The notes under the pieces: generated by a model | The model's database searches: none | Told to the model about the DNA's origin: nothing | The model's input: the letters and a program-made list of their open reading frames with translations, nothing else | Assembly: GCA_963921275.4 (NCBI GenBank) | Contig: OZ001293.3 | Span: 2,208,001-2,272,000, forward strand | From: an uncultured Hormoscilla sp. | Lineage (GTDB): Bacteria > Cyanobacteriota > Cyanobacteriia > Cyanobacteriales > Desertifilaceae | Direction of reading: 5' to 3' | Length of the DNA stretch: 64,000 nt | In this document: positions 1 through 64,000 of the stretch, piece by piece | Position numbering within the stretch: position 1 is the stretch's first letter | Layout of the letters: each line of letters begins with the position of its first letter | Position numbers and translations under genes: made by a program

Positions 1-436
1 GACAAGTTAGATGTTAAGCGCAAGCCACGGGGGGAGGGATGGCCCAAGAAGCGAATGCCCGGGGTAATTCCTGGGATAACATCTACAGTAATGTAGATGA
101 TGCTGGGTAGCCAGCGCTGACGTGGGTCGGTGATACTAGGAAGCTGCTGGAATGAGTAATCCTAAAAAGCCACGGAACTAATCCGAAACGCAAGTGGAGG
201 ATAAGGTATGGATAACTGGTAAAACTGACTTGAAAATGGTGATACTAACGGTTATCAGAACAACCACTCGCTAAACCAGGAAAGGGAAGAAAAGACAGGC
301 GGCAAGGGCTAACGGAAGTAATTCCTATTAAGTCTACCTATGAAAAGGACCTAGTACCCAGTAGCCGGATGCGGTGAAAATCGCAAGTCCGGTTCCTCAA
401 GGGAGGGTCGGGAAGCGATTCCCGGCTCGACCCCAT
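1..436 (+). mobile_element. ORF-less group II intron (type B, copy 1; 5' part lies before the window)
   Basis: Near-identical to 2276-2711. Domain V AGCCGGATGCGGTGAAAATCGCAAGTCCGGTT, domain VI hairpin and 3' end ...CTCGACCCCAT. Confidence 0.9.
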
Positions 437-1445
437 CCACCTCTGACAGCCAATTCAACAAATCTGACTGATTGGTAATCTCAAAAATCCTATCTGTTAA
501 CTCTTCTAAATCCGACAGGGACAAACTTGCAATTTTGCTGTTGATTTCCGCTGTCATTTCACCAAATTTATTTTTGAGCAGGCGCATTGCTAAAGCGCTT
601 GCTTCAGCAATGCGTCCTCGTTCAATCCCTTGTTTAATCCCTTGTTCAATCCCTTGTTCAATCCCTTGTTCAATCCCTCGTTCAATCCCTCGTTTAAGTC
701 CTTGTTCCCAGGCTTCTTCACTGGCATATTTCATCCGTCCTATCTCATCTTGCAAATAAATCGAGCGACGAATTACTTCATCTGCTTCCTCCGGTTCCAT
801 ATTGGCTAGTTTGGCTATCTTTAAGGCTTTTTCGATTTCGGCAATCTCTCCCAATGTCGGCGGGATTTCCTCTAACTCATTTGCCAGCTTAATGAAGTAA
901 ATCCATTTCTCTGCTAAGGTCGTCAAGTCTTTCAACTCTTTTTTGAATCTGGGCAATTCCACAAAAAATAGCTGTAGTTCTCGCTGGGGATATTCATAAT
1001 TTCCCTGGGCTTCTTTGAACACAAAATGATGAATCACTTGCGGGTTTTGGTGGAAGAGAACAAAGTTGGTTATTGTTACCGCAATTACTGGCGATATCTT
1101 CAGGTAATCTTCTCCTGATTCCAACTGGTTGGCATAGGACTTACAGAGATTATAAGCCACCCGCTTATCGAATGCCGCTACCCGTGCTAATTGCATTTCG
1201 ATCAGGACGATTTCCCCATTCTGTAGTACCGCCCTCACATCCAAGTAACTGTCCTTTAATGTTTCTACATGACCTTGGTTGTAAGGATTGACAATGGTTA
1301 AGGTAGAAATGACCTTTTCGCCATTATAGATGATGGCATTCAGAAAACTAATCAAAATATCTTCACTTCGGTCCGAGCCAAAAATTTTTTTGAAGGCATA
1401 ATCGATTGTGGGACTGATAAATATTTGCTTGGCCATAACAAACAT
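351..1445 (-). CDS. Rpn-family PD-(D/E)XK nuclease/putative transposase with GIEQ repeats and DUF4351-like C-terminus; natural 3' end interrupted by the antisense intron at 436
   Basis: Motifs PTIDYAFKKIFG, LDVRA...IEMQ, FFVELPRFKK, EKWIYFIK. The last ~28 residues (DGVEPGIAS...) are read from the reverse complement of intron domains V-VI. Confidence 0.85.
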   Translation of the reverse strand: MFVMAKQIFISPTIDYAFKKIFGSDRSEDILISFLNAIIYNGEKVISTLTIVNPYNQGHVETLKDSYLDVRAVLQNGEIVLIEMQLARVAAFDKRVAYNLCKSYANQLESGEDYLKISPVIAVTITNFVLFHQNPQVIHHFVFKEAQGNYEYPQRELQLFFVELPRFKKELKDLTTLAEKWIYFIKLANELEEIPPTLGEIAEIEKALKIAKLANMEPEEADEVIRRSIYLQDEIGRMKYASEEAWEQGLKRGIERGIEQGIEQGIEQGIKQGIERGRIAEASALAMRLLKNKFGEMTAEINSKIASLSLSDLEELTDRIFEITNQSDLLNWLSEVDGVEPGIASRPSLEEPDLRFSPHPATGY

Positions 1446-1569
1446 CTCCTTCTTTTCTAAGTTCACAATTACCTGGGTACGTTCTGGGAGCCCATGGCTG
1501 AGACTACCAGTCGCAGTAGCATAAGACTGCCATGAGAATTATTATATCACGTCAGTCAGGGTTTGTGGT

Positions 1570-1820
1570 TGCGATCAAATGATTGTAGGGCATTTTTAAC
1601 AGCGGCAAAAACCCCCGATCAGTCTCCGATGCCTCTCGGGTAGTGCTCAGATGATGTCAATAGGGTTTCGCCGTGCGTCCGGGGGACATCAAGCTCCCGA
1701 GAGGCATCGAAAGGAGTTGGCTGTCTCAACAGGCTCATAGTGGGATACCAAGGAGAATCTTGACGATGCAGCATCCAGCGCCAGTCGGGGGCAAAGGGTA
1801 ACAATACCCAAACAGGTTCT
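1570..1820 (-). pseudogene. C-terminal fragment of a TPR-glycosyltransferase (GT9-like) gene
   Basis: [27 protein letters not shown] matches the GT modules at 3388-12062. Interrupted by a palindromic element at 1627-1709. Confidence 0.8.
1627..1709. repeat. Nested palindromic micro-element (outer CGATGCC...GGCATCG, inner TGATGTC...GACATCA at 1652-1691)
   Basis: Same 83-bp length and same inner-element offset (25 nt) as 38306-38388. Confidence 0.8.
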
Positions 1821-1840
1821 ATCCATCCTAGAGTGAGTCT

Positions 1841-2711
1841 GTGCGATTCGTTCTAGCCTAACGTGGTCAAACACGGAACGCTAGCCCGGTTTCATTAGCC
1901 GGGAACTCTGACCGCATGGGGGTTAAATTCCCCTCCCCCCAGGTACGGGGGTGACACCGGTCCTCGGTGCTACGAAGCGACATCATCGTGGTGCTAAGCG
2001 AGGACTCAAATGTAGGATAACTGGCAGCCTAAGCCGGTGACGCCGCTAGGAAAGATATCCAAGGTTAGAGCAGGCAAACATGTGTGCAAGCCTCGTTATA
2101 AGGAACCAGCGAAATAAGGCTATATGCGCTGGCCTAAAAAGGAAATGGTAGCTAGTATTAGTTTTAGACTCTGGCTAATATAGTACTCAAATAGCTCCCG
2201 GGGTATAGTGTGGACCTAAAGGTATCGCGAAATGTTGTTAGGGAACGAAGTAACCTCTCGTGTGCTGTCCATCAGGACAAGTTAGATGTTAAGCGCAAGC
2301 CACGGGGGGAGGGATGGCCCAAGAAGCGAATGCCCGGGGTAATTCCTGGGATAACATCTACAGTAATGTAGATGATGCTGGGTAGCCAGCGCTGACGTGG
2401 GTCGGTGATACTAGGAAGCTGCTGGAATGAGTAATCCTAAAAAGCCACGGAACTAATCCGAAACGCAAGTGGAGGATAAGGTATGGATAACTGGTAAAAC
2501 TGACTTGAAAATGGTGATACTAACGGTTATCAGAACAACCACTCGCTAAACCAGGAAAGGGAAGAAAAGACAGGCGGCAAGGGCTAACGGAAGTAATTTC
2601 TATTAAGTCTACCTATGAAAAGGGCCTAGTACCCAGTAGCCGGATGCGGTGAAAATCGCAAGTCCGGTTCCTCAAGGGAGGGTCGGGAAGCGATTCCCGG
2701 CTCGACCCCAT
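1841..2711 (+). mobile_element. ORF-less group IIB intron (type B, copy 2, complete, 871 bp)
   Basis: Starts GTGCG, ends ACCCCAT; domains V/VI at ~2637-2711. Loop AGACTC (2166-2171) is complementary to the 5' exon end GAGTCT. No RT ORF. Confidence 0.92.
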
Positions 2712-2994
2712 CCACCTCTGACAGCCAATTCAACAAATCTGACTGATTGGTAATCTCAAAAATTCTATCTGTTAACTCTTCTAAATCCGACAGTGACAAA
2801 CTTGCAATTTTGCTGTTGATTTCCGCTGTCATTTCACCAAATTTATTTTTGAGCAGGCGCATTGCTAAAGCGCTTGCTTCAGCAATGCGTCCTCGTTCAA
2901 TCCCTTGTTCAATCCCTTGTTCAATCCCTCGTTTAAGTCCTTGTTCCCAGGCTTCTTCACTGGCATATTTCATCCGTCCTATCTCATCTTGCAA
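2712..2994 (-). pseudogene. Duplicated 3' end of the Rpn gene (C-terminal domain only)
   Basis: Near-identical to 437-755 but with three fewer 12-bp GIEQ repeats. Confidence 0.85.
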
Positions 2995-3250
2995 GGCTTC
3001 GGCGCACTGGGGATTAACAGCGATCGCCTGTTAGTAATGGTAGATCGCCCGTTCGGGATCGTCCTGGGCCAGAAAAGCGACAGCCAAATTATTGTGAGCA
3101 TTAGCATTATCAGGTACCAGAGCCAGGTATTGTTGATAAAGGGCGATGGTTTCTGGGATGCGATCGAGAGCACAAGTCAGGGAGGCAAATTGCAGCAAAG
3201 CTTTAGCATTGTTTGGCAAGCTGAATAATTTAGCGATAAAGAGATTCCTC
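2995..3250 (-). pseudogene. TPR-repeat gene fragment
   Basis: ETIALYQQYLALVPDNANAHNNLAVA TPR motif with an in-frame stop; truncated by the duplicated Rpn segment. Confidence 0.7.
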
Positions 3251-3387
3251 AGTGTCTTCCGCAAGCTCTTGTCCAGAAGGACACAGCTGGCGCCCCCAGC
3301 GTAGCGCCATCAGCAAGCACCAGACACCGCTTTGTCAACCGTTCCGCCTAGTGATAACTGGTAGCAACTTGCAATTTCTCGGCTAAT

Positions 3388-6300
3388 TCATCTTTTTTTT
3401 TCCGCAACAATCTCCTGCAATGCCTGTTTGATAGCAGCAAATACAAAGGACCAATCGCCCCGTTTTTGCTGGCGGAACAGGCCCATGGTAGGATACCAGG
3501 GAGAATCTGAGCGTTCCAACATCCAGCGCCAGTCAGGAGCAAAAGCAAGCAGCACCCATACAGGTTTTCCGAGAGCACCTGCTAAATGAGCAACTGCCGT
3601 ATCTACCGTGATGACTAGATCGAGTTGTTCGGTAATCGCAGCAGTGTCAGCAAAGTCATGGATATGTGGGTCCAGATTGACCAGATTGGGGATATCCTGG
3701 GTAATATCTGCCACCCGATCGCCCTTTTGGAGACTATAGAAAGAAACGTCATTCATTTGTAGGAGAGGCAGAAAATGAGATAAGCTCAGAGAACGATGGC
3801 GATCGGTCCTATTCATAGTACTGCCCGCCCAAACGATGCCCACCTTTAACTGCGACTCCGTTCGTAGTAAGCACTTTAGCGCTTCCGACTCAACAGTATG
3901 CAAATAGGGGACATGGTTAGGAATTGTATCTAAGGTAGTACCCAGAATGCGAGGTAAACTCATCAAGGGAGCTTGCAGATCCAGTGGGGGCAACGGTTCT
4001 CCTTTAACTACCAATTGATCGATCCCATCTAGGGTTTCAAAGAGACGAATCAGAGGTTGCTGACATTCGACAACGACGCGGCCAGGTTTGCGGGCCCGTA
4101 CCATGGGCAAATAGCGGATAAATTGCATAGCATCGCCAAAACCCTGTTCCCCTCGCAGCAAGATAGTTTTCCCGTCCAGGGGGCTACCATCCCAAACATT
4201 ATGCAGGTAATGTCCTAGGGAAAAACCTTTTTGATGCCAGCGCCATTCATATTCTACAAAGCCTCGGGGAAAATCTCCACTCAGCAAAAGCGCGATCGCC
4301 AGGTAGAGGTGGGCCTCGGGGTTTTGGGGTTGCAGGGCTAGGGCCTGCTGATAATGGCAGATCGCCTGGCTTAAATTCCCCCGTTCTCGCCATGCCAAAC
4401 CCAGGTTAACATGGGCTATGCGCTGCGCGCACGCTTCGCGGTCAGCATGGTTGGGTTTGAGAGATAGCAACTGCTGATAAACCTGAATCGCCTCATCGGT
4501 GCGGTCTTCCCGCATCAGGGCCATGCCCAGATTATTGTAAGCCTCAATGTAATCTGGCTTCAGGGCGATCGCCTTTTTATAGTAAGGTATAGCTTCAGCA
4601 GCCCTTTCCAGCTTCCAGAGGGCCGCACCCAAATTATTCTGAACTTGGGGATAGTTGGGATTCAATGCCAGGGCCTGACGATAATGGGCGATCGCCTCTT
4701 CTGCATTATCCATTTGATAAGCAACGACCCCCAGAAGCTGGCGAGCATCCACATTATGAGGTTGGGCCTGTAGAATTTGATGATAGATACTGCGTGCGGC
4801 TTCCAGGCGTCCCCCTTGTTGATGCTGCACCCCAGCGTGCAGCCGAGATGTAATCTCATCTGTGGTCAGTTGTTTGGGTAGGGGCACGGCATCGGTTAAT
4901 TTTTGGATTCTTGAGTTAATTGTTGCAGGTCGCCCCCTCTTAAAGAGTTCAACTGACCACTCGCCAGACCATGACAATAAAGCTGATTTAACTCGCGCAA
5001 ACAGTTCGGACCAATCGCCTGGTTGCTGTTGGCGGAACAGGCGCATAGTTGGATACCAAGGAGAATCTTCGCGTTCCAATCTCCAGCGCCAATCAGGACA
5101 ATAGCACAGCAGCACCCATACAGGTTTACCGAGGGCTCCGGCCAGGTGAGCAACCGAGGTATCTATAGTAATCACCAAATCAAGTTGCTGGACAATTGCT
5201 GCGGTATCGGCAAAATCCTTCAATAGGGGGTCCAGGTTCGCCAAATTGCCAATATCGGGAGTAATATCTGCCGTCCTGCTGCCCTTTTGGAGACTATAGA
5301 AAGCGATGCCGGGTATTTCCAACAGTTGCCGAAAATAGGACAGACTGGTAGAACGGCGGCGGTCATTTTTATGAAAAGGATTCCCGGCCCAGACTATTCC
5401 CACCTTTAATTGACCCGTTTGTAGTAAGCACTTTAGCGCTTCTTCTCCCGTTAGCGCTTCCGTAGCGCTGGGGACAGCTTTTACGTAAGGCACTCGAGTA
5501 GGAATAGTTTCCCAAGTCGTACCCAGGATGCGAGGCAAACTCAGCAAAGCAGCTTTCACGTCAAAGGAGGGCAACTCTTCGCCCTTGATGACCACTTTGT
5601 CGATGCCATCTACTGTCTGCAACAGACGATAGACTGCGGGCTTACACATGACTATTACTTTGACGTTAGCACCCTGGGCCCGGATCAAAGGAACGTAACG
5701 GATAAAATTAATTGTATCTCCAAATCCCTGTTCGGTGTAAAGTAAAATTGTTTTGCCATCCAGGGACTCGCCCTGCCAGTCAGGTTGAGTTAATCCCGGG
5801 CCCTGTATGTGTTTCAGTTGCCAGCGCCACTCGTACTCCGCTAAACCCCGAGGATAATCTCCAGCTAACATTAAAGTAATCGCTAAACCCATGTGCGCTT
5901 CGGCAAACTGGGGGTTTAAGTCGATCGCCCGTTCGTAGCTAGCAATACATTCCTGTAGCTGACATTTTCTGTGCAGGGCCACTGCCAAATTATGGTAAGC
6001 GTCGGTGAAATTGGGGTTCAGGGCGATCGCCTTGCGGGACATGGCTTCTGCTTCGTCCACTCGGTCCATTTCTTCGAGAACCAAACCCAGGTTACTATAA
6101 CCTATAGCATAGTTGGGATCCAAGGCGAGCGCCTGTTGCAAATGGGTTTTAGCTTCATCTAAGCGTCCCACATCCTTGAGTGCCATGCCCAAGTTGCTGC
6201 GGACCGAGGCCGAATTTGGTTCCATGCCGATCGCCCGCTCGTACATGGCGATCGCCTCTTCCAGCTTATTCTGTTCTTGGAAAATCGAGCCCAAACTGAC

Positions 6301-9300
6301 GATCGAATCCACGTAGTCCGGTTGAATACTTAGAGCCTTTTGATAGGAACTGGCCGCCTCATCAACTCTACCCAGATCCCGATAGACATTCCCCATATTA
6401 TTATGGACGTTGGCAGCATTTCTGTTAATTTGCAAAGCCTTTTCGTAGGTAGCGATCGCCTCTTGAGGGAGACCCTGCTGGCGGAGGACAACACCCAGAT
6501 TAATATAAGCTTCCAGCAAATCTGGCTTGAGATTAATTGCCCGCTGATAATGCTGAGTGGCCTCCGGAAGCTTGCCCTGTGCTTTCAGGGCCCTTCCCAG
6601 GCAGCGATGGGCTTCCGCGAAATCCGGTTCGATACTAATCGCTTTACTATAGCAGGCGATCGCTGCATCTAGCTTACTACTCTGCTGCGCTTTAATCCCT
6701 TGTTTTAGTAACTGGATTGCTGATTTTTCCGGCACGGTGTTAGTTACTGCTCTCGTTCTCTGGCTCCCGCCTGGGAACGCTGTTGGGGTTGGGGGCTTAA
6801 ATTGAGTGCCGAAACCTTTATTCTTTGCTTTTTGAGGCTTTGGACGCTTTTTCACAGCATTGAGTTCCTCCGTCGAACTTACGTCATTGACCAATTCTAA
6901 TAAACTGTCCCAGACTTGCTGAAAAACACCCTGCCAATCTCCAGGAGATGCTTGACGAAATAATCGCATCGTGCTATACCAAGGAGTCTCTTCTCCGGAC
7001 TGCATCCAGCGCCAGTCGGGTGCAAAAGGTAGCAGCACCCAAACGGGTTTGCCCAGGGCACCTGCTAAATGGGGAACCGCAGTATCTACTGAAATGACTA
7101 GGTCCAGTTGGGCGATCGCGCTAGCAGTATCGGCGAAGTCATTTAGCTGCGGACTGAGGTCGCGAATAGGAGTATCGGTGGCCTCAACTGCCCGGGTGCC
7201 TTTTTGCAAGCTATAGAAGACCAGACCCGGTATGCCAACGCCTGGAGCATGCTCTTGTCCTGAAGGACACGGCTGGCGCCGCGCTGCCGCGATCGGCATG
7301 CTCCAGGCGTTGCCCAGCAATTCCAGAAAATAGTTTAATCCGCAAGAACGGAGACGTTGAGGACTCTGAAGTCTTTTTTCGCCCCATTCACCTGCGGCCC
7401 AAACAATTCCGATGTTAATGGTTGACGGTTGATGGTTAATTGATGGGGGTTGTCTGGAACGAGATGCAGGTAAGGAATTTGGGCAGGAATTGTCTGGACA
7501 GTCGTACCGAGTATGCCTGGGAGACCCATCAAGGGGGCATGAACGTCAAATTCTACGGACTGATCAACTACAGATACTAGCTTACTGATACCGGGAATGG
7601 TGGAAAACAATCGCACTAAGGATGGTCCGCAGGCACAGACGATCGTGCGCGGATGCCGTTGGGCAACCAGGGGAACATAGCGAATAAATTGAATTGTATC
7701 TCCCAACCCTTGTTCTGCATGCAATAAAATGGTCAGTCCTGTCAGTTCCTCTTCTTTCCACAGGGGTTGCGGAAAAGCGGGCACCACGTTACCCGGCAGA
7801 TGCCAGCGCCAATGATATTCGGCAAATCCAGCTGTAAAATTGTTAGCGTAAAGTAAGGCCAGCGATCGGGCGAAATGTGCTTCGACATTTGACCGGTCGA
7901 TTTCCAGGGTTTTGCTGTAGGCCGCGATCGCCTCATCGGTACGGCGCAGCTCATACATAGCATGACCCATATTATTGTAAGCGTCGATATAGTCAGGTTT
8001 AATATTTAGAGCCCCTTGAAAGTAGCCGATCGCCTGTTCTGGTTTCCCCGTCTGCAGCAAGGCCACGCCGATATTATGGTAAGCATCAGCATAGTCGGGT
8101 CTTAGTTGCAAAGCCAACTCATACTGGGCGTGAGCCTGCTCGGGCTGACCATGTTGTTGTAATGTCACCCCCAGGTTAAAATAATCTTCTGCTGCTTCTA
8201 GGCGTCCCGCCTGGTGCATGTCTAAAGCAATTGCTAATTGTTGATTGTTAGGAACTAAAGACTGCAAGGCCGATTTTATTTGCACGAACACCCCTTGCCA
8301 ATCTCCTGGTTGACTCTGACGGAACAAACGCATAGTCGGATACCAGGGACTATCGGATCTATCTAGCATCCAGCGCCAGTCAGGAGCAAAAGGTAGCAGC
8401 ACCCAGACAGGTTTGCCCATCGCCCCGGCTAAATGGGCCACCGCTGTGTCTACGGAAATAACTAAATCCAGTTGGGCGATCGCATTTGCCGTATCTGCAA
8501 AATCACCCAATTGCTTGTGCAGAGATACTATTCTTTCTGAGGTTTGTAGTAAGCGCTTTAGCGCTTCGGAGGAAGGTTCTTTTTGCAGACTATATAAAGC
8601 AACCGATTTTTCCGGCACGGTGGGAATATCCAAAAGTTCCAGGAAAAGATCCAGGGAACAAGAACGGTAGCGAGTCAGATCGTGTAGATAGGAATCAGTA
8701 CTCGCCCAGACAAATTCCACTTTAATTGCAGCCTCATCCAGTCGATCCCCCCCGGCCCCCCTTAATAAGGGGGGAGTAAGAAGCCCGACCCGCATCTTCG
8801 GGGGTTGGGAGGGATCCTGCTGCCGTCGATCCGAGAAAGATATCAAAGGCCGCAAATAAGGTATTGAAGCGGGAATATTCTCTAGAGTCGTACACACAAT
8901 GCGAGGTAAACTCATCAAAGGAACCTGGACGTCAAACTCTGGTAATGGCGATTTTTCCGGAACGGTATCCTGACTTACCACTCGATCTATTCCCGGGACA
9001 GTGGCAAACAGTCGGACTAAGCATTCAGGACATTCTACAATTACTCGTCCCACCCGTTCTTTTACCAGAGGGGCGTAGCGGATAAACTGAATATTATCAC
9101 CCAGTCCTTGTTCCGTGTATATGAAAATAGTACCGCCTTCTAGATAGGAACCATCCCACAGAGGTTCTGCAAAATGACGGGGCGCTACTATGTCATCGTC
9201 CCAACGCCATTCATATTCATGCCAACCAGAGGGCAGATCGCCCTTTAATAGCCAGGTAAAGGCCCGGGCAAAATGCGTGCTAGCATCATTGGGTCTCAAC

Positions 9301-9911
9301 TCCAGGGATTTATTGTAATACCCGATCGCCTCTTCTAAACGTCCTTCCGTTTGCAAGACTAGGGCCATGTTATTGTGAACTTCTACGTAGTTGGGTTCGA
9401 TGGCCAGGGCCAGGTGGTATTGGGCGATCGCCTCGGCAATTTTACCCTGTTTTTTGAGGGTGTTCCCCAGACGATTATAGGCCCCTGCGTACTGCGGGTC
9501 GAGGGCGATCGCCCGCTGGTATTGGGCGATCGCCTCATCTAACCGCCCTAATGTTTTCAAGCAGTTGCCCCAGTTATTGTAAGCTTTAGGATAGTCTGGC
9601 TTCAGGGCGATCGCCTGTTTGTAGGCAGCGATCGCCTGTTCTATTTTTCCCTGTTCCCAGAAGCAAGCCCCCAAATTATTATAAGTCTCAGGCCAATCTT
9701 GCTTTATAGATATCACCTGTTGGAAATAGCCGAGCGATCGATCGTATTCCTTCGTCCGATAAGCAATAATTCCCAGCAGAAGCATAGCCTCTACCTGGTG
9801 AGGCTGCTGTTCTAGCATCGCCAAATAAACAGCCCTCGCTTTATCCAGACGTCCTGCTTGGTAGTGACTCAAAGCCTCTCTTAACCAATCGTTACCTGCT
9901 TGCTGTACCAT
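3388..9911 (-). pseudogene. Giant multi-module TPR + GT9-like glycosyltransferase gene (~2170 aa), split by one frameshift near 7414-7446
   Basis: Repeated TPR blocks and EQGxGDxIQFIRY / DFADTAA...[26 protein letters not shown]...DWRW modules. After the heptamer run, the other frame reads NIGIVWAAG...LELLG straight into the 3388-7320 ORF. Confidence 0.85.
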
Positions 9912-10307
9912 TTCACCTCCTAATCATAACAGACAAACCAACGTTAATTATAGCTTCAATTTCCAACTGTTTAATTTCTGATTCCCGGGATATTTTATTT
10001 TAACAGACCTGCATCTGGAAAAATTATTCCAGGAACAACAATTTCCTGGAATAATTTCTCTTCTAATTCTACATCTATGCTGCACCACCACAACAGGCCC
10101 AATGCCAAAAAGTGAGAAACTGCCAGTCCGATAGAGTTAACTCCTTTTCTTCTTATTCTCAACCCCGATCGCGTAGCGTGCGCGCAGCGCATTCGATGGA
10201 AATTACCTGAATTTTTGGTTGTTGCTCTAACAACTCACCCGCGGAGGCGCGATCCGGGAGGTTCTCCCGATACCGCCTTCGGCGCGCTCTTCGCTGTTAA
10301 TGCTGCT

Positions 10308-12062
10308 TTAACCTGGGCAAACACACTCGGCCAGTCTCCCAGTTTTGTTTGACGATCGGGGCCGCATCGTGGGATACCAAGGGCTATCCGATCGATCGAG
10401 CAACCAGCGCCAGTCAGGAGAAAAAGGTAACAGCACCCAGACAGGTTTTCCTAAAGCACCTGCTAGATGGGCAACTGCTGTATCTACAAAAATTACTAAG
10501 TCTAATTGTGAGATAACAGCAGCAGTATCAGCGAAGTCATGTAACAGCTCTCTTAAATCCTGTATAGGTGCCCCATCCAGAATATCTGTATGTTTTTTTT
10601 GCAAACTATAAAGAGAAATCCCTGGTATCTGCGACAGTTTCAGAAACAGGGAAACCGGACAAAACCGCGTCTTGCTAGCTCTATCACTAGGAGACCACAC
10701 AATGCCGACCTTTACGATGCCATCAGGATGTCGTGCCGTTCGTAGCAAGCCACTGTACTTGACGACGTCCTTCTCTTCAGCGTACAAATAGGGTATTCCA
10801 GCCGGAATAGTTTCTATAGTCGTATTCAGGATACGGGGGAGACTCATCAGGGGGACTTGCACGTCAAATGCTGGTAATGGTTCGCCTTTGACTACCACCT
10901 CCTGAACAAGGGAGACCGTAGTAAACAAGCGCCTGAGAGCCCGATATGTTTCCAGGATTACTTTACTAGCACCCCGCTGGGCTACTAAGGGCGCGTAACG
11001 GACGAACTGGATAGCGTCCCCGTGTCCCTGTTCTGTATGTAAAAGAATAGTTTTTCCTGCCAGTGGCGAACCATCCCAAAGGGGTTTTCCCAAGATTTGT
11101 TCCGGGGTCGGAGGCTGTGCTTTTAGGCGCCAGCGCCATTCATATTCTACAAATCCTTGCTGAAAGTCCTGCAATGATAACAAGCACGTTCCCAGACTTA
11201 CGTGGGTCTCTGCTTCATCTGGCTTTAAGGCAATAGCATGGCGGTAATAGCCCATCGCCTCTTGTAATTTCAGTTGTTCTTGCAGGGCAAGACCCAGGTT
11301 GTTGTAGACTGAGGCAAAGTCTGGTTTCAGGGCGATCGCCTTTTGGTGGCATGCGATCGCCTCTGCTAAGTTCCCCCATCTTTGATAGCAGTTACCCAAC
11401 TGATTATAAAATTCCGCCTGTTCTGGTTTAATGGCAATGGCTTTTTTATAATAAGCAATCGCCTCTTTTATGCGGTCATACTCTTCCATAATTCTAGCCA
11501 ATTTATAGTAAACTTCCGCACAGTTGACGTTAATGCTAATGATTTTTTCGTAGCAAACGATCGCCTGTTGGTAATGAGCGCTCGCCTCTTGATAACGCTT
11601 TTCCTCCTTCAGCATCGCCGCCGATTTTTCATGGGCCGCTCCACTCCGAATCAGCGGCACCACTTGCTGGTGCGTCTCGCGCATATCTAATCTTTTTCCC
11701 TGTTTTTCCAGGGCCATAACCAGGTTATCATAAGCATCAAAAAAATCAGGCTTCATTGCGATCGCCTGTTTGTAGGCAGCGATCGCCTGTTCTATTTTTC
11801 CCTGTTCCCAGAAGCAAGCCCCCAAATTATTATAAGTCTCAGGCCAATCTTGCTTTATAGATATCACCTGTTGGAAATAGCCGATCGCCCGATCGTATTC
11901 CCTCGTCCGATAAGCAATAATTCCCAGCAGAAGCATAGCCTCTACCTGGTGAGGCTGCTGTTCTAGCATCGCCAAATAAACAGCCCTCGCTTTATCCAGA
12001 CGTCCGGCTTGGTAGTGACCCAAAGCCTCTCTTAACCAATCATTATCCGCTTGCTGTACCAT
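10308..12062 (-). CDS. TPR + GT9-like glycosyltransferase; apparent frameshift in the last ~20 codons
   Basis: Same motifs. The N-terminal ~105 codons and upstream region are nearly identical to the gene starting at 9911. The C-terminus departs from consensus after SPWYPTMR. Confidence 0.85.
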   Translation of the reverse strand: [584 protein letters not shown]

Positions 12063-12283
12063 TTCACCTTTTAATCATAACAGACAAACTAACGTTAATC
12101 ATAGCTTCAATTTTCAACTGTTTAATTTCTGATTCCCGGAATATTTTATTTTAACAGACCTGCAGATGGAAAACTCCTTGCCGTTGGAAAACACCCTACC
12201 GCCCGAATTTAAAGAACCCGGCTACACCTTTCCTACCCGCCTCCGCAGGCTAATACCCTCGTCACCGAAAATTACTGAAGTCG

Positions 12284-12542
12284 TTTTAGCCCCAAATGGC
12301 CATGTTTAGCCCTTCCATGGCCATGTTTAGCCCTTCCATGGCCCCAGGTTAGCCCTTCCATGGCCTAGTTTAGCCCCAAATGGCCATGTTTAGCCCTTCT
12401 ATGGCCATGTTTAGCCCTTCCATGGCCCCAGGTTAGCCCAAATATGGCCTAGTTTAGCTCAGACATGGCTTAGTTTAGCCCCAAATTGCCTAGTTGAGCC
12501 CAAACATGGCCTAGTTTAGCCCTTCCATGGCCCAAAAACAGC
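12284..12542. repeat. Non-coding tandem array of ~12 units, mean period 21 bp (units 20-22 bp), consensus GTTTAGCCCTTCCATGGCCAT
   Basis: TAGC-type cores at 12287, 12307, 12328, 12350, 12371, 12391, 12412, 12434, 12455, 12476, 12496, 12517, 12539. Confidence 0.9.
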
Positions 12543-12826
12543 CCGGCCTATTAAACTAAGCCAGCGGGTCGCCTTCATCGTTTCTGCATCGATGTATGGT
12601 TCTAAGGCATCATATAGGCATAGGGCAGAGGCGGTAACTCGAAGCTACCCGTGCTCGGTGTAGCTGAATTTTCCCCAGATGCCTTGCAAGCACCCACGGC
12701 GATCGCACCGACACCGACTCCCAGCATATACAAGAAATTCCGATTTTTCCGGAACGGTGGAATTACAACCATAATTACCTCGCAGTTATACGGTAGCGCA
12801 CCGATTATCTCAACCAGATGGTCGGT

Positions 12827-14008
12827 CTAGGACTGAGAGAGGCGTTTTACTTCTTCACCTCCTAGCAACTGATGCGCCTCTTCTAGTAAAGCCGGGATTT
12901 TGTCCGCGTGGGGACTATGAGCCAGACACGGGCGCAAGTCCAGTTCCCTCACCCGCGAGGCATTATTTCCCGGAAACCAGTGACCTCCGTTATCCAGCAG
13001 GTTATAACGCATTTTGCCATAGTCAATCATGTCGTAGGCCAGGGCGAGATTTCTCAACCACAGGATAATCGGAATATTTACACCACCAGGCGTCCGATCG
13101 GGCTGGGGTAATCCGGAGTGCCAGGTTTTTACCCAATCTTCCCCCAGAGTAGTAATTGCCTCCTGTTCCAGTCTCGCTAAAATCGGCGGCAAGACCTCGG
13201 ACGCCCGGTCTAACAGCGGCAAAACCTGCAAGTGTTCGTCAAAATCTGTGGGTCGCGCCGCCCCCAAACTGAGAGTATGTACCTGCCGATGAGAAAGACA
13301 AAACAGGTCATTAAACTGCATCGGACTCAGGGGTTTACACAATTCTACCAACTTGGGCGGCGGAGCGTAAAGTTTTCCGCCCTTATCGGAAGGACTGATG
13401 ATGAAAACACCCATATCCTGGCGTTGCGCAGCTTCTATAGCAGGCCAGTTAACTTGATTGATGTAGTACCAGTGCAGATTCACGTAGTCAAACTGATCGG
13501 TCTCAATAGTTTTGACAATGATGTCCGTCGGACCGTGAGTCGAGAAGCCAATAAACCGCACCTTGCCTTCCCCTTGCAGCTTGCGGGCCACATCCAGACA
13601 GCCATCCGAGCGAATACTGTCGTGCATCAACGCATCATTATTGATACCGTGCAGGGACAGCAAATCGACATAGTCCAGCCTCAGGAAAGCCAGGGACTGC
13701 TCAAACTGACACCGAAACTCGACTGTGTCTGACTTGGGACTAACCTTGGTCTGGACAATCAGCTGTTCGCGAGGTAGCTGGGGCAAAATATTGCCCAGCT
13801 GCATCTCTGAGGTACCATAGCCCCTAGCCGTTTCCACGTGATTGATGCCGACTTCCACAGACCGGCGAATTGTCGCTTCCAGATTGCGCTGGTTGTCCTC
13901 CGGAATCGAAGATGCTGGCAGATCCTCCCACTTGTATTGATAGCGCATGCCGCCGCAGGAGAATACTGGCATAAGTAGGGAAGTGCGCCCAAATCGTCTG
14001 TATTGCAT
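12827..14008 (-). CDS. Aldo/keto reductase family protein
   Basis: [47 protein letters not shown]. Confidence 0.9.
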
Positions 14009-14236
14009 GGGTTTGAGTGGGTTTGGTATCAGTTGAATCTGAGAGTGTCTGCCCGTTAGCGCAGCAAGATCAGCGATAAGATCAGCTCAAGTCCCCCTCA
14101 TCGACACGCCAATCTGATGGGCCGGGTTTTTCGATATCTCTTGTTGTGCTCTTGTCCCAGGAGACTCGGCACACAAGAGATATCGGGGACTCATAACCGT
14201 ACCAGACCTACTGTACCTTAACTCACTTATGTGCAA

Positions 14237-15271
14237 ATGGACATTTCTGAACTAGACCACTTGGAAACTTCGGTGCAAGATTTGCTGGCCACGGCCAAGC
14301 TAGAGCTGAAAGCAACGCGCCTAGAGCAGCAACGGGACGAGCAGGTTCAAAAAGCTGTGGCCGAGATTCGCAAGCGAGTGGAACCTTTACTCGCCGACCT
14401 AGAGCAAACCCTCGCACAGTTCGAGAGTGTCAATGGTAGCGCTATTCGTCAGAAACTAGAGGAAAAAGCCGCCGATCTGCGACGACAGTTGGAGGAGGCT
14501 CCCGTCTTAGCGGCTCAGGTTGCAGATTGTCAGCTGATTCTCAATGAGGAACGCTTACTGGACGAGCGACTGGCAGAGCAAACTAACCAGTGGCGGCACG
14601 AACTCAAGGCTGACTTACTGGATATGATTGCCGAGCAACAAGATTTCTATAGTGCTACTGATGGAGCGATCGCGATCCGGGCTTATATCGATGACCTCAA
14701 AGCCATTGGTGCTCTCGAAGAGGTCATCGATGCCTTGATTAACCAGATCAATACCCACTCTAAAGAGGGACCCGCTGCCCGCCTGCGGGGTACTTACGAG
14801 CAAACCCTCAACTTTATTTACGACAAAGCGATGGAGAACCGATCGCGGGTGACAATTAACCGCAGCGTGCAACCGCGCACTCGTCATCGCATATCGGAAA
14901 AACGACCCAACCCCTACATAGATCTAGAGGGTAAGGTAGTGATTTTTGGCGGACATGACCGACTGGCCACGGCTGTAAAAAATCGTCTGCGGAATTCTCA
15001 GGTCAACCTGACCTGGTGTACGGCTCAAGATGGATTACAGTTAGCTCAACAGGCGGAAAATCACATTGCTAATGCGGATATGGTTTTGATTGTCACTGGT
15101 TATGCTAGTCACTCCCTAACAGAAAAAGCGATCCAAGCTGCCCAACGTGCAGGCATAACTCCAGAAATGATTAACACTACAGGCATGACTAAAGTGCTGG
15201 AAGTTATTGAGTTAGGTCTGAAAACTAAACTCCTAGCTCGCCACTTAAATCAATCTTTCAGAGCTGTGTAA
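14237..15271 (+). CDS. Coiled-coil protein with C-terminal DUF2325-like domain
   Basis: Long helical N-terminus; C-terminal KVVIFGGH...ADMVLIVTGYASHSL. Confidence 0.7.
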   Translation: MDISELDHLETSVQDLLATAKLELKATRLEQQRDEQVQKAVAEIRKRVEPLLADLEQTLAQFESVNGSAIRQKLEEKAADLRRQLEEAPVLAAQVADCQLILNEERLLDERLAEQTNQWRHELKADLLDMIAEQQDFYSATDGAIAIRAYIDDLKAIGALEEVIDALINQINTHSKEGPAARLRGTYEQTLNFIYDKAMENRSRVTINRSVQPRTRHRISEKRPNPYIDLEGKVVIFGGHDRLATAVKNRLRNSQVNLTWCTAQDGLQLAQQAENHIANADMVLIVTGYASHSLTEKAIQAAQRAGITPEMINTTGMTKVLEVIELGLKTKLLARHLNQSFRAV

Positions 15272-15384
15272 GCTAAGTAGGACTTGTCTCGCCTGGGAGA
15301 GTCCGCGTCCGAGAAACCCGGTATGGAGTAAAAACCGGGTTTCTTAATTCTAGCAATGAACAATTAGCAATCAACCATCAACTA

Positions 15385-16095
15385 TCACATTTCCTTCACT
15401 ACTGGGTTTCCATCTTTAACTTCGCCCACTAGGACTAAGTCGGCGACGCCTACGAATAAACCATTTTCCAAAACGCCGGGAAGGTTATTGAGAGTGTTTT
15501 CTAGTTCTGCTGGGTTATCAATAGAATCAAACTTGACATCGATCACCATATTGCCTTGGTCGGTGATCGCGGGTCCAGCTTTTTTGACACCCATCCGCAG
15601 TTCTGGTTTACCGCCCAGTTTCTCTATGGCGCGCATTACCGGTGTCATAGCCATAGGAATCACTTCTACTGGCAGCAGGAAGGTGGAACCCAGCTTGTCT
15701 ACCAGTTTCCCAACGTCTACGACGACGATAAACTGGTCTGCCAGAGAGTCCACAACCTTTTCCCGAGTGTGGGCCGCGCCACCACCTTTGATTAGGTTCT
15801 TTTGCGGATCTACTTCATCGGCGCCGTCAATGGCAATGTCTATGCGGTCAACGGCATCTAGGGTGGTTAAGGGGATGCCATATTGTTTCGCCAGCACTTC
15901 CGCTTGAAAGGATGTGGGGATGCCTTGGATGTCTTTGAGGTCTCCTGATTTCAGCCTTACGCCCAAATGCTTGATCGCGTAGGCCGTAGTTGACCCGGTC
16001 CCCAACCCCACGATTGTACCAGACTGGATGCGGGCTGCGGCTGCTTTCCCCACTTCCTGTTTCATCACTTTTACCGGGTCAGCTCGCGTGCTCAT
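15385..16095 (-). CDS. rpiA: Ribose-5-phosphate isomerase A
   Basis: [29 protein letters not shown]. Confidence 0.97.
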
Positions 16096-16424
16096 ACTTA
16101 AAACTCCCTTAAATCTTCTGACATTACATGCTGTCTGGGGTTATACCAACTTTCCTCGCAATTGTCAATTTACTATCTCTTGTCCCCTTAACACACATGA
16201 TTGCATATTTTCTCATGTCTGTCAAGCCATAATATTGTAATATTGTCTTACCCTAAGGGCATCCGAAAATTAACATGCGGAGTTAGCAAAAATCTGCATA
16301 AACCTATGATGAAGCTGTCGCGCATTTAATTGCAGACAGATAGGGTTTTCCAATTTTGAATGTTGCATCGGTTATTCCAGACCGCAATCTAACAACAACT
16401 AAGAACTAACAACCAACAATAAAA

Positions 16425-17246
16425 ATGCCTTACCTAGCCCGGATTTTAATTTACCCGATCAAAGCTTTGGATGGAGTTGCTGTCAAGCAAGCAAAGGTAA
16501 TGACTGGCGGTGCGCTAGAACATGACCGAGAATTTGCTATGCTTGACGATAAAAATAGGTTTGTCAATGGCAAGCGGAATGTTAAGATTCACAATCTTAG
16601 GGCTAAGTTTGATGCTTCTATGATAAGAGTTTCAATTCAGGAGGGAGAAGCAGAACAAGTTTTTCATCTGCATCGGGAACGCAGTCAGCTAGAAACATGG
16701 TTAAGTGAATATTTTGGTTTGTCAGTCCATTTGCAGCAAAACTCACTCAAGGGCTTTCCAGATGATACTGAGGCTTTTGGCCCGACAGTAATTAGTACGG
16801 AGACGATCGCCCAAGCAGCATCTTGGTTTCCGGGAGTAAGCGTGTCGGAGATGCGATCGCGCCTGCGAGCTAATCTAGAAATAGAGGGGGTGCCAGCATT
16901 ATGGGAAGATCGGTTGTTTGCCTCAGACAGTAATGCTAGCATATGGTTTAGGATAGGAGATGTTTCGATGGAAGGAGTAAATCCCTGTCAGCGTTGCGTG
17001 GTGCCCACACGAAACTCTATGACTGGGGAAGCATACCCAGATTTCCAAAAGATATTCACGACCAAGCGGAAAGAAACTTTGCCCGGGTGGGTTGCAGCAT
17101 CTCGCTTCAACCATTTTTACAGATTGAGTGTGAACACGCGCATCCCCGCATCGGAAGCTGGTAAGATTTTACAGGTAGGCGATGAAGTGCAGATTCTGGA
17201 TGAGAATAGAGAATTGAGAATAGAGAATGGTAGATTTATTTATTAA
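16425..17246 (+). CDS. MOSC domain-containing protein
   Basis: IYPIKALDG, DREFAMLD, RLRANLEI, PCQRCVVP. Confidence 0.88.
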   Translation: MPYLARILIYPIKALDGVAVKQAKVMTGGALEHDREFAMLDDKNRFVNGKRNVKIHNLRAKFDASMIRVSIQEGEAEQVFHLHRERSQLETWLSEYFGLSVHLQQNSLKGFPDDTEAFGPTVISTETIAQAASWFPGVSVSEMRSRLRANLEIEGVPALWEDRLFASDSNASIWFRIGDVSMEGVNPCQRCVVPTRNSMTGEAYPDFQKIFTTKRKETLPGWVAASRFNHFYRLSVNTRIPASEAGKILQVGDEVQILDENRELRIENGRFIY

Positions 17247-17461
17247 TGTCCATTCCCAAGGCGGCCATTGTCCATCCGAATCTAAAAATAAAAAAATGAC
17301 ATGCTATCGGCGATCTGCATGATAATAGAATAAGGATTGCAGTCAGTTTTAACCGACTTTAGCTGTTAGCCGGGGGTTTGAACCCCGGCGGGTTAGCGGG
17401 AAAGGAAGCAGGTGAAAATGATACCTCGGGGCGGGTTAGCGGGAAAAGGAAGCAGGTGAAA

Positions 17462-18856
17462 ATGACAAAGGCTCGCAAAGAAACGGACAGCATGGGGGAA
17501 ATAGAAGTCCCCGCAGATCGCTATTGGGGGGCCCAAACCCAGCGATCGCTAATATATTTCTCGATCGGGCAAGACTTGATACCGGCGGAAGTAATCGCGG
17601 CCTTCGGGATTCTGAAAAAAGCGGCAGCCCTCAGCAACGAAGAATTGGGTAAACTACCAGAAGAGAAAGCTAAACTGATCGTGCAGGCAGCGTCGGAAGT
17701 AATTGAGGGCAAGCTGGATGGTAATTTCCCCCTGCATGTCTGGATGACGGGTAGCGGCACCCAATGTAATATGAATGTGAATGAAGTGATCTCTAATCGG
17801 GCGATCGAACTGGCGGGGGGGGTAATGGGAAGTAAAAACCCCATTCACCCCAACGATCACGTGAATATGTCTCAGTCTTCCAACGATACTTTCCCGACGG
17901 CCATGCATATTGCTGCCGCAGTGGCATGCAATCAACGATTGATTCCTAAGGTGAAAAAGATGCGGGAGGCGCTGCAACAAAAGTCGGAAGCATTTGCCGA
18001 GATTGTCAAAATCGGTCGCACCCATCTCCAGGATGCCGTACCTCTGACTTTGGGACAGGAATTTTCCGGTTATGTAGCCCAACTGGATGCTGCTTTGCAG
18101 CGGATCGATCGGGTATTGCCGGAACTCTACGAACTGGCGATCGGGGGAACGGCGGTGGGCACGGGATTGAATGCTACCAAGGGGTTCGCTGCCACTGCTG
18201 TCAAGCACATTAGCAATCTTACGGGATTACCATTTACCGAAGCCCCCAATAAGTTTGCTGCGATCGCGGCCCATGATGCGATCGTGATGGCCAGCGCGGC
18301 CTTGCGGACTCTAGCTGGTTCTCTAATGAAAATTGCCAACGACATTCGCTTTTTAGGAAGTGGACCCCGCTGCGGTTTGGGCGAACTGATCCTACCAGAA
18401 AACGAACCCGGTTCTTCGATCATGCCGGGGAAAGTCAACCCCACCCAATGCGAAGCGATGACAATGGTAGCAGCACAAGTCATGGGCTATGATACGGCAG
18501 TGGCGATCGCGGGTTCCTCAGGACATTTCGAGTTAAACACCTATAAACCAATGATGGTGTTTAACCTAATTCAATCCATCAATCTGATCGCGGACAGTTG
18601 CAACAACTTCACTGATTTTCTGCTAGCGGGACTAAAACCGAACCGGAAGAAAATCGAGTATTATTTAGAACAGTCATTGATGCTAGTGACGGCATTAAGT
18701 CCGACCATTGGCTACGACAAAGCGGCCCAAGTGGGGCACTTCGCCTTGGAAAAAAACATGACCTTAAAGCAAGCTTGTCTGGAATTGGGGTACGTGTCGG
18801 AAGCAGAGTTCGATCGGATTGTCGTTCCCAGCAAAATGGCCCATCCAGAAATGTAA
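17462..18856 (+). CDS. fumC: Class II fumarate hydratase
   Basis: [39 protein letters not shown]. Confidence 0.97.
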
Positions 18857-18859
18857 AGC

Positions 18860-18914
18860 GTTCGTAGTAAGCACTTTAGTGCTTCCCAGGTTCGTAGTAA
18901 GCACTTTAGTGCTT
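18860..18914 (+). repeat. Two tandem GTAG-type REP-like units (GTTCGTAGTAAGCACTTTAGTGCTT)
   Basis: GTAG followed by hairpin AAGCAC-TTTA-GTGCTT. Relatives at 3860, 5417, 8542, 40026 and 48678-48883. Confidence 0.8.
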
Positions 18915-19164
18915 CGCAGGCGCGAAAGCAGTCGATGGCGGTTTTCCAGTCCCCACCGGATGTCTGGAAAGCTGCTGCTTTTCTTGTGTGGGCCAGACAT
19001 TCTGACCAGTCACAATTAGCCAGTCTATGTCAGTCACCACTCACCAGATTTAATCATAGCACACCAGTCCAGCATTGTCAATCAAGTACAAGAAACAGAG
19101 TTTTTGGGGCTGAAAATATGGATATTTCGTTCCTCCCAGATAGTCTCAACCCGGCTTATCTACC

Positions 19165-19345
19165 AATACCAGATCGCCCGACAATAGTGGAAATACGGAT
19201 AAATTGCGGTTGTACCATAGCATTGTAGACCTGACTTGAGGGACCGTGCTTGCCTCGCCTTTTCTTCCAGCGTAGCATGTAACGGGCAACTCGCTAGCGG
19301 AATTCTCATGCTTGACAATATAATTGCTAGAGGCTACCAACGTAA
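19165..19345 (-). pseudogene. Decayed duplicate of the 3' end and downstream flank of the 19566-20225 gene
   Basis: Aligns with ~19530-19705 with many substitutions and a 4-nt deletion. Confidence 0.75.
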
Positions 19346-19565
19346 AGCGGGACAAAATTCCACAGAGATCGGCCTATACCCTTGAAGCCTGGAAGCCTTG
19401 CCTGGTGGTCTGTCCCGGTTTAAGTTGGTAGCCCAAAGGGGGGGGCACCTTCTTGAGCAGGGAGCACCCGAGCAGGCCCAAAGAGAAGCGGTACTACCGG
19501 GCTTTGTTTTGGAGTTGACAAAGAAAATCCCGATCGCCCGATAATAGTGGACAAGAAGGATTTGC

Positions 19566-20225
19566 TTACGGTTGTACCGTCGCACTGTAGACCTGACTCC
19601 AAGGACCCCGATCTCCCCGCCTGTTTTTCCAGCGTAGCATGTAATGAGCAATTTCACCGCCAGCGGAATCCTCATGCTTGGCAACATAAGGACTGGCGCT
19701 AGAAACATCCAAAAGCAGGTATTCTTTGGGGTTTTTGGCAGGGTTATCCCCCAGCCTCAACCAAATTTCGCAACCGCTTACCCCAGAGGGTTTGCCACGA
19801 CGGTTGGGGGTTGCTTCGTCCATAAAGTGAATGGTGTGTTGCAGTCGCTGACCCATTTCTATCCTTGCTATCGGTCGATTTATTGGTGGGCCAACCCGGG
19901 TGCGACTGAAAGTCGGTACAGTTATCCCCAAAGATACCTTTTGGTCTTCAGTGACCTTGTCGTTTACTTGCAATTTCCGCACCATCCGACGCAAAGCTGA
20001 TTGATAATCTTTGCAAAGATTATCCTTTTTCTGGCGGGCCCCTTGGGCAGCCGATTGCGCGTTAAGATGAGCGCTATAGGCGGCTTGCCAGCTGCTTTGC
20101 ATGTTACTCAGGGCAGCTAACTCTTCGCCGGTCAATCCGAAATCGGCCTGATGAGTCTTCAGGAGGTTGAGAAAGTTGGTTTCCCAATTGTTAAATTCGC
20201 TTTCGCGTCTGGGTAGGTAATCCAT
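19566..20225 (-). CDS. Uncharacterised protein: helical N-terminus and FN3-like beta C-terminus (paralogue of 42061-42726)
   Basis: Shared motifs DY[LI]P, LGITVP, KP.GV.GCEIW, AHYMLRW...G..GPWSQ.YS. Confidence 0.85.
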   Translation of the reverse strand: MDYLPRRESEFNNWETNFLNLLKTHQADFGLTGEELAALSNMQSSWQAAYSAHLNAQSAAQGARQKKDNLCKDYQSALRRMVRKLQVNDKVTEDQKVSLGITVPTFSRTRVGPPINRPIARIEMGQRLQHTIHFMDEATPNRRGKPSGVSGCEIWLRLGDNPAKNPKEYLLLDVSSASPYVAKHEDSAGGEIAHYMLRWKNRRGDRGPWSQVYSATVQP

Positions 20226-20450
20226 ATTTGATTTTTCCCTTGATTAAGATTATAACGCGATGTGCAACTTTCTACGGAAGAATAACGATTTGGTGGTCTT
20301 TGGCTGAAAATGTTGTTCTCAAAACTCCCTAAATCTCGTTAGTTGGAAAAATTCGCTTCATCCATCACGGGTGCGATCGCCTACCAGACCACCGACTCCT
20401 GGGTGATACTGGCGCTATTCGCACAAAAAGGGAGACACTGCGGATGTGAT

Positions 20451-20720
20451 ACGACTCTTCCGTACCCGAGTACGACTCCTCCGTACCCGAGCACGACTCC
20501 TCTGTGCCCGAGCACGACTTTTCTGTGCCCAAGCACGACTTTTCTGTGCCCAAGCACGACTCTTCCGTGCTTGAGCAAGACTCTTCCGTGCCCGAGCAAG
20601 ACTCTTCTGTGCTTGAGCAAGACTCTTCCGTGCTTGAGCAAGACTCTTCCGTGCCCGGGTACAACTCTTCCGTACCCGAGCACGACTCTTCCGTACCCGG
20701 GTACGACTCTTCCGTACCCC
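20451..20720. repeat. Tandem array of 13 x 21 bp (consensus ACGACTCTTCCGTGCCCGAGC)
   Basis: Exact 21-bp period from 20451 to 20703. Confidence 0.95.
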
Positions 20721-20909
20721 ATGTGGGTTCAAATACAGTTATAGCATATTTCTATCTCGATATCTGAGGAGGAATTCACGGTCGGTGCTGGCGCTGACAA
20801 ACAGCAGATTTGAGATAGGCCGCCAATTTTTGAGAAGAATCTGGTCAACAAGCATGTTGGATAATTATGGGGCAATATTCAATCAGCGATCGGGCAGTTA
20901 GGCTTGCTC

Positions 20910-21052
20910 TAATTAACAGCTAAACCACGTTCATGTCGGACCGGGTCCGAAACTATAACTATGTCTCTAGACAATTTGCGCGACTTATATCAACAAGTTA
21001 TTCTAGAATATATCAAGTTGCCTCGGCATAGGGGGAAAACAGGGCCGGTGCC
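20910..21052 (+). pseudogene. Degenerate copy of the sufU-like upstream region and 5' end
   Basis: GTTCATGTCGGACCGGGTCCGAAAC.ATAACTATGTCTCT...AATTTGCGCGAC...CAACAAGTTATTCTAGAA matches 34085-34210. Confidence 0.85.
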
Positions 21053-21239
21053 GAGCGCGTAGCGGAGGGGGCCCGGAGCGTGTGCCGTGGGCCAGAGCTG
21101 GAGACTAACTGTAAGTACCGGTGCCTAGATCGCGACTACATAATTCACTTACCCTTGACAAGCAATGAAGATAAAAATAATCTTGATGAATAAATTAAGT
21201 TAAAATAGTATTGTACTCTCGCATTGCTGTCTAGGAGCT

Positions 21240-22322
21240 ATGAAAGCAGAGCTTATCAAGAGGTTGTTTAGGGCGATCGCTAGTGGAGACCAAGAGGCGA
21301 TCGACAAACTCACGTACATAGTAATTTTAGAAGAGCGTAAGAAGGGACACACATTGTTAGCCGATCAGTTAGAAAATATTACTAAGCACCAGTCAAAGTC
21401 CAATGGTTCCGGAAGGGTACCAGAGACAGAGCGAACCAGGCTGCAAACCCGCCTGCGCGAAAAATCGGATAAGAGCGCCTGTAGCACGACTAAACCTGCC
21501 ATGCAAGAACAGGCGGGGACGCCTATTCTACAGGATCTAAGCACGCTGCCAACAAGTAAGCGATTTGATTTTCCTCTAATTACGATCGTACCTCCAGAGA
21601 AATTACGGCATCATATGGTGCTGCCGGAGAAAATTGAGAAACGTTTCCGGCGAATTGAACGGGAGTATGCTGCCAGAGATAGATTAGCTCATTATGGCTT
21701 GCGCTACAGACAAAAAATTATTTTGTACGGTCCTCCGGGCTGTGGTAAAACCTTAGGAGCTGAACGTTTAGCTTGGCACACGGGTTTACCGATGGTCAAG
21801 GTGCGATTTGATGCCATAGTATCGTCTTTTTTGGGGGAGACGGCAAGTAATTTGAGCGCCGTGTTTGAAAAACTGGACAAGATGGACTGCTTGTTGTTTC
21901 TGGATGAATGTGACTCCCTGGCTAAGTCACGGTCAGACCCCCAGGAAGTTGGAGAAATTAAGCGAGTGGTGAATACTTTTCTCCAACTACTTGACGATTA
22001 CTCCCCATCTTCTGGTATGATAGTAGCAGCCACTAACCTAAACGAGTCTCTCGATCGGGCTCTCTGGAGGAGATTTGATGACTTGATTGAAGTGCCACTA
22101 CCGGGAGAGCAAGAACTGCGGTTAATTTTCAAAGAAAAATTCTCGACAGTGGAAGTAGGTGCGATCGACTGGTCGCGGATAATTGCGCAAATGAGTGGCT
22201 TCTCTGCTGCTCAAGCCGAAAAAGTAGCTCAAGATGCTGCTAAACGCGCGATTCTCGATCGAGAAGAACTCGTAATTCAGTCCCATCTAGAAGAGGCGAT
22301 CGCCGAAATCAAGGTTGTTTAG
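21240..22322 (+). CDS. AAA+ ATPase (IetA-like)
   Basis: Walker A GPPGCGKT, Walker B LLFLDE, AATN...LDRALWRRFD; directly upstream of an S8 protease. Confidence 0.9.
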   Translation: MKAELIKRLFRAIASGDQEAIDKLTYIVILEERKKGHTLLADQLENITKHQSKSNGSGRVPETERTRLQTRLREKSDKSACSTTKPAMQEQAGTPILQDLSTLPTSKRFDFPLITIVPPEKLRHHMVLPEKIEKRFRRIEREYAARDRLAHYGLRYRQKIILYGPPGCGKTLGAERLAWHTGLPMVKVRFDAIVSSFLGETASNLSAVFEKLDKMDCLLFLDECDSLAKSRSDPQEVGEIKRVVNTFLQLLDDYSPSSGMIVAATNLNESLDRALWRRFDDLIEVPLPGEQELRLIFKEKFSTVEVGAIDWSRIIAQMSGFSAAQAEKVAQDAAKRAILDREELVIQSHLEEAIAEIKVV

Positions 22323-22343
22323 GAAAAATCTGAGAAGAAGAAA

Positions 22344-24914
22344 ATGGTTGAAGGTTATGAAATGTTTCCACATATTCAGTTTAAGCAGCCAACGGAGGGA
22401 CTTGCTGCATCTACTCGAGGATCGAGAAGGAAAAATTCTCGCACAGAGTCGAATAAGAGTAACCGAGAGGAACATGGCAGTAGGCTGAAGGGTGTCGCTG
22501 ACTCTATAGTTGCTGACTGGGAAAAGGCCCAAGAGCAACGACAAGAAGAAGAAAAACCGCTACTTGAAGCTAGGCGTCTTACCTTACAGACGGATCCTGA
22601 ATCTTTCGATCCAGATAAGCTGAAAGCTTATGGCATTAAGGTGATTTCAGAATTAGAAGATGGGTATATCATCGGAGCTTCAGCAGATTTAGAACTGACT
22701 GAGTTGCAAAAAAAGATCGAGAAATTCATCAACAGTCAGCATGGAGGAGGTAATGTTGCTGAAGTTTGGGAGCTAATTGATGGAATTAAAAGCCCGGAGT
22801 TTATTCTGTCTCCTGAATTATGGGATCATTGGGATAAAGTTAATGACGAACAGATATACACTATTGATGTAGGAATTGCCTGTTTAGGACCTCAATCTAA
22901 GCTTTCCGACCCTCCAAAGCAAAAACCGGATGAAAGTAATGAAGAATTAGTGACAAGAATAAATAACTGGATCGATAAACGCGATCTACAATATCAAAAG
23001 TGGGATGAACTATATTTGAAAAGACAAGATGAATTGGAAGAGTTTATTAATAATTATAACGGAAATTTACTTAGTTTAGTTGAAAATCGTATTCCCGAGT
23101 CTGCCAAGTTACCAGATAGTTTTTCCTGTCGCATACAAATTTCAGGTAAGGGGTTAAAAGACTTGGTTTATAACTTTCCCTATATTTTTGATGTCAGCGA
23201 ACCAGATCAGTTTGCCGAACTCGTGCAAAAACAAGGTTTATCTGATGGTGAAGACCCCCTTTTTCAGCTAGAACCACCTGACCAAAATGCTCCCAATATC
23301 TGTGTTATTGATAGTGGGATTCAGGAAAGACATCCTCTTTTGAAAGCAGCAATTGATTTAGAGAATTCAAAATCTTGGTTGCCTGGAAATCAATTTACTG
23401 CTGACTATGTTAAAGATGGTGGACATGGAACCAGGGTCGCTGGGGCGGTACTTTATTCTCGCAATATACCTCGGACTGGGAAGCAACCAGCTATTTGCTG
23501 GATTCAAAATGCGAGAGTCCTTGATGATAACTGCCAACTACCTAAAAATCTATTTCCCTCTAATATGTTGGGGGAGATTGTTGAGTTATATAACAGTCAA
23601 ACAGGAACGAGAATTTTTAATCATTCTATTACCGGGTCCGTTCCATGTCGCACCGGTTCCATGAGTGCTTGGGCAGCGACGATCGATCAACTGACGTGGC
23701 AAAAGGATATTCTCTTGATTGTGGCGGCTGGTAACTTGCCTTCATACGGTATAATTGGTCCAACCAGATTATCGATTGCAGAACATCTGGCAGCAAACCG
23801 ACCTTATCCAGATTATCTTTTAGAGGCGGCGTGCCGAATTGCGAACCCGGCACAAAGTTTCCAAGCTTTAACCGTGGGATCGATTGCTCGTAATTATTAT
23901 CAGGCTCCGTCTTATTCTTCAATAGCGCAGAAAGATATGCCTTCAGCGTTCTCGTGCTCGGGATTGGGAATTTGGGATACGATCAAGCCAGAAGTTGTTG
24001 AATATGGGGGCGATCTGGTAAAGGATGAGGGTGTACCACCTAAGCTTACCTACCATGAAAGTATTTGTCTTGAATTAGTGCGATCTACATTAAACGGTGG
24101 TCCTGCAATTGCCTCAGACCAAGTAGGAACCTCATTTGCAGCGCCAAAAGTCTACCATATTGCAGCTCGTCTCGCCTCTGAGTTACCTGAGGAGAGTTGT
24201 CTTTTGTACCGCGCCTTAATAGTTCAGTCAGCACGCTGGCCAGAATGGAGAATGGCAGATAATGTAGATCAACTGCATGTATTGCGTCAAATAGGTTATG
24301 GTATTCCCAATCTTGAACGCTGTTTAGGCAATTCTTCCAATCGGATCACCATGATTACTAGAGGAGAAAGCCGAATTCAAGCTCGACAAGCTCAGATTTA
24401 CGAAGTCAAACTACCAAATTCATTGCGTTCTCCAGGAGATGAGTTAGAGATTTTAGTGGAAGTTACCCTGTCATACAAAGCTCAACCCCGTCGAACCAGA
24501 TGACATCGACGCAAATATCTTTCAACTTGGCTTGACTGGGATTGTAGTAAGAGAGGAGAAGACCCCAAAAGCTTTTTTGCCCGACTTTTGAAAGATCGTG
24601 ACGCCCCAAAGGATGCGGAACCGAGAGAAGATATTTTCAAGTGGACCCTGGGAAAGCAAAAGAATCACGGAAAAATCAAGGATGTTTCTCGGGGTGCAGG
24701 AACTATTCAGAAGGATTGGACTGTTGTCAAGTCATTTGAACTGCGAGAATCTTTCTGTATTGCAGTAGTTGGACATCAAGGTTGGAACAACGATCCTGAT
24801 GCTAGCGTTCCCTATTCTCTAGTTGTTAGCTTTGAAGCGATCCAAGCTAATGTACCAATTTATCAGGAAATATCCTTAGCTCAAGTACAGATGGAAGTTG
24901 TCGATCGGGTATAA
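22344..24914 (+). pseudogene. S8 subtilase-family protease (IetS-like) with one in-frame TGA at 24501-24503
   Basis: Triad ICVIDSG / GHGTRVAG / GTSFAAP. The frame continues RRTR*HRRKYLSTWLDW into the 24588-24914 ORF. Confidence 0.88.
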
Positions 24915-25349
24915 ATTTAATCGACAGAGAGGATCTCAATACTTCTCGGTCAATAATCTGTCATTGCGATTTTTCGCGCAGCGTGGGGGGGAAACCAAAA
25001 CCGATATCTTAGGTATTATAGTCTGGCCCCCCGAAGCAATCTCACGCCTCGTCGGGGAGATTGCTTCGGGGGGGAATACCTGCTGGATATGATGTAAATT
25101 ACATCGATCGTCACCTCACCTCTCTAATGGTATTAATTCCTGCTTTCACAATCAACCACAATGCACGTGTCAATAGTTCTTATGAGTAAATTAAATATCG
25201 GGGAATTCTCAAATAAAATTTTGAGGATCCCCCGATTAAGGTTTTGCAACCTCTATAGCAAGCTTGATTCTTATGTGTCAACAATTCTGGAAGTGCCGCC
25301 TGCCGTTGAAACTCTTTGTCAGGTATTGCACGACCCAAGACTCGCTATA

Positions 25350-25898
25350 TTACATAAACGCACATACTGGGTATGTTTCATACAGTCGAAAAGCAATCGT
25401 TTGGTATTCAATGATCCCGTTTCTGACGACAAAACTGTCCGTTCCATCGTAGGCATGGCCATTTGGGGGCGTGTAGTTCCAAGTAATGTACATAACTTCG
25501 CCTTCGATCGTTTCGGGAGCGATTATATTATTGTCATCTGCAAATATCTCAAAAAGACTGTCAAAAACGCAGGCTACTTGGTCAATACCCTTGTAAACTG
25601 TGTGGTTGAGAATCAAGATGGAGTCTTCCGAATAGTCAGATACAATGTCCTCTAGGTCGGAGTTGTCCCAGGCATTAATGTGGTGTTCCCATACCTTTCT
25701 CGTTTCCTCTGTCGTTTCATCTGCAAGCCAGAGATAATAGGCCGCCAAATTGGCGTTCAAGCTCAGTTCCGCGTTCCCAACAGAAGCATCCGCAAGGACT
25801 GGATTTGAAAAACACGCGAAGCAAAGCCCGATCGCGATCGCAGTTAATATCCCGGCTTTTAACCACTTCCAAATCCCCAAAAGATTTATAGAAATCAT
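25350..25898 (-). CDS. Secreted SnoaL/NTF2-like fold protein
   Basis: Signal-like N-terminus; HHINAW...DLEDIVSDYSEDS...G.D...DSFVVRNGIIEYQT. Confidence 0.7.
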   Translation of the reverse strand: MISINLLGIWKWLKAGILTAIAIGLCFACFSNPVLADASVGNAELSLNANLAAYYLWLADETTEETRKVWEHHINAWDNSDLEDIVSDYSEDSILILNHTVYKGIDQVACVFDSLFEIFADDNNIIAPETIEGEVMYITWNYTPPNGHAYDGTDSFVVRNGIIEYQTIAFRLYETYPVCAFM

Positions 25899-27586
25899 CG
25901 ACTATCTCCTTCACAATGCTTTTTCCAGAGAACGCTTGGTTCTCTAGGAGAGCGAGTCGGAATCTAGTTATCGCTCTTATCCGACTCGTCCTAACCCTGG
26001 AAGATGCTTGAGTTAGGACTTCCTAACCTAACTCGATCTTACACATACTCCGCCTTGATGGTAATCGACGGGCTGTTGTCGAACACCTTGATGAAACTGA
26101 TGTTGATGTCCATGTTGTAATACCAGGCGTTGCTGCCAGAATTATTGAGAGCATCGGCCCGTTCATTGGGATAGCCATTGACTATCGGTTGCAACTGTTG
26201 CCCCCTGATGCTAACGCTCTTCAACGGACCATTGCTTCCCTTATGTTCCCCCGGATCGTGCAATACTGCCACGAAGAAATGCTTCTCGAAGGGCGGCGTA
26301 TATCCGTCGTAGATGCGCTCCACTTTAATTTCCCGCGTCTTTTCGCTAGTGTAGCTGTGGGTAATCTTGGTCTCGCGATATTCGTCCTTGGCGTTGGGAT
26401 CGTCCACCTCTGCTTGTGGGGCAGAAGAACGGCTCACCCCATCGTCCAAATACATGTGGTATTCCCCTTCCTTCCCTGGATAAATATTCAGGGTAATGGG
26501 ATTGGGCTTACCTTCCGCATTCAATTGTCCCACATATTGTTTCAGTTCGATGATCGGAATGATTGCCCCTGCCCGGACGTGGATCGGAACAATAAAGTGA
26601 ATGTGATCGCCATTGGTATTGATGTTGGCATCAAAATCCCGTATCGTTGTGCCCCCTTCTACCGCAGCACCAAGAGGCATAACGTTGTCCACAAAGCAAT
26701 ACCAGTTGCTACCTTTGGGCACATAGACATCCCGCCGGCCATTGTTGTTGTCTTCAGATTGAGGGTGCAACACTGGAGCAATAAGCAGATCCTTGCGAAC
26801 GAAGAACTCGTTGTTCAGGAATTGGTCTTTATCATTGTAGAGGGATTCATCTTGGGGATCGTTGAGGAACAAGGAGCGGCAGATGGGCATCCCATTCAGG
26901 GTGTTCTCAAACAATGCGTCATAGAACAACTGCATCAGCCGGTAACGCAATTGAATGTAATGCCGGCAAATCGGCAACACCATCTCATACAAGTCTCGGG
27001 GTTCTGGGATATTGCCGCCGATATGTTCGTAAAACCAATCTACATACTGGAATGGTTCTTGGAACTCATTGCGCCCTTTGCGGACGTAGTGGTTGCGGAA
27101 CCAGGGTAAGAAAGCACCAGCCGCAGTCCAGCGGATCAGCAGTTCTGGACTTGCCCACTTGCCCCGATCGATTTCCCCCTCTTCAAAGCCGCCGATATCT
27201 TGCCCCGTGATTGCCAAGGCATGCATCCCTAGAGACAGGACTTGGGAGATATTCATCTGGAGGAAATCCCAGTCAGAAGAGTTATCCCCCGTCCACAAGC
27301 CAGCATATCGGTGAGAACCAACATAACTGCCCCGTCCGATGATAAAGTTGCGTTTGTTCTCCCGTCCGGGCAGTTTATTGAGTCCTTCGTAGGTGGCTTT
27401 GTGAAGATTGTAGGAGTACAAGTTCCAGACTTTGAGGGCTGGCTTCAACTCCAGTTCTCCTTGGAAATCGCTGCTCACATAGAGCTTGAAGGGGAAGCCC
27501 TTCATATCTCCACGGGAGTCGCGGATCGCCGGGGTGGTCATGTCCTGCCAGACAAATTCTAGCCCCTGCTCAAACAGGTATGTATA

Positions 27587-28598
27587 ACCTAAGTTGCGAC
27601 CTATTAAAAAAAATATGAATTACCCACTTAGACTTTACAGATATTTGGGATATTTCGTAGCTTTTGATACAAAATTATATTTTTTTTGTGCTAGACGGCG
27701 GGTTGGCTGTTTATAGGTTATAATGTACTAAAATAATAGTTAATTGCTGGGGGATGTAGATGATGGAAGATATGATTACAACAATTTTTGTTCTTTGTGA
27801 CGAGCTACTAAAAGCGTTAAATATAAAAGAAGATCCACAAGTAAAAATGAACAATGCCGAAGTGATGACAGTCGGATTAGTTGCTGCATATTTTTTCGGA
27901 GGACACCACGATCGCTCTTGTCAATTTATGGTCCAACACAAGTATATAAAAAATCTGTTAAGTAAAAGTAGGTTCAATCGTCGATTACACAATATTGACG
28001 AACCAATTTGGATGTTTTTCTTCCAAGTTATAGCTCAAACATTTAAAGAGCTCAATCCGGGTCAAGAATATATTCTTGATAGTTTCCCGGTGCCAGTATG
28101 TGATAATATTAGGATTGATAGATGCCAAATTTATAACAAGAAAGAATATCGAGGGTATATTGCCAGTAAAAAACGTTATTTTTATGGATTAAGAGTTCAT
28201 ATGTTGGTAAACAAAAATGTAAAGCCAATAGAATTTTATCTAGATCCTGGTAGTTATAATGATGTTAAAGTTTTACAATCTTTTGGCTTTGACTTACCAT
28301 CAAATTCAATAGTTTATGGAGATAAAGCTTATAATGATTATCAATTAGAGGATTTACTAAAAGAGTCGTCAAGTATAATGTTAAAACCTTTGCGAAAAAA
28401 GAACTCAAAAAGAAAAGAATCTTCTTGTTTTGAATATATACAAAAAGTAACAATAAAACAAGTTGAAACCTGTTTTATTTGAATCACAAATTTGTTTCCC
28501 AAGTCAATTCATGCTGTTACATCTAAGGGATTAGAGTTGAAAATAATTCTCTTTATCATAGCTTTTTGTATCCAATTTTTATAGGTCGCAACTTGAGT
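27587..28598 (+). mobile_element. IS982-family insertion sequence, 1012 bp
   Basis: TIRs ACCTAAGTTGCGACCTAT / ATAGGTCGCAACTTGAGT; 8-bp TSD TATGTATA at 27579-27586 and 28599-28606; AT-rich. Confidence 0.92.
27760..28584 (+). pseudogene. IS982 DDE transposase with premature TGA at 28480-28482
   Basis: LDSFPVPVC, YFYGLRVH, YGDKAY. The frame continues ITNLFPKSIHAVT to TAG at 28582-28584. Confidence 0.85.
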
Positions 28599-30140
28599 TA
28601 TGTATATTGCTTGCCCCACCATTCACGGACTTCTGGCCGGGCTAGATCGGCGTAATGCCCCGGAGTTCCCAGTTGGTTCCCGGCGGCATCTTCTCCATAG
28701 TAAACTTCGCCAATGTAAGGTTCGCCACTATTGAAACCTTCAACCCAGCCATTATTGGGACAGAATTCATGACCGCTACCGTAGATTTGGTAGTATTTGC
28801 TCTCGGGATTGTCCGCATCGTAACGCTTGTCGATCACAAAGTAGTCTTTTTCTAGTCCCTCCTTGTAGGTTGGGTAGTAACCTGGGTTGTCCTCATCTTG
28901 TTTGCTGATCACCGGGGTGATGTTGGTGCTGCACTTGACACCTTGCGATCGCAACCAACCGAACATTTCCTTTGGGCTGTCGAAGGTTTTCTCGTAGGGG
29001 CTGTTCTTATTGTAGATGTAATCCGGCTTGATGGTGAAAGTCCGGTAGTTATCTTGGATATCGACGTCCACCGCGAGGCCATCAAGGGGAATGTCATAAC
29101 TCCGGTATTTTTCTACAATCCACTTGAGGTCAGCCGCACATTCGTACCCATAGCAACCTTGGTGACATCCTAGGGCGTAACGCGGTTTCAACTCGGCGCG
29201 GCCAACAATGGCGGTAAAGCTATCCAAGATGTTCTTCGGGTCTTCTCCCAAGAACACATAGTAGTCAAGATCCCCAAAGCGGGTGCCGAACATATAGCGA
29301 CTGGAGTTGCTATAGCCGATATCGATGAAGACTTGAGAGGGGTTGTCCAGGAGAACCGCATTGACGTTTTTGCTACCGGGAATGCCATTGAACTCGTAAA
29401 AGAACGGCTCCGAGTGGTAAAGAGGCTCCCGGTTATCTAACGGTCCGCGATCGTAGACCTGTCGATAGCGCATATTATCGAAGTTGAAATAATTTAACTG
29501 GTCGCTATTTTTTTGGAGTTTTGTTCCCCCTTGTTCCCCAAACCCGATATATTTGCCGTTGGCTGGTTTCTTGACCGCTTGGATGACGGCATAATCCTCT
29601 TTGCCATGCGGGGTATAGTAAATTGCCGTGTCTGCGGTTTGCCAGACGGTAATTTTTGCATATTCCGCATTGGATGGGGAGTTGTTGAATACTTTGATTC
29701 CGAAGGGAGCCAAGGTGACAACCACTTGCATCACGATGGAGTTAAATTCCGACTTCGTTGTCAAGACGATCTGGCCGTTGCCTTCTTGGCAATCTAGATC
29801 GAAGATATATTGTTGCCTGATTTCCTCGTCCGCCTCATCGAAGTCGCAGTGTTCCAGCAAGTGCGTGAAACTGCTGTATTCCGCCTCCGTTGACTTGGTT
29901 GGGTTAAAGCGCACCCGTAATGTATCGTTCTGAAGCACCTCTATCAACATCAGGCAATCGCTGCCATCGACCTTCTTAAATTTAAGGCTCAAAGTCTTTT
30001 GCTCTTTATTGAAGGAATGACCGACAGATGACCCCAGTTTGTCCCATTCTTGGTAGCGGCCAAAATATTCCTCGACCTTGAGAAATTTGTAAACGCGATG
30101 ACTTGGAAAAATTTCGTTGGACATTACTTGACTCTTCTCC

Positions 30141-30860
30141 TTAGTTAGAATTTTTTTTTGGGTGATATTCGATCGCCATCCATATGCAATCCGTCTCTGC
30201 ATAATACTGATGCCACGGATAGGTATATTGCTGGTTTTCGTGAACCTGACAAAATGGCACGATCTGGGTGTATCCCTCAGTCATCAAGAGGTCTTCATAG
30301 AGACTCTCAAAACTTTTCACCTTGAACTTCTGCATCCGTCCCTGTCCAAAGACTTGGGTGTGAATCTCCAGAAAGTCATGTTGGTTATGGATTGCACAAT
30401 CGGTACGGGAAGGGGCATACCAGAGGTTCACTTTGACACAGAACTTTTCTTGGTGACTGGGCGCACTTGATTGCCTGGCCATAAAATACGGATCCACTTC
30501 TATGATTCCCGCCTCGTCTTGGGGAGACTTCCATAGCGGGATGTCTGTGGGAAAGTTCGTGTCTGGGAAGTTACCCAATAGATCCCACCCTGGCTCAAAG
30601 ACAATCTTGCCGATATTGTTGGTCTCTACCACTGAGAGCAAAAGTAAGGACTTTGCTTTTTCGATGGTAGTATCTTTGAGTATAGTCGATGAAAAAGCCG
30701 GAATTATGCTGACGTTTGCTTCCTTCAGGTAAGCATCAGTTTCTTCGGGGTTGACTGCGATTGTACGGTTCTGAATGGGATAGTTTTCCACATTTTCAAC
30801 GCATTTCGCGTCTATGTACGCACCGGAAAAGTTAATGACTTTGACTTGGTTAGTTGTCAT
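30141..30860 (-). CDS. Cupin-type protein resembling the cupin region of aldos-2-ulose dehydratase
   Basis: NLWYAP..TDCAIHNQHDFLEIHTQ and YPWHQY His/Glu metal motifs; ends 16 nt before the glucan-lyase-like start. Confidence 0.6.
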   Translation of the reverse strand: MTTNQVKVINFSGAYIDAKCVENVENYPIQNRTIAVNPEETDAYLKEANVSIIPAFSSTILKDTTIEKAKSLLLLSVVETNNIGKIVFEPGWDLLGNFPDTNFPTDIPLWKSPQDEAGIIEVDPYFMARQSSAPSHQEKFCVKVNLWYAPSRTDCAIHNQHDFLEIHTQVFGQGRMQKFKVKSFESLYEDLLMTEGYTQIVPFCQVHENQQYTYPWHQYYAETDCIWMAIEYHPKKNSN

Positions 30861-31224
30861 TTGTTTGTGAGAGAGATTTCCAAGACCCTTTTAGGCCACT
30901 CTAACTGAACCGATCTCGCGATCGCTGGCTTAACTGCCCTTATGTTTCGGGGTGCATCTTCTGTATTGTTTGTATTGTTAATTTCGGCGATCGGTGCCTT
31001 TCAGGAAAGGCACCGATCGCAGGAGCGAAAGCTGCTAGCTTTTGCCCAACAACGAGTCTAGGGCTAAAGTGAGATGCACCGGACACCTTGTTTCTAACTT
31101 CGATTATCATCGTATCACAGAGAATGTCTTTTTCTCAACCAACTACATATTTTTCTTATAGCAATTATCTATTTATATCATATACTAATTTCTATGGGTG
31201 ATTGCAGATGCCAAAGTGAGATGG

Positions 31225-32093
31225 ATGGGGTCGAGCCGGGAATCGCTTCCCGACCCTCCCTTGAGGAACCGGACTTGCGATTTTCACCGCATCCGGCTAC
31301 TGGGTACTAGGCCCTTTTCATAGGTAGACTTAATAGGAATTACTTCCGTTAGCCCTTGCCGCCTGTCTTTTCTTCCCTTTCCTGGTTTAGCGAGTGGTTG
31401 TTCTGATAACCGTTAGTATCACCATTTTCAAGTCAGTTTTACCAGTTATCCATACCTTATCCTCCACTTGCGTTTCGGATTAGTTCCGTGGCTTTTTAGG
31501 ATTACTCATTCCAGCAGCTTCCTAGTATCACCGACCCACGTCAGCGCTGGCTACCCAGCATCATCTACATTACTGTAGATGTTATCCCAGGAATTACCCC
31601 GGGCATTCGCTTCTTGGGCCATCCCTCCCCCCGTGGCTTGCGCTTAACATCTAACTTGTCCTGATGGACAGCACACGAGAGGTTACTTCGTTCCCTAACA
31701 ACATTTCGCGATACCTTTAGGTCCACACTATACCCCGGGAGCTATTTGAGTACTATATTAGCCAGAGTCTAAAACTAATACTAGCTACCATTTCCTTTTT
31801 AGGCCAGCGCATATAGCCTTATTTCGCTGGTTCCTTATAACGAGGCTTGCACATGTTTGCCTGCTCTAACCTTGGATATCTTTCCTAGCGGCGTCACCGG
31901 CTTAGGCTGCCAGTTATCCTACATTTGAGTCCTCGCTTAGCACCACGATGATGTCGCTTCGTAGCACCGAGGACCGGTGTCACCCCCGTACCTGGGGGGA
32001 GGGGAATTTAACCCCCATGCGGTCAGAGTTCCCGGCTAATGAAACCGGGCTAGCGTTCCGTGTTTGACCACGTTAGGCTAGAACGAATCGCAC
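31225..32093 (-). mobile_element. ORF-less group IIB intron (type B, copy 3, 869 bp)
   Basis: Reverse complement of 1841-2711. 5' exon ends GAGTGT; 3' exon begins CCA. Confidence 0.92.
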
Positions 32094-32247
32094 ACACTCT
32101 ATATGGATCTCCTGGGTTTATAGCAAAAAATGTATTTTAATATACAATTTTTTTTCCAAGAAGGAAGGCTAAAACCCTTAATTTTGCGTACTCATAACCT
32201 TTACTTATCACCCAAAACCCAGGATCGGGGTAAACCCATCTAAATTG

Positions 32248-32320
32248 GTCGGGGTCGAGCTGGGAATCGCTTCCCAACCGGACCTTTCGGAACCATGGGT
32301 GCGACTTTCACCGCACCAGG
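32248..32320 (-). mobile_element. Isolated domain V-VI remnant of a related group II intron
   Basis: Reverse strand reads TGCGGTGAAAGTCGCA...GGTTCCGAAAGG...GGGAAGCGATTCCCAGCTCGACCCCGAC. Confidence 0.75.
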
Positions 32321-32879
32321 TCACTCAATTGACTTTGAAACACAAAGTCCCACAGAACTTGCTCTCACATTATTTGCTTGCGGCTTCCTCACACAGTCAG
32401 ATTACGAGATACTGGTAAAAGCAATTGCAATCTCAGACCGCGTGATAGAACAACAGGAGAAAGTAGCAGTTGCACAAAATTTTGCTGACCAAGCTTTTGA
32501 GGTGGTGCAGCGTCTTGTTCGCTTCCATTCCCAAGTATAGTAAGTTGGTCCCACGACACTGGGGAAGACCCAGATAAGGTTCTATCCTCTCGGGCCGCGC
32601 CACCAGGCAGCCCCCTATGCTAAATTAACACTAAGCCATGTTCATGTCGGACCGGGTCCGAAACGATAACTATGTCTCTGGGAAATTTGCGCGACCTCTA
32701 TCAACAAGTTATTCTAGAACATTACAAGAAGCCTCGGCATCGGGGTAAAACAGAACCGGTGCATCGGTCCCAGCGGGGACATAACCCCAGTTGCGGGGAT
32801 ACCATCGAGCTGACTCTGCAACTGAATGATGCACGCGATCGCATCTGTGATGTAAAATTCTCTGGGGAAGGCTGCGCGA
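32321..32879 (+). repeat. Near-exact 559-bp direct duplication of 33766-34324 (3' end of hypothetical gene, intergenic region, 5' part of sufU-like gene)
   Basis: Constant 1445-bp offset; accounts for ORFs 32295-32540 and 32672-32920. Confidence 0.95.
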
Positions 32880-32946
32880 CCATCACCCAGCTAGGAACGC
32901 GATTACTAGACCGGCGTTAGAGGACGATCGTCAAAACAATTGATTC

Positions 32947-33383
32947 ATGCATGAATTTATCGTAATAGGTAAACCAGTTTCCTTACAGTCAAATAATCGG
33001 ACTCTCCTGCGATCGTGGAAAGCTAAAGTATCTCAAGCTGCGGTCGAGGGCTGGCCAGCTGTGTCCCCCGGGAGCGCTACTCGCACTACCCGGGGGACAC
33101 AGCCGAGGCATCGCTAATTACATATTCAGTACAAGTAATTATTACTCACTATTATGAGAGTAGACCACCAGATATCGATAATATCATTAAGCCGATTCTA
33201 GATGGCTTAAATCTTTTAATATACATTGATGACAGGCAGATTACCGATCTGACAGTCAGACGACGTAAAATAAGGAGGGTTCAAACAATATCCGGCATAA
33301 TTGCTCAAGCCCTAGCAAAGGGACAAGAGTTTGTCCATGTTAAAATAGATACAGCACCTGCAATAACAGAGTTAAGCAAATGA
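32947..33383 (+). pseudogene. RusA-family resolvase-like nuclease, frameshifted by a 44-bp palindromic insertion (33059-33102)
   Basis: MHEFIVIGKPVS... and PDIDNIIKPILDGL...DDRQI; removing the insertion restores one ORF. Confidence 0.8.
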
Positions 33384-33985
33384 CTACAGCATTATCAAAA
33401 TTGTCAGATCCTATGAGCGACGAAATTGCCGATCGCTATAGACAGCAAGGTTATCGAGTTTTAGTGAAGCCGCGCGTGGCTCCCTTGACTGAATTTATTT
33501 CCAGAGCGGATCTAGATTACATTATCCACGCGGAAAAATCAGCGGTGATTGTAGCCTTAAAACCTTCTGATATCCGGCCTGTAGTTAAAGATGAATCTGA
33601 TAGCGAGCAAATACCAACATTGTATGATTATCCGGTGAGAGATTTGACAGATATTTCCATATATCAGTCGAGAGCAGGGTATCTAATAGCAAAAGGAGAT
33701 TTTGATGCAGCTGTTTGTGGTGCTGTGTTTATAGCTAAAGTAGTGATGCGGATGATAGCAGAACATCACTCAATTGACTTTGAAACGCAAAGTCCCACAG
33801 AACTTGCTCTCACATTATTTGCTTGCGGCTTCCTCACACAGTCAGATTACGAGATACTGGTAAAAGCAATTGCAATCTCAGACCGCGTGATAGAACAACA
33901 GGAGAAAGTAGCAGTTGCACAAAATTTTGCTGACCAAGCTTTTGAGGTGGTGCAGCGTCTTGTTCGCTTCCATTCCCAAGTATAG
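33380..33985 (+). CDS. Hypothetical protein (restriction-endonuclease-like N-terminus, helical C-terminus), start overlapping the RusA-like stop
   Basis: IADRYRQQGYRVLVKP...D motif; ATGA overlap at 33380-33383. Confidence 0.55.
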   Translation: MTTALSKLSDPMSDEIADRYRQQGYRVLVKPRVAPLTEFISRADLDYIIHAEKSAVIVALKPSDIRPVVKDESDSEQIPTLYDYPVRDLTDISIYQSRAGYLIAKGDFDAAVCGAVFIAKVVMRMIAEHHSIDFETQSPTELALTLFACGFLTQSDYEILVKAIAISDRVIEQQEKVAVAQNFADQAFEVVQRLVRFHSQV

Positions 33986-34116
33986 TAAGTTGGTCCCACG
34001 ACACTGGGGAAGACCCAGATAAGGTTCTATCCTCTCGGGCCGCGCCACCAGGCAGCCCCCTATGCTAAATTAACACTAAGCCATGTTCATGTCGGACCGG
34101 GTCCGAAACGATAACT

Positions 34117-34596
34117 ATGTCTCTGGGAAATTTGCGCGACCTCTATCAACAAGTTATTCTAGAACATTACAAGAAGCCTCGGCATCGGGGTAAAACAGAA
34201 CCGGTGCATCGGTCCCAGCGGGGACATAACCCCAGTTGCGGGGATACCATCGAGCTGACTCTGCAACTGAATGATGCACGCGATCGCATCTGTGATGTAA
34301 AATTCTCTGGGGAAGGGTGCGCGATCGCGATGGCGTCGGCGGACTTGATGGCGGAGGCCTGCATCGGCAAAACAGTTGGAGAAGCTCTGGAAATGGTAGA
34401 AAGGTTCCAAGGGATGATGAAAGGAGAGGTAGAGTTTCCCAAAGAACTGCGGAAGTTGAACGTCATGCAAGGCGTTTCCCAGTTCCCAGTCAGAATCAAA
34501 TGTGCTAATCTGACTTGGCATACCCTGAAAGCGGCCCTGAAAAATCCCTTAGGCAGTCAGCCAGAAGCAGGGTTTGTCAGCAACGAACAGGATTAA
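34117..34596 (+). CDS. sufU: SUF-system NifU/SufU-family Fe-S assembly protein
   Basis: LYQQVILEHYKKP, NPSCGD, GEGCAI, FPVRIKCA. Confidence 0.9.
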   Translation: MSLGNLRDLYQQVILEHYKKPRHRGKTEPVHRSQRGHNPSCGDTIELTLQLNDARDRICDVKFSGEGCAIAMASADLMAEACIGKTVGEALEMVERFQGMMKGEVEFPKELRKLNVMQGVSQFPVRIKCANLTWHTLKAALKNPLGSQPEAGFVSNEQD

Positions 34597-34650
34597 CACA
34601 TAATCGCTCTTCTGTTAAGATAAAAAACCCAAAACATCGGACAAAATCTC

Positions 34651-35178
34651 ATGCCAACAACAGCTTTATTTGTGCTAGCAGCTAAGTGGGTAGGAATTGC
34701 TACTGCCGTCTGTGCTGTCGTGACAGTCCTCAGCTGGGTGCTAAAATGGGGCATCAGGTTCAGACTGGTGGGCGTTACTAGCTTTATGGTGATTTTGACC
34801 GCTGGTTTGTTTACCTTGAGTATAGCGGCAGTTCCCCTGATAAAAATACCAGGTGCGGTGCCCTTTACGGTGGTGTACGATAATGGCTCAGCCCAAACGG
34901 CGATCGCAGTGCCACCGGAGATTACGGAACCCCAACTGGAAGCTACCCTCCGTCAAGCAGCTTACGATCTGTTTTCGCCAGGACGCGGTAGCAGTACAAG
35001 TACCCAGCTGACGATCAGGGCCCGGACGATAATTCATCCAGAGGAAAATGTCTCGCAACCACTGTACCTGGGTTATGTCAAGCGATCGCTTAGAGATCGG
35101 GAAGACGATAATATGGAGATATTCATAGACTCGGAAAAATTAGCCTCCTTGCCAGGATTGCCGAATTCCGCAGAGTGA
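34651..35178 (+). CDS. ycf51: Ycf51-family membrane protein
   Basis: WGIRFRLVGVTSF, VVYDNG, QLEATLRQAA..L.S.GR. Confidence 0.8.
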   Translation: MPTTALFVLAAKWVGIATAVCAVVTVLSWVLKWGIRFRLVGVTSFMVILTAGLFTLSIAAVPLIKIPGAVPFTVVYDNGSAQTAIAVPPEITEPQLEATLRQAAYDLFSPGRGSSTSTQLTIRARTIIHPEENVSQPLYLGYVKRSLRDREDDNMEIFIDSEKLASLPGLPNSAE

Positions 35179-35208
35179 CTGGGGATAAGGTACGGGCGAT
35201 TAAGCCTG

Positions 35209-36384
35209 ATGACGGAAGGAAAAAATACCACGATTATGTCTGAGGAAGCTTTATTACCTAAATTAGCAGCGGCAACAGCCAATAAGCCCTTAATATATAT
35301 GAGCGTTGCCCCAGTCAGGGTGATGCGGGGGGAAAACTGTCTGTCCCAAGCAGGAGAGGCGATCGCCCGTTTGGGTTCTCGTCCCCTGATCGTAGGGGGC
35401 GATCGGACTCTAGAGGTAGTGCGACCCCCCTTGCAACCAGTCCTGGAAGAACAGCAACTAACTGCTGAGTCGGCGGACTACTCTCCTGATTGTAGTGAAG
35501 CAACATTAGAGTCCCTGAAGCAAGCTGTGAGTAGCCATGCAGCGGATCTGATTATTGGCGTCGGCGGCGGGAAGGCCCTGGATGCGGCCAAATTGGTGGG
35601 TCACTATTGTCAACTGCCAGTGGTAACTATTCCGACATCAGGGGCAACCTGTGCTGCCTGGTCAGCCCTTTCTAATGTATATTCTCAGGAAGGTGCCTTT
35701 CTCTACGATGTCAGTCTCGCCCACTGTCCGGAGTTGCTAGTGCTAGATTACAATCTGATTGCGACAGCTTCACAGCGGACTCTGGTGGCAGGCATAGGAG
35801 ATGCGATCGCCAAATGGTATGAAGCATCTGTCAGTAGCGGTCACTCCCAGGAAACCACGATTATTGCTGCTGTCCAACAGGCGAGGATCCTGCGAGATAT
35901 TTTATTTCAAAAGTCAGCAGAGGCCCTCAAAGAACCAGGAGGAGAAACTTGGCGGCAAGTGGTAGATGCTACAGTACTGCTAGCAGGGGCGATCGGGGGA
36001 CTGGGAGGTGCCCAATGTCGCACGGTAGCGGCCCATGCGGTCCACAATGGCTTAACCCATATCCGGGGGGCCCCTCATATTTTACATGGAGAAAAAGTCG
36101 CCTATGGTATTCTAGTGCAGCTGCGCTTGGAAGAGATGGTACAGGGAAACAAACTGGCAGCTACGGCGAGACAACAGCTGTTACAGTTTTACACAGAGAT
36201 TGGTCTTTATAAAACCTTGGATGACTTGGGACTGGGGAACGTCACCCTGGCAGAGTTGCGTAAAGCAGCGGACATTGCCTGTTCCCCTAATTCTGACATT
36301 CACCGACTCCCTTTCCAGGTGGGGCCCGACCAACTGATGGCAGCAATGGTTTCGACTTCCACTCCTACTCAGTATAGCCTATAG
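35209..36384 (+). CDS. Iron-containing alcohol/glycerol dehydrogenase family protein
   Basis: GVGGGKALDAAK, PTSGATCAAW, AGIGDAIAKWYE, HAVHNGLT, HGEKVAYG. Confidence 0.88.
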   Translation: MTEGKNTTIMSEEALLPKLAAATANKPLIYMSVAPVRVMRGENCLSQAGEAIARLGSRPLIVGGDRTLEVVRPPLQPVLEEQQLTAESADYSPDCSEATLESLKQAVSSHAADLIIGVGGGKALDAAKLVGHYCQLPVVTIPTSGATCAAWSALSNVYSQEGAFLYDVSLAHCPELLVLDYNLIATASQRTLVAGIGDAIAKWYEASVSSGHSQETTIIAAVQQARILRDILFQKSAEALKEPGGETWRQVVDATVLLAGAIGGLGGAQCRTVAAHAVHNGLTHIRGAPHILHGEKVAYGILVQLRLEEMVQGNKLAATARQQLLQFYTEIGLYKTLDDLGLGNVTLAELRKAADIACSPNSDIHRLPFQVGPDQLMAAMVSTSTPTQYSL

Positions 36385-36801
36385 CTATGATGATGGATAC
36401 AAATCCAGCACCAAATCTAAGGGGATGATGCCGATCCGTTTGAGTAGTGCAGCATCAAGCACAAATCCTCCTTGACCATTTTCTGAGGAAAAGCCACAAA
36501 ATATTTCTATGTCGCATACCGACATTAGTTCTTTGAATCGCTCAACCTTTGACTCAATCAACAACAATAATTTGCTAATATGTAACTTGAGCGGTTCCGA
36601 TTCATCTAGGCCGCTTTCGAGAATCCACGATGACTCTTGCCTAATTTTACCGCTGGGGTTACGGGGATTGACAGGTGTTCCGATCGCGTAGGCACAAGTT
36701 GGTTCTATTCCCAGAGTTTTAGTAATTACTGCTGGAGTTATAGTCTTGCTAACGATCCGCAGAGATGCAGAATTCCATTTTTGGTCTATTTTGGGGTCCA
36801 T
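36385..36801 (-). CDS. DUF4279-like protein (candidate immunity protein)
   Basis: SASLRI...ITKTLGIEPT...G....W.LES...ending LDLVLDLY. Confidence 0.7.
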   Translation of the reverse strand: MDPKIDQKWNSASLRIVSKTITPAVITKTLGIEPTCAYAIGTPVNPRNPSGKIRQESSWILESGLDESEPLKLHISKLLLLIESKVERFKELMSVCDIEIFCGFSSENGQGGFVLDAALLKRIGIIPLDLVLDLYPSS

Positions 36802-36812
36802 TATTTACAAAT

Positions 36813-37090
36813 TTAGAGTAAGTAGTCAAAGATATTTCCAATCGAGTCGCCAACTCCTCCACCCTCCATTTTAGGATAAACTTCACCTGTCTCAGAATCT
36901 ACCATAACGTCTGGATTCCGTCTAGATCCACTTCTCGGTAAACCATCCCTTTTTAATTTATGAATCGCCTTGCGGATTTCTGTGACAGGTAGATTTAGTT
37001 GGTTTGCTAGCTGACTGAGATTTTTTGTTAGCCTTTCGGGATCGGGTATATTGCTGGAGCCGTTGTTAGAGCCAAAAGTGATATGAATCC
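36813..37090 (-). pseudogene. Reading frame without a start codon, resembling a polymorphic-toxin C-terminal tip
   Basis: Manual translation ...IRKAIHKLKRDGLPRSGSRRNPDVMVDSETGEVYPKMEGGGVGDSIGNIFDYLL*; stop 11 nt before the DUF4279-like start. Confidence 0.5.
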
Positions 37091-37280
37091 TCTTTTTCCT
37101 TTGCGTCGTACTGGTGATTTTCTCTTGATGACTTCGCTTTTGAGGATCTCTCTACCTCCTCGCGATGAGCTTTCCCAGAAACAGATCCTCCCGTGGTACT
37201 GGAGGCTCTGCCTCTGGTAGACGTTCCCAGGTTCTACCTGGGAACGAGATGCAGGGGGGCCCCGTCCGACTCAACTTTTC

Positions 37281-37715
37281 TTAGGACATGGACGTTAAAA
37301 TGTCCTGGGCGTGGGTTGCAGTTTGCACTTTGTCGATGACTTGGGAAATTTTGCCTTCACTGTCGATAATGTAAGTGACGCGCTTGGCGTAGCCGCCACC
37401 ATCGACATCGTAAGCCTTAGTAATTGCACCGTCGGTATCGGCCAGCAATTGGAACGGCAGGCCGTATTTCTCGGTAAACTGCTTGTGAGATGCTTCGTCG
37501 TCCGTGCTGACTCCCAAAACGACCATATCCTTGTTCTGGTACTCGGCATAACTATCTCGGAAGCTTTGGGCTTCCTTGGTGCAGCCGGGAGTGTTGTCTT
37601 TGGGGTAAAAGTATAGCACAACGGTTTTGCCCGCGAAGTCGGACAGCTTGACGGTGTTGCCGTTGGTGTCCTTTATGGTGAAGTCGGGCGCGACTGTACC
37701 TACTGTCAGGCTCAT
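37281..37715 (-). CDS. Peroxiredoxin (Bcp/PrxQ family)
   Basis: VLYFYPKDNTPGCTKEA. Confidence 0.93.
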   Translation of the reverse strand: MSLTVGTVAPDFTIKDTNGNTVKLSDFAGKTVVLYFYPKDNTPGCTKEAQSFRDSYAEYQNKDMVVLGVSTDDEASHKQFTEKYGLPFQLLADTDGAITKAYDVDGGGYAKRVTYIIDSEGKISQVIDKVQTATHAQDILTSMS

Positions 37716-37807
37716 GGAATAATGCTCCTTATTAATTTTCTTCTAGCATGATATCATTATCGGAATATCAGCAATTATTCCATCTATAATAAATCTTCAC
37801 AAATAAT

Positions 37808-39082
37808 TCATAAAGCTTCGCCTCTATCGGGGATTATATGATTGAGGGCATCGACAAGCATATGCAGATGAGTGGCTTCATGAGTCGCCATAACTGAGAT
37901 GCGAATGCGACTGGTACTGACGGTAGGCGGGCGGATGGCTGGGGCAAAAATCCCCGCAGCTTTCAGTTTCTCTCCCACTCTCAAAGCTTGGGCTGCACTC
38001 TCCAGGTGCAAGCAGAGTATGCTAGACTCAGAAGGCAAAAGTTTCAGATGGGGCAGCTGTTGAGATATTAGCTGTTTCAGGTAAGTGACATTTTGCCAGA
38101 GTTGAGTGCGCCGTCGCGGTTCCCGTTGGCAGATCCCGATCGCCTGGAACGCGGCAGCAGTATCTGCAGGAGTCAGAGCCGTGGTATAGATCCAGCTAGG
38201 GGCGCGATTTCTGAGAAAATCGATCAGCCTTTCACTGCCAGCGACATACCCGCCCAAACTGGCCAACGCTTTGGACAGTGTGCCAACTTGTATTAGTTCC
38301 CGCCCCGATGTGCTCTGCGCAGTGCGAATATGATGTCCCCCGGGTTTCTCCGTGGGTCCGGGGGACATCAAGCGCGCATCGCACATCGGACTCAGCCCAA
38401 AATGTTCCACGCAACCAGCACCGGTAGCACCCAATACTCCCGTGGCGTGGGCTTCATCTATCAGCAGCATACAGCTAAACTCTTCTGCTAAGTCTAGCAG
38501 CTCGGGCAAAGGACATAAGTCCCCATCCATGCTAAAGACGCTGTCGGTGACGATCAAACAGCGGCGGTAAAACAGTCGGTGCTGATGCAGCTTAGCTTTG
38601 AGCTCCTCCAGGTTACAGTGGGCGTAGTCAAGCACCCTCGCACCGCTGAGTATTGCTCCATTTTTGAGACTAGAATGATTGTACTGGTCAGAAAGAATCA
38701 AATCGCGCTGGCCCACCACAGCGGCGATCGCCCCCAGGTTGGCCAGATACCCTGAACTAAATACTATCCCATCTGCTGTTTGCTTTAAAGAGGCGATCGC
38801 CCTTTCCAAGTCTCGGTGCAACTGTCGATGTCCGCTTAGCAGTCGCGAACCCGTACTACCCGTTCCCCATTTAGAGGTAGCATTAACAGCAGCTTGAATC
38901 AGGCGTGAGTCTCCTGCTAGTCCCAAATAATCATTACTAGCAAAATTGAGCGCCGACTTTCCTGCCAACTGTATCACTGGACCGGGCCGACTGTCAATCG
39001 TCACCACCGATCGATACCAGTTAGCGCGGTGAATGGTTTCCAGGGATTTTTCCAGCCATCCATAAGGATCCGTTGACAGCAT
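37808..39082 (-). CDS. bioF: 8-amino-7-oxononanoate synthase with an 84-nt in-frame palindromic insertion (~38306-38389)
   Basis: [51 protein letters not shown]. Confidence 0.93.
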
Positions 39083-39126
39083 TACCCAAAATAGTATAAG
39101 ATTTAAATGATTATATCCTAAACAGG

Positions 39127-39978
39127 ATGACAGAGAATATGGTAAAAACTAACGTGGAATTGCCCTATTTTGACGGGCTGCTCGCAGAATTTGGCAAAGG
39201 GAACGAGCAGGCGATCGCCGCATTTAGTCGCCATGTCCATTGGGGCTACTGGGATAACCCCTATGCCGCAGATGGTACAGTGGCAGACTTTGCTGCTGCG
39301 GCTGAAAGCTTGTGCAAGCGGGTGTGCGATGCTGGTGGGGTGGATGCAGGCTCACGCATCCTCGACTGCGGTTGCGGTTTCGGCGGCACGATCGCCAGTC
39401 TTAACGATCGTTTCTCCCACAAACAGCTAGTTGGCTTGAATATTGACGATCGCCAGCTAGCCAGGGCCAGAGAACAAGTGCAACCGAGCAATGGCAATCA
39501 GATCGATTTTATACTTGCAGATGCCTGCGAAATGCCTTTTGAGGACAACTCCTTTGATGTGGTGCTAGCAGTGGAGTGCATTTTCCATTTTCCCAGTCGA
39601 GAGCGCTTTTTTCAAGAAGCCCGGCGAGTTCTGGCCCCAGGAGGCAGATTGGCCATCTGCGACTTTGTACCCCTGCCAGTGCTCCTCTTCTTTGGCAAGC
39701 TGACGGAAAATTGGATCAAACCTTCTGTGGCTCGCACCTACGGACCAGTTAACAGTAACTTTACCCTGGAGAAATACCGGAGTCTAGCCGCAACTACTCA
39801 ATTCTCGCTCCGGCATTCCGAAGACATCACAGTTAACATTCTGCCAACTTACCCAGTAGTACGCAAACTACAGCGTCAGGTGGGAGACATGGCGACGGAG
39901 AAAGTAACGGCTATGGTAGAATTGATTAACCGCTTGGGACTGTTTCGTTATCTGATTCTGTCCTTTGAAGTTGTTTAA
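39127..39978 (+). CDS. Class I SAM-dependent methyltransferase
   Basis: [38 protein letters not shown]. Confidence 0.9.
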
Positions 39979-40084
39979 TATTTCTGTCATTTTATCCGGC
40001 TTCTTATCCAAACAACAATCTGATTGTTCGTAGTGAGTCCTCACTACGAACCTGTTCTTAACCAGTTATATCAGGATCTTTCAT

Positions 40085-40324
40085 ATAGCTTAACAGCCAG
40101 TTAGCCGCCGTTGCCCGCATTCGAGTCTAACTGGGACCAAATTCACCGATCTTGTAGCCCTTAAACCCCAGATGTTCCTTCAATAACTGCTTATTCTCTT
40201 TGGGAATGGAACGAGTCAGCTTTACTGTTGGTTGGCGGTTGGCAGTAAAATCCGGTGGTTCAAGATATGCTTCGGACCAGTCACCTACAACCTGCGATCT
40301 ATTCCATTTGCCCATAGACAGCAT
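40085..40324 (-). pseudogene. DUF1823-like cyanobacterial protein, truncated with internal stop
   Basis: VKLTRSIPKENKQLLKEHLGFKGYKIGEFGPS* followed by RATAANWLLSY. Confidence 0.65.
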
Positions 40325-40370
40325 TTTGGCTAACTATCTTTTTAAATTAGATATTTATCACCAGATAATA

Positions 40371-40514
40371 TAGCGTTTCTCAAATTGATGTAGTATAGAA
40401 AATTGCCTACTTGTCATTGTGAGGGGGAAGGAGATTAGCGACTAACTTATGATTTATTAGTTACCCCCCCGACGCAATCTCCGATATTATATCACACTAA
40501 TCTGAGAAATGCTA
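40371..40514. mobile_element. ~144-bp MITE with TA flanks
   Basis: TIRs TAGCGTTTCTCAAATT / AATCTGAGAAATGCTA, each flanked by TA. Confidence 0.7.
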
Positions 40515-40519
40515 TATGC

Positions 40520-41135
40520 ATGTACGGGCATGGTAAGTTTTTAGTTGAGGAAGATGGCCTGCGATCGCCTCCAAGCAGCCAAGTTGACCGATCGCTAGTT
40601 AAGCGCTACTTCTGGTTCTCTGATGCATCGTGTATCGTTGACTTAGCTAAAGCAGCTATCTTGGTAATTGACATGCAGAACGACTTCTGTCATCCCGATG
40701 GCTGGTTAGCACATATTGGGGTAGATATCAATCCTGCCAGGAAGCCGATCGACCCCTTAAATCAACTATTACCAGCATTGCGGGCAGTTGATGTCCCGGT
40801 AATTTGGGTAAACTAAGGGAATCGTCCAGACTTATTAAATATTAGCGCTGGTTTGCGTCATGTTTACAATCCTACGGGAGAAGCGGTGGGACTGGGAGAC
40901 CCCTTACCCAAAAATCATGCGCCAGTCTTGACAGTTGGCAGTTGGGCCGCTGCTGTAGTTGACGAATTACAGCAGTTGCCAGAAGATATTAAAGTGGATA
41001 AGTACCGGATGAGCGGTTTTTGGGATACGTTCTTGGATAGCATTTTACGGAATCTGGGCAAAATAAGCCTATTTTTTGCCGGGGTGAATGCTGACCAATG
41101 CGTGATGGCCACTCTGCAAGATGCTAACTTTTTGT
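40520..41135 (+). pseudogene. Cysteine hydrolase (isochorismatase family) with nonsense at 40814-40816 and truncated end
   Basis: LVIDMQNDF, KYRMSGFW, GVNADQCV. Confidence 0.8.
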
Positions 41136-41284
41136 ACCATTTTGCCGTGCTTGTTCGATGCACCGCTCCGCTTTTTGGTATGCTGTGTCTGCTGCCATCG
41201 CGTTTTACCCAAACTTGTACATTAACGCCTATGTTATCACATTAGCGTGGATTGACGGGTAATCCGAGGAGAGGGCTCTCCCCC

Positions 41285-41585
41285 CAGGGGTGGGAGGACG
41301 ATAAACTTGACCAGATTTCTCTCCTTCCAGGGGTGGGAGGACGATAGGCCAGATCATATTCCTCTCCTCCTAGGCTAGGTTAATGATAGACTTGACCAGA
41401 TCCCTCTTTTTTTGGAACTAAGAGGATGATAAACTTGACCAGATTCCTCCCTCCTAGGCTGGAAAGACGATAAACCTGACCAAATTCCTCTCTTCCCGGG
41501 GCTGGGAGGACGATGAATTTGACCAGATTCCTCTCCTCTCGGGGCTGGGAGGACGATGAACCTGACCAAATTCTTCTCCTTTCTG
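41285..41585. repeat. Degenerate tandem array of 7 x ~42 bp (GGGGCTGGGAGGACGATAAACTTGACCAGATTCCTCTCCTCC-like)
   Basis: GAYGAT-type cores at 41297, 41340, 41382, 41425, 41466, 41508, 41551. Confidence 0.85.
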
Positions 41586-42060
41586 GAGAAATTCACGGTC
41601 CTCCAACTAAATGGGTGCGCTCACAAGTAGTTGATAGCCGGGTGCATCTGGTGATGCATGTAATATAGCCGGTGCAAGCAGCGCATCCCGGATTGAGCGC
41701 GTCAGCGAGGGCGGAGAGAAGAGCACTTTGTTTCTGTAGCCGGGCCCTAAAAGGCGGCTCCGCTAAATTTTTCTAAAGTTCCGCCCCTATCTACCCGGAA
41801 TCCCGTTCTACATAGTTTTGGCGATTTCCCACATGTCACTCTCATTTGAGAACTACTATAATAGAGAAAGTATCCATAGGTTGGGGGAAGGGAACAGGGA
41901 ACAGGGAACAGGGGAACAGGAGAATGGGGGGAACAGGGGAACAGGGGCTCGGGGGGATCGTGAGCGAGCAGAACTTCATCTCCAGATGCCCTATTTTTGG
42001 TACTCCCCCAAAGTTTGGATGCAGAGAAAAGTAAAACCTTTTGAACTAGATGAAGCGATT

Positions 42061-42726
42061 ATGACAGATTATATTCCCAAAGGAAACGATTCATTTAAGG
42101 CTTGGGCTGCTCAGTTTATCAACTATGCTAGCAATAACACTGCTGCCTTGGGAATAACCGCAGACGATTTTACTCAACTCACCCAGGAGCAAGCCCAATG
42201 GCAAACTGCCTTCGACAATTATATGGCGCTGCAAGCTTCTTTGTCCCAATCCCGTCAAGAAGCTAAGAATGCTCGCGATCGCCTAGAAAAGAGTTTGCGT
42301 CGCTTTGCTCAATGGTTGCAGCACAATCCCAAGATAACTGATGTCCATCGCCTGGGTTTGGGAATTACTGTCCCAGATACGAGCAAAACTTCTGTTGTTG
42401 CCATACCCACAACCGCTCCCGTAGTCCAGGTGGATCTGAGCAAGCGCTTTGAACATATCATTAATTTTGCTGACAAAGAAACTCCCAATCGCAAGACAAA
42501 ACCTAAAGGGGTAACGGGGTGCGAAATTTGGGTGAAGATTGGTGATAATCTTCCCAAGGACGCGAATGAATTGAGGCTGCTGAATGTGGCGAGAACGACT
42601 CCCTTTAACGCCAAATATAGTGGTAATGAGGCCGGCAAAATGGCCCATTATATGTTGCGTTGGGTGACTGGCAGAGGTGAACCTGGTCCCTGGAGTCAAA
42701 CCTATAGTTTCACTATTCCTGGATAG
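42061..42726 (+). CDS. Uncharacterised protein, paralogue of 19566-20225
   Basis: MTDYIPK...; LGITVP; KPKGVTGCEIW; AHYMLRWVTGRGEPGPWSQTYS. Start chosen by alignment with the paralogue. Confidence 0.85.
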   Translation: MTDYIPKGNDSFKAWAAQFINYASNNTAALGITADDFTQLTQEQAQWQTAFDNYMALQASLSQSRQEAKNARDRLEKSLRRFAQWLQHNPKITDVHRLGLGITVPDTSKTSVVAIPTTAPVVQVDLSKRFEHIINFADKETPNRKTKPKGVTGCEIWVKIGDNLPKDANELRLLNVARTTPFNAKYSGNEAGKMAHYMLRWVTGRGEPGPWSQTYSFTIPG

Positions 42727-42919
42727 GGCTATACTCCGCGCGGTAATCGCACAAAAGACACAGCTCGAACCCGTTCCAGGCGGGAGCCTCTTAACGAGGG
42801 ATCCGGCTACGAGAACCGCCTGCTTCGATGTCTCCGGAGAGCGCTAGTCGCACTACTCCGGAGACATCGAGGGCTATATTACATGTCCGCAGAAGCTCAG
42901 ATGGCCTATGGGGGCATAT

Positions 42920-45900
42920 TGATCCCCCCCAGCAGGAGTATCAGGCCTTAAGGGCTCTCTATCAAAGCACCAATGGGGCTTCTTGGACGAACAATACAGG
43001 CTGGCGGGACTGGAATTTCAACAGCCAAACTCCCCCCGAAGCTTCTGTTGTTAATGGTTGGTTTGGGGTGACGGTAGATAGCGACAGGGTGACTGAGCTC
43101 CAGCTGAACGTCAACTTCCTGACTGGCAGCATCCCGACGGAGTTAGGGAATCTTTCCAATTTGGAGGATCTCTGGCTGGACTTCAACCAACTGACTGGCA
43201 GCATCCCGACGGAGTTAGGGAATCTTTCCAATTTGGAGGATCTCTGGCTGTTCTCCAACCAACTGACTGGCAGCATCCCGACGGAGTTAGGGAATCTTTC
43301 CAATTTGGAGGATCTCTGGCTGTTCTCCAACCAACTGACTGGCAGCATCCCGACGGAGTTAGGGAATCTTTCCAATTTGGAGGATCTCTGGCTGTTCTCC
43401 AACCAACTGACTGGCAGCATCCCGACGGAGTTAGGGAATCTTTCCAATTTGGCATCTCTCTACCTGGACTCCAACCAACTGACTGGCAGCATCCCCCAAG
43501 AGGTTCTAGATTTGAGTGCCTTCAAGCGGTTGGAAAACCCCCCTTATGTTTTAACCGAGATTTCCGACGTCCAACTCTTGCTAAGTAATAACCTCAACAT
43601 AGACATTAGCGCAAATTTCGGCGACATCAATAACAACATCGACAATTACACAGCTACCGGTTTACCAGGGGGCGTAACGATCAACAGTCGGGGAGTTATC
43701 AGCGGTACTCCTACTACCGCAGACATCTTTACCGTAACGGTAACTGCCACCGACGCTGCTGGGAACAGTTACTCAGAAGCCTTTACTATTAGCGTCAATG
43801 AGATCCTCCAGCAGGAGTATCAGGCTTTAAGGGCTCTCTATCAAAGCACTAATGGGGCTTTTTGGAGGAACAATACAGGCTGGCGGGACTGGAATTTCAA
43901 CAGCCAAACTCCCCCCAAAGCTTCTATTCTTAATGGTTGGTATGGAGTGACGGTAGTTAACAAGAGGGTGACGGAACTCTGGCTGCACTCCAACTTCCTG
44001 ATTCGCAGCATCCCGACGGAGTTAGGGAATCTTTCCAATTTGGAGGAACTCCGGCTGTCCAACAACTTCCTGACTGGCAGCATCCCGACGGAGTTAGGGA
44101 ATCTTTCCAATTTGGAGGATCTCTGGCTGGAGGAAAACCAACTGACTGGCAGCATCCCGACGGAGTTAGGGAATCTTTCCAATTTGGAGTCGCTCCGGCT
44201 GGACGACAACTTCCTGACTGGCAGCATCCCGACGGAGTTAGGGAATCTTTCCAATTTGGAGGATCTCTGGCTGAACTCCAACGAACTGACTGGCAGCATC
44301 CCGACGGAGTTAGGGAATCTTTCCAATTTGGAGTCGCTCCGGCTGGACGACAACTTCCTGACTGGCAGCATCCCGACGGAGTTAGGGAATCTTTCCAATT
44401 TGGAGTCGCTCCGGCTGTACTCCAACCAACTGACTGGCAGCATCCCGACGGAGTTAGGGAATCTTTCCAATTTGGCATCTCTCTACCTAAACTCCAACCA
44501 ACTGACTGGCAGCATCCCGACGGAGTTAGGGAATCTTTCCAATTTGGAGTTTCTCAATCTGAAATACAACCAACTGACTGGCAGCATCCCGACGGAGTTA
44601 GGGAATCTTTCCAATTTGGAGTTTCTCTGGCTGCGCTCCAACCAACTGACTGGCAGCATCCCGACGGAGTTAGGGAATCTTTCCAATTTGGCATCTCTCT
44701 GGCTGACCTCCAACCAACTGACTGGCAGCATCCCGACGGAGTTAGGGAATCTTTCCAATTTGGCATCTCTCGTGCTGACCTCCAACCAACTGACTGGCAG
44801 CATTCCGACGGAGTTAGGGAATCTTTCCAATTTGAGTCGTCTCCGGCTGAACAACAACCAACTGACTGGCAGCATCCCGACGGAGTTAGTCTTTCCCATT
44901 TGTGGACGTTCTACCTGAACAACAACCAACTGACTGGCAGCATCCCGACGGAGTTAGGGAATCTTTCCAATTTGGAGTTTCTCAATCTGAAATACAACCA
45001 ACTGACTGGCAGCATCCCGACGGAGTTAGGGAATCTTTCCAATTTGGAGTTTCTCTGGCTGCGCTCCAACGAACTGACTGGCAGCATCCCGACGGAGTTA
45101 GGGAATCTTTCCAATTTGGAGTTTCTCTGGCTGGAGGAAAACCAACTGACTGGCAGCATCCCGACGGAGGGAATCTTTCCAATTTGATTTGGCTCTGGCT
45201 GGAAGAGAACCAACTGACTGGCAGCATCCCGACGGAGTTAGGGAATCTTTCCCATTTGTCGCAGCTCTACCTGAACAACAACCTCCTGACTGGCACCATC
45301 CCCCAAGGGGTCTTAGATTTGTGGGCTGAAAAGCGGTTGGAAAACCCCCCTTATGTTTTAACCGAGATTCCCGACGTCGAACTCTTGCTAGGTAATAACC
45401 TCGACATAGACATTAGCGACAACTTCGGCGACATCAATAACAACATCAACAATTACACAGCTACCGGTTTACCAGGGGGCGTAACCACCAACAGTCAGGG
45501 AGTTATCAGCGGTACTCCTACTACCGCAGACACCTTTACCGTGACGGTAACCGCCATGGACGCAGTGAGCAATCAAGGGACAGATATCTTTGACATTGTT
45601 ATAGAGAACTCCCCTCCTACCGAGCGTAGCGAGCAACTCTACGAAAACGGGGGGAACGACTATCTCATCGGCAGATATGAAAACGACAGTCTCATCGGCG
45701 GATATGGAAAGGATACCCTCATCGGCGGATATGAAAACGATACTATCTACGGAGGAGGTGGGAACGACTCTCTCATCGGCGGACGTGGAAAAGATACCAT
45801 CTACGGAGAAGATGGGAACGACTCTCTCATCGGCGGACGTGGAAAAGATTACCTCTACGGAGGAGATGGGAACGACTCTCTCATCGGCGGACGTGGAAAA

Positions 45901-46203
45901 GATTACCTCTACGGAGGTGATGAGAACGACACCCTCATCGGTGGACGTGGAGACGATACCCTCGAAGGAGGGGAGGACGCCGATATTTTTGTTCTGAAGC
46001 AGGGCCATGGCCGGGATACCATTATAGACTTTGAAGATGGCACGGACTTGATTGGGCTAGCAGGAAGTTTGAGTTTCGAAGATTTGGCGATCGTCAGGAT
46101 AGGCCGAAATACCTCAATTAACTTTGAAGGGGAAACCCTTGCCACTTTGCAGGGGATTGATTCAACCCTGATTACTAGCGATGATTTCACTGTGGTTACT
46201 TGA
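42920..46203 (+). pseudogene. Secreted LRR protein (plant-type 24-aa LRRs, two Ig-like He_PIG domains, C-terminal RTX Ca-binding repeats) with two 4-bp deletions (~44889, ~45169)
   Basis: 72-bp repeats encoding LTGSIPTELGNLSNL; ATGLPGGVTINS.GVISGTP; GG.G.D.L.G nonamers and D.I.DF..G.D.I. Confidence 0.88.
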
Positions 46204-46311
46204 AGTTTATCACGATGCCTGCGCGATGCCTTCCGGGTTTTCGCCGTGCGTCCGGAAGGCATTGTAGGTTGCCTGCGTTGCCTGCGTTGCATCCCGATTT
46301 TTCCGGGGCTG

Positions 46312-46425
46312 AACCAGTTAGATATTAAGCGTAAGCCGTTAAGGGAGGGATGTCCTAAGAAGCCGAATGCCTGGGGTAATGCCCGGGATGTGTACCAGTT
46401 ATTGTTCTGGTGCCCGCTGACGTAG
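46312..46425 (+). mobile_element. Internal fragment of a related group II intron
   Basis: AGTTAGAT.TTAAGCG.AAGCC...GGGAGGGATG...AAGAAGC.GAATGCC.GGGGTAAT...GCTGACGT resembles 2278-2400. Confidence 0.7.
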
Positions 46426-46453
46426 ATAATCCATATTTGTTAAAATTTTTTAA

Positions 46454-46471
46454 ATAGGTCGCAACTTGAGT
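46454..46471 (+). mobile_element. Solo IS982 terminal inverted repeat
   Basis: ATAGGTCGCAACTTGAGT is identical to 28581-28598. Confidence 0.75.
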
Positions 46472-46579
46472 TATGATAGATAACGGTGCGACTCGTTCCG
46501 GCGTAAGTCGAAAATATGACGATAGTTCGGGCTGGGGGTGCATTGATGATACATGTATATAGCCGGCGCAGGACACGCT

Positions 46580-47623
46580 GCCGCTGCCGCTGCCAGCTTT
46601 TTCCTTCCAAGTCTCGGGATAGTCAATATTCAAACCATAACGATCGTTTTCATAGGTGAAATATTTGGGTCCGCGAGTTAGGATGTAATAGGCGACGATC
46701 GCACTCAATCCCACTGCTAGAACTATCCCCGCGATGATAACTTTTTTCCAAGATGAAGGGGGTGGCGGGGGCGGCGGGGGCGGGGATAGGGCCTGCAAGA
46801 CTTCAGCAGCCGACTGGTAGCGATCGCCTTGGTGGTGGCGCACCATTTTATCGATAATATCCGCCAGGCGATCGCTCACATGGGGTGCCCGATCGCGCCA
46901 GACTACTTCATTATTAGTATCTTTTCGCAGGTTAGTAGGGAGTAACCCAGTGAGGGCCTGGATAGCAATCATCCCCACAGCATAGATATCACTACAGAAG
47001 CTAGGACGACCGTGGGATTGTTCGGTCGGCATGTAACCGGGAGTACCAATCAATATGGTACTAGGCGCCTGTCCTTGAGGGTTAAGTATTTGGTTGCCAA
47101 TTTCTTTAACCGCCCCAAAATCAATGGACAATCTTGCCATCCTGTCGGCGCATGATATTGGCCGGTTTCAGGTCGCGGTGAATGGCATTGTGTTTCTGGA
47201 CCCATACTAACACTTCCAGGATCTCCCGCAATAGGGCGATCGTCTCTGCTTCACGCCACTGCTTACCCGGAGTAATTTCGTGAGAGAGTTCCTTTCCCTC
47301 AATATATTCTTGTACCAAATAGAATTGCTGATTTTCCTCAAAATGAGCCAGCGATGTCTCCCCTTTTGTGCGAGTAGCGCTCCCGGGAGACATCGAAAGT
47401 CGCGGGATCTCGTCGTGACTTCCTAACTTTTCCAGCACTGCTGCTTCTCTGTCGAATGCCTTCGACAGTTTCTGCAAGAGAGACGGAGGGAAACTGGATA
47501 GCTTGAGTTGCTTGACAACGCAGTGGGGATGACCTGGACGTTGCCATCGGATGCCAGAAAAGTTATCCCGAAAGTTCCCTCTCCCAATTCCCTAAAGATC
47601 TCATATCGCCCGCCGATAGTCAT
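46580..47623 (-). pseudogene. Hanks-type Ser/Thr protein kinase (two frameshifts, 45-nt palindromic insertion, truncated extracellular part)
   Basis: LGEGTFGITF, HRDLKPANI, DFG, GTPGYMP.EQ, SDIYAVG, poly-Pro and TM segment. Confidence 0.85.
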
Positions 47624-47877
47624 GAGTCTGTACCCAGTCTTGGTAGTTGGCCGCAAAATCGGGTGTGGTCAAAACCCGTTGATAAAAATGGGATACCCCA
47701 GCCCCCGGATCCCCCCAAACCCCCCTTAAGAAGGGGGCAAATGAAGCCCCCCCGAGTTCCCTGGCTCTGCCTGGGAACGCAAGGGGGGGTTGGGGGGGGG
47801 ATCCCCTATGCAACAAATGCATGACCACACCCCGCAAAATCTGCCCTTGCTGCGATCCATTTTGCCACAAAAATTGC

Positions 47878-48657
47878 TTAACTGGAAGCGCTAGTATAGA
47901 AGCGCAATGCCAACCGCCAGAAGGCACTCGCTGCCCAAAACAGTCCCAGGGCCAGGGCCAAACTCCCAATCGCCCAGGTAAACTCCCCCCGCGCGAGCAT
48001 CATCTCAGCGGGGACAGTCGTTAAAAATGCTACCGGAACTACGAAAGTAAAGAAGAAGCGGTAAACAGCAGGATAGGCTACTAGAGGGTATCTCCCCGCT
48101 TCTAGCAGACTTCTGAGCACTTCCGTCACATTGTATATTTTCATGAACCAGATGCTAGTAGCTCCCAGCATAAACCACAGGCTGTAGAGGCTGAGAATGC
48201 TGCATAAAAGCGGCACAATCGCCAGTAGGTAATTGCTAACACCAAGTTCTAAATGTTCTCCCGCATAAACGATGATAACTAGACCAAAGAACAAATCTGG
48301 CAACCCCCACAGGGAAAGGGTGCGGGTGGAAAGCCAGAATTGAGAACTAATCGGCTTCAGGAGTATAAAATCTAGCGTACCTTCCTGTACGTAGTTGACT
48401 ATATCATTCAGGTTGGGAATGAGGAAGGTAGCAGAAAGGCCCTGAAGTAAAGTAAAAATATCCATGACTATGAGAGCTTCGGCCCAACTCCATCCGTCAA
48501 AAGTATAGCCAGTGCGGTAAAATAAGAAGAGCCCAAATAAGCTGCCTGCCAGATTACTCAGGCTGCTGATGGCGGCAATGATAAAGTTGAGTCGGTATTC
48601 TAGCACAGCCGCGATCGCGGTTCCCCAGAATAGTCCTAATACTTTCAGATAGCTCAT
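47878..48657 (-). CDS. ABC-2 family transporter permease
   Basis: EYRLNF, GTLDFILLKPISSQF, AGRYP...YP, RFYTSASS. Confidence 0.88.
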   Translation of the reverse strand: MSYLKVLGLFWGTAIAAVLEYRLNFIIAAISSLSNLAGSLFGLFLFYRTGYTFDGWSWAEALIVMDIFTLLQGLSATFLIPNLNDIVNYVQEGTLDFILLKPISSQFWLSTRTLSLWGLPDLFFGLVIIVYAGEHLELGVSNYLLAIVPLLCSILSLYSLWFMLGATSIWFMKIYNVTEVLRSLLEAGRYPLVAYPAVYRFFFTFVVPVAFLTTVPAEMMLARGEFTWAIGSLALALGLFWAASAFWRLALRFYTSASS

Positions 48658-48713
48658 TTTGTGGTAAGTTATTAGTGGTTTGTAGTGAGGACTTTAGTCC
48701 TCAACCGCTAGTT

Positions 48714-48883
48714 GACGAGGCCAGGACTAAAGTCCTTACTACGAACGGACGAGGCCAGGACTAAAGTCCTTACTACGAACGGACGAGGCCAGGACTAAAG
48801 TCCTTACTACGAACGGACGAGGCCAGGACTAAAGTCCTTACTACGAACGGACGAGGCCAGGACTAAAGTCCTTACTACGAACG
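48714..48883. repeat. Five identical tandem 34-bp units, each holding a GTAG-type REP (reverse strand), preceded by an inverted copy at 48678-48702
   Basis: Unit GACGAGGCCAGGACTAAAGTCCTTACTACGAACG at 48714, 48748, 48782, 48816, 48850. Confidence 0.95.
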
Positions 48884-48899
48884 GATAGGAACGGAGGCA

Positions 48900-49568
48900 A
48901 TGAATTATCTTAACTTAGAGGAACTGGCAAACCAGTTAGAAAGCAAAAATTCTCGCGATCGCCTGCTAGCATTAGTGGCCCTGCGGGAGGTACCAGCGGA
49001 ACAAGCCGTGCCTTTAATCAAAAAGGTATTGTACGACGAAATCCTGCCCGTGCGATCGATGGCAATTTTCGCCCTGGGAGTCAAACCCACATCGGAATGC
49101 TTTCCCATCCTAGTACAGTTGCTAGAAACAGATTCAGACTACGGCATTCGTGCTGATGCTGCGGGTGCTTTAGGCTACTTAGAAGATGCCAGAGCCTTAG
49201 AACCCTTAGTGCGGGCATTATATGAAGACACCAGTTGGTTAGTGCGCTTCAGTGCCGCAGTTTCCCTAGGTAATCTCAAGGATAGCAGAGCCCGTGAAGT
49301 TTTAATCCAGGCTCTCGATAGCACGGAAGTAGTGCTCCAACAAGCCGCGATCGCCGCTTTAGGTGAAATAGGCGACATAGAATCAGTCGATCTGCTGCTA
49401 GAATTTGCTGGATCTGAAGATTGGTTACTGCGGCAAAGATTAGCTGAAGCCCTCGGCAACCTGCCCATTTCCAAGAGCATTTCTGCCCTCAAATACCTGC
49501 AAAAAGATAGCAATATTCCCGTGGCTCAAGCAGCAGCATTTTCTCTCCAGCGCCTGTCGGAGTCGTAG
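48900..49568 (+). CDS. nblB: HEAT/PBS-lyase repeat protein, NblB-like
   Basis: VRSMAIFALG, IRADAAGALGYL, WLVRFSAAVSLGNL, DWLLRQRLAEALGNL. Confidence 0.7.
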   Translation: MNYLNLEELANQLESKNSRDRLLALVALREVPAEQAVPLIKKVLYDEILPVRSMAIFALGVKPTSECFPILVQLLETDSDYGIRADAAGALGYLEDARALEPLVRALYEDTSWLVRFSAAVSLGNLKDSRAREVLIQALDSTEVVLQQAAIAALGEIGDIESVDLLLEFAGSEDWLLRQRLAEALGNLPISKSISALKYLQKDSNIPVAQAAAFSLQRLSES

Positions 49569-49597
49569 GGCGGGCGACAAGAGCTGCCCGAGACAAT

Positions 49598-50531
49598 TCA
49601 CAATTGGACAAACTCAAGCTTACCAGTATCAGCATCCAGGTGAACGGGGACACCTACAGGCAAAGCAGCATTAGGGCCATTGTGGCCAAAAGGGAGGTCA
49701 GAGACGATCGGCAGGTTGAGATTACTGAGGCGATCGCGCAGGACTTCATCAACAGTAAAACTAGGAATCCCCAGAGGGGACTGACATTGACTAAAACGGC
49801 CCAAAGCAAGGCCGCGAACTTGATGTATCGCCCCAGTCATGCGCCATTGAGTCAGACATCTGTCAAGGCGGTAAGGAACCTCAAAAACATCCTCAAAAGC
49901 CAAAATCACACCCTCTAGTTGAGGCTGCGCGGGCGTTCCCAAAAGATGAGTCGCCACAGTTAGATTTCCGGGCAACAGCATACCACTAACCCCTAACCGT
50001 CCCCCCAACCGCGACCAAACAGAGGTAACAAAGGGCGTCCCTCCACCCAGCCAAATAAGCGATCGCGAGACCACTGTGGTTCGGCGGCCAGGGTCGTTAG
50101 TACCGGACCGTGAACGCCAGAAATACCAGCGGAGTATTGACTCCAGAGTAAAGCAGTAATATCAGAAAAGCCAATCAACCATTTAGGATAGCTCTCCCGA
50201 AGAGATTCCCCCTGTCCGGGCCAAGTCCAATCTTCCAAAAGTCTGGTGCTACCGTAACACCGTAACCCCCTCTGGCGCAGAGAATAGCGCGACATTCTCT
50301 ATCCTTGAAGGCATCCAGTAACTGCTGACGGCGGTGGGCGTCCGTACCTGCCAAATAGCCCCATTCTCGAGCAAATTCGGTGCCCAACTCTACCCGATAG
50401 CCGCGTTTTTTCCAAATCTCCACACCCTGAAAGAAAGCCATCATATCTCTCAAAGCACCACTAGGAACAATTACCCGCAGTAGATCCCCGGGTTGTAACC
50501 ATTTAGGAGTTAGCACTTTAGCATTAGTCAT
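49598..50531 (-). pseudogene. LD-carboxypeptidase (S66), two frameshifts
   Basis: ARGGYG, IGFSDITAL, HGP, GNL, EDV.E.PYR.DR and PFGH are spread over three ORFs. Confidence 0.85.
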
Positions 50532-50629
50532 CTGGGATCTAAGTATGAAGTCGTAAGCTGGTATCTCGGTGAAATTATCTTTTCCAGTATATCATGGCGG
50601 AGGTGGGCGGTGCCCACCCTACGAGTAAG

Positions 50630-51140
50630 TCCTATCTTCATTTTACATAGCGAGAAAAGCGCTGCAATCTTTCATTTGCTTCTCTCAACTCTGCTTCTAC
50701 TTGCTGAGGTTGTTTAATTTCCTGTTGCAAACGTTTATTTTGATCCTGAAGCTGTTTTTGCAGCTAGCGCATAATCAGATGAGTCTTGACACGGGCTAAA
50801 ACCTCTTCAAACTGAAAAGGTTTAGTAATATAGTCTACCCCACCGACATCAAAAGCCATCACCTTGTCCATTGGCTCATCTAGGGCGCTTAAGAAAATTA
50901 CCGGAATCTCCTTTGTTTGCTCAGATGCTTTCAGTTGTTGACATACTTCATAACCATTCATATCTGGTATCTGAAGATCCAGCAAAATTAAATACGGTGG
51001 CTCTAACTGCACTGATTTTAAGCAATCGGCCCGTCGATCGCTTTCCTCACTTCATATCCCTGCTCCAGCAGCATCGTGGATAAAAAACGCAAATTGTTGT
51101 ATCTTCAACAATCAGTATTTTCTGTTTTTCAATATCAGCT
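50630..51140 (-). pseudogene. Response regulator remnant
   Basis: LILLDLQIPDMNGYEVC, PVIFLSA, GGVDYITKPF, with stops and frameshifts. Confidence 0.75.
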
Positions 51141-51146
51141 TGATTA

Positions 51147-52085
51147 CTATTCATCTTGTATTTGTTCTGTTAAAGCGACTATCCGATAGAACTCAAAATT
51201 ATCTACCTTTTCTGCCAAAGCCTGGGCCAGAGTTGCGTGACTTTCAGGTATTTGCTTGATTAGCTGCAACATCCGCCCATCTCTACTCGAGACTACAGCT
51301 TTATGAAACTCTGCTATCCAATCAGCAGGCATTATCGATAAGCTGGCAGCCTTCAGGCGATCGCCATCAGATCTTGCTTGAGGCTGACTGCTCATCTCCT
51401 GAGACTGATGGCTTTCTTCATAGACATAGCTCGCCCCTACATGTTCAGCTATCTTTGATAAGAGTACCTCTTTCTGGAAAGGCTTGCGCAGAAAATCATA
51501 ACAACCCAAGCACAGGATCTGATTGCGTTATTCTTCAAAGGCGCTGGCAGTCAAAGCCACGATCGCGGTTTTCTCACCCTCCAAGTGCGCTTTGATCCGT
51601 TTGGTCGCCTTATACCCGTCCATCACCGGCATCTGTATATCCATAAAAATCAAGTGCGGCTCCCAAGTGGACCACAAAGCAATGGCTTCTCGACCGTTTT
51701 CAGCCTCGCGCACCTCGAACCTCAGCCCCCTGATCATTTTTACTAGCAGCAGGCGGCTGACTTTGACATCGTCCACCACCAGGAGGCGATATTTGGGTTG
51801 GTCGGGTGCTAAACCCATTACCTTGCGGGTTGGTGTCGGAGTCTGACTCTGCTGGGGAAAGTCGCGACGCACCTGGATATCAAACTTGAACGTTGTTCCC
51901 TTACCCGGCTGACTGGTTACCCCGATCTCTCCGGACATCAGTTCTACGAATTTTTGGCTAATGGGTAAGCCCAAACCCGTTCCTGACTGGGATTTTCGGC
52001 CAGTTTCCGTTTGCACAAAAGGGTTAAACAAAGCTCCCAACTCTTCCGGGGCAATGCCTGAATCCGTGTCTGATACCTCCCACTC
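51147..52085 (-). pseudogene. C-terminal part of a hybrid histidine kinase (HATPase + receiver), frameshifted and fused to unrelated upstream sequence
   Basis: VSDTDSGI, F.PFVQT, GTGLGL.I, LVVDD, MDIQMPVMDG, ALTASAF, DFLRKPF. Confidence 0.8.
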
Positions 52086-52566
52086 TTGGGGTCTATAGGC
52101 CGTTTCGCCATCCAGGACTGCCTGTTTAGCCAGTTTCTTCCCTTGCTCAAATGGATCGATATCCTTGTCTTGATACTGGGTTTGAGCGACTAAAATTGGT
52201 GGAGATGGAAATATGGCAAAACTCTTGGTTGGGCCACCTACGAAGCCCAGGCAAGTAATGCAGCTAACCAGAAGCCATATCGATCGTCCTGAGGACTTGT
52301 GCTTGGACTGCCCAGATATCTGAGATTGCTGACGAAAGCAACTAACTGCTTTATCCACTTGCTACGGCTACAATTATTTGCCAACTGGGTATCTCAATCT
52401 ATCTTATACTTAATTATCCTGAATGAATCAAGAAACCCGGTTTTTACAGAAAACCGGGTTTCTGGGCCAAAGAGTGAATCTGCTCGTAGCTTCATTTCGA
52501 TGCTCTCATTTTGATCGGTATCAAAGCTTGCTCAGCATCAGATGCTTCTAAAGAGTCCTCCTCTGG

Positions 52567-53556
52567 CTAGCCAGTAGAAGTTGCTTTACCTTTAGCCAAC
52601 CATGATGGGATTGTATCACGCCGATTGATCAGATAAATGCTGACCAGAGTGAGGCTGACACCCATCCATTGTAGCTGGCTGAGGACTTCCGACAGCAAGA
52701 TATTGCCGAACAGCAGGGCAAATACTGGGGTGAGAAAGGTGAGGGCACTCAGACTGGTGAGACTGCCGCTGGAGGCAAAGTAAAAGAATAATCCGTAGGC
52801 GATCGCACTACCAAATACTGTCCCATAGGCCAGTGCCATCCAGCCACCCAGGTCCATATGCACCCACTGGCCCGACTCGCAAAGGCCGGAAAGGGCAAAC
52901 AAGGGCAACCCTCCCAAAATCATATGCCAGCCTGTAGCTGCCACTGGGTCAGCATAGCGACAGACGTAGCGAATCATAATCGTCCCTACTGCCATCGACA
53001 GGGCTGATACCAGCATCAGCCACTCTCCATGGGCAAACAACTCCGAGAAACCTATCTGAGATATCTGGCCAGTAAATATACTCCCAATCCACTCCGGCGG
53101 CAAGCCGATCGCGCTAATTCCCACTATACCCAGAGCTAATCCTAACCAGCCCCAAAACCCGATCCGCTCTCCAAACAGCCACAGGGCCAATACTGCCACT
53201 GCCAGGGGTTGAGAATCAATCATCACCGACCCCAGGCCAGCGCTAGTTCTCACCAACCCTTCTGCCAGAAAGCCTTGAAATATACTCCCATCGACCAGGG
53301 CAAATAAGCTAATTGTCAACCATGCCCGCCATCCCTGGGGTTGCGGGTGTCCCATCAGCGCCGCAGCGGCCACTATCAGGATTCCAGCTGGCAGCAAACG
53401 CACCCCGGCCATAAACAAGGGCGTGGTATTGTCGATCGTCCCTTTCATCGCTACCATCGCCGTCCCCCATAGGAAAAAGGGCGCGATCAGTAACACTGGC
53501 GCCAAGGGGATTCTTGATTCTGTCAATTTTACATACATGCCATGATTCCTTGCCAA
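52567..53556 (-). CDS. DMT/EamA family transporter
   Basis: Multiple TM segments; PFFLWGTAMVAMK, GLGSVMIDSQPL, LFGERI. Confidence 0.88.
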   Translation of the reverse strand: MARNHGMYVKLTESRIPLAPVLLIAPFFLWGTAMVAMKGTIDNTTPLFMAGVRLLPAGILIVAAAALMGHPQPQGWRAWLTISLFALVDGSIFQGFLAEGLVRTSAGLGSVMIDSQPLAVAVLALWLFGERIGFWGWLGLALGIVGISAIGLPPEWIGSIFTGQISQIGFSELFAHGEWLMLVSALSMAVGTIMIRYVCRYADPVAATGWHMILGGLPLFALSGLCESGQWVHMDLGGWMALAYGTVFGSAIAYGLFFYFASSGSLTSLSALTFLTPVFALLFGNILLSEVLSQLQWMGVSLTLVSIYLINRRDTIPSWLAKGKATSTG

Positions 53557-53753
53557 ATAGATTAATATTTATTATATTATATGTATGATTGTTAAGCTAA
53601 TGATACAAAAATTTAACCCACAAGGCTGTCGAGCGGGCTTCTGCCGAATTGGGCCCTTTGGCTCTTTTGTCTATAATCGGCTATGATTGATTTTATATGT
53701 CAATTTTCAATTTTCCTCGTTCCCTGGCTCCCGCCTGGGAACGTCAATTGCCT

Positions 53754-54575
53754 ATGATTTGGTTTTTTAAGCGCAAGTCCAAGAAACAAATAGCTCGGAT
53801 TGAAATTACCGGGGCGATCGCCGCTTCCACGAGGAAACAGGTACTAGAAGCGCTGGAGATGGTTGAGGAGAAAAAATTTCCGGCCTTACTGTTGCGGATA
53901 GACAGTCCAGGCGGTACAGTAGGAGATTGTCAAGAAATCTACAGCGCCCTGATGCGTCTGCGAGAGAAGGTGAAGATCGTCGCCAGTTTTGGCAATATCT
54001 CTGCTTCCGGAGGAGTCTACGTTGGTATGGGGGCTGAATATATCGTGGCCAATCCGGGCACAATCACCGGTAGCATAGGGGTGATTGTGCGGGGAAATAA
54101 TCTAGAGAGGCTGCTAGAAAAGATCGGCGTTCAATTCCAAACGATCAAATCTGGTCCCTATAAAGACATCTTGGCATTCGATCGGGAAATAACCTCCGCA
54201 GAACAGGATATACTGCAACAGTTAATCGATATTAGCTATCAACAATTTGTCGAAACAATAGCTTCGGCCCGCCAACTGGCAGTCGAAACAGTCAAAACTT
54301 TTGCCGACGGTCGGATTTTTACGGGTCAGCAAGCTTTAGAATTAGGGGTTGTGGACCGACTGGGCACGGAAGCGGACGCCCGGCAATGGGCAGCAGAACT
54401 GGCGGGGTTGGATCCTGTCAAAACTGAGTGCAATACGATCGAGGCACCAAAATCCTTCTGGAGTCGCTTGATATCAGGGGAGAGTAGGGTAAAATCTGAT
54501 CTGTCGGTGGCTATTGACTGGGTAGAGTGGGAAATGTCTACCAATGGTCTGGCTCTTTGGCTGTATCGACTCTAA
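53754..54575 (+). CDS. sppA: Signal peptide peptidase SppA (short form)
   Basis: RIDSPGG, SASGGVY, TITGSIGV, KSGPYKD, ADGRIFTG. Confidence 0.92.
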   Translation: MIWFFKRKSKKQIARIEITGAIAASTRKQVLEALEMVEEKKFPALLLRIDSPGGTVGDCQEIYSALMRLREKVKIVASFGNISASGGVYVGMGAEYIVANPGTITGSIGVIVRGNNLERLLEKIGVQFQTIKSGPYKDILAFDREITSAEQDILQQLIDISYQQFVETIASARQLAVETVKTFADGRIFTGQQALELGVVDRLGTEADARQWAAELAGLDPVKTECNTIEAPKSFWSRLISGESRVKSDLSVAIDWVEWEMSTNGLALWLYRL

Positions 54576-54593
54576 GAAGAGGAGGAGAAGCGC

Positions 54594-55055
54594 GTGGATT
54601 GGCGAGTGCGGGCGATTCGCGGGGCAATTACGGTCCCAGAAAATACTATCGAGGCAATCACTCTGGCAGTGACGGAACTACTAGATGAACTGGAAGGAAA
54701 AAATCGGATATTCCCAGACCAGATAATCAGCATGACTTTTTCGGTGACTCGCGATCTGGATGCGATTTTCCCGGCAGCGGTTGCCCGCTTGCGTCCCGGA
54801 TGGGACCAGGTGCCCCTACTGGACGTGCAGCACATGCATGTAGAGTCGGCATTATTACGCTGCATTCGCTTCCTACTTCACGTTAACATGCCAGCCGAGC
54901 AGGTGGTTTACCATCCCTATTTGCGCCACGCTCAAAAATTGCGACCGGATTGGCTAGAGGCACAATCAGTGTCCCTCGGGATCGCATCGTTCCCAGGCAG
55001 AGCCTGGGAACGCACTACCCGGGGGACGCCAACTCCTCATTTTAATCAATTGTAA
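54594..55055 (+). CDS. aroH: Chorismate mutase (AroH type); C-terminal tail derived from REP-like repeats
   Basis: RAIRGAIT, FSVTRDLDAIFPA, RCIRFL, HPYLRHA..LRPD. Confidence 0.9.
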   Translation: MDWRVRAIRGAITVPENTIEAITLAVTELLDELEGKNRIFPDQIISMTFSVTRDLDAIFPAAVARLRPGWDQVPLLDVQHMHVESALLRCIRFLLHVNMPAEQVVYHPYLRHAQKLRPDWLEAQSVSLGIASFPGRAWERTTRGTPTPHFNQL

Positions 55056-55079
55056 GGTGGGCATCGCCCACCCTACATG

Positions 55080-55964
55080 TTATTGTTTGGCCTGACCGTT
55101 CCAGCGAATGCCCAGAAAAATGTCGTACAGAAAGTTCCCCAAATCTTTTGCTTGCAGCAGTCCCAAGGTTTGATGACAGCCTTTAGCATCCAGTAGGGGC
55201 TTGACAGCCTGGTAGGCAGGCTGATATTTGTACCAGGGCATGGAGGGCCAGAGGTGATGAACCAGATGGTAATTCTGTCCGCCAATCAGCAGATTCAGCA
55301 TGGGACTGGGGTAAACTCTGGCATTCTTCCAGCGATCGCGTTCCTGAAAGGGACGATGGGGTAAATAATCGAAAAATAGCCCCAGGACCAGTCCCACCAC
55401 CCCAGCGGGGACAAACCAGAAGTTAAGAATATACCCGATAAAGCCGTAGTGACAAGCAAGCAAGACGATCGACGCTAGGAAAGCCCGACTCAAAAACCAT
55501 TCGAGTAACTCGTACTTACGCCACAGCCGACGCTGGAAGAAGTATACTTCATGGTAAAAGAATCTGGCGTTAATCAGCCAGAGGGGACCGCCAGTGGAGA
55601 CAAAATGATCTGGATCATTTTCAGGGTCGTTGACATGGGCATGATGATGTAGATGTACCCGGGTGAACACCGGAAAGGTAAAACCTAGCATCAGCGCACT
55701 GCCATGTCCTAAAATAGCATTCAGCACGCGGTTAGCATGAGCTACATGATGAGAGGCATCGTGAATTACGGTTCCCACCATGTGTAGGGCAACTACGTTC
55801 AAGCCAAAGCAGCACCAGTCTGGCCAATTCCAACGCCAGTAGCCGCAGGTGGAGAGCACTACCATTCCTACCGCTACCAGAAACATCAGTAAATTGAGAT
55901 TGAAGCCGCCAGTTGGACCGAGAAACTCTTTGGGAACCGTCAGGGGCTTGGTCGCCTCCGACAT
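55080..55964 (-). CDS. crtR: Beta-carotene hydroxylase
   Basis: His boxes HDASH, RVHLHHH, NYHLVHH; HFVSTGGPLWLI. Confidence 0.93.
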   Translation of the reverse strand: MSEATKPLTVPKEFLGPTGGFNLNLLMFLVAVGMVVLSTCGYWRWNWPDWCCFGLNVVALHMVGTVIHDASHHVAHANRVLNAILGHGSALMLGFTFPVFTRVHLHHHAHVNDPENDPDHFVSTGGPLWLINARFFYHEVYFFQRRLWRKYELLEWFLSRAFLASIVLLACHYGFIGYILNFWFVPAGVVGLVLGLFFDYLPHRPFQERDRWKNARVYPSPMLNLLIGGQNYHLVHHLWPSMPWYKYQPAYQAVKPLLDAKGCHQTLGLLQAKDLGNFLYDIFLGIRWNGQAKQ

Positions 55965-57003
55965 TATTTTATACTCCTGATGATGTATATTATTACTTGG
56001 GTAGTATAGGATATTCTTGATAAATTGTAAAGTTTTGTGATGTGAGCTGACAACATCTACAGCTGGCTGCGGTTCGCCCGTGGTTATACGGCCGTCAGCT
56101 TAAATCACCAATTAATATCATGTCGGGTTGAATGCACCTGATTAAGCGGCCTTGATTTTTGGCCACCAATGATATAAGGTCAACCCCTCAATTAACTCTT
56201 GCTGTTGGAGTAATTGGCGACATCGCTCAACCGGTGTCTTCCACCTCATCAATGCTATTAAACGCTTTGTTGGCTAAAGGTTCATCGATTAATGGCCATA
56301 ACCGCTCAGCTGGTTGCAACTCTGGTGAATAGGGGGGCAGGGGGAACAGGTGAATCCCTTCAGGCACCTGGAGCTTTTCCGTCATATGCTAGCTAGCCTG
56401 GTGGAGAGGGAGAATTACCCGTTTATCTTTGCCAACTTGGAAATGATAGGCAAAGTCTTCGAGCACCGCAGCGAATAGCTGGCTATTCACCTCGGGAAGA
56501 AGCCACCAGTATCTCCTGTTTGGGGTTGGACAAAACCGTACAACCACAACCATTCCCGTTTCCAGTTGACCTTGGCAATCGGCACTGAGAGTGCTTCTAC
56601 CCAGACAGGGCGAGTCACTGGCTGCAATCCGATGGGATGTTCATCTTCTGCCCAAATCTCGACGGTAGCTTCGGAATTGACTGTTGAATCCGTTCCACCT
56701 CTACGAGCAGTTTTTTTTGCCATTCAGACTGAACTTCCTCTACCGCCTCAATATGCTCAGGACGCGGCACTCTTAAACGAAACCCCATCGGCTTAAGATC
56801 TACCCACCCTTGTTGCCAGCTAATACAGATACCAAAGGCATCCCTCAAGTAGTCACAGACAGAGGCGCCCATTCCAAAGACCTCCATCGGGGGCGAGCCC
56901 ACAGCAATTGGGCCTGTTGTATATCATCGAGTTTCGAGTGCGATTCGTTCTAGCCTAACGTGGTCAAACACGGAACGCTGGTCTAGGAAACTAGAAACTC
57001 TGG

Positions 57004-57872
57004 ATGGGGTCGAGCCGGGAATCGCTTCCCGACCCTCCCTTGAGGAACCGGACTTGCGATTTTCACCGCATCCGGCTACTGGGTACTAGGCCCTTTTCAT
57101 AGGTAGACTTAATAGGAATTACTTCCGTTAGCCCTTGCCGCCTATCTTTTCTTCCCTTTCCTGGTTTAGCGAGTGGTTGTTCTGATAACCGTTAGTATCA
57201 CCATTTTCAAGTCAGTTTTACCAGTTATCCATACCTTATCCTCCACTTGCGTTTCGGATTAGTTCCGTGGCTTTTTAGGATTACTCATTCCAGCAGCTTC
57301 CTAGTATCACCGACCCACGTCAGCGCTGGCTACCCAGCATCATCTACATTACTGTAGATGTTATCCCAGGAATTACCCCGGGCATTCGCTTCTTGGGCCA
57401 TCCCTCCCCCCGTGGCTTGCGCTTAACATCTAACTTGTCCTGATGGACAGCACACGAGAGGTTACTTCGTTCCCTAACAACATTTCGCGATACCTTTAGG
57501 TCCACACTATACCCCGGGAGCTATTTGAGTACTATATTAGCCAGAGTCTAAAACTAATACTAGCTACCATTTCCTTTTTAGGCCAGCGCATATAGCCTTA
57601 TTTCGCTGGTTCCTTATAACGAGGCTTGCACATGTTTGCCTGCTCTAACCTTGGATATCTTTCCTAGCGGCGTCACCGGCTTAGGCTGCCAGTTATCCTA
57701 CATTTGAGTCCTCGCTTAGCACCACGATGATGTCGCTTCGTAGCACCGAGGACCGGTGTCACCCCCGTACCTGGGGGGAGGGGAATTTAACCCCCATGCG
57801 GTCAGAGTTCCCGGCTAATGAAACCGGGCTAGCGTTCCGTGTTTGACCACGTTAGGCTAGAACGAATCGCAC
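57004..57872 (-). mobile_element. ORF-less group IIB intron (type B, copy 4, 869 bp), inserted antisense into intron A
   Basis: Near-identical to 31225-32093; 3' exon again begins CCA. Confidence 0.92.
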
Positions 57873-57896
57873 AGTACTCATGAGGGTTAGATTCCC

Positions 57897-58653
57897 GTGC
57901 GATGAGTTCCAGCCTAACGTAGTCATATACGGAACGCTGGCCTAGGAAACTAGGAACTCTGGTAATCATGGGGGTTTAATTCCCCCTCCCCAGGTACAGG
58001 GGTAACACCGGTTGGAGGCGCTGCGAAATAACATCGTCGTGGTGCTAAGCGAGGACTCAAATGTAGGATAGCTGGCAGCCCAAGCCAGTGAGGACGCTAG
58101 GAAAGATGTCCATGGCTAGAACAAGCGAACCTATGTAAACCTCGTTAAACCCAACCAGCGAAATAAGGCTTAATGCGCTGGAACAAAAGTTAATGCAGTT
58201 AGTGTTAATTAGGGAATTGGCTAACATTGTACCCAAATAACTGCCGGGGAAAAGTAGGGGCCTAAAGGCATCGTGAAATGATACCAGGGAACGAAGTAAC
58301 CCTTCGTGTGCTGTCCTAAAGGACCAGTCAGATGTGAAGCGCAAGCCGCGAGTGGGAAAGATGGCCTAAGAAGCAAATGCCCGGAGTAATGCCTGGGATA
58401 TGCAGACGTAGGTCGGTGATAGTTGGAAGTCTTGGGTAAAAGTAGCCCTAAATATGCCTACAGCTCGGGGGAAACCTGTCAGAGATGGATAAGCTCAAGG
58501 GGCCAAATCTCATGAGACGAGGGACAACGGGAGTAATCCCGAAGTTACCTACCAGTGACAAGGACCAACTACCCAGTAGCCGTGTGCGGTGAAAGTCGCA
58601 TGCACGGTTCCGAACGGGAGGGTTGTCCCGCGAGGGACAGCTCGACCCCTAAT
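57897..58653 (+). mobile_element. ORF-less group IIB intron (type C, 757 bp), inserted in sense into intron A
   Basis: GTGCG start; domain V AGCCGTGTGCGGTGAAAGTCGCATGCACGGTT; end CTCGACCCCTAAT. Loop GGGAAT (58212-58217) is complementary to the 5' exon ATTCCC. Confidence 0.9.
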
Positions 58654-59637
58654 TCTCCCCAGGCACGGGGGTAACACCGGTTGGAGGTGCTGCGGAGTAA
58701 CATCGCCGTGGTGCTAAGCGAGAACTTAAATGTAGGATAGCTGATAGCCTAAATCGGCGACGCCGCGCTTGTTAGATGTCCAAGGTCAGAATAAGCGAAT
58801 TCATGAAATGATACTAGGGAACGAAGTAACCTCTCATGAGCTGTCCTCATTTGGACAAGTTAGATGTAAAACGGAAGCCATGAGGGGAGAGATGGCCCAA
58901 GAAGCAAAAGCCTGGGGTAATTCCTATGGATACGCTGACGTGGGTCGGTGATAGATAGAGTCTTTGGGTGAAAGTAACCTTAATGTTTTAGATCAGGAGA
59001 AATCCTAGATAATGAATGTTGGACTAAAGACCTGACCGGGTAAAACTTGGAGAACCTAGTAAATTAGGTAAATGTTAGTAAAGAGCGGTTAAAATGGGTT
59101 GGTACTGTTATCCCCCGCGAACCTTCCGGAGTTAGGCATATATGTAGTCTGAGACTAACCATAAGGGGTGAAATTGCATGAAGAAAGGGACAAAGGGAGT
59201 AATTCTGAGTAATTATACTTAGGACAAAGGCTATCTACCCAGTAGCCGTGTGCGGTGAAAGTCGCTCTTCAGGTTCCGAAAGGGAGGGTTGGGAGGTGAC
59301 TCCTAGCTCGACCCCAACTCTGCTTTCCCCAGCATTGTGACGCCGTAAATCTCCCAACGCAGCTACAAGAAATGCGGTTGTAACTACGAACCAGCTCGTA
59401 AATCCAATCCCGACTGTAGCCCGTCACCGCTGCTACTTCCTCTCGGGGTCGGCCTTGGGCTAATAACCAGATGATTTGATAATGTGAGCGCTCAATCGGA
59501 TGAGAAGTCTGACGGTAGCGTTGTTCCAATTCCTCAACTGTGAGATGGGAGAAAATACTGATGCGTTTGGGCATTACCAGTGTACCAGGAGGGGACTATT
59601 CTATATTAGGTGCATTCAACCCGACATGATATAACAA

Positions 59638-60813
59638 TTAAGATAAGCCAAATCTTGTCGGAGACATCTGAGGGATAAAGTCATCGGGAACTCCGCCAGC
59701 CATATGGTTAGCAAATCTCTGGGCAATGGGTGGCACAAATACCATTGGATAAGTGAAACTGGAGAAGACATGAATGCCTATCATCCCAGGAATAGGACCA
59801 ACGGAAGGCAGCATATCCCCACTAAAGGCGACTAAGCAGCTGTGCCAAGTTCCTGCTAGCTGTCCTAAAGCTGGTAAAATCTTCCCTACATGGGTACGAA
59901 TAGCGGCTTCACTGGCAGCTGAGTCTACTTTAGCCTCCGGGTCAGTCAATACTCGACTCATCTGACCTAACCTGATACTACCATCAAGGAACTGAACTGC
60001 ACCAGGATCGAGAATTGGTGGTACGGGTTCGTGCCCCGGGTAGTCCCACAAGCTGTCAACTTCGCAGGCTTTGGCTTCTAAGCCATACCGCTGTAAATTA
60101 ACTGGCATTACAATTGTTCTCAGCTGAATCGGGACAGGTGCAATCTCAATCAGTTCGGCGTGGGTGAAATACAATCGTACTGAAATCCCAGCAACTTTTA
60201 GCATCCGGCGCGAAAAACCACCAGCACAGATAACGGTATTGGCACTGTAATAGCTTCCCCTATCTGTAATTACCCCAGTGATGCGACTTCCATCTCTTAC
60301 TAAGTCCCGCACTTTAGTAATTTCCATCGCGCCGCCATTTCTTCTCATTGCTTCCCAGTAGCCTTTGGCCGTTGCTTGGGGATTGATGTGACCAATCTTG
60401 ACAGTTAAAGCACCACTAATTGCATCTGGATTTAGCAGCGGTTCCCAGCTACAAGCTTCTGCAGTAGATAGTAACTGTGGTTTGATGGCACAGTGCTCAT
60501 ATTCAGCGAGAACAGCTTGGGGGTTATCATCCCTGTCAATGGTTAAGAGCAAGTCTAACTCGCGGAACTCGGTATCAGCGCCTAATTCTGCTGAGAGGAT
60601 CTGATGACGTTCTTTTCCTTCAAGACATAGTTGCCTGGTAATATCAGAAGTACCAGACCAGTAAGCAAGAGTTCCATAACTATAACGAGTGGCATTTTCA
60701 GGTGTTGCCTGTTGTTCTATTAGCAGTACATAAAAGCCTTTTTTCACGAGTTCGTATCCTAGGGCCGCACCAGTAATGCCTGCACCGACCACGATCCAAT
60801 CGTAAGTTTTCAT
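59638..60813 (-). CDS. FAD-dependent oxidoreductase (DAO/glycine-oxidase-like)
   Basis: DWIVVGAGITG Rossmann motif, VLLIEQ, VICAGG. Confidence 0.88.
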   Translation of the reverse strand: MKTYDWIVVGAGITGAALGYELVKKGFYVLLIEQQATPENATRYSYGTLAYWSGTSDITRQLCLEGKERHQILSAELGADTEFRELDLLLTIDRDDNPQAVLAEYEHCAIKPQLLSTAEACSWEPLLNPDAISGALTVKIGHINPQATAKGYWEAMRRNGGAMEITKVRDLVRDGSRITGVITDRGSYYSANTVICAGGFSRRMLKVAGISVRLYFTHAELIEIAPVPIQLRTIVMPVNLQRYGLEAKACEVDSLWDYPGHEPVPPILDPGAVQFLDGSIRLGQMSRVLTDPEAKVDSAASEAAIRTHVGKILPALGQLAGTWHSCLVAFSGDMLPSVGPIPGMIGIHVFSSFTYPMVFVPPIAQRFANHMAGGVPDDFIPQMSPTRFGLS

Positions 60814-61079
60814 ATAAGTTTTTATAGTTGCTACCACTTTTGATCGTAATTAGTCACCAGTATCACTTGACTGCGGTGTCTCCTGGGAGCTCGATGTCCC
60901 CCCTCCAGGAGACACGGCGGAGACATCGTAGTCGCACATGCATAGGAGACACCGCAGCGTGATATAAAATTATCACGCATGTCAAGTGATACTGCGTGCG
61001 GGTGTGGCAATGACACCCTGAGATTATAGCACGGCGGCAACCCGCAGAATTAAGGCGCTGTGTCTCCCGAAAGACACAG

Positions 61080-61740
61080 TAGGGGCGATGATAATGTCAA
61101 CTTTGTCGAAAACTTCTCGCAGGCGATCGCGATACCAGGTACGAAACCGCTGGGCTTGAATATACCAGCTAGCGGGAATGGGGGCGTGATGCAAAAGTCT
61201 GCTAAATGCAGATTAGCACCTTCACTAGCAGTAATTATATAAGCTGCCGCCCGGGCCCGGGCAGATCTTTGAACAGGTACGAAAATCAACCACCTGGACC
61301 TTTGACGCCCAAAGCAGTAGCTGCTCACTGCTGTCATGACTTCGGGTTGCGCGGCGAAAATATGAGTCTGCACTGCCATGGGAATACCTTCAATGCCCTG
61401 GGATGATTGGGGTAACACTGGGTTACCAGGGATATCTCTACAAACCGGATCTCTAGGATCTGGTCCTGGCAGCGCATCAAAAGCGGTAGCAATATCCCGG
61501 ACCGATCGGGCAAAGGGTCCAATCTGGTCTAAATTACTAGAAAGTAGCATAGTCCCAGCCCGTGACGGGCGTCCGTAGGTAGGTTTGAACCATAAATGCT
61601 GCACAAAGCAGCTGGGACGCGGATGGAACCATTAGTATCGGAACCAAGAGTCAGAGGTACTAACCCAGCTGCTACCGCCGCCGCCGTTCGCGTAGCGTGG
61701 CGTAAGCCATATTGCCCGAGGAACTTCCGGCTATTCTAGT
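61080..61740 (-). pseudogene. Amidase-signature enzyme (AtzE/GatA-like) remnant
   Basis: Reverse strand [43 protein letters not shown]; multiple frameshifts. Confidence 0.8.
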
Positions 61741-61744
61741 AAGT

Positions 61745-62150
61745 AGTCAGACAAAATTAATTACATAGTTTTCACCAAATTATTTGATATTTTTTTCAAC
61801 AGATGCAACTAATTTTTTCCAGCAAGAATAAGCATCTATTTCCAGCCATTCGTATTTAATAAACTGCCACAAAATTTCAATGAAATTAAACTGAGGGGAA
61901 TAAGTAGGGAGGAGAAAAAGTGTAATATTGCGTTCTTGCCATTCTTCAAGTTTATCTTTAATAGCATTACTAGTATGAACAAGCGATGATGCATGGTCTG
62001 CGACAATCACTGTCAGCTTTTCCATCTTCCTAGGGAAAAACGCATCAATACGAGCAATAACTACATCGGAATTAATACTTTGAGTATATCTATAAGATTC
62101 TAATTGATTGTGTCCATAATTCTCAATACATTTAATCTGCGACTACGACT
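61745..62150 (-). mobile_element. IS630-family transposase 3' remnant
   Basis: VIVADHAS...H, LFLLPTYSPQFNFIEILWQFIKYEW. Confidence 0.78.
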
Positions 62151-62399
62151 TAAGTCAATAGTCCGGACAATTTTGAGAATAATTTTTATAATTCACTGTT
62201 GTTAATATCCAGTCATCGTTATACATATGTAACACTCCTGGGATAGTCTCGGAGAGTCTTCTAGTCTTACTGATGGAAACAGTAGGCCATTTTTACAAAC
62301 CCCTTGCCAGGTTTTTGACCATTGATAACCACCATTTTCGTGGCTGTTAGCCGTTGTTAACTACACTCTCCCCCTCGTCGGTACTGCCATTTGTCAACC

Positions 62400-63315
62400 T
62401 AGCGCTGCGCGCACACGGCTACGCCTGCGCGATCGCACTACCCCGATGTGCTCTGCGCGCTCGATGTCCCTGGGGTGGTGCTTCTAGCGCTCCCGGGGGA
62501 TATTGTATTCGCTCTGCGCAGAGCACATCGCAGAGACATCGTTGTGCAATTGGGGTTACACTCCTTGCAGCGAACTGCTCGCTGCTGTGAGGCTAACCGA
62601 GATGTCTCCTGTGTGCCGTATGGACCCTGGGACAAGAGCACTGGCAGAGATATCGAAAAGTAAGAAGTGCATCGGACCACAGAAAAGAAGGGGAAGGTTT
62701 TATCGATGCTACAGGCTACGCTGGTAAGGTCGATAAAACTTTTCTCAGTCGCTTTCAGTTCCTTAAGACCCGCATTGGACGGCGTCTAGCAGGAGAGAGC
62801 GATTTCTTTTGGATATTGACAATAAGATGCGATCGCATTTCGGCAGAGGCGCCCTTGTTCCAGATTGAATTCATTTTCCGCTCGGGGGCGTCAGTTTACT
62901 GGGCTTGCCCATTGTCAGGCACCCTCACGACTAAGCAGGAGATTCTCATGTCGATGTCTCCTGTGTGCCGTATGGACCCTGGGACAAGAGTAAGGGGCAG
63001 TGATATCTTTCACGGCCAGTCCGGAAAGCCAAAACGGCAAGACAACAGTCAAGGGCCAGCAACCTGTGTCCCAAGACATGCATGAGATACTATCGTCTCA
63101 TGCATGTCTTGGGACACAGTCACGGAGTATAGTTTCGAATCTTGCCTTTTCTAAAGGCGCTTCACAGAGCGTATGCATGAACTTATTTATTTCCTTGGCT
63201 CCTCCAAGGAAAGATTAAGTCTCACAAAGATGTCTCCCCAACAGTTGTGCTTTTAGCGCGCTGCCGAAACGTGGGTAGTGCTCAACCGCGCTCCCACGTT
63301 TCGGCAACTCCAGGA
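62400..63315. repeat. Dense cluster of palindromic micro-elements
   Basis: Nested element at ~62445-62529; related units at 62601-62655 and 62952-63007; 24-bp-stem hairpin 63064-63119; hairpin ~63261-63308. Confidence 0.75.
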
Positions 63316-63379
63316 GACTTCGAAGGAACTACCAGAACCTGCTTGCCTACGGGGCCATAGCCTCCTAATTTTGTCCGGA

Positions 63380-64000
63380 GTATTGTCAAGGAGAGTGATT
63401 TTGTCCGGAGTATTGTCAAAGAGAGTGATTGCACTTTCTACATCATTGAGCCATAACAATGCTTCCGCTCTCTTCAAGAGTTTAATCGAACTTTCTAATT
63501 TTTAGGGATTTTCTATGAGATGATTCCAGTCTAATATCTCGCAACGTTGCGTTTCATTGCTGATTTAACTTTCATATATTCCAAATACTATTATGATTAT
63601 ATCCTAAACAAATAATGGGCTTTGATAATGGCTGTTCATTTACCCACTGTACTAATTTTTTATTTTCGTGAAAAAATGCTTCAACGCTATGGTTGTGCAG
63701 GTTAACGGTTTTATAATCTCTCTATTCACAGGGTTGACATGACTGGTGTACGCAGTCGTACTTTTCCACTGTCAATACTCATCTCTTTTTTCACTTGACT
63801 GCGGTAAGGAAAATTCCTGGCGCTGAACTAATCGTTGTTGAGTGCTATGTTCAACAGTAATTCCTGTTAATATAATAATATCTTGTTCGGCCCTAGGATT
63901 CATTGGCACTTAATAATAAGCAACACTTCTCTAAATCCGGACTGAGAAGAGTGTTTTTTTAACTTGTAGTTTCTCTGCTTGTTTTTCGGGAATTTTCAAG
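63380..64000 (-). mobile_element. ISKra4-family transposase remnant, continuing beyond the window
   Basis: Reverse strand LSPDLEKCCLLLSAN, GITVEHSTQQRLVQRQEF, EILDWNHLIEN, AEALLW; several stops and frameshifts. Confidence 0.75.

Follow-up and report, generated by a model that had tools for sequence, protein, structure and literature searches.

A 64,000-nt stretch of the chromosome of an uncultured Hormoscilla sp. (hereafter the window) carries four near-identical repeats, raising the question of what these repeats are and by what route they came to occupy their present sites. We find that all four are copies of an ORF-less group II intron family (fam1), probably of the IIB2/cyanobacterial type, for which the copy number, the sharp boundaries, the target-pairing logo with its covariation, the absent ORF and the disruption of genes are established by observation. 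The explanation we put forward, to which we assign an overall probability of roughly 0.85, is that this ORF-less intron, of the cyanobacterial/chloroplast IIB2 type, has spread in a very recent burst, through reverse splicing driven in trans and with relaxed targeting, into ectopic sites in both gene orientations.

The intron unit in the window and on the chromosome

The fam1 unit spans 871 nt (GUGCG...CAUCC). Within the window, copy B (1841..2713, plus strand) is full length at 873 nt, a GT insertion and one substitution setting it apart from the 871-nt consensus; copy C (31223..32093, minus strand) equals the family consensus and occupies a site without a spanning ORF; and copy D (57002..57872, minus strand) shows one difference from the consensus. 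Copy A (1..438, plus strand) comprises element positions ~396-871 (partial HSP q396-871, RF00029 match at 360-436). A first-pass annotation made from the sequence of the window had identified these four near-identical copies, which the repeat pairs D7, D8 and I1-I6 confirm. Copy A, however, is more than a copy cut by the window edge: in the upstream genome sequence it begins 40 nt before the window, at about element position 396. It has lost its 5' part by deletion and belongs to a tandem duplication of an intron-plus-gene unit. A PD-(D/E)XK_2 and DUF4351 (Rpn-like) gene from the ORF list (351..1466, minus strand; PF12784, 8.8e-47; PF14261, 3.3e-13) extends with its last ~29 codons into copy A, which is therefore antisense to the gene, and a truncated paralogue (2714..2994, minus strand; repeats D6/D7; PF14261, 8.1e-14) offers the same insertion site as that at copy A. 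The notion that the copies occupy separate sites holds genome-wide, where 104 flank classes are distinguished, but the 3' flank is common to copies A and B, through tandem DNA duplication or paralogous genes.

The window also contains three intron sequences absent from the first-pass account. Intron X (56938..59319, plus strand) is a degenerate outer intron, recognizable through HSPs 94-229 and 389-507 only and a domain V/VI match at 59241-59316, that lacks the part of domain I holding EBS1 and EBS2; it interrupts, in antisense orientation, a helix-turn-helix transposase-like gene (Pfam matches at 56615-56902 and 59269-59574) and hosts both copy D, inserted antisense, and intron Y. The latter (57897..58653, plus strand; RF00029, 43.9 bits) is ORF-less, aligns to fam1 with ~80% identity and sits in sense orientation within X, where the target site agrees with the EBS1 and EBS2 of Y itself (flank ...GGGTTAGATTCCC). 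A domain V/VI remnant at 32251..32317 (minus strand; nhmmer 28.3 bits, E = 8.4e-6) derives from another group II intron.

The chromosome is assembled as a single 6.88-Mb contig, and a whole-genome similarity search yielded 160 HSPs, all on contig C1, that include 139 uninterrupted full-length fam1 copies (≥95% identity; 64 on the plus and 75 on the minus strand); with 148 fam1 domain V matches, the family numbers 139-148 near-identical copies. Full copies deviate from the consensus by 1.24 differences on average, or 0.14% divergence, and 61 of the 139 are identical to it, bearing out the recent burst that had been suggested from the window. They define ~104-106 flank classes, or distinct insertion sites, with sharp ends, while ~35 of the 139 have flanks in common with another copy, a share of the count that may stem from DNA duplication or from movement of host elements. 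Copies also occur in head-to-tail arrays, where fam1 would have re-entered occupied sites, and in nests, where it would have entered other introns. As had been noted for the window copies, no RT is encoded: the longest stop-free stretch of the consensus runs for 58 codons, leaving domain IV without the RT/maturase ORF of an autonomous intron, and coding sequence resembling an intron-encoded protein (IEP) lies, by adjacency, within 1.5 kb upstream of 2 of the 148 domain V matches. A replication-strand bias was also considered: the two chromosome arms, delimited by the extremes of a cumulative GC skew that is itself weak and irregular and leaves the origin uncertain, carry 38 plus and 50 minus, and 26 plus and 25 minus copies, with no clear bias.

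All four window copies match the Rfam domain V/VI model RF00029 at 44.4 bits (gathering score, 40), with the alignment AGCCGGAUGCGGUGAAAAUCGCAAGUCCGGUU and an AGC-containing domain V. They conform to the group II pattern of a domain V that combines the catalytic AGC with a bulge of 2 nt and a loop of the GNRA type, and that is followed by domain VI; in copy B both domains together occupy 2635..2713 (plus strand), including two terminal C that lie beyond the Rfam alignment and are assigned on boundary evidence. The 5' end reads GTGCGA in 138 of the 139 full copies and GTGTGA in one, conforming to the group II GUGYG, and similarity between copies ends exactly at GTGCG and CATCC. The 3' boundary was resolved by three observations: CC directly follows ...CAT in 138 of 139 copies, paralogous empty sites lack this CC (junctions GAGTCG/ATAGCC, GGATCT/AAACTC and AAGTCT/ACCTATG), and excision up to CAT+2 brings back a spanning ORF at 48 of the 106 sites, whereas excisions at +0, +1, +3 and +4 do so at 21, 16, 20 and 16. 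The unit is therefore 871 nt long, and the 3' exon opens with A rather than C. The sharp, GTGCG-initiated ends described in the first-pass annotation are hence retained, but its ...AT terminus falls 2 nt short of the actual ...CATCC, and the 3' exon it read as starting with CCA begins with A, the CC being intronic.

Placed from these DNA boundaries, the 3' splice site would lie after the CC, 2 nt past the point where the Rfam consensus alignment stops. Because the boundaries put the 3' end at ...CAUCC, the putative branch A in CUCGACCCC stands 8 nt from the last base, versus the usual distance of about 6-7. The same 8-nt spacing after the putative branch A is seen in a second family, fam2 (...CGACU), in intron Y (...CUAAU) and in intron X (...CAACU), and for this reason an interpretation of the terminal CC as an oddity of mobility (alternative splice site or circle junction) was dropped. 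Compared with the ...AY end of group II introns, whose branch A lies 7-8 nt upstream, the last base is a pyrimidine in fam1, fam2, X and Y, and Y alone has A in the penultimate position. In the domain VI stem, the families differ by compensatory changes. The minimum free energy of fam1 has a z-score of -2.88, and its single-sequence minimum-free-energy fold, considered in the context of the IIB2 subgroup, contains two hairpins at about nt 13-44 and 45-63.

Target pairing and gene disruption

The flanks of 104 distinct sites define a target logo, CCTTA-NN-GRGTYT followed by A in the 3' exon. If wobble is counted, this logo is complementary to EBS2 (UAAGG), to EBS1 (AGACUC) and to a presumed EBS3 U. 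EBS2 (2099..2103 in copy B, plus strand) faces target positions -13 to -9 (CCTTA) and EBS1 (2166..2171, plus strand) positions -6 to -1 (GRGTYT); the AGACTC loop had been pointed out at this very location, and the 5' flanks GAGTCT, GAGTGT and GAGTACT reported with it are all present. On the IBS1 side the 104 sites show G at -6 (93), A or G at -5 (64 and 35), C or T at -2 (76 and 23) and T at -1 (91), and on the IBS2 side C or T at -13 (69 and 20) and at -12 (61 and 31), the second-choice bases being those that G-U wobble predicts. The +1 base, A at 80 sites and G at 13, is compatible with a U partner as presumed for EBS3.

Both pairings covary across relatives. In fam2, EBS1 UGCACU goes with IBS1 AGUGYA and EBS2 UCUAG with IBS2 YUAGA; in intron Y, EBS1 GGGAAU goes with AUUCCC and EBS2 AACCC with GGGUU; and in the G004 relative, EBS1 UCUAGA goes with UUUAGG and EBS2 AGUAA with UUAUU. 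The logo and this covariation identify the EBS1-IBS1 and EBS2-IBS2 pairings that characterize subgroup IIB. Two other candidates for EBS2, AAGGTT (~position 222) and the invariant AUAAGGCU loop (~275), were discarded, as neither varies in step with the targets seen in fam2 and Y.

Occupied sites form 8-12 of the 12 possible pairs (mode 10), against 4-5 at random positions, and just 0.8% of 200,000 random positions reach 9 pairs or more, in support of the relaxed targeting through complementarity to AGACTC that had been proposed. Since 156 sites offering all 11 exon-1 pairs stand empty, pairing by itself does not predict insertion.

Insertions are frequent within genes. The 48 sites, out of 106, at which excising exactly 871 nt restores long ORFs divide into 26 sense and 22 antisense insertions, and at 35 of the 48 a Pfam family is matched by at least one half. 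Profiles continue over the junction in SpoIIE (2-123 and 125-191), DUF3352 (4-188 and 189-489), PRK (1-103 and 108-180) and PhyH (1-137 and 140-211). Genes with sense-oriented copies include those for DUF3352, PhyH, MscS, dihaem cytochrome c and pentapeptide-repeat proteins (contig C1, 5954245, 6741940, 10308, 3080205, 6725628 and 6726904). With 22 antisense insertions within ORFs, fam1 disrupts genes, and its description as an insertional mutagen is upheld; antisense insertion, correctly recognized for copy A with respect to the Rpn-like gene, is not the rule.

Proposed route of spread and competing accounts

Excised fam1 RNA would be bound by an RT/maturase supplied in trans by one of the ORF-containing introns of the genome, and the resulting RNA-protein complex would reverse-splice into DNA at sites pairing with EBS2, EBS1 and the presumed EBS3 U (+1 A or G), where the inserted RNA would then be copied into DNA. 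Acceptance of sites with 1-4 mismatches would lead to retrotransposition into many ectopic sites rather than homing to one. Both the splicing of fam1 RNA and the protein driving it are predictions that draw on sequence.

The genome is rich in potential sources of such a protein, with 75 GIIM and 93 RVT_1 matches and 23 reverse-transcriptase ORFs of at least 540 aa bearing a Y[AV]DD motif; the architecture of a candidate helper is RVT_N, RVT_1, GIIM and HNH. Candidate IEPs comprise families of 600, 607 and 609 aa and a 486-aa truncation without HNH. The first-pass annotation had suggested looking for an RT-encoding relative with a matching domain IVa, but when the two halves of the fam1 domain IV were aligned locally with the surroundings of the 23 IEP ORFs, the scores were low throughout. 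None of the RT introns of the genome has a ribozyme closely related to fam1, their ribozyme parts resembling it in part only (66-79%, best partial 72-79%). A conserved domain IV block has 255 genome matches, of which 143 at 100% correspond to fam1, 75 at ~90% to fam2 and 31 to others, and only 1 of the 31 matches outside fam1 and fam2 is located in the 1.5 kb preceding an IEP ORF. With no closely related RT intron found, and with the domain IV block not found upstream of IEP ORFs apart from this one match, no cognate helper can be named. The chromosome holds 481 domain V/VI matches, 447 of them near complete; ~89% of these ~480 group II 3' domains have no RT coding sequence close by, and two families at ≥99% identity account for 223 of them.

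That no cognate RT intron was found in the genome also favors an account in which the burst is over, the copies being recent but immobile relics (e.g. after loss of the helper) or their near-identity being maintained by gene conversion. Fam1 has also truncated at least 8 copies of a 600-aa IEP family, which points the same way. Read-derived contigs (Logan) from four runs, covering 19 kb with five fam1 copies and drawn from three samples of one study that is possibly the source of the assembly, contain no empty-site joints at these five sites. They are uninformative here, however: the contigs end 22-29 nt inside the element ends and none bridges a junction by a 31-nt rule, so that occupancy and polymorphism are not readable from them, and the joints that they do contain, none of which skips 871 nt, have sides of 20-27 nt, as repeat k-mers would give, and are silent on occupancy. 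Against an ended burst stand the 61 copies identical to the consensus with the low mean divergence, the persistence of 23 long IEP ORFs and the antisense gene knock-outs still unpurged. We consider this account improbable and infer that fam1 mobility is still going on.

Spread chiefly at the DNA level, whether by segmental or tandem duplication or by being carried along with other repeats, in place of retromobility of the intron itself, is less probable still. Some copies are arranged in a manner consistent with it: copies A and B and a copy 2.3 kb upstream of the window form a tandem array of intron plus PD-(D/E)XK gene, in which copy A is the deletion derivative, and flank clusters comprise 10, 6, 5, 4, 3 and 3 fam1 copies, one of them in a composite RT intron present at no fewer than 8 sites. 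For most copies, however, this explanation is largely refuted by the 104 different flank classes among 139 copies, the termination of similarity exactly at the element ends, the pairing logo with its wobble signature in the flanks, and the empty paralogous sites that differ by the exact 871-nt unit. Nor do the copies, taken genome-wide, mostly show the long shared flanks or ragged ends by which the first-pass annotation would have recognized duplication.

High-copy repeats are a known source of assembly errors, but we found no evidence in favor of an artefact creating many of the copies, and the contiguity of the chromosome, the flanks proper to each copy, the restoration of ORFs and Pfam domains upon excision and the many introns of separately assembled congeners make it exceedingly unlikely. 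A DNA transposon (a true MITE) merely resembling a group II intron would likewise be short, non-coding and numerous, but is already refuted by the lack of target-site duplication (occupied and empty sites differ by the fam1 element alone) and by a target choice complementing two internal loops that covary in four relatives, besides the canonical domain V/VI and the absence of terminal inverted repeats (GTGCG... and ...CATCC are not inverted repeats of each other). With neither terminal inverted repeats nor target-site duplication, the retro-MITE label given in the first pass stands as an analogy only. Like SINEs and MITEs, fam1 is short, non-coding and abundant and would depend on a protein made elsewhere; unlike them, it would integrate by RNA-guided reverse splicing, produces neither inverted repeats nor target duplications, and could in principle excise itself from sense transcripts.

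Relation to known intron systems

In bacteria, group II introns tend to be scarce and to stay out of genes. The combination of reverse splicing with a trans-acting intron protein is known from Thermosynechococcus, and what is new here is the scale. The Thermosynechococcus elongatus report describes ORF-less TeI3 introns mobilized by 'driver' IEPs of TeI4, and gives 28 introns in total, 17 of them ORF-less and few in genes (Mohr, Ghanem & Lambowitz 2010, PMC2882425). As far as that description goes, fam1 resembles TeI3 in being a cyanobacterial IIB-type intron that has lost its ORF, is presumably mobilized in trans and belongs to families differing in EBS, and the two genomes share insertion into other introns (twintrons) and into insertion sequences and a majority of ORF-less over ORF-containing introns. 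It differs in that fam1 alone has 139-148 copies, with 48 of 106 sites in ORFs in either orientation, and in its mostly imperfect sites, head-to-tail arrays, self-nesting and the lack of a closely related ORF-containing parent among the introns found. In Trichodesmium erythraeum, ORF-less dnaN introns are described as using, for their splicing, the IEP that the RIR intron encodes (Meng et al. 2005, cited in PMC12584367), and a twintron is a case of nested introns (PMC4649490). Fam1 shares with these the nesting and the probable reliance of ORF-less cyanobacterial introns on a maturase encoded elsewhere, but the Trichodesmium introns, as described there, are few, fixed in position and located in housekeeping genes, and do not form a dispersed burst.

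A census of 1,790 representative bacterial genomes reports a mean of 5.3 group II introns per intron-bearing genome and a maximum of 101, in Arthrospira platensis (Miura et al. 2022, PMC8919778). The Hormoscilla chromosome resembles this filamentous-cyanobacterial type of genome in its abundance of CL-type and ORF-less group II introns, but the 481 matches counted here, which cover domain V/VI only and include fragments, are not strictly comparable with that maximum. In the literature searched in full text, no bacterial genome is reported to exceed 101 group II introns. Separately assembled congeners are also rich in introns. We tentatively suggest, as a possibility that falls somewhat short of even odds, that intron invasion may have gone further in this chromosome than in any other bacterial one described so far, with ORF-less ribozymes lying in protein-coding genes in both orientations and relying on a shared pool of trans-acting intron proteins, in an invasion ongoing or barely finished.

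If this holds, the chromosome would provide a natural prokaryotic model of a proposed stage in the origin of spliceosomal introns, with degenerate introns, a common splicing factor and a tolerant host. Experimental intron invasions have been reported as harmful enough to explain the rarity of introns (PMC6298092). A chromosome that tolerates hundreds of introns offers a natural system in which to study how a host survives a burst and how far EBS/IBS mismatches are tolerated in vivo, and raises the further questions of which intron protein serves as a general driver and whether sense copies are spliced while antisense copies act as knock-outs.

The ~100 natural target sites also constitute a ready data set on the specificity of an intron of probable IIB2 type. 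Work on EcI5 and cyanobacterial IIB2 introns assigns positions -6 to -1 to IBS1 and -13 to -9 to IBS2, and describes an IBS2a pairing with EBS2a at -14 (Monachello et al. 2021, PMC8643678). The IIB1/IIB2 introns treated in that source share with fam1 the IBS1 and IBS2 positions, an extra conserved base upstream of IBS2 and a U two nucleotides upstream of EBS2. In contrast to the IBS2a described there, the extra signal of fam1, a possible counterpart, is strongest at -15, where 76 of the 104 sites carry A, with A at 47 and C at 32 sites at -14.

Copies and boundaries of the intron family

The group II intron family without an open reading frame (fam1) described by the first-pass annotation is real, and it is an extreme case of a known kind of element; that annotation read it correctly in essence, though two details need correcting. 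Its four near-identical window copies, A (1-438, +), B (1841-2713, +), C (31223-32093, -) and D (57002-57872, -), were recovered as repeat pairs D7 and D8 (direct) and I1-I6 (inverted), all 100% identical over 246-636 nt. All four terminate in a domain V/VI above the Rfam threshold (RF00029, 44.4 bits vs 40), and a fifth, diverged match to this model lies at 58575-58653. Copy C equals the fam1 consensus, copy D differs from it by one base, and a GT insertion brings copy B to 873 nt. The loop AGACTC (2166-2171) and the 5' flanks GAGTCT, GAGTGT and GAGTACT are present as claimed, and no reverse transcriptase (RT) is encoded, the longest open stretch in the consensus being 58 codons. The proposed genome-wide search, run with megablast on the host genome (7 contigs, 7.03 Mb, 47% G+C), returned 160 HSPs with at least 95% identity, 139 of them full length and all of these on the 6.88-Mb contig (G000:C1). 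With a genome average of 1.4 copies per 64 kb (148 per 6.88 Mb), the window is about 2.9 times denser, which makes its copy density no more than mildly unusual.

The claimed "...AT" end was not borne out, as the 3' end lies two bases past "...CAT". CC directly follows CAT in 138 of 139 copies and is absent at empty paralogous sites (GAGTCG|ATAGCC, GGATCT|AAACTC and AAGTCT|ACCTATG, against occupied ...|intron...CAT-CC|ATAGCC and the like), so CC arrived with the element. As a frame control, the element plus n nt after CAT was removed at 106 sites and spanning ORFs of at least 150 codons were scored: removal at +2 yielded such an ORF at 48 sites and at +5, which preserves the same frame, at 47, vs 21, 16, 20 and 16 at +0, +1, +3 and +4. 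Together, these three lines of evidence define a fam1 unit of 871 nt, GTGCG...CATCC, and the 3' exon begins with A rather than with the CCA initially assigned. The Rfam alignment ends at CAU since only 6 nt follow the branch A in its consensus, vs 8 nt past the putative branch A in fam1. The second ORF-less family (fam2), the diverged intron Y (57897-58653) and the degenerate intron X (56938-59319) share this spacing, which is therefore a trait of the intron lineage and not a single-element oddity. For fam2, the 3' end ...CCCCGACU is based on empty sites and restored ORFs (22/55 vs 9/55).

Copies A and B lie antisense directly after the DUF4351 domain of PD-(D/E)XK_2 (Rpn-like) genes, replacing only the last codons. 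Copy A is not merely cut by the window edge: in the genome it begins 40 nt before the window, near element position 396, and its 5' end there adjoins the region upstream of the preceding PD-(D/E)XK gene, inside a tandem array of intron-plus-gene units. Five fam1 copies occur within 13 kb directly upstream of and into the window (G000:C1 2197988-2210713); two of these lie within TPR/glycosyltransferase genes and the other three belong to the PD-(D/E)XK tandem array. The PD-(D/E)XK_2/DUF4351 genes also carry a CAATCCCTTGTT-like 12-nt repeat (window 616-755 and 2891-2994; G000:C1 2206760-2206870), whose copy number varies between tandem paralogues.

Target choice and proposed mobility

By their flanks, the 139 copies group into 106 classes, and a logo was built from 104 of them, leaving out two classes with another copy as upstream flank. 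As proposed, the sites display the complement of AGACUC (EBS1), together with that of UAAGG (EBS2; consensus ~259-263, window 2099-2103 in copy B). Opposite EBS1, the favoured bases are G at -6 (93 of 104), A or G at -5 (64 and 35), G at -4 (77), T at -3 (81), C or T at -2 (76 and 23) and T at -1 (91); opposite EBS2, they are C or T at -13 (69 and 20) and at -12 (61 and 31), T at -11 (71) and -10 (64), and A or G at -9 (63 and 15). Position +1 is A in 80 sites and G in 13, and positions +2 to +12 hold no information across the 104 sites. Second-choice bases appear exactly at the positions where a G-U wobble can form. Covariation across introns, not one sequence, underlies the EBS assignments: fam2 pairs EBS1 UGCACU with IBS1 AGUGYA and EBS2 UCUAG with IBS2 YUAGA, intron Y pairs GGGAAU with AUUCCC and AACCC with GGGUU, and a fam1-like intron in the congener genome G004 (91% identical) pairs UCUAGA with UUUAGG and AGUAA with UUAUU. 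A is also favoured at -15 (fam1 76/104, fam2 38/55) and A or C at -14 in both families, with a U two nt before EBS2. This pattern resembles the EBS2a-IBS2a pair described at -14 for IIB1/IIB2 introns (PMC8643678), but is offset by one position.

Targeting is relaxed, as had been suggested: occupied sites form 8, 9, 10, 11 or 12 of 12 possible pairs in 11, 21, 44, 26 and 2 cases, and random positions peak at 4-5 pairs. A further 156 sites offer all 11 exon-1 pairs yet carry no copy. The model with most support is the usual pathway of mobile IIB introns. Excised fam1 RNA would be bound by an RT/maturase, the complex would reverse-splice into DNA pairing with EBS1, EBS2 and a presumed EBS3, and the inserted RNA would then be copied into DNA; because fam1 encodes nothing, the helper must act in trans.

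Several arrangements fit reverse splicing. Spacer-free head-to-tail arrays contain three copies at G000:C1 5447656-5450268 and two at 824934-826675; the 5' exon outlives an insertion, and the intron's first base, G, is among the accepted +1 bases. At five loci (e.g. G000:C1 1325884-1327623) fam1 is inserted into itself at element position 770/771, a site reading AAGTCT|A and preceded by TCCTA. Likewise, window 56938-59319 is a three-intron nest in which X, itself antisense in a helix-turn-helix transposase-like gene and devoid of the domain I part bearing EBS1 and EBS2, hosts copy D (antisense) and Y (sense), the latter at a site that pairs perfectly with Y's EBS1 and EBS2. Separately, a composite element at G000:C1 2406917-2409925 and at least eight further sites with differing outer flanks (e.g. 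1057198-1061070, 4451358-4455229) consists of an RT intron with a 600-aa intron-encoded protein (IEP) and a sense fam2 copy lying some 240 nt in from the 5' end of the RT intron; at least eight of its copies contain antisense fam1, which shortens the IEP to 486 aa, ending before the HNH domain. The whole nest seems to be mobile as a single unit.

Age, intron population and candidate helpers

The burst is recent, as first proposed, with copies differing from the consensus at 1.24 positions on average and 61 of 139 identical to it; a subfamily of 21 copies carries TC-to-GA at positions 830-831. Among 40 other genomes of the order, long fam1 matches occur in the four congeners only, the closest being G004 (91% identity, two full copies), and the remaining congeners reach only 75-83%, through matches to other intron families. 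The burst is therefore specific to the host lineage. High intron number, unlike the fam1 burst, characterises the genus: with no more than 150 candidates scored per genome, at least 86-127 RF00029 matches were counted in each of three congeners out of four, and one neighbouring-genus genome had none among the candidates scored.

Searching the host genome with a domain V/VI profile made from 20 local seed sequences gave 481 hits, 447 near complete and all on C1, forming 146 groups at 95% identity (106 singletons; sizes 148 for fam1, 75 for fam2, then 14, 9, 9, 9 and so on). The second ORF-less burst family, fam2, has 72-73 copies (e.g. G000:C1 14200-15034) of ~835 nt, at least 99% identical to one another, in 55 flank classes with target AAYTRGA-NN-AGTGYA|A. 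PMC2882425 describes 17 ORF-less introns in Thermosynechococcus elongatus, derived from one ORF deletion and mobilised by driver IEPs, with diverged EBS and insertions into other introns and insertion sequences; on that account they are the closest precedent for fam1. Across 1,790 representative bacterial genomes, a published census (PMC8919778) gives a mean of 5.3 introns per genome and a maximum of 101 (Arthrospira platensis), with which our 481, a domain V/VI count including fragments, is not strictly comparable. Given this precedent and census, the kind of element is already known; the novelty lies in the scale, the ORF-less share, the arrays and the many imperfect ectopic sites that fall inside genes in either orientation.

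An IEP-like coding sequence lies within 1.5 kb upstream of just 55 of the 481 hits. Pfam models gave 75 GIIM and 93 RVT_1 matches, and 23 ORFs of at least 540 aa contain a Y[AV]DD motif, with RVT_N + RVT_1 + GIIM + HNH architecture. No fam1-like ribozyme was found in the host-genome RT introns, where the best partial matches reached 72-79%. Several small ORF-less families have a conserved domain IV block in common with fam1 and fam2, 86-94% identical between introns otherwise ~72% alike; in the search for an RT-encoding relative with matching domain IV, it was not found before IEP ORFs, apart from one of 31 hits outside fam1 and fam2. From these sequences, we read a probable single old ORF loss followed by diversification of ORF-less families, and the block is a candidate protein-binding site.

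Effects on host genes and other features

Removal of the unit restores an ORF at 48 of 106 sites, 26 sense and 22 antisense to the intron, leaving 58 without one. The proposed role as insertional mutagen holds for the 22 antisense insertions; with 26 sense cases, antisense orientation is not the rule. At 35 of the 48 restored sites at least one half matches a Pfam family, and in at least 10 cases the same profile continues across the junction. These include antisense insertions in SpoIIE (profile 2-123/125-191), DUF4347 (1-69/73-164) and PRK/uridine-kinase family (1-103/108-180) genes, and sense insertions in DUF3352 (4-188/189-489) and PhyH (1-137/140-211) genes; further sense insertions affect DUF3611, dihaem cytochrome c and DUF6851. 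Antisense copies are not removable from host mRNA, and those genes are therefore broken, among them a Ser/Thr kinase, a CheA-like kinase, a GAF protein, an AAA ATPase and several intron RT genes.

Elsewhere in the window, a lone domain V/VI remnant from a different group II intron adjoins copy C (32251-32317, -), and an exact 300-nt direct repeat with an 85%-identical continuation (32321-32762 and 33766-34207, 1445 nt apart) duplicates a NifU-like gene start and its upstream sequence. A glycoside hydrolase family 31 gene (26039-30202) is split into two pieces (26039-27541 and 28598-30202, -) by a DDE transposase gene (27760-28482). Long in-frame tandem repeats occupy 42953-45279 and 20411-20767, with periods of 72 nt (in an LRR/He_PIG protein gene) and 21 nt (in an unassigned region). 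In the assembly, contig C3 (31,420 nt) has 17.6% G+C vs 42-49% in the other six, and may be foreign or contaminant DNA.

Follow-up and report, generated by a model that had tools for sequence, protein, structure and literature searches.

The 64,000-nt stretch of DNA analysed here (the window) holds several near-identical copies of a repeat that encodes no reverse transcriptase (RT), which raises the question of what this repeat is and how it came to multiply. Group II introns of bacteria usually occur in small numbers, usually outside genes, and usually with an RT of their own. Our analysis indicates that the repeat is very probably an 871-nt non-autonomous group II intron of the IIB type, recently multiplied in this chromosome by retromobility. 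The copies in the window and the genes next to them are as follows:

1..438, plus strand: 5'-truncated copy, intron position 396 onward; its first 40 nt precede the window
439..1436, minus strand: Rpn-family gene with PDDEXK_2 and DUF4351 domains
1841..2713, plus strand: copy A, 873 nt, that is, the 871-nt unit with a TG insertion private to it and one C>T substitution
2714..2994, minus strand: second Rpn copy, reduced to a C-terminal fragment, in which copy A has the same target site
31223..32093, minus strand: copy B, 871 nt, identical to the consensus of the 139 genomic copies
57002..57872, minus strand: copy C, with one difference from the consensus, antisense in domain I of an older group II intron

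The preliminary description had seen four near-identical copies in the window. Their places were correct, but their ends were not, as a terminal CC had been left out. The near-identity is borne out: copies B, C and A differ from the 139-copy consensus at 0, 1 and 3 positions, respectively, and inverted or direct repeat pairs between the window copies match at 100% over 246–636 nt. The presumed fourth copy, given as 1–436, is not a whole one. It was produced by tandem duplication of 1.86 kb of DNA, comprising the 3' part of the intron and the Rpn gene (97.4% identity), and not by retromobility. The surroundings of copy B are AT-rich, and no long ORF spans its site once healed.

Anatomy and ends of the repeat

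The repeat unit, GTGCG...CCCCATCC, is an ORF-less group II intron. Its 5' end conforms to the GUGYG pattern, with GTGCGA in 138 of the 139 copies and GTGTGA in the remaining one, and all four window copies score 44.4 bits with the Rfam model of domains V–VI (RF00029; gathering score 40). The 3' end was fixed by empty-site paralogues. For 27 of the 103 unique insertion sites an ungapped empty paralogue exists without CC, whereas none exists with CC; thus, the intron itself ends in CC, the true coordinates of copies A, B and C are 1841–2713, 31223–32093 and 57002–57872, and the first base of the 3' exon is A, not C. It follows that the element does not end in AT, as first proposed, and that the supposed common 3' exon CCA was a misreading. 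The termini are indeed precise, as had been claimed: empty paralogues differ from the filled sites by exactly the 871-nt unit, and no target bases are duplicated. The following parts of copy A are used below:

2061..2066, plus strand: candidate EBS2, AAGGTT, pairing with IBS2 AACCTT at −15 to −10, in a provisional register
2166..2171, plus strand: EBS1, AGACTC, in a hairpin loop of domain I, pairing with IBS1 GAGTCT at −6 to −1
2638..2713, plus strand: domains V and VI and the 3' tail, with domain V at 2638–2669 (AGC triad first), the bulged A of domain VI at 2705 and the tail CCCCATCC

Group II introns end in AY and have the branch A 7–8 nt from the end. The 3' end of the present intron, ...AUCC, is non-canonical in both respects: the empty sites set it at ...ACCCCAUCC, and the bulged A is located nine nucleotides from the end. 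The same geometry is found in related families, which end in CCCC+GACU or CCCC+UAAU. An alignment of 18 families yields 178 predicted base pairs, and compensatory changes occur in 74 of these, although RNAalifold mis-paired domain V; the fold of the single intron sequence has a z-score of −2.88. Among the Rfam models of domains I–IV the sole match is RF01999, at 22 bits and thus below its gathering score of 36, and class assignment by these models was dropped.

The longest ORF in copy B has 53 aa, and blastx of the intron sense strand against the genome's own RT proteins revealed no ORF remnant, in agreement with the earlier statement that no RT is encoded. In its life-style the intron resembles MITEs, being short, protein-less, present in high copy number and presumably dependent on an enzyme encoded elsewhere. 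The likeness ends there: the termini GTGCG...CCCCATCC are not inverted repeats, no target-site duplication is seen at the empty sites, the element has a ribozyme core, and it finds its targets by RNA pairing.

Target recognition and copies in the genome

The target signature consists of AACCTT, a gap of three bases, GAGTCT, the cut and A; written as a recipient, it is AACCTTnnnGAGTCT followed by the cut and A. In a logo built from the 103 unique sites, the IBS1 positions are G at −6 (92 sites), A or G at −5 (64 and 35), G at −4 (76), T at −3 (80), C or T at −2 (74 and 24) and T at −1 (91), and the IBS2 positions are A at −15 (74), C at −13 (68), C at −12 (59), T at −11 (70) and T at −10 (62). 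A at +1 is found in 80 sites, nothing past it is informative, and the positions outside the RNA-paired ones carry no signal. The two-base alternatives sit exactly opposite a U or a G of the EBS. Mean pairing is 5.2 of 6 for IBS1, compared with 2.0 at random positions, and 4.2 of 6 for IBS2, compared with 2.5. Thus, both EBS1–IBS1 and EBS2–IBS2 recognition, as expected of the IIB type, are present. The loop at 2166–2171 had already been matched to the 5' exons in the preliminary description, and the genome-wide flank logo, a check proposed there, proved complementary to this loop and to AAGGTT as well. The strict full consensus motif is found at none of the 103 sites and its wobble-tolerant version at three. 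Pairing tolerates wobbles and one or two mismatches, so that many ectopic landing sites are available. No placement in the intron was found for the EBS2a–IBS2a pairing (PMC8643678).

A second intron family, 835 nt long, has 72 copies at 56 sites with the target AGTG(C/T)A, cut, A. Its loop homologous to EBS1 reads TGCACT and thus compensates for the changed IBS1, AGTGCA; its IBS2 register is ambiguous. Furthermore, in the 18-family alignment the stem of the EBS1 hairpin covaries and the loop is hypervariable. The preference for A at +1 is common to both families (80 of 103 sites in the first, 51 of 56 in the second); this is the position that a putative EBS3–IBS3 pair would read.

A search of the whole genome with the element recovered 139 full-length copies at no less than 97% identity, in 105 distinct flank contexts. 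Most flanks are without long homology to one another. As many as 61 of the 139 copies match the consensus exactly, the mean divergence being 0.14%, or 1.24 positions per copy. Among the copies scored in four other species of the genus, the closest ones reach 91–93% identity. Together with the loose target match and the 105 contexts, these values support the earlier proposal of a recent burst with relaxed targeting. The family is part of a larger load. A profile of domains V–VI gives 443 intron 3' ends, 381 of them near full length, and a strict domain V motif gives 306 matches. ORF-less families number roughly 20.

In the first 700 kb of the genome, 13 copies are on the plus strand and one on the minus strand. 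A replication-strand bias of the introns was considered and rejected: GC skew is weak, and orientation has no link with the sign of the local skew (35/27 versus 24/17). Two public runs from other studies, with other organism labels (X5 and X6, 2 of 16 such runs), contain the intron with 0–1 mismatches, and its flanks there are divergent or missing. Spread between organisms was not retained as an explanation, as a low-abundance relative, of which only the 140-copy repeat is deep enough to assemble, accounts for this equally well.

Nested introns and interrupted genes

Insertions occur in either gene orientation, inside other introns, in intron RT genes, and adjoining or within the intron itself. 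One such nest lies in the window:

56938..59319, plus strand: outer degenerate group II intron, in pieces 56938–57001, 57873–57896 and 58654–59319
57897..58653, plus strand: inner ORF-less intron, 757 nt, a sense insertion that makes a twintron; RF00029 match at 58575–58653, 43.9 bits

Copy C and the inner intron interrupt the outer one, whose broken domain V is not matched by RF00029. The inner intron belongs to a related family, about 79–80% identical to the 871-nt one, and its EBS1 loop, GGGAAT (58213–58218), is complementary to its own 5' exon, ATTCCC. An empty paralogue of the copy C site is found at C1:1540259, and paralogues of the nest at C1:6622022 (94.4%) and C1:4581338 (93.8%). The first reading of the window, although it saw the four copies, had overlooked both the nest at 56938–59319 and the RF00029 match of its inner intron.

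Many insertions are in ordinary genes, in both orientations. The preliminary description regarded the intron as an antisense insertional mutagen, with the Rpn gene as its example. Some antisense insertions do strike real genes, but the example does not hold, as the antisense intron lies only four codons ahead of the natural stop. Once healed, the C-terminus is ...SEVDSL*; in the presence of the intron the frame extends to position 351. Sense insertions, among them those in queG (C1:2638282), an mscS-like gene (C1:10308) and two Ddl-like genes (C1:2599247 and C1:2604682), were considered as pointers to splicing in vivo from essential host genes, but they do not prove it. RibD and BicA are struck near their ends, after the conserved domains, and the genome has an intact ddl as well, of which both interrupted Ddl-like genes are paralogues.

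Route of spread and significance

Retromobility of the intron would proceed as follows. A copy would be transcribed, and its RNA would fold and be excised with the aid of an RT/maturase encoded elsewhere. The RNA would then reverse-splice into DNA that pairs with EBS2 (AAGGUU) and EBS1 (AGACUC) and with the base reading A at +1, and the inserted RNA would be copied into DNA. Transcription and splicing are thus presumed, as are the identity of the trans-acting protein and even the need for one. The genome has candidates: PF00078 gives 93 matches, 16 open RT frames have at least 560 aa, and all six full-length RT frames scanned contain RVT_N, RVT_1, GIIM and HNH domains. The preliminary description called for an RT-encoding relative with a matching domain IVa, and none emerged at any of the 16 full-length RT gene loci. 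Compared with these loci by blastn, the intron had no close RT-encoding parent, the ribozyme parts near the RT genes being short and 67–78% identical (83–89% only over 35–53 nt), and local alignment with shuffles detected no domain IV likeness to the regions around the 16 RT start codons (z at most 1.5). With the blastx search for remnants, all three approaches to a driver protein were negative. These results weigh against the scheme, in which mobilization in trans, by a protein from elsewhere in the genome, is therefore inferred.

The same three negative results speak for an alternative in which the intron would reverse-splice by its own catalysis and use a free-standing or unrelated host RT/maturase, with no protein of a related intron involved, and a logo confined to RNA-paired positions is consistent with this as well. 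Efficient splicing in vivo and cDNA synthesis are nevertheless established to need a maturase/RT. Moreover, many open genes of the RT-X-HNH type are present in the genome. In T. elongatus, driver proteins mobilize diverged ORF-less introns (PMC2882425). We therefore consider that route improbable. Even less probable is that the copies spread mainly as DNA, by segmental duplication, recombination or hitch-hiking in other repeats. Such events did take place: besides the truncated copy in the 1.86-kb duplication, 34 of the 139 copies have flanks in common with another copy, including five twintron loci and 11 that sit within a single intron RT gene, and the copy at C1:3454542 is a recombinant, with a 5' flank from one site fused to 3' sequence from an outer intron. 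Some multi-copy clusters lie inside other repeats, among them these 11 copies and two clusters of 6 each, and could reflect passive carriage. By contrast, the 105 flank contexts with base-precise ends, the empty paralogues lacking exactly one unit, and a flank logo that is complementary to two loops and covaries with them between families are not predicted by DNA duplication, and as the main route it is already refuted.

The preliminary description had also allowed for an artefact of assembly or collapse. Nothing specific favours it beyond the general difficulty of assembling high-copy repeats, and its probability is negligible. In public runs X3 and X4 the k-mer depth of the intron is about 6000 and 5000, versus 52 and 104 for the flank; at about 45–115 times flank depth, the copies are therefore not an assembly artefact. 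Furthermore, contigs from both runs bridge the flank–intron junction of copy B at 31223, and the 139 copies, with their 105 different unique flanks, lie in a 6.9-Mb contig. Collectively, these data leave retromobility of a IIB-type intron as the best explanation.

The intron is a genomic parasite of a known kind, familiar from Thermosynechococcus, on an unusually large scale. In their account of T. elongatus, Mohr, Ghanem and Lambowitz (2010; PMC2882425) describe 28 introns, 17 of them ORF-less and few in genes; the ORF-less ones have visible ORF remnants, close RT-encoding relatives and ‘driver’ proteins acting in trans. As with TeI3 in that account, ORF-less introns outnumber RT-encoding ones in a cyanobacterium and insert into other introns, forming twintrons, and into mobile elements. 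The present intron likewise has no intron-encoded protein, but, unlike TeI3, a single family reaches 139 copies, neither domain IV remnants of an ORF nor a close RT-encoding relative are found, many insertions are in ordinary genes, and the scanned RTs carry HNH. Arthrospira platensis and other filamentous cyanobacteria share with this genome a large load, in which chloroplast-like types dominate and some ORF-less introns have increased, as reported by Miura et al. (2022; PMC8919778). The maximum given in that report, from its own pipeline, is 101 introns per genome; the approximately 380–440 intron 3' ends counted here exceed this, the highest published figure we found, although the comparison is approximate because the counting methods differ. 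Trichodesmium erythraeum has ORF-less introns in dnaN and a twintron, and the RT of a related intron aids splicing (cited in PMC12584367; see also PMC4649490). ORF-less and intron-in-intron structures are thus shared, but the introns described there are a handful, in sense orientation and in housekeeping genes, whereas some 140 are dispersed here, many of them antisense or intergenic. In the literature searched, no report of ORF-less introns present in hundreds of copies in a cyanobacterium was found. With about 140 and 72 copies in two families and no close RT parent, this may conceivably be the largest and most recent burst of protein-less group II introns yet seen in a bacterium, a claim that we regard as rather doubtful.

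If correct, it would provide a living case of the ‘intron invasion’ that early eukaryotes are proposed to have undergone, driven by a general splicing and mobility protein that acts on diverged ribozymes. The genome displays the outcome of a stripped-down ribozyme escaping the usual limits, with hundreds of copies, nested and tandem introns, and real genes struck antisense. Its roughly 100 independent insertions form a natural map of the tolerance of an RNA guide, and the target logo could aid the design of compact retargetable introns. Overall, the system is suited to two questions, namely, which protein drives a diverged ORF-less intron and how the host tolerates such a load, both of which bear on the origin of spliceosomal introns and of a common splicing machinery.

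Copies of the intron in the window

A single repeat occurs four times in the window, its copies sharing paired arms of 246–636 nt at 100% identity. Each scores 44.4 bits against RF00029 (gathering score 40), the Rfam model for the group II intron domain V–VI core. Thus, all four near-identical copies of the preliminary description are present, but the one at 1–438 arose by DNA duplication and not by retromobility, and a fifth RF00029 match (58575–58653, 43.9 bits), which comes from a related intron, had been overlooked. The 1–438 copy belongs to a 1.86-kb stretch, the 3′ part of the intron plus the Rpn gene, that is duplicated in tandem (97.4% identity). Relative to the genome-wide consensus, copies B, C and A differ at 0, 1 and 3 positions, respectively.

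Intron copies, by position in the window
1–438: partial copy, from intron position 396, beginning 40 nt before the window
1841–2713: copy A, antisense within the 3′-terminal part of an Rpn-type gene (PDDEXK_2 + DUF4351)
31223–32093, minus strand: copy B, in AT-rich DNA without a long ORF
57002–57872, minus strand: copy C, antisense in domain I of an older, degenerate intron (56938–59319)
57897–58653: inner 757-nt intron, sense within the same degenerate intron (56938–59319)

As proposed earlier, the element encodes no RT: its longest ORF has 53 aa, and blastx against the genome's own reverse transcriptases revealed no RT remnant on its sense strand. Copy A is antisense, as the preliminary description stated, but it lies four codons ahead of the stop of the Rpn-type gene, which ends ...SEVDSL* once the intron is removed, and swaps three residues for a 29-residue tail; it is hardly inactivating. 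For copy C, an uninterrupted paralogue at C1:1540259 (C1, the chromosome contig) reads AACTCT-AGTACTCATGGGGG, which confirms where the intron entered and that its IBS1, GAGTACT, is imperfect.

Other repeats adjoin these copies. The 107 nt directly upstream of copy A (1712–1818) are 65–75% like a segment that recurs in three large TPR/glycosyltransferase-9 genes (3388–12062, minus strand); judged from this likeness, a fragment of such a gene may lie 5′ of copy A. Copy B is adjoined by a 300-nt direct repeat (a reference length set by the tool) at 32321–32620 and 33766–34065, with 100% identity and 1445 nt apart, of which a third, partial copy (85%) lies at 20909–21051. Elsewhere, long 72-nt and 27-nt tandem repeat arrays make up a pair of adjacent ORFs (696 and 433 aa; 42828–46203), a 300-nt reference recurring there at 22 registers with 72-nt and 9 with 27-nt spacing, and a 21-nt tandem repeat of at least 12 copies, open in several frames, occupies 20343–20767.

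The mobile unit and its spread in the genome

CC directly follows the 3′ end first assigned to the intron in 138 of 139 copies. Many insertion sites lie in sequences with uninterrupted paralogues elsewhere in the genome, and a junction-spanning paralogue match was found at 57 of the 139 sites; all alignments listed among those 57 show a gap at or beside CC, of 2 nt in each but one, where it is larger. When 103 unique sites were tested more strictly, allowing no gaps, an empty paralogue lacked CC at 27 and carried it at none. The CC of the supposedly shared 3′ exon CCA is thus the intron's own end. Furthermore, self-insertions turn the uninterrupted AAGTCT-ACCTATG into AAGTCT-[GTGCG...CCCCATCC]-ACCTATG, and the unit length also follows from head-to-tail junctions in tandem arrays and from a joint that steps back by 871 in contigs of two public sequencing runs (X4, X5). 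Collectively, empty paralogues, self-insertions and joints define the mobile unit as GTGCG...CCCCATCC, 871 nt. Insertion leaves the target unduplicated. The bulged A of domain VI is nine nucleotides from the element's end, the usual distance being seven or eight; related families in this genome, ending in CCCC+GACT or CCCC+TAAT, share the geometry.

In X5, compared with copy B, the joint lies in a 901-nt contig (shorter side, 197 letters), and the flanks have shallow coverage in that run. It may be explained by tandem genomic copies at C1:5447656–5450268 and C1:824934–826675, with free full-length circles a conceivable further source.

The assembly comprises 7.03 Mb, with the window at C1:2208001–2272000, and blastn with copy A as query gave 560 HSPs, every one on C1. 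At ≥97% identity there are 139 full-length copies (64 plus, 75 minus), in 105 clusters of distinct flanks, and 24 more partial ones; of the full-length copies, 61 match the consensus exactly, and the average is 1.24 differences (0.14%). The HIP1-like motif GCGATCGC also occurs in the sequence and, taken with the gene content, points to a cyanobacterium. An assembly artefact is refuted by contigs from X4 and a further run with the same organism label, X3: intron depth is ~6000 against 52 for the flanks in X3 and ~5000 against 104 in X4, and both bridge the flank–intron junction of copy B. Among 40 relatives searched, related introns were found in the same genus only, and the closest matches among the candidates scored are 91–93% identical and belong to one sister species. 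Over the first 700 kb, plus-strand copies outnumber minus-strand ones 13:1, and in part of 2.2–4.5 Mb the balance shifts to minus. Another contig of the assembly (C3; 31,420 nt) has 17.6% G+C, compared with 47.4% for the chromosome, and may be foreign or a contaminant.

At five loci (C1:1325884–1327623, 4741854–4743593, 5180205–5181944, 6029576–6031315 and 6410258–6411996) the intron is inserted in itself, sense, after position 770 (AAGTCT then ACCT); either one homotypic twintron was mobile as a whole or insertion at the internal site recurred. The copy at C1:3454542–3455513 shares its 5′ flank with the C1:1028774 site, and its 3′ flank consists of the final 101 nt of an outer intron, an arrangement also seen in the self-inserted twintrons; on sequence grounds, it looks like a product of ectopic recombination between intron copies.

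Target recognition and interrupted genes

With the corrected 3′ boundary, the logo of the 103 unique sites carries information at the positions below and none further out.

Target logo (sites out of 103)
−15: A 74; −13: C 68; −12: C 59; −11: T 70; −10: T 62; −9: A 62
−6: G 92; −5: A 64, G 35; −4: G 76; −3: T 80; −2: C 74, T 24; −1: T 91
+1: A 80

The target GAGTCT complements the AGACTC loop (EBS1; 2166–2171) and AACCTT complements AAGGTT (candidate EBS2; 2061–2066), while two-base alternatives sit opposite an intron U or G, as expected from wobble pairing. Mean EBS1 pairing is 5.2/6 at the sites vs 2.0 at random genome positions, and that with the EBS2 candidate 4.2/6 vs 2.5, bearing out the proposed pairing with AGACTC. 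The full strict consensus matches no site, occupied or empty, and a wobble-tolerant version fits only 3/103; every insertion is thus 'ectopic', supporting relaxed targeting. The EBS2a–IBS2a pair of IIB introns, as presented in the part of PMC8643678 consulted, was sought and could not be placed.

After in silico intron removal at the 103 sites, junctions were checked for a spanning ORF by a crude criterion: 37 insertions are sense, 26 antisense, 35 without a long ORF and 5 ambiguous. A Pfam scan of the longer exon part in the 38 cases with an ORF of ≥250 aa revealed domains in 28.

Genes interrupted
Sense: RibD (codon 357 of 377); BicA (568 of 587); QueG (262 of 283); MscS-like channel; two Ddl-like paralogues; RHS and EndoU proteins; an intron RT
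Antisense: SpoIIE phosphatase; Ser/Thr kinase; GAF and Hpt proteins; solute-binding protein; cadherin/LRR protein; TPR proteins; Rpn; intron RT genes (a single RT gene site accounting for 11 copies)

Antisense insertions in genes with Pfam domains indicate that the element interrupts real genes in an unspliceable orientation. To this extent its description as an insertional mutagen holds, but many surviving insertions are located close to gene ends. The two Ddl-like genes are interrupted at the same site and encode proteins 88% identical, their introns being >99.5% identical, which is consistent with independent homing. An intact true ddl is present elsewhere.

Related introns, known systems and candidate driver proteins

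A second ORF-less family (835 nt; 72 copies at ≥95% identity, 56 distinct sites) targets A-G-T-G-(C/T)-A, then the cut, then A; its loop homologous to AGACTC, TGCACT, is the exact complement of this target, and its EBS2 register is ambiguous. Likewise, the 757-nt inner intron combines the 5′ exon ATTCCC with the loop GGGAAT. Across 18 related families, the EBS1 hairpin stem covaries (one pair is AU in 8 and GC in 8) and the loop is hypervariable, with compensatory changes in 74 of 178 predicted pairs. Copies of the 835-nt family (e.g. C1:14200–15034) are 51 plus and 21 minus, nearly all plus within 2.2–4.5 Mb.

Genome-wide, a D5–D6 profile from 18 families gave 443 matches at E ≤1e-3 (381 near full length), a strict D5 motif 306, and RF00029 at least 151, with 150 of 867 candidates scored. 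The published maximum that we found, in the portion of PMC8919778 consulted, is 101 introns in Arthrospira platensis, although counting methods differ from those giving 443/381 and 306 here.

The genome encodes 93 PF00078 matches; 16 RT frames of ≥560 aa occur among 60 examined, and all six full-length frames tested contain RVT_N, RVT_1, GIIM and HNH domains. The anticipated RT-encoding relative with a matching domain IVa was not found: introns of the 16 full-length frames include no close relative, their alignable ribozyme parts being short and 67–78% identical, and domain IV of the element has neither an ORF remnant nor likeness to RT start regions.

According to the sections of PMC2882425 consulted, T. 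elongatus has 28 introns, 17 of them ORF-less, with twintrons and 'driver' proteins that mobilise ORF-less introns in trans; elements of this type and their way of life have thus been described before. By comparison with that account, the present genome stands out by its larger scale, by having no parent that can be recognised, by the shift of the 3′ end and by numerous sense and antisense insertions into ordinary genes. By analogy, the best-supported model for the 871-nt family would be movement by means of a 'driver' protein acting in trans.

Follow-up and report, generated by a model that had tools for sequence, protein, structure and literature searches.

The IS630 element and its transposase

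The locus is a stack of mobile elements placed between two genes, with the 3' end of one for an FAD-oxidoreductase on one side and the start of one for a carotene-hydroxylase-like desaturase on the other. The outermost element is an IS630-family insertion sequence (56118-59629, minus strand), in which 1131 nt of its own DNA are interrupted by an intron nest of 2381 nt. The nest consists of intron A, which contains two further introns, B on the opposite strand and C on the strand of A. All positions are those of the window, i.e., the whole stretch of 64,000 nucleotides that was analysed.

The ends of the insertion sequence are preserved. The left (56118-56139, plus strand) and right (59608-59629, minus strand) terminal inverted repeats are 22 nt long and perfect. 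At up to three mismatches this 22-nt sequence has two matches in the window where 0 are expected from 100 shuffles; no further copy of these inverted ends is present within the 64 kb. The element is flanked by TA on both sides (56116-56117 and 59630-59631), which we take to be the target duplication of the IS630 family.

The transposase is coded on the minus strand and persists in two pieces. By tblastn and three-frame translation the N-terminal part, approximately aa 1-85 of a 354-aa homolog, is located at 59319-59574 (minus strand) with one frameshift, and the remainder at 56145-56937 (minus strand) with five frameshifts and one in-frame stop. The homology spans all 354 aa over changing frames; the frame map reads 2>3>1>2>1>3>1, a total of six frameshifts and one stop. 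The fragments match the IS630 transposase profile NF033545 at profile positions 3-37, 82-138, 140-196, and 241-289, each below the cut-off of 100 bits because each is partial. They also match the Pfam families HTH_23/HTH_29, HTH_33, and DDE_3. Among 35 candidates two full-length transposase relatives were found (P0001 and P0002; 214 and 226 bits against NF033545), with 53-70% identity across the tblastn segments. The IS630 transposase is a decayed pseudogene.

When intron A is taken out, a single frame runs through the joint 59319|56937 with IS630 transposase homology on either side. An earlier sequence-only reading of this DNA had proposed an IS630 element with intact terminal inverted repeats and a transposase frame which is rejoined by excision of A (56938-59318); both proposals withstand the analysis. 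It had further suggested that the 3.5-kb unit may still be mobile with a transposase supplied in trans; in the window the inverted ends have no second copy. Relative to the transposase, introns A and C are in antisense and B is in sense orientation. Because of the antisense position of A and C their splicing could never rescue the transposase. Read-through from the transposase or from the upstream gene would run in the sense direction of B, which could therefore still be transcribed.

Three group II introns

Group II introns begin with GUGYG, end with AY and carry a bulged A in domain VI at a distance of 7-9 nt from the 3' end. Introns A, B, and C all begin with GTGCGA. B ends with ...CCCCAT and C with ...CCCCTAAT, and in both the domain VI helix, which is supported by covariation, leaves an unpaired G-A immediately 5' of the last CCC(C). 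B and C thus possess the 5' start, the 3' AY and the bulged A of group II introns. Further, their EBS1 and EBS2 pair with IBS1 and IBS2 in the respective 5' flank.

RF00029, the Rfam model of group II domains V-VI, has a gathering score of 40 bits, which is exceeded by the 3' ends of B (57004-57080, minus strand; 44.4 bits) and C (58575-58653, plus strand; 43.9 bits). The Rfam models for domains I-IV assign 22 bits to B at a cut-off of 36 and do not match C. In the alignment of domains V-VI, to which a 5'-truncated intron piece from outside the nest (32248-32320) was added for covariation, 92.3% of the cells are paired and compensatory changes occur in 7 of 26 pairs. This was reached by one out of 500 shuffles, and slid controls gave 35-56%. 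RNAalifold predicts for B and C a multi-domain fold with EBS2 unpaired and EBS1 in a hairpin loop. BLAST comparisons between the intron copies return E-values from 1e-15 to 0, and their similarity is far beyond chance.

Intron C (57897-58653, plus strand) is 757 nt long, ORF-less, and apparently intact. Its EBS2, AACCC (58148-58152, plus strand; nt 252), and its EBS1, GGGAAT (58212-58217, plus strand; nt 316), which is unique in C, find their partners in the A sequence directly ahead of the intron: GGGTT as IBS2 (57884-57888, plus strand) and ATTCCC as IBS1 (57891-57896, plus strand). EBS1/IBS1 pairs at six of six and EBS2/IBS2 at five of five positions. The EBS loops of C and B occupy homologous alignment positions. 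The target of C in A, GGGTT, two nt and ATTCCC followed by a T, is also present in B and in C, with hardly any change but with a C following it. One may speculate that C-type introns are specialised 'introns of introns' with a conserved domain I hairpin of sibling ribozymes as home site; we consider this unlikely. Were it true, and given a very active ORF-less B family, protein-less introns would vie for a single trans-acting RT, and the rivals would cripple each other by insertion and by long antisense hairpins.

With 869 nt, intron B (57004-57872, minus strand) is ORF-less and apparently intact. Its orientation is antisense with respect to A and sense with respect to the transposase. Three further copies exist in the window at 31225-32093 (minus strand), 1841-2711 (plus strand), and 1-436 (plus strand). 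B is 99.5-99.9% identical to them, and the B copies differ at 1-4 columns out of 869-871. This near-identity suggests that the insertion of B is recent, and B is a member of a recently active family. The EBS1 of B is AGACTC (nt 324), the EBS2 TAAGG (nt 257). The IBS1 pairs at 6/6 positions at the site at 1841 (GAGTCT) and at 5/6 positions at 32093 (GAGTGT). In the nest an IBS1-like GAGTACT is located on the minus strand at 57873-57879. It forms six pairs with one bulged A, or three of six when a bulge is disallowed. EBS2 pairing amounts to 4/5 only, with G-U counted. CCA is present at +1 to +3 in all three sites. The B site in the nest is a degenerate version of the preferred motif GAGT-CT|CCA.

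B and C face each other with their 5' halves, which constitute a head-to-head quasi-palindrome (57362-58400; 79% identity over ~510 nt). It is centred on the 24 nt between the two introns and folds into a single long hairpin of -707.5 kcal/mol. The imperfect hairpin of ~500 bp formed by B plus C should compete with either ribozyme fold.

The longest stop-to-stop frame in 56938-59318 has 102 aa. No RT or maturase family was matched by any of the 37 frames scanned (out of 53 in the nest with 30 aa or more), and a scan of 54 ORFs of the window likewise yielded no RT domain. A, B, and C are without an intron-encoded RT or maturase, i.e., none of them combines a ribozyme with an IEP; the sequence-only reading, too, had seen no RT in any of the three. 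We assume that the RT is supplied in trans from elsewhere in the genome. An exact look-up of nine ORFs in a protein collection retrieved three, each as a singleton cluster; by the same exact look-up no spurious intron-internal ORF is among the proteins of that collection. Within the rows covered, scans of a genome collection for a degenerate pattern of the 42-nt 5' end and for 33 nt common to B and C listed no locus. In a plasmid collection the whole nest had no match in a close-match search and B had none in a distant search; a distant search with the left arm of the insertion sequence gave one weak match, to a Stanieria plasmid (65% over 52% of the query).

Intron A is the host of B and C and spans 56938-59318 in the IS630 element. 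It is broken into three pieces on the plus strand: nt 1-66 (56938-57003; 5' end GTGCGATTC...), nt 67-90 (57873-57896), the 24-nt island which separates B from C, and nt 91-755 (58654-59318) with the 140-nt deletion, a long domain IV, a damaged domain V and domain VI. Joined together these pieces rebuild an intron of 755 nt which is collinear with B and C. The alignment is gap-free at the C junction; exactly at the B junction the rows of B and C have a gap of 2-3 columns. The remaining differences are the one 140-nt deletion and the lengths of domain IV. A 5-bp hairpin of A (57882-57886 with 57894-57896 plus 58654-58655) is restored solely on removing C, and one of its pairs is A-U in place of the G-C of C and B. 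Prior to this analysis it had been claimed that every junction resolves to the base, that the inner introns are 24 nt apart in opposite orientations, and that the removal of both rebuilds A. Each of these points is confirmed, and all coordinates given for them were correct.

The deletion at 58800/58801 takes out EBS1 as well as EBS2. In domain V 3 of 13 pairs are broken; domain VI is retained, with compensatory changes. Domains V-VI of A (59241-59318, plus strand) score 21.7 bits against RF00029 (E 0.4), below the gathering score. Without 140 nt of domain I, which included both EBS sites, and without three domain V pairs A would no longer be a ribozyme. Judged by pair counts and profile score, it appears to be a catalytically dead relic of the group II family, in agreement with the earlier claims of a lost EBS region and a damaged domain V.

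Over their first 42 nt A and B are 100% identical; for the remainder of A the identity to B is 67%. Such a pattern is not expected from simple independent decay, and either gene conversion or a mosaic ancestor or else a polishing artefact has to be invoked. The two stretches are perfect inverted repeats (56938-56979 and 57831-57872, 851 nt apart), able to invert the intervening segment, and the complete identity of the arms hints at an exchange between them. The orientation of B could then be secondary, i.e., B or the segment 56980-57830 would have been flipped by recombination. We consider this very improbable. In its present orientation B is flanked by GAGTACT (5') and CCA (3'), which fit the motif of the other B sites, and A is collinear after removal of B, contrary to a flip. 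In the flipped state the 5' flank of B would be IS sequence ending with TTTCGA, which does not match the EBS1 of B, and the first 66 nt of A would be inverted with respect to the rest of A, an arrangement impossible from a single insertion. On account of the flank motif and the collinearity of A we rejected the flip as the source of the B orientation.

The abundance of B copies raises another point. This 869-nt repeat occurs at least four times in 64 kb with 99.5-100% identity and might cause misjoined intron repeats, which would turn the nest into an assembly artefact, and over-polishing by reads of these copies might have made the first 42 nt of A and B identical. However, every junction coincides to the base with an intron end and has an EBS/IBS or target motif that fits, and the outer pieces rejoin as a collinear intron and an in-frame transposase, which is not expected of a chimeric join. 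Moreover, the contig comprises 6,879,066 nt, which suggests that such repeats were resolved. We consider an artefact very improbable as well.

Proposed history of the nest

The locus is very probably a fossil stack of selfish elements without a cell function, to which the insertion sequence, intron A, and then B and C were added. As the anatomy shows, the IS630-family element inserted at a TA between the two flanking genes. Subsequently A, a group II intron probably of IIB type, entered the strand antisense to the transposase. In this position A could never be spliced from the transposase mRNA, and its arrival therefore killed the transposase gene, in which six frameshifts and a stop then accumulated. 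A also lost 140 nt of domain I with EBS1 and EBS2 and three domain V pairs, which would have followed next; this position in the sequence of events is our proposal.

The ORF-less introns B and C finally entered domain I of A. Established group II biology suggests as their route an EBS-IBS-guided reverse splicing into DNA followed by reverse transcription, probably with an RT encoded elsewhere in the genome. C entered the sense strand of A at a site which fits its EBS1 at 6/6 and its EBS2 at 5/5 positions. The insertion of B is on the other strand, where its motif is present in degenerate form, and would amount to ectopic retrotransposition.

Could the nest be a working twintron in which serial splicing conditionally restores A, the transposase or the insertion sequence? 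C is located in domain I of A in the same orientation, like the inner intron of the Trichodesmium twintron as it is described (PMC4649490). Nevertheless, among the explanations weighed here this one deserves the least credence. A is antisense to the transposase, has neither EBS1 nor EBS2 and a broken domain V; B, with its antisense orientation in A, cannot be removed from an A transcript by splicing; and the transposase carries six frameshifts and a stop. A promoter/terminator scan detected no plus-strand promoter-like site, and the sites counted are not in excess of those in shuffles (4 vs. 4.2). Only C within A has the geometry of a twintron, and since A is unable to splice, serial splicing is not to be expected in the nest. 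With A apparently dead and B antisense the functional property of a twintron would be missing.

The fossil stack is a base-resolved record of selfish elements piling up in safe havens, from which the relative order of events, insertion sequence, A, then B and C, can be read. Four B copies with 99.5-100% identity in 64 kb indicate that ORF-less introns are still moving in this cyanobacterium. The activity of B implies a promiscuous RT elsewhere in the genome, for which the account of Thermosynechococcus provides an experimental precedent (PMC2882425). Two natural DNA targets, a perfect one and a degenerate one on the opposite strand, could serve to calibrate the target rules of this intron family. 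The locus reveals neither a new mechanism nor a host function.

Comparison with known systems

One of the closest published settings is Thermosynechococcus elongatus, for which Mohr, Ghanem & Lambowitz (2010, PMC2882425) report introns that target IS elements and other introns, and ORF-less copies that IEPs mobilise in trans. The likeness extends to a cyanobacterial host, near-identical ORF-less introns, and inner copies which are identical when the outer ones have diverged. The differences are in position and state. According to this report the inner introns of T. elongatus interrupt domain IV at a point that has a start codon of the outer ORF on either side, and they have the same orientation, whereas here both inner introns are in domain I and one is antisense, a comparison with the TeI introns by description only. 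The outer introns of T. elongatus are described as functional and RT-encoding (PMC2882425); here the outer intron A appears dead, and no RT was found.

In Methanosarcina acetivorans nests of up to five introns are on record (Dai & Zimmerly 2003, cited via PMC4424553 and PMC2882425). As summarised there, they share with the present nest multiple levels, ORF-less members, the lack of surrounding coding exons and a repeated homing into related introns. M. acetivorans is an archaeon, however, and homing is directed into ORFs of related introns and not into domain I of a ribozyme; an IS host and an antisense member do not appear in these descriptions (PMC4424553, PMC2882425).

The twintron in Tery_4732 of Trichodesmium erythraeum is again cyanobacterial, with the inner intron in domain I of a IIB2 host (Pfreundt & Hess 2015, PMC4649490). 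The 5' consensus reported for this IIB2 host, GUGCGAUUC, is the exact start of A and B. By this account, the twintron belongs to a protein-coding gene, is transcribed and spliced sequentially, and has IEP ORFs in both members (PMC4649490); in contrast, the present nest has a dead IS host, is ORF-less, and serial splicing would be impossible.

RmInt1 of Sinorhizobium meliloti has its natural target in ISRm2011-2, an IS of the IS630-Tc1/IS3 superfamily, and is described as homing efficiently into many IS copies with its own IEP (PMC4615759). Here one IS copy was seen in the window, with an intron that has decayed to an ORF-less relic. The 'zombie' twintrons of plant mitochondria resemble the nest in their fossilised inner introns and in a family which invades its own relatives; they differ in being organellar, in outer introns which still splice and, as portrayed in that report, in having no transposon host (Zumkeller, Gerke & Knoop 2020, PMC7049729).

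A literature search did not retrieve an antisense intron within an intron in a cyanobacterial IS630 element; most subscription journals were outside its coverage, which makes this weak evidence. The sequence-only reading had called the triple nest unusual. This was overstated, as there are published cases of introns inside IS elements, of nests with as many as five introns, and of trans-mobilised introns that lack an ORF. We read the nest as a further instance of these phenomena, an ordinary pile-up of selfish elements and a non-functional graveyard.

Identification and reconstruction of the nested introns

The IS630-family element at 56118-59629 holds the group II intron A (56938-59318, plus strand), which itself holds the group II introns B (57004-57872, minus strand) and C (57897-58653, plus strand). 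At gathering thresholds a search of the whole window with Rfam returns five matches, each of them to the model of group II intron domains V/VI; those of B (57004-57080, minus strand, 44.4 bits) and C (58575-58653, plus strand, 43.9 bits) are located in the nest. The match of A (59241-59318, plus strand) has only 21.7 bits and appears at E up to 1. All three introns start with GTGCGA; A and B start with GTGCGATTC, the 5' consensus by which the Trichodesmium host intron was put in subgroup IIB2 (Pfreundt & Hess, PMC4649490).

Intron A was rebuilt by script from three pieces (66 + 24 + 665 = 755 nt), the middle one being the island between B and C (57873-57896). In the alignment the rebuilt A is collinear with B (869 nt) and C (757 nt); the C junction is free of gaps and the B junction appears only as a gap of 2-3 columns in the B and C rows. 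Global identities are 70.7% for A and C (435/615), 67.2% for A and B (484/720), and 75.6% for B and C (568/751). Further, C interrupts a small domain I hairpin of A which re-closes once C is removed and which carries an A-U pair at the position of a G-C pair in B and C. Collinearity and the re-closed hairpin demonstrate that the junctions proposed in an earlier sequence-only reading are correct to the base.

A and B share their first 42 nt with 100% identity, which results in a perfect inverted repeat (56938-56979 and 57831-57872, 851 nt apart), although for the remainder of A the identity to B is only 67%. Immediately thereafter A turns C-like, i.e., 22 of 24 positions match C; the switch at nt 43 is sharp. 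The shared 5' end could be due to over-polishing, to a mosaic ancestor or to gene conversion by B. An inversion between the 42-nt repeats as the source of B's orientation was considered and rejected because only the present orientation gives the usual B flanks and a collinear A.

A wrecked transposase and a relic intron

The IS element ends in a perfect 22-nt inverted repeat (two matches in the window if up to 3 mismatches are allowed, none expected from 100 shuffles), is flanked by TA on each side and has its coding capacity on the minus strand. Four minus-strand ORF fragments match successive positions of the NCBIfam IS630 transposase model (3-37, 82-138, 140-196, and 241-289), and Pfam matches of the ORF fragments comprise HTH_23/HTH_29, HTH_33, and DDE_3. 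Among 35 candidates, two proteins, both of 354 aa, are longer relatives of a 95-aa transposase fragment; both are IS630 family transposases (NCBIfam 214 and 226 bits, cut-off 100). Homology to these relatives over the whole protein requires the frame switches 2>3>1>2>1>3>1, hence six frameshifts, to which one in-frame stop is added. The transposase in the nest is a wreck. The A junction (59319|56937) is crossed by one uninterrupted frame, which matches the relatives on either side and has one residue more than these possess; the removal of A thus does rejoin the transposase frame, as had been claimed. The relatives, the only full-length ones found, are 53-70% identical to the nest transposase over tblastn segments, and the window holds no second copy of the 22-nt IS ends. 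Both observations speak, if weakly, against a cognate transposase at hand. A search of a plasmid collection gave nothing useful.

Intron A is a relic from which 140 nt equivalent to C nt 235-374 are missing (break at 58800/58801), a stretch in which both exon-binding sites (EBS) of B and C are located; the reported loss of the EBS region is confirmed. An alignment of domains V-VI from four sequences (A, B, C, and the fragment 32248-32335) gives 92.3% pairing in the proposed helices, and 7 of 26 pairs show compensatory changes. These values were reached by 1 of 500 shuffles; slid controls are 35-56% paired. Domain VI of A is preserved via compensatory changes. Its domain V is damaged, as the same reading held: three lower-stem pairs are broken. 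B and C show neither a 140-nt loss nor broken domain V pairs.

None of the three introns encodes a reverse transcriptase (RT), in agreement with the first inspection. The longest stop-to-stop frame within the span of A has 102 aa, and no RT or maturase match was obtained in the 37 frames scanned out of 53 nest frames of at least 30 aa (Pfam, E up to 1); two frames have weak, unrelated matches (E 0.13 and 0.055). Elsewhere in the window no RT was found among 54 scanned ORFs, i.e., 50 of 83 ORFs with 100 aa or more (33 overlapping longer ones were left out) plus four short IS fragments.

Insertion sites of B and C and the B family

Reverse splicing of group II introns is guided by pairing of the EBS with intron-binding sites (IBS). 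The 5' flank of C ends in six bases, ATTCCC (57891-57896), that are exactly complementary to a GGGAAT (nt 316; 58212-58217) which is unique in C and sits in a hairpin loop. Two bases further upstream GGGTT (57884-57888) complements AACCC of C (nt 252; 58148-58152), within a stretch unpaired in the consensus fold. The homologous alignment positions of B are occupied by AGACTC (nt 324) and TAAGG (nt 257). The 5' flank of the B copy at 1841-2711, GAGTCT, is a perfect complement of AGACTC; that of the copy at 31225-32093, GAGTGT, forms 5 of 6 pairs; and that of the nest copy, GAGTACT, forms six pairs with one bulged A, otherwise 3 of 6. CCA is present at +1 to +3 in all three B sites. At the level of the sequence pattern, this co-variation of loop and flank in B and C is the signature of EBS-IBS-guided reverse splicing. 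The site of C in A looks like a proper homing site; that of B looks like an ectopic, second-best site which happens to be on the opposite strand.

Between B and the 31225 copy there is 1 difference in 869 positions; between B and the 1841 copy 4 alignment columns differ, a 2-nt indel among them. Such near-identity argues that B is recent and a member of an active family. In total, the 64 kb contain four B copies, all of which match RF00029 with 44.4 bits; neither C nor A has a second copy of its type in the window. The B family would need an RT supplied in trans.

The three further B copies (1-436, plus strand, cut by the window edge; 1841-2711, plus; 31225-32093, minus) are 99.5-99.9% identical to the nest copy. 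The partial copy has its downstream flank in common with the 1841 copy. Paralogous PD-(D/E)XK 'transposase' (PDDEXK_2)/DUF4351 genes are located at 351-1466 and 2626-2994 (both minus strand, the second truncated); both carry a B-type intron in antisense at the same position, about 3 codons past the DUF4351 domain. The downstream flanks show no difference for at least 40 nt and agree to 94.6% over about 300 nt. This position, with its perfect IBS1, may be the preferred home site of B.

A 5'-truncated intron 3' end at 32248-32320 (minus strand), which comprises domain VI and a part of domain V, represents a fourth sequence type. It is located upstream of the B copy at 32093, at a distance of 154 nt, shares 77-81% identity with A, B, and C and was undetected by Rfam at E up to 1. 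Exactly at its end begins the left copy of a 559-nt direct repeat (32321-32879 and 33766-34324, 99.6% identical, 1445 nt apart), through which the 3' portion of an AHJR-like ORF and the initial ~70 codons of a NifU-like gene are present twice. One may ask whether the two are linked, e.g., by template switching during reverse transcription. A glycosyl hydrolase family 31 gene (26039-30202; minus-strand ORFs 28598-30202 and 26039-27541) is split in two by the insertion of a transposase gene of the DDE_Tnp_1 type (27760-28482, plus). A protein kinase gene (46355-47477, minus) and an LD-carboxypeptidase gene (49598-50531, minus) each appear as two adjacent ORFs, probably pseudogenes or assembly frameshifts. 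Long arrays with a 72-nt period (42828-46203, plus; 84-95% identity) occur in leucine-rich-repeat/He_PIG/RTX-repeat proteins.

Strand arrangement and known systems

The sequence-only reading did not state the orientation with respect to the transposase. A and C (plus strand) are antisense to the transposase; B (minus strand) has the same sense as the transposase. Consequently, A could never be removed from the transposase message by splicing, and its insertion was simply a knockout. As A and B are on opposite strands, B cannot be spliced from the transcript of A. Only C-in-A has twintron geometry, and A is dead; thus, serial splicing is not expected. Further, the two inner introns oppose each other across the 24-nt island with their 5' halves, which share 79% identity over 513 nt, and 57362-58400 folds into a single long hairpin of -707.5 kcal/mol (whole C, -254.8; whole B, -303.1 kcal/mol). 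From these energies we infer that a transcript of either strand which covers B and C would favour a B-C duplex over the ribozyme fold.

ORF-less introns are described as rare in bacteria and as found in genomes with related intron-encoded proteins (IEPs); in Thermosynechococcus elongatus the IEPs of other introns mobilise them. Several twintrons have been described from bacteria, and in Methanosarcina up to five introns are nested (Mohr et al. 2010, PMC2882425). The Trichodesmium twintron has its inner intron within domain I (Pfreundt & Hess, PMC4649490), like the nest. An association with insertion sequences of the IS630-Tc1/IS3 superfamily is known for RmInt1 (PMC4615759), and plant mitochondria possess 'zombie' twintrons and a self-invading intron (PMC7049729). 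Each ingredient of the nest is therefore already in print. Particular to it is the way in which they are combined: a dead IS630 holds three ORF-less introns, of which one is antisense, and both inner introns are located in domain I.

Follow-up and report, generated by a model that had tools for sequence, protein, structure and literature searches.

An intron that inserts into introns of its own family, at a site that it also carries, raises the question of how it avoids invading its own copies. This question is posed by a locus in an uncultured Hormoscilla sp., in a 64-kb stretch of DNA (hereafter the window, with positions counted from its first letter), where a complete group II intron, C, lies inside a degenerate relative, A, close to copies of a third type, B. 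We put at about 0.7 the probability that C, an ORF-less intron that looks to be of the cyanobacterial IIB2 type, arrived by RNA-guided retrohoming into domain I of its paralogue A, with guides that read a hairpin of the family, and so gave rise to a twintron.

Introns of the window

In searches of the 64-kb window with the Rfam model Intron_gpII, whose gathering score is 40, five domain V/VI elements of group II introns reached that threshold (360-436, 2635-2711 and 58575-58653 on the + strand; 31225-31301 and 57004-57080 on the − strand), and a degenerate sixth element at 59241-59318 (+) fell short of it with 21.7 bits. Self-comparison and an nhmmer profile of the intron family grouped the introns into four of type B, one of type C and one degenerate A. 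The reference B-type copy, B2 (1841..2711, +), has EBS1 AGACTC at 2166-2171, the 5′ exon GAGTCT and the 3′ exon CCA. B1 (1..436, +), recognized by Rfam, self-comparison and the nhmmer profile, is a 3′ part cut by the window edge; B3 (31225..32093, −) carries an empty C-type motif on the minus strand at 32014; and the full-length B4 (57004..57872, −) lies antisense in A. The B introns start with GTGCGATTC, resembling the Trichodesmium IIB2 host intron as given in PMC4649490. Reverse transcriptase domains had no Pfam match among the 41 window ORFs scanned (39 of the 52 with 130 aa or more, together with two short ones that flank A), so all intron copies in the window appear to be ORF-less.

Two smaller pieces of the family are also present. 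A domain V/VI fragment of another intron (32250-32325, −), ending ...CGACCCCGAC, lies ~155 nt upstream of B3, and its 5′ side is truncated by an element of 559 nt, two copies of which (32321-32879 and 33766-34324) share 99.6% identity. In addition, nhmmer aligns an isolated fragment of ~120 nt (46307-46425, +) with domains I-III of the family profile (E 7.7e-19).

The window has several other repeated or interrupted features. A glycoside hydrolase family 31 gene (26039-30202, −) is apparently present as two ORFs, 28598-30202 and 26039-27541, and a DDE transposase ORF (27760-28482, +) appears to split it. Long tandem arrays with a 72-nt period lie within a leucine-rich-repeat/He_PIG ORF (42828-46203, +), which is followed by an RTX (HemolysinCabind)/He_PIG ORF, and a perfect tandem repeat with a 34-nt period occupies 48714-48885. 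Three successive large TPR-repeat ORFs of 1310, 858 and 584 aa (3388-12062, −) have internal repeats in common, and the first of them includes a glycosyltransferase family 9 piece.

C is a complete intron without a reading frame

Intron C (57897..58653, +; 757 nt) was delimited by Rfam, nhmmer and alignment to B. Its sequence opens with GTGCG (57897) and closes with ...CTCGACCCCTAAT (58653), with the domain V/VI terminus ...CCCCTAAT, and thus has the GUGYG start and the AY end after the bulged A of domain VI, this A being read off the sequence. Domains V-VI of C (58575-58653) score 43.9 bits against the Rfam Intron_gpII gathering score of 40, which places it among group II introns, and the nhmmer family profile spans it from end to end. 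Domain IV is short and holds no reverse transcriptase/maturase ORF, so that C is not an autonomous mobile intron; because it has no reverse transcriptase ORF, its mobility would require a protein supplied in trans.

In the RNAalifold consensus of four family sequences, the base of domain I bears two additional stem-loops on its 5′ side (columns 13-44 and 45-63). Each has compensatory pairs, and both stem-loops sit within the basal stem 7-12:405-410. Two extra 5′ stem-loops in domain I are the distinguishing mark of cyanobacterial IIB2 introns in the account given in PMC8643678, and on the consensus fold C looks like an ORF-less group II intron of this type. The Rfam D1-D4 subclass models assigned no subclass, the best of them (group-II-D1D4-2) reaching 22 bits against a gathering score of 36. 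C is ~71% identical to A over aligned columns. Self-comparison and nhmmer found one copy of C in the window, and a blastn search with C against a plasmid collection returned eight records, each covering at most 7% of the query with domain V or short pieces of the core.

The nest and its host

C occupies A after position 90 and on the same + strand, so that one complete intron stands within another, as in a twintron. A is interrupted twice within 24 nt, by B4 in antisense (between positions 66 and 67) and by C in sense (90/91), and each insert is complete from GTGCG through the end of domain VI. When both are excised, A becomes collinear with B and C, and removal of C rejoins a 13-nt segment. 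The degenerate intron is thereby divided into three pieces on the + strand, namely positions 1-66 (56938..57003), whose initial 42 nt match the 5′ end of B with 100% identity; positions 67-90 (57873..57896), which bear the IBS2 and IBS1 of C; and the remainder (58654..59318), from which ~145 nt are missing. In the alignment the missing stretch is the one that holds EBS2, EBS1 and the EBS3 region in B and C, and domain V of A has lost its pairing (the 21.7-bit element above). The whole A/B4/C nest lies antisense within a frameshifted remnant of an IS630-like transposase (56615..59574, −), whose HTH_23 and HTH_33 pieces occupy 59269-59574 and 56615-56902.

With its EBS elements deleted, its domain V broken and a B intron in antisense 24 nt upstream of C, host A is, as read from its sequence, dead. 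Since A has no EBS element and a degenerate domain V, it is unlikely to splice, and the nest is better described as a relic in junk DNA than as a working unit for sequential splicing. The initial annotation had pictured C as using other introns as safe havens. That description does not suit this host, which is a dead relic antisense in a transposase pseudogene, neutral DNA and not a splicing host; because A is non-functional, any benefit from splicing of a host intron cannot apply at the nest.

A nest of this kind might also form by recombination or partial duplication between related introns, with no insertion at all. Sequence exchange has occurred locally, as a perfect 42-nt inverted repeat is shared by the 5′ end of A (56938-56979, +) and that of B4 (57831-57872, −). 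Beyond this repeat, A has only ~67% identity to B in the aligned columns, a pattern suggestive of a local gene conversion that involved both 5′ ends. Against a recombinational origin of the nest, the ends of both C and B4 are exact intron ends with which the breakpoints coincide, and their removal restores a collinear A. The ~71% identity of C to A, and the match of both insertion sites to the EBS of the respective invader, speak against it as well, and we regard this origin as highly improbable.

The guides covary with their targets across intron/site pairs

The initial annotation had proposed that B and C carry different EBS1 sequences, AGACTC and GGGAAT, at homologous positions and that each matches its own 5′ exon. 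This proves correct: both occupy A1 columns 327-332, each occurs once in its intron (2166-2171 in B2), and they face the 5′ exons GAGTCT (1835-1840) and ATTCCC (57891-57896), respectively. GGGAAT in C (58212..58217, +) lies in the terminal loop of the ID hairpin and is complementary at 6/6 positions to ATTCCC, the IBS1 at −6 to −1. A second guide, EBS2, had been overlooked. Its sequence AACCC (58148..58152, +; A1 columns 260-264) lies in an unpaired stretch of subdomain ID and is complementary at 5/5 positions to GGGTT (57884..57888, +), the IBS2 at −13 to −9, which lies in the 5′ strand and loop of a hairpin in domain I of A. The match at the C site therefore comprises EBS2 5/5, EBS1 6/6 and, for the candidate EBS3 discussed below, 1/1. 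This geometry equals the TeI3c register described in PMC3706431, in which EBS1 reads −1 to −6 and EBS2 reads −9 to −13.

Covariation was counted over six intron/site pairs, namely C, B2, B3 and B4, and, from Hormoscilla sp. GUM202, the inner intron at locus L001 and the intron at locus L002; three of these rows share the B intron and differ in their exons. At the same columns, the L001 inner intron has the guide pairs AGATG/CATCT and GTCTTC/AAAGAC, and L002 has AGTAA/TTACT and TCTAGA/TTTGGA. Of the 66 EBS-IBS cells, 86.4% are paired, against 47.9 ± 5.0% when partners are shuffled (0 of 500 shuffles attain 86.4%) and 27-50% when they are slid by 1-3 columns, and changes on both sides are found in 11 of 11 EBS-IBS column pairs. 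Non-cognate combinations of EBS and site, scored with the internal motifs of C and B2 excluded, give 0-3 Watson-Crick pairs per EBS element.

The family consensus fold of four sequences places EBS1 within a 9-nt terminal loop (columns 325-333) above a stem in which pair 318:340 is compensatory (GC in two sequences, AU in two), and leaves the EBS2 columns unpaired. GGGAAT is thus located in the EBS1 loop as initially assumed, with the qualification that the EBS1 hairpin of C folds ambiguously on its own, an alternative weak hairpin (−6.2 kcal/mol, z 0.18) pairing the AAU of GGGAAT. Because single-sequence folds of the EBS1 and target hairpins are uninformative by themselves (z −0.94 to +0.18), we prefer the comparative fold.

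The target is a conserved hairpin of the intron family

The target of C, GGGTTnnATTCCC, is a conserved domain I hairpin of the intron family. With C removed, A reads TTAGATTCCC followed by T; the counterpart segments are TTAAATTCCCC in B (at 1923, and on the minus strand at 32011 and 57790) and TTTAATTCCCC in C (at 57975). The earlier observation that ATTCCC falls in a conserved domain I segment, with T following it only in A, is borne out, the shared form being TT(A/T)(A/G)ATTCCC in A, B and C. GGGTT-nn-ATTCCC belongs to a small hairpin located early in domain I, where it covers the 5′ strand and the loop and extends into the 3′ strand; in B and C this hairpin has the form GGGGG(loop)CCCCC. 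The reconstituted hairpin of A folds as GAGGG(UUAGAUU)CCCUC, and the copy in C itself (GGGTT TA ATTCCC then C; 57972..57985, +), which is empty and matches at 11/12 positions with its only mismatch at +1, folds as GGGGG(UUUAAUU)CCCCC.

Full 11/11 matches to IBS2 plus IBS1 occur five times on the two strands of the window, all within introns of the family: in B2 at 1920, in B3 at 32014 (−), in B4 at 57793 (−), in C at 57972 and in A at 57884, the last being occupied. Looser matches have little meaning, since 10/12 or better is frequent by chance (mean 4.82 per shuffled window over 200 shuffles); the real window has 12, of which seven are 10/12 matches outside introns. One such chance near-match, GGCTT AA ATTCCC then C, lies at 4368 (10/12).

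Because the target is a structural hairpin conserved by the whole family, the specificity of C is directed at its own relatives by construction. The sequence evidence thus leaves well supported the proposal that C is aimed at group II introns, and more exactly at its own intron family: its site is fully matched and looks cognate, the site is a hairpin that the family conserves, and 5/5 of the 11/11 sites fall in family introns. In the mechanism that we propose, C would reverse-splice into DNA and then be copied by a reverse transcriptase supplied in trans. Its guides would read a 12-nt site, GGGTT-nn-ATTCCC followed by T, with EBS2 on −13 to −9, EBS1 on −6 to −1 and probably the EBS3 A on +1. 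The C lineage may use the domain I hairpin habitually, although a single copy of C is visible.

B introns at cognate and near-cognate sites

The B introns provide a comparison for how closely a site may match its invader. B4 differs from B3 at one and from B2 at four of ~870 positions, and with full copies separated by only 1-4 differences, B is by this measure recently mobile. The intron parts of B1 and B2 are 99.5% identical and their flanks 87.8% identical with 36 gap positions, for which reason the two look like independent recent homing events. They occupy equivalent sites, in antisense, in a tandem pair of paralogous transposase genes of the PD-(D/E)XK nuclease family (PDDEXK_2 and DUF4351; regions 1-755 and 2276-2994, ORF 351-1466, −). 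The target of B4 is CATGAGTACT followed by CCA, akin to the other B sites. B3 and B4 stand at near-cognate sites, GAGTGT/CCA and GAGTACT/CCA, compared with GAGTCT/CCA, and the IBS1 at the B4 site makes two Watson-Crick pairs and one wobble in register, or six pairs with one A bulged.

These imperfect sites bear on a different account of C, in which its presence in A would be a one-off ectopic retrotransposition by a lineage that normally resides elsewhere, the match being fortuitous or the product of later EBS compensation under selection for splicing. In favour of such an event, a single copy of C is visible in the window, the relic A was also entered by a B intron that is clearly ectopic and imperfectly matched, and the surrounding region is a mobile-element graveyard. 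The ectopic B sites (B3 and B4) carry mismatches, however, unlike the site of C, where 12/12 positions match, with a chance of ~6e-8 per site. Adaptation after insertion is itself improbable, given that the host is dead and runs antisense to the surrounding gene. A one-off event consequently seems unlikely to us, and guided homing into the family hairpin remains the preferred reading.

The +1 base and the empty sites

It had been proposed that C is a ribozyme whose putative EBS3 covaries with the first base of the 3′ exon, and that this +1 base might prevent self-insertion. The candidate EBS3 of C, A58256 (+), is in A1 column 371, 3′ of EBS1 in an internal-loop region of ID, as is predicted for IIB introns in PMC3706431 and PMC8643678. 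Pairing of an EBS3 in such a loop with the first 3′ exon base sets subgroup IIB apart from IIA. The covariation holds in part: G2210 in B faces the 3′ exon C (2712) and A58256 in C faces the 3′ exon T (58654), but only two intron types are involved, and in the L001 inner intron the A of column 371 faces a mismatched C. L002 was omitted from this comparison, as its 3′ end is ambiguous (..CCCCAG then CCCAT..). The EBS3/IBS3 pairing adds substantially to the retrohoming of TeI3c in the experiments described in PMC3706431. On the sequences compared, A58256 is an uncertain candidate for the base that pairs with +1.

The candidate IBS3, T58654 (+1, + strand), pairs with A57883 (−14) in the reconstituted A hairpin, and a single compensatory base-pair change is what separates the A-type site from those of types B and C. 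Since +1 T and −14 A are partners in this hairpin, one base-pair flip alters both ends of the recognized word. The +1 base is C at all four empty 11/11 sites and T, once C is excised, at the sole occupied one. It is plausible, with EBS3 taken as a candidate, that the +1 base protects C from self-insertion.

We give even odds to a reading in which the sites are empty for reasons other than the +1 base (EBS3 A facing IBS3 T or C), namely that C moves little or has lost its mobility, or that selection acts against insertions which disrupt a working domain I. The assignment of EBS3 relies on two intron types, with a C opposite the A of the L001 inner intron, and an invariant G at 58254 (A1 column 369), two bases upstream of 58256, would suit every observed +1 base, pairing with C or T at all sites. 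If this G were EBS3, the sites in B and C would be better targets than that in A. EBS2a-IBS2a pairing, sought under the rule of PMC8643678, was discarded as evidence; the candidate EBS2a base is T throughout the family, and an A stands at −14 in just two of eight sites (that of C and one other), which makes it uninformative. Against this reading stand the distribution of the +1 base over empty and occupied sites (4/4 and 1/1) and the single flip by which the site is altered at its two ends. The empty sites are accounted for as well by a weakly active C, or by selection against the disruption of working introns, as by the +1 base, and the emptiness of the four 11/12 sites (B2, B3, B4 and C) is just as compatible with a C that seldom moves or has ceased to move.

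Nested relatives in Hormoscilla sp. GUM202

A scan of genome contigs with a degenerate 5′-end pattern returned at least three loci, all from one Hormoscilla sp. GUM202 MAG among the matches listed, and the EBS1 of C was carried by none of the GUM202 loci among those matches. One arrangement is itself a nest, in which a 924-nt inner intron lies antisense at the 5′ edge of the EBS1 loop of a B-like outer intron, the IBS2/IBS1 of the inner intron being the reverse complement of the outer EBS1 hairpin. This composite is present at no fewer than two loci, L001:1501-3023 and L003:1-1523, whose 5′ flanks are unrelated; the 1,523 bases that could be aligned, from the outer 5′ end up to where the locus stops, are 100% identical. 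It would appear either that the composite moves as a unit or that the same site was struck twice. An antisense fragment from the 3′ part of a further intron (L001:1249-1474, −) stops 26 nt short of the outer intron's 5′ end and may be a third nesting layer. Taken together, the B copies, the GUM202 composites and the nest indicate that members of this intron family as a rule insert into other introns and transposase genes, on either strand. A literature search for Hormoscilla together with group II introns returned no paper.

Relation to known introns within introns

A close parallel is in Thermosynechococcus elongatus, where ORF-less F3 introns (TeI3a-e) lie within F1 introns (TeI4a-e) and, as in the mechanism proposed for C, ORF-less cyanobacterial IIB introns are mobilized in trans, as described in the text of Mohr et al. 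2010 (PMC2882425). In that account the site falls between the first and second ATG of the host ORF, within domain IV, and is absent from the invader, whereas C occupies a domain I hairpin of the ribozyme, a site also present in the invader; the subclass is IIB1 there and IIB2-like here. Five independent insertions and mobility assays are reported for T. elongatus (PMC2882425), compared with one insertion, known from sequence, at our locus.

The Tery_4732 twintron of Trichodesmium erythraeum (Pfreundt and Hess 2015, PMC4649490) is similar in architecture, with an inner intron in domain I of an IIB2 host, as here, and a host 5′ end, GUGCGAUUC, as in B. In Tery_4732, as presented in PMC4649490, both introns have reverse transcriptase ORFs, a conserved gene is interrupted and splicing is sequential, whereas in the nest both introns are ORF-less, the host is dead and the whole is antisense in a transposase pseudogene. 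A lycophyte mitochondrial intron (2020, PMC7049729) is inserted into its own copy and also into domain I of another intron; that case is organellar, with self-insertion in domain IV, and its published description as seen in PMC7049729 gives no conserved family-wide target motif. Nested arrays of Methanosarcina acetivorans group II introns, cited in PMC2882425, are similar in that related introns repeatedly insert into each other.

Introns that home into introns are thus already known from Thermosynechococcus, Trichodesmium, Methanosarcina and plant mitochondria, and what is new here is the site. The targets of the archaeal introns that Dai and Zimmerly treated in 2003 for Methanosarcina acetivorans reportedly lie in intron ORFs rather than in the ribozyme core. 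The novelty of the present locus is a target that is a conserved hairpin of the ribozyme fold, borne by the invader as well, and not an ORF or a variable domain.

Of the hyperparasitic intron suggested by the initial annotation, the part that stands is C at a matched site in a family intron; its host is a dead relic, and intron-in-intron homing had already been described (PMC2882425). A stronger claim, that C-type introns are obligate introns of introns, which recognize 12-13 nt of their own IIB2 domain I hairpin and gain immunity through one base pair, seems doubtful to us. If it were true, the immunity of C and its B paralogues would lie in a G:C pair (B, C) as opposed to A:U (A) at the outermost positions, −14/+1, and one compensatory flip would create or abolish a target while the ribozyme fold is kept.

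The nest comprises three layers of intron-on-intron insertion, in sense and antisense, within 2.4 kb. Nested ORF-less introns are easily overlooked, and the locus should help in the annotation of such genomes. It is an incremental example and not a new principle, in a setting where homing into other mobile introns is one proposed route by which group II introns proliferate in non-essential DNA.
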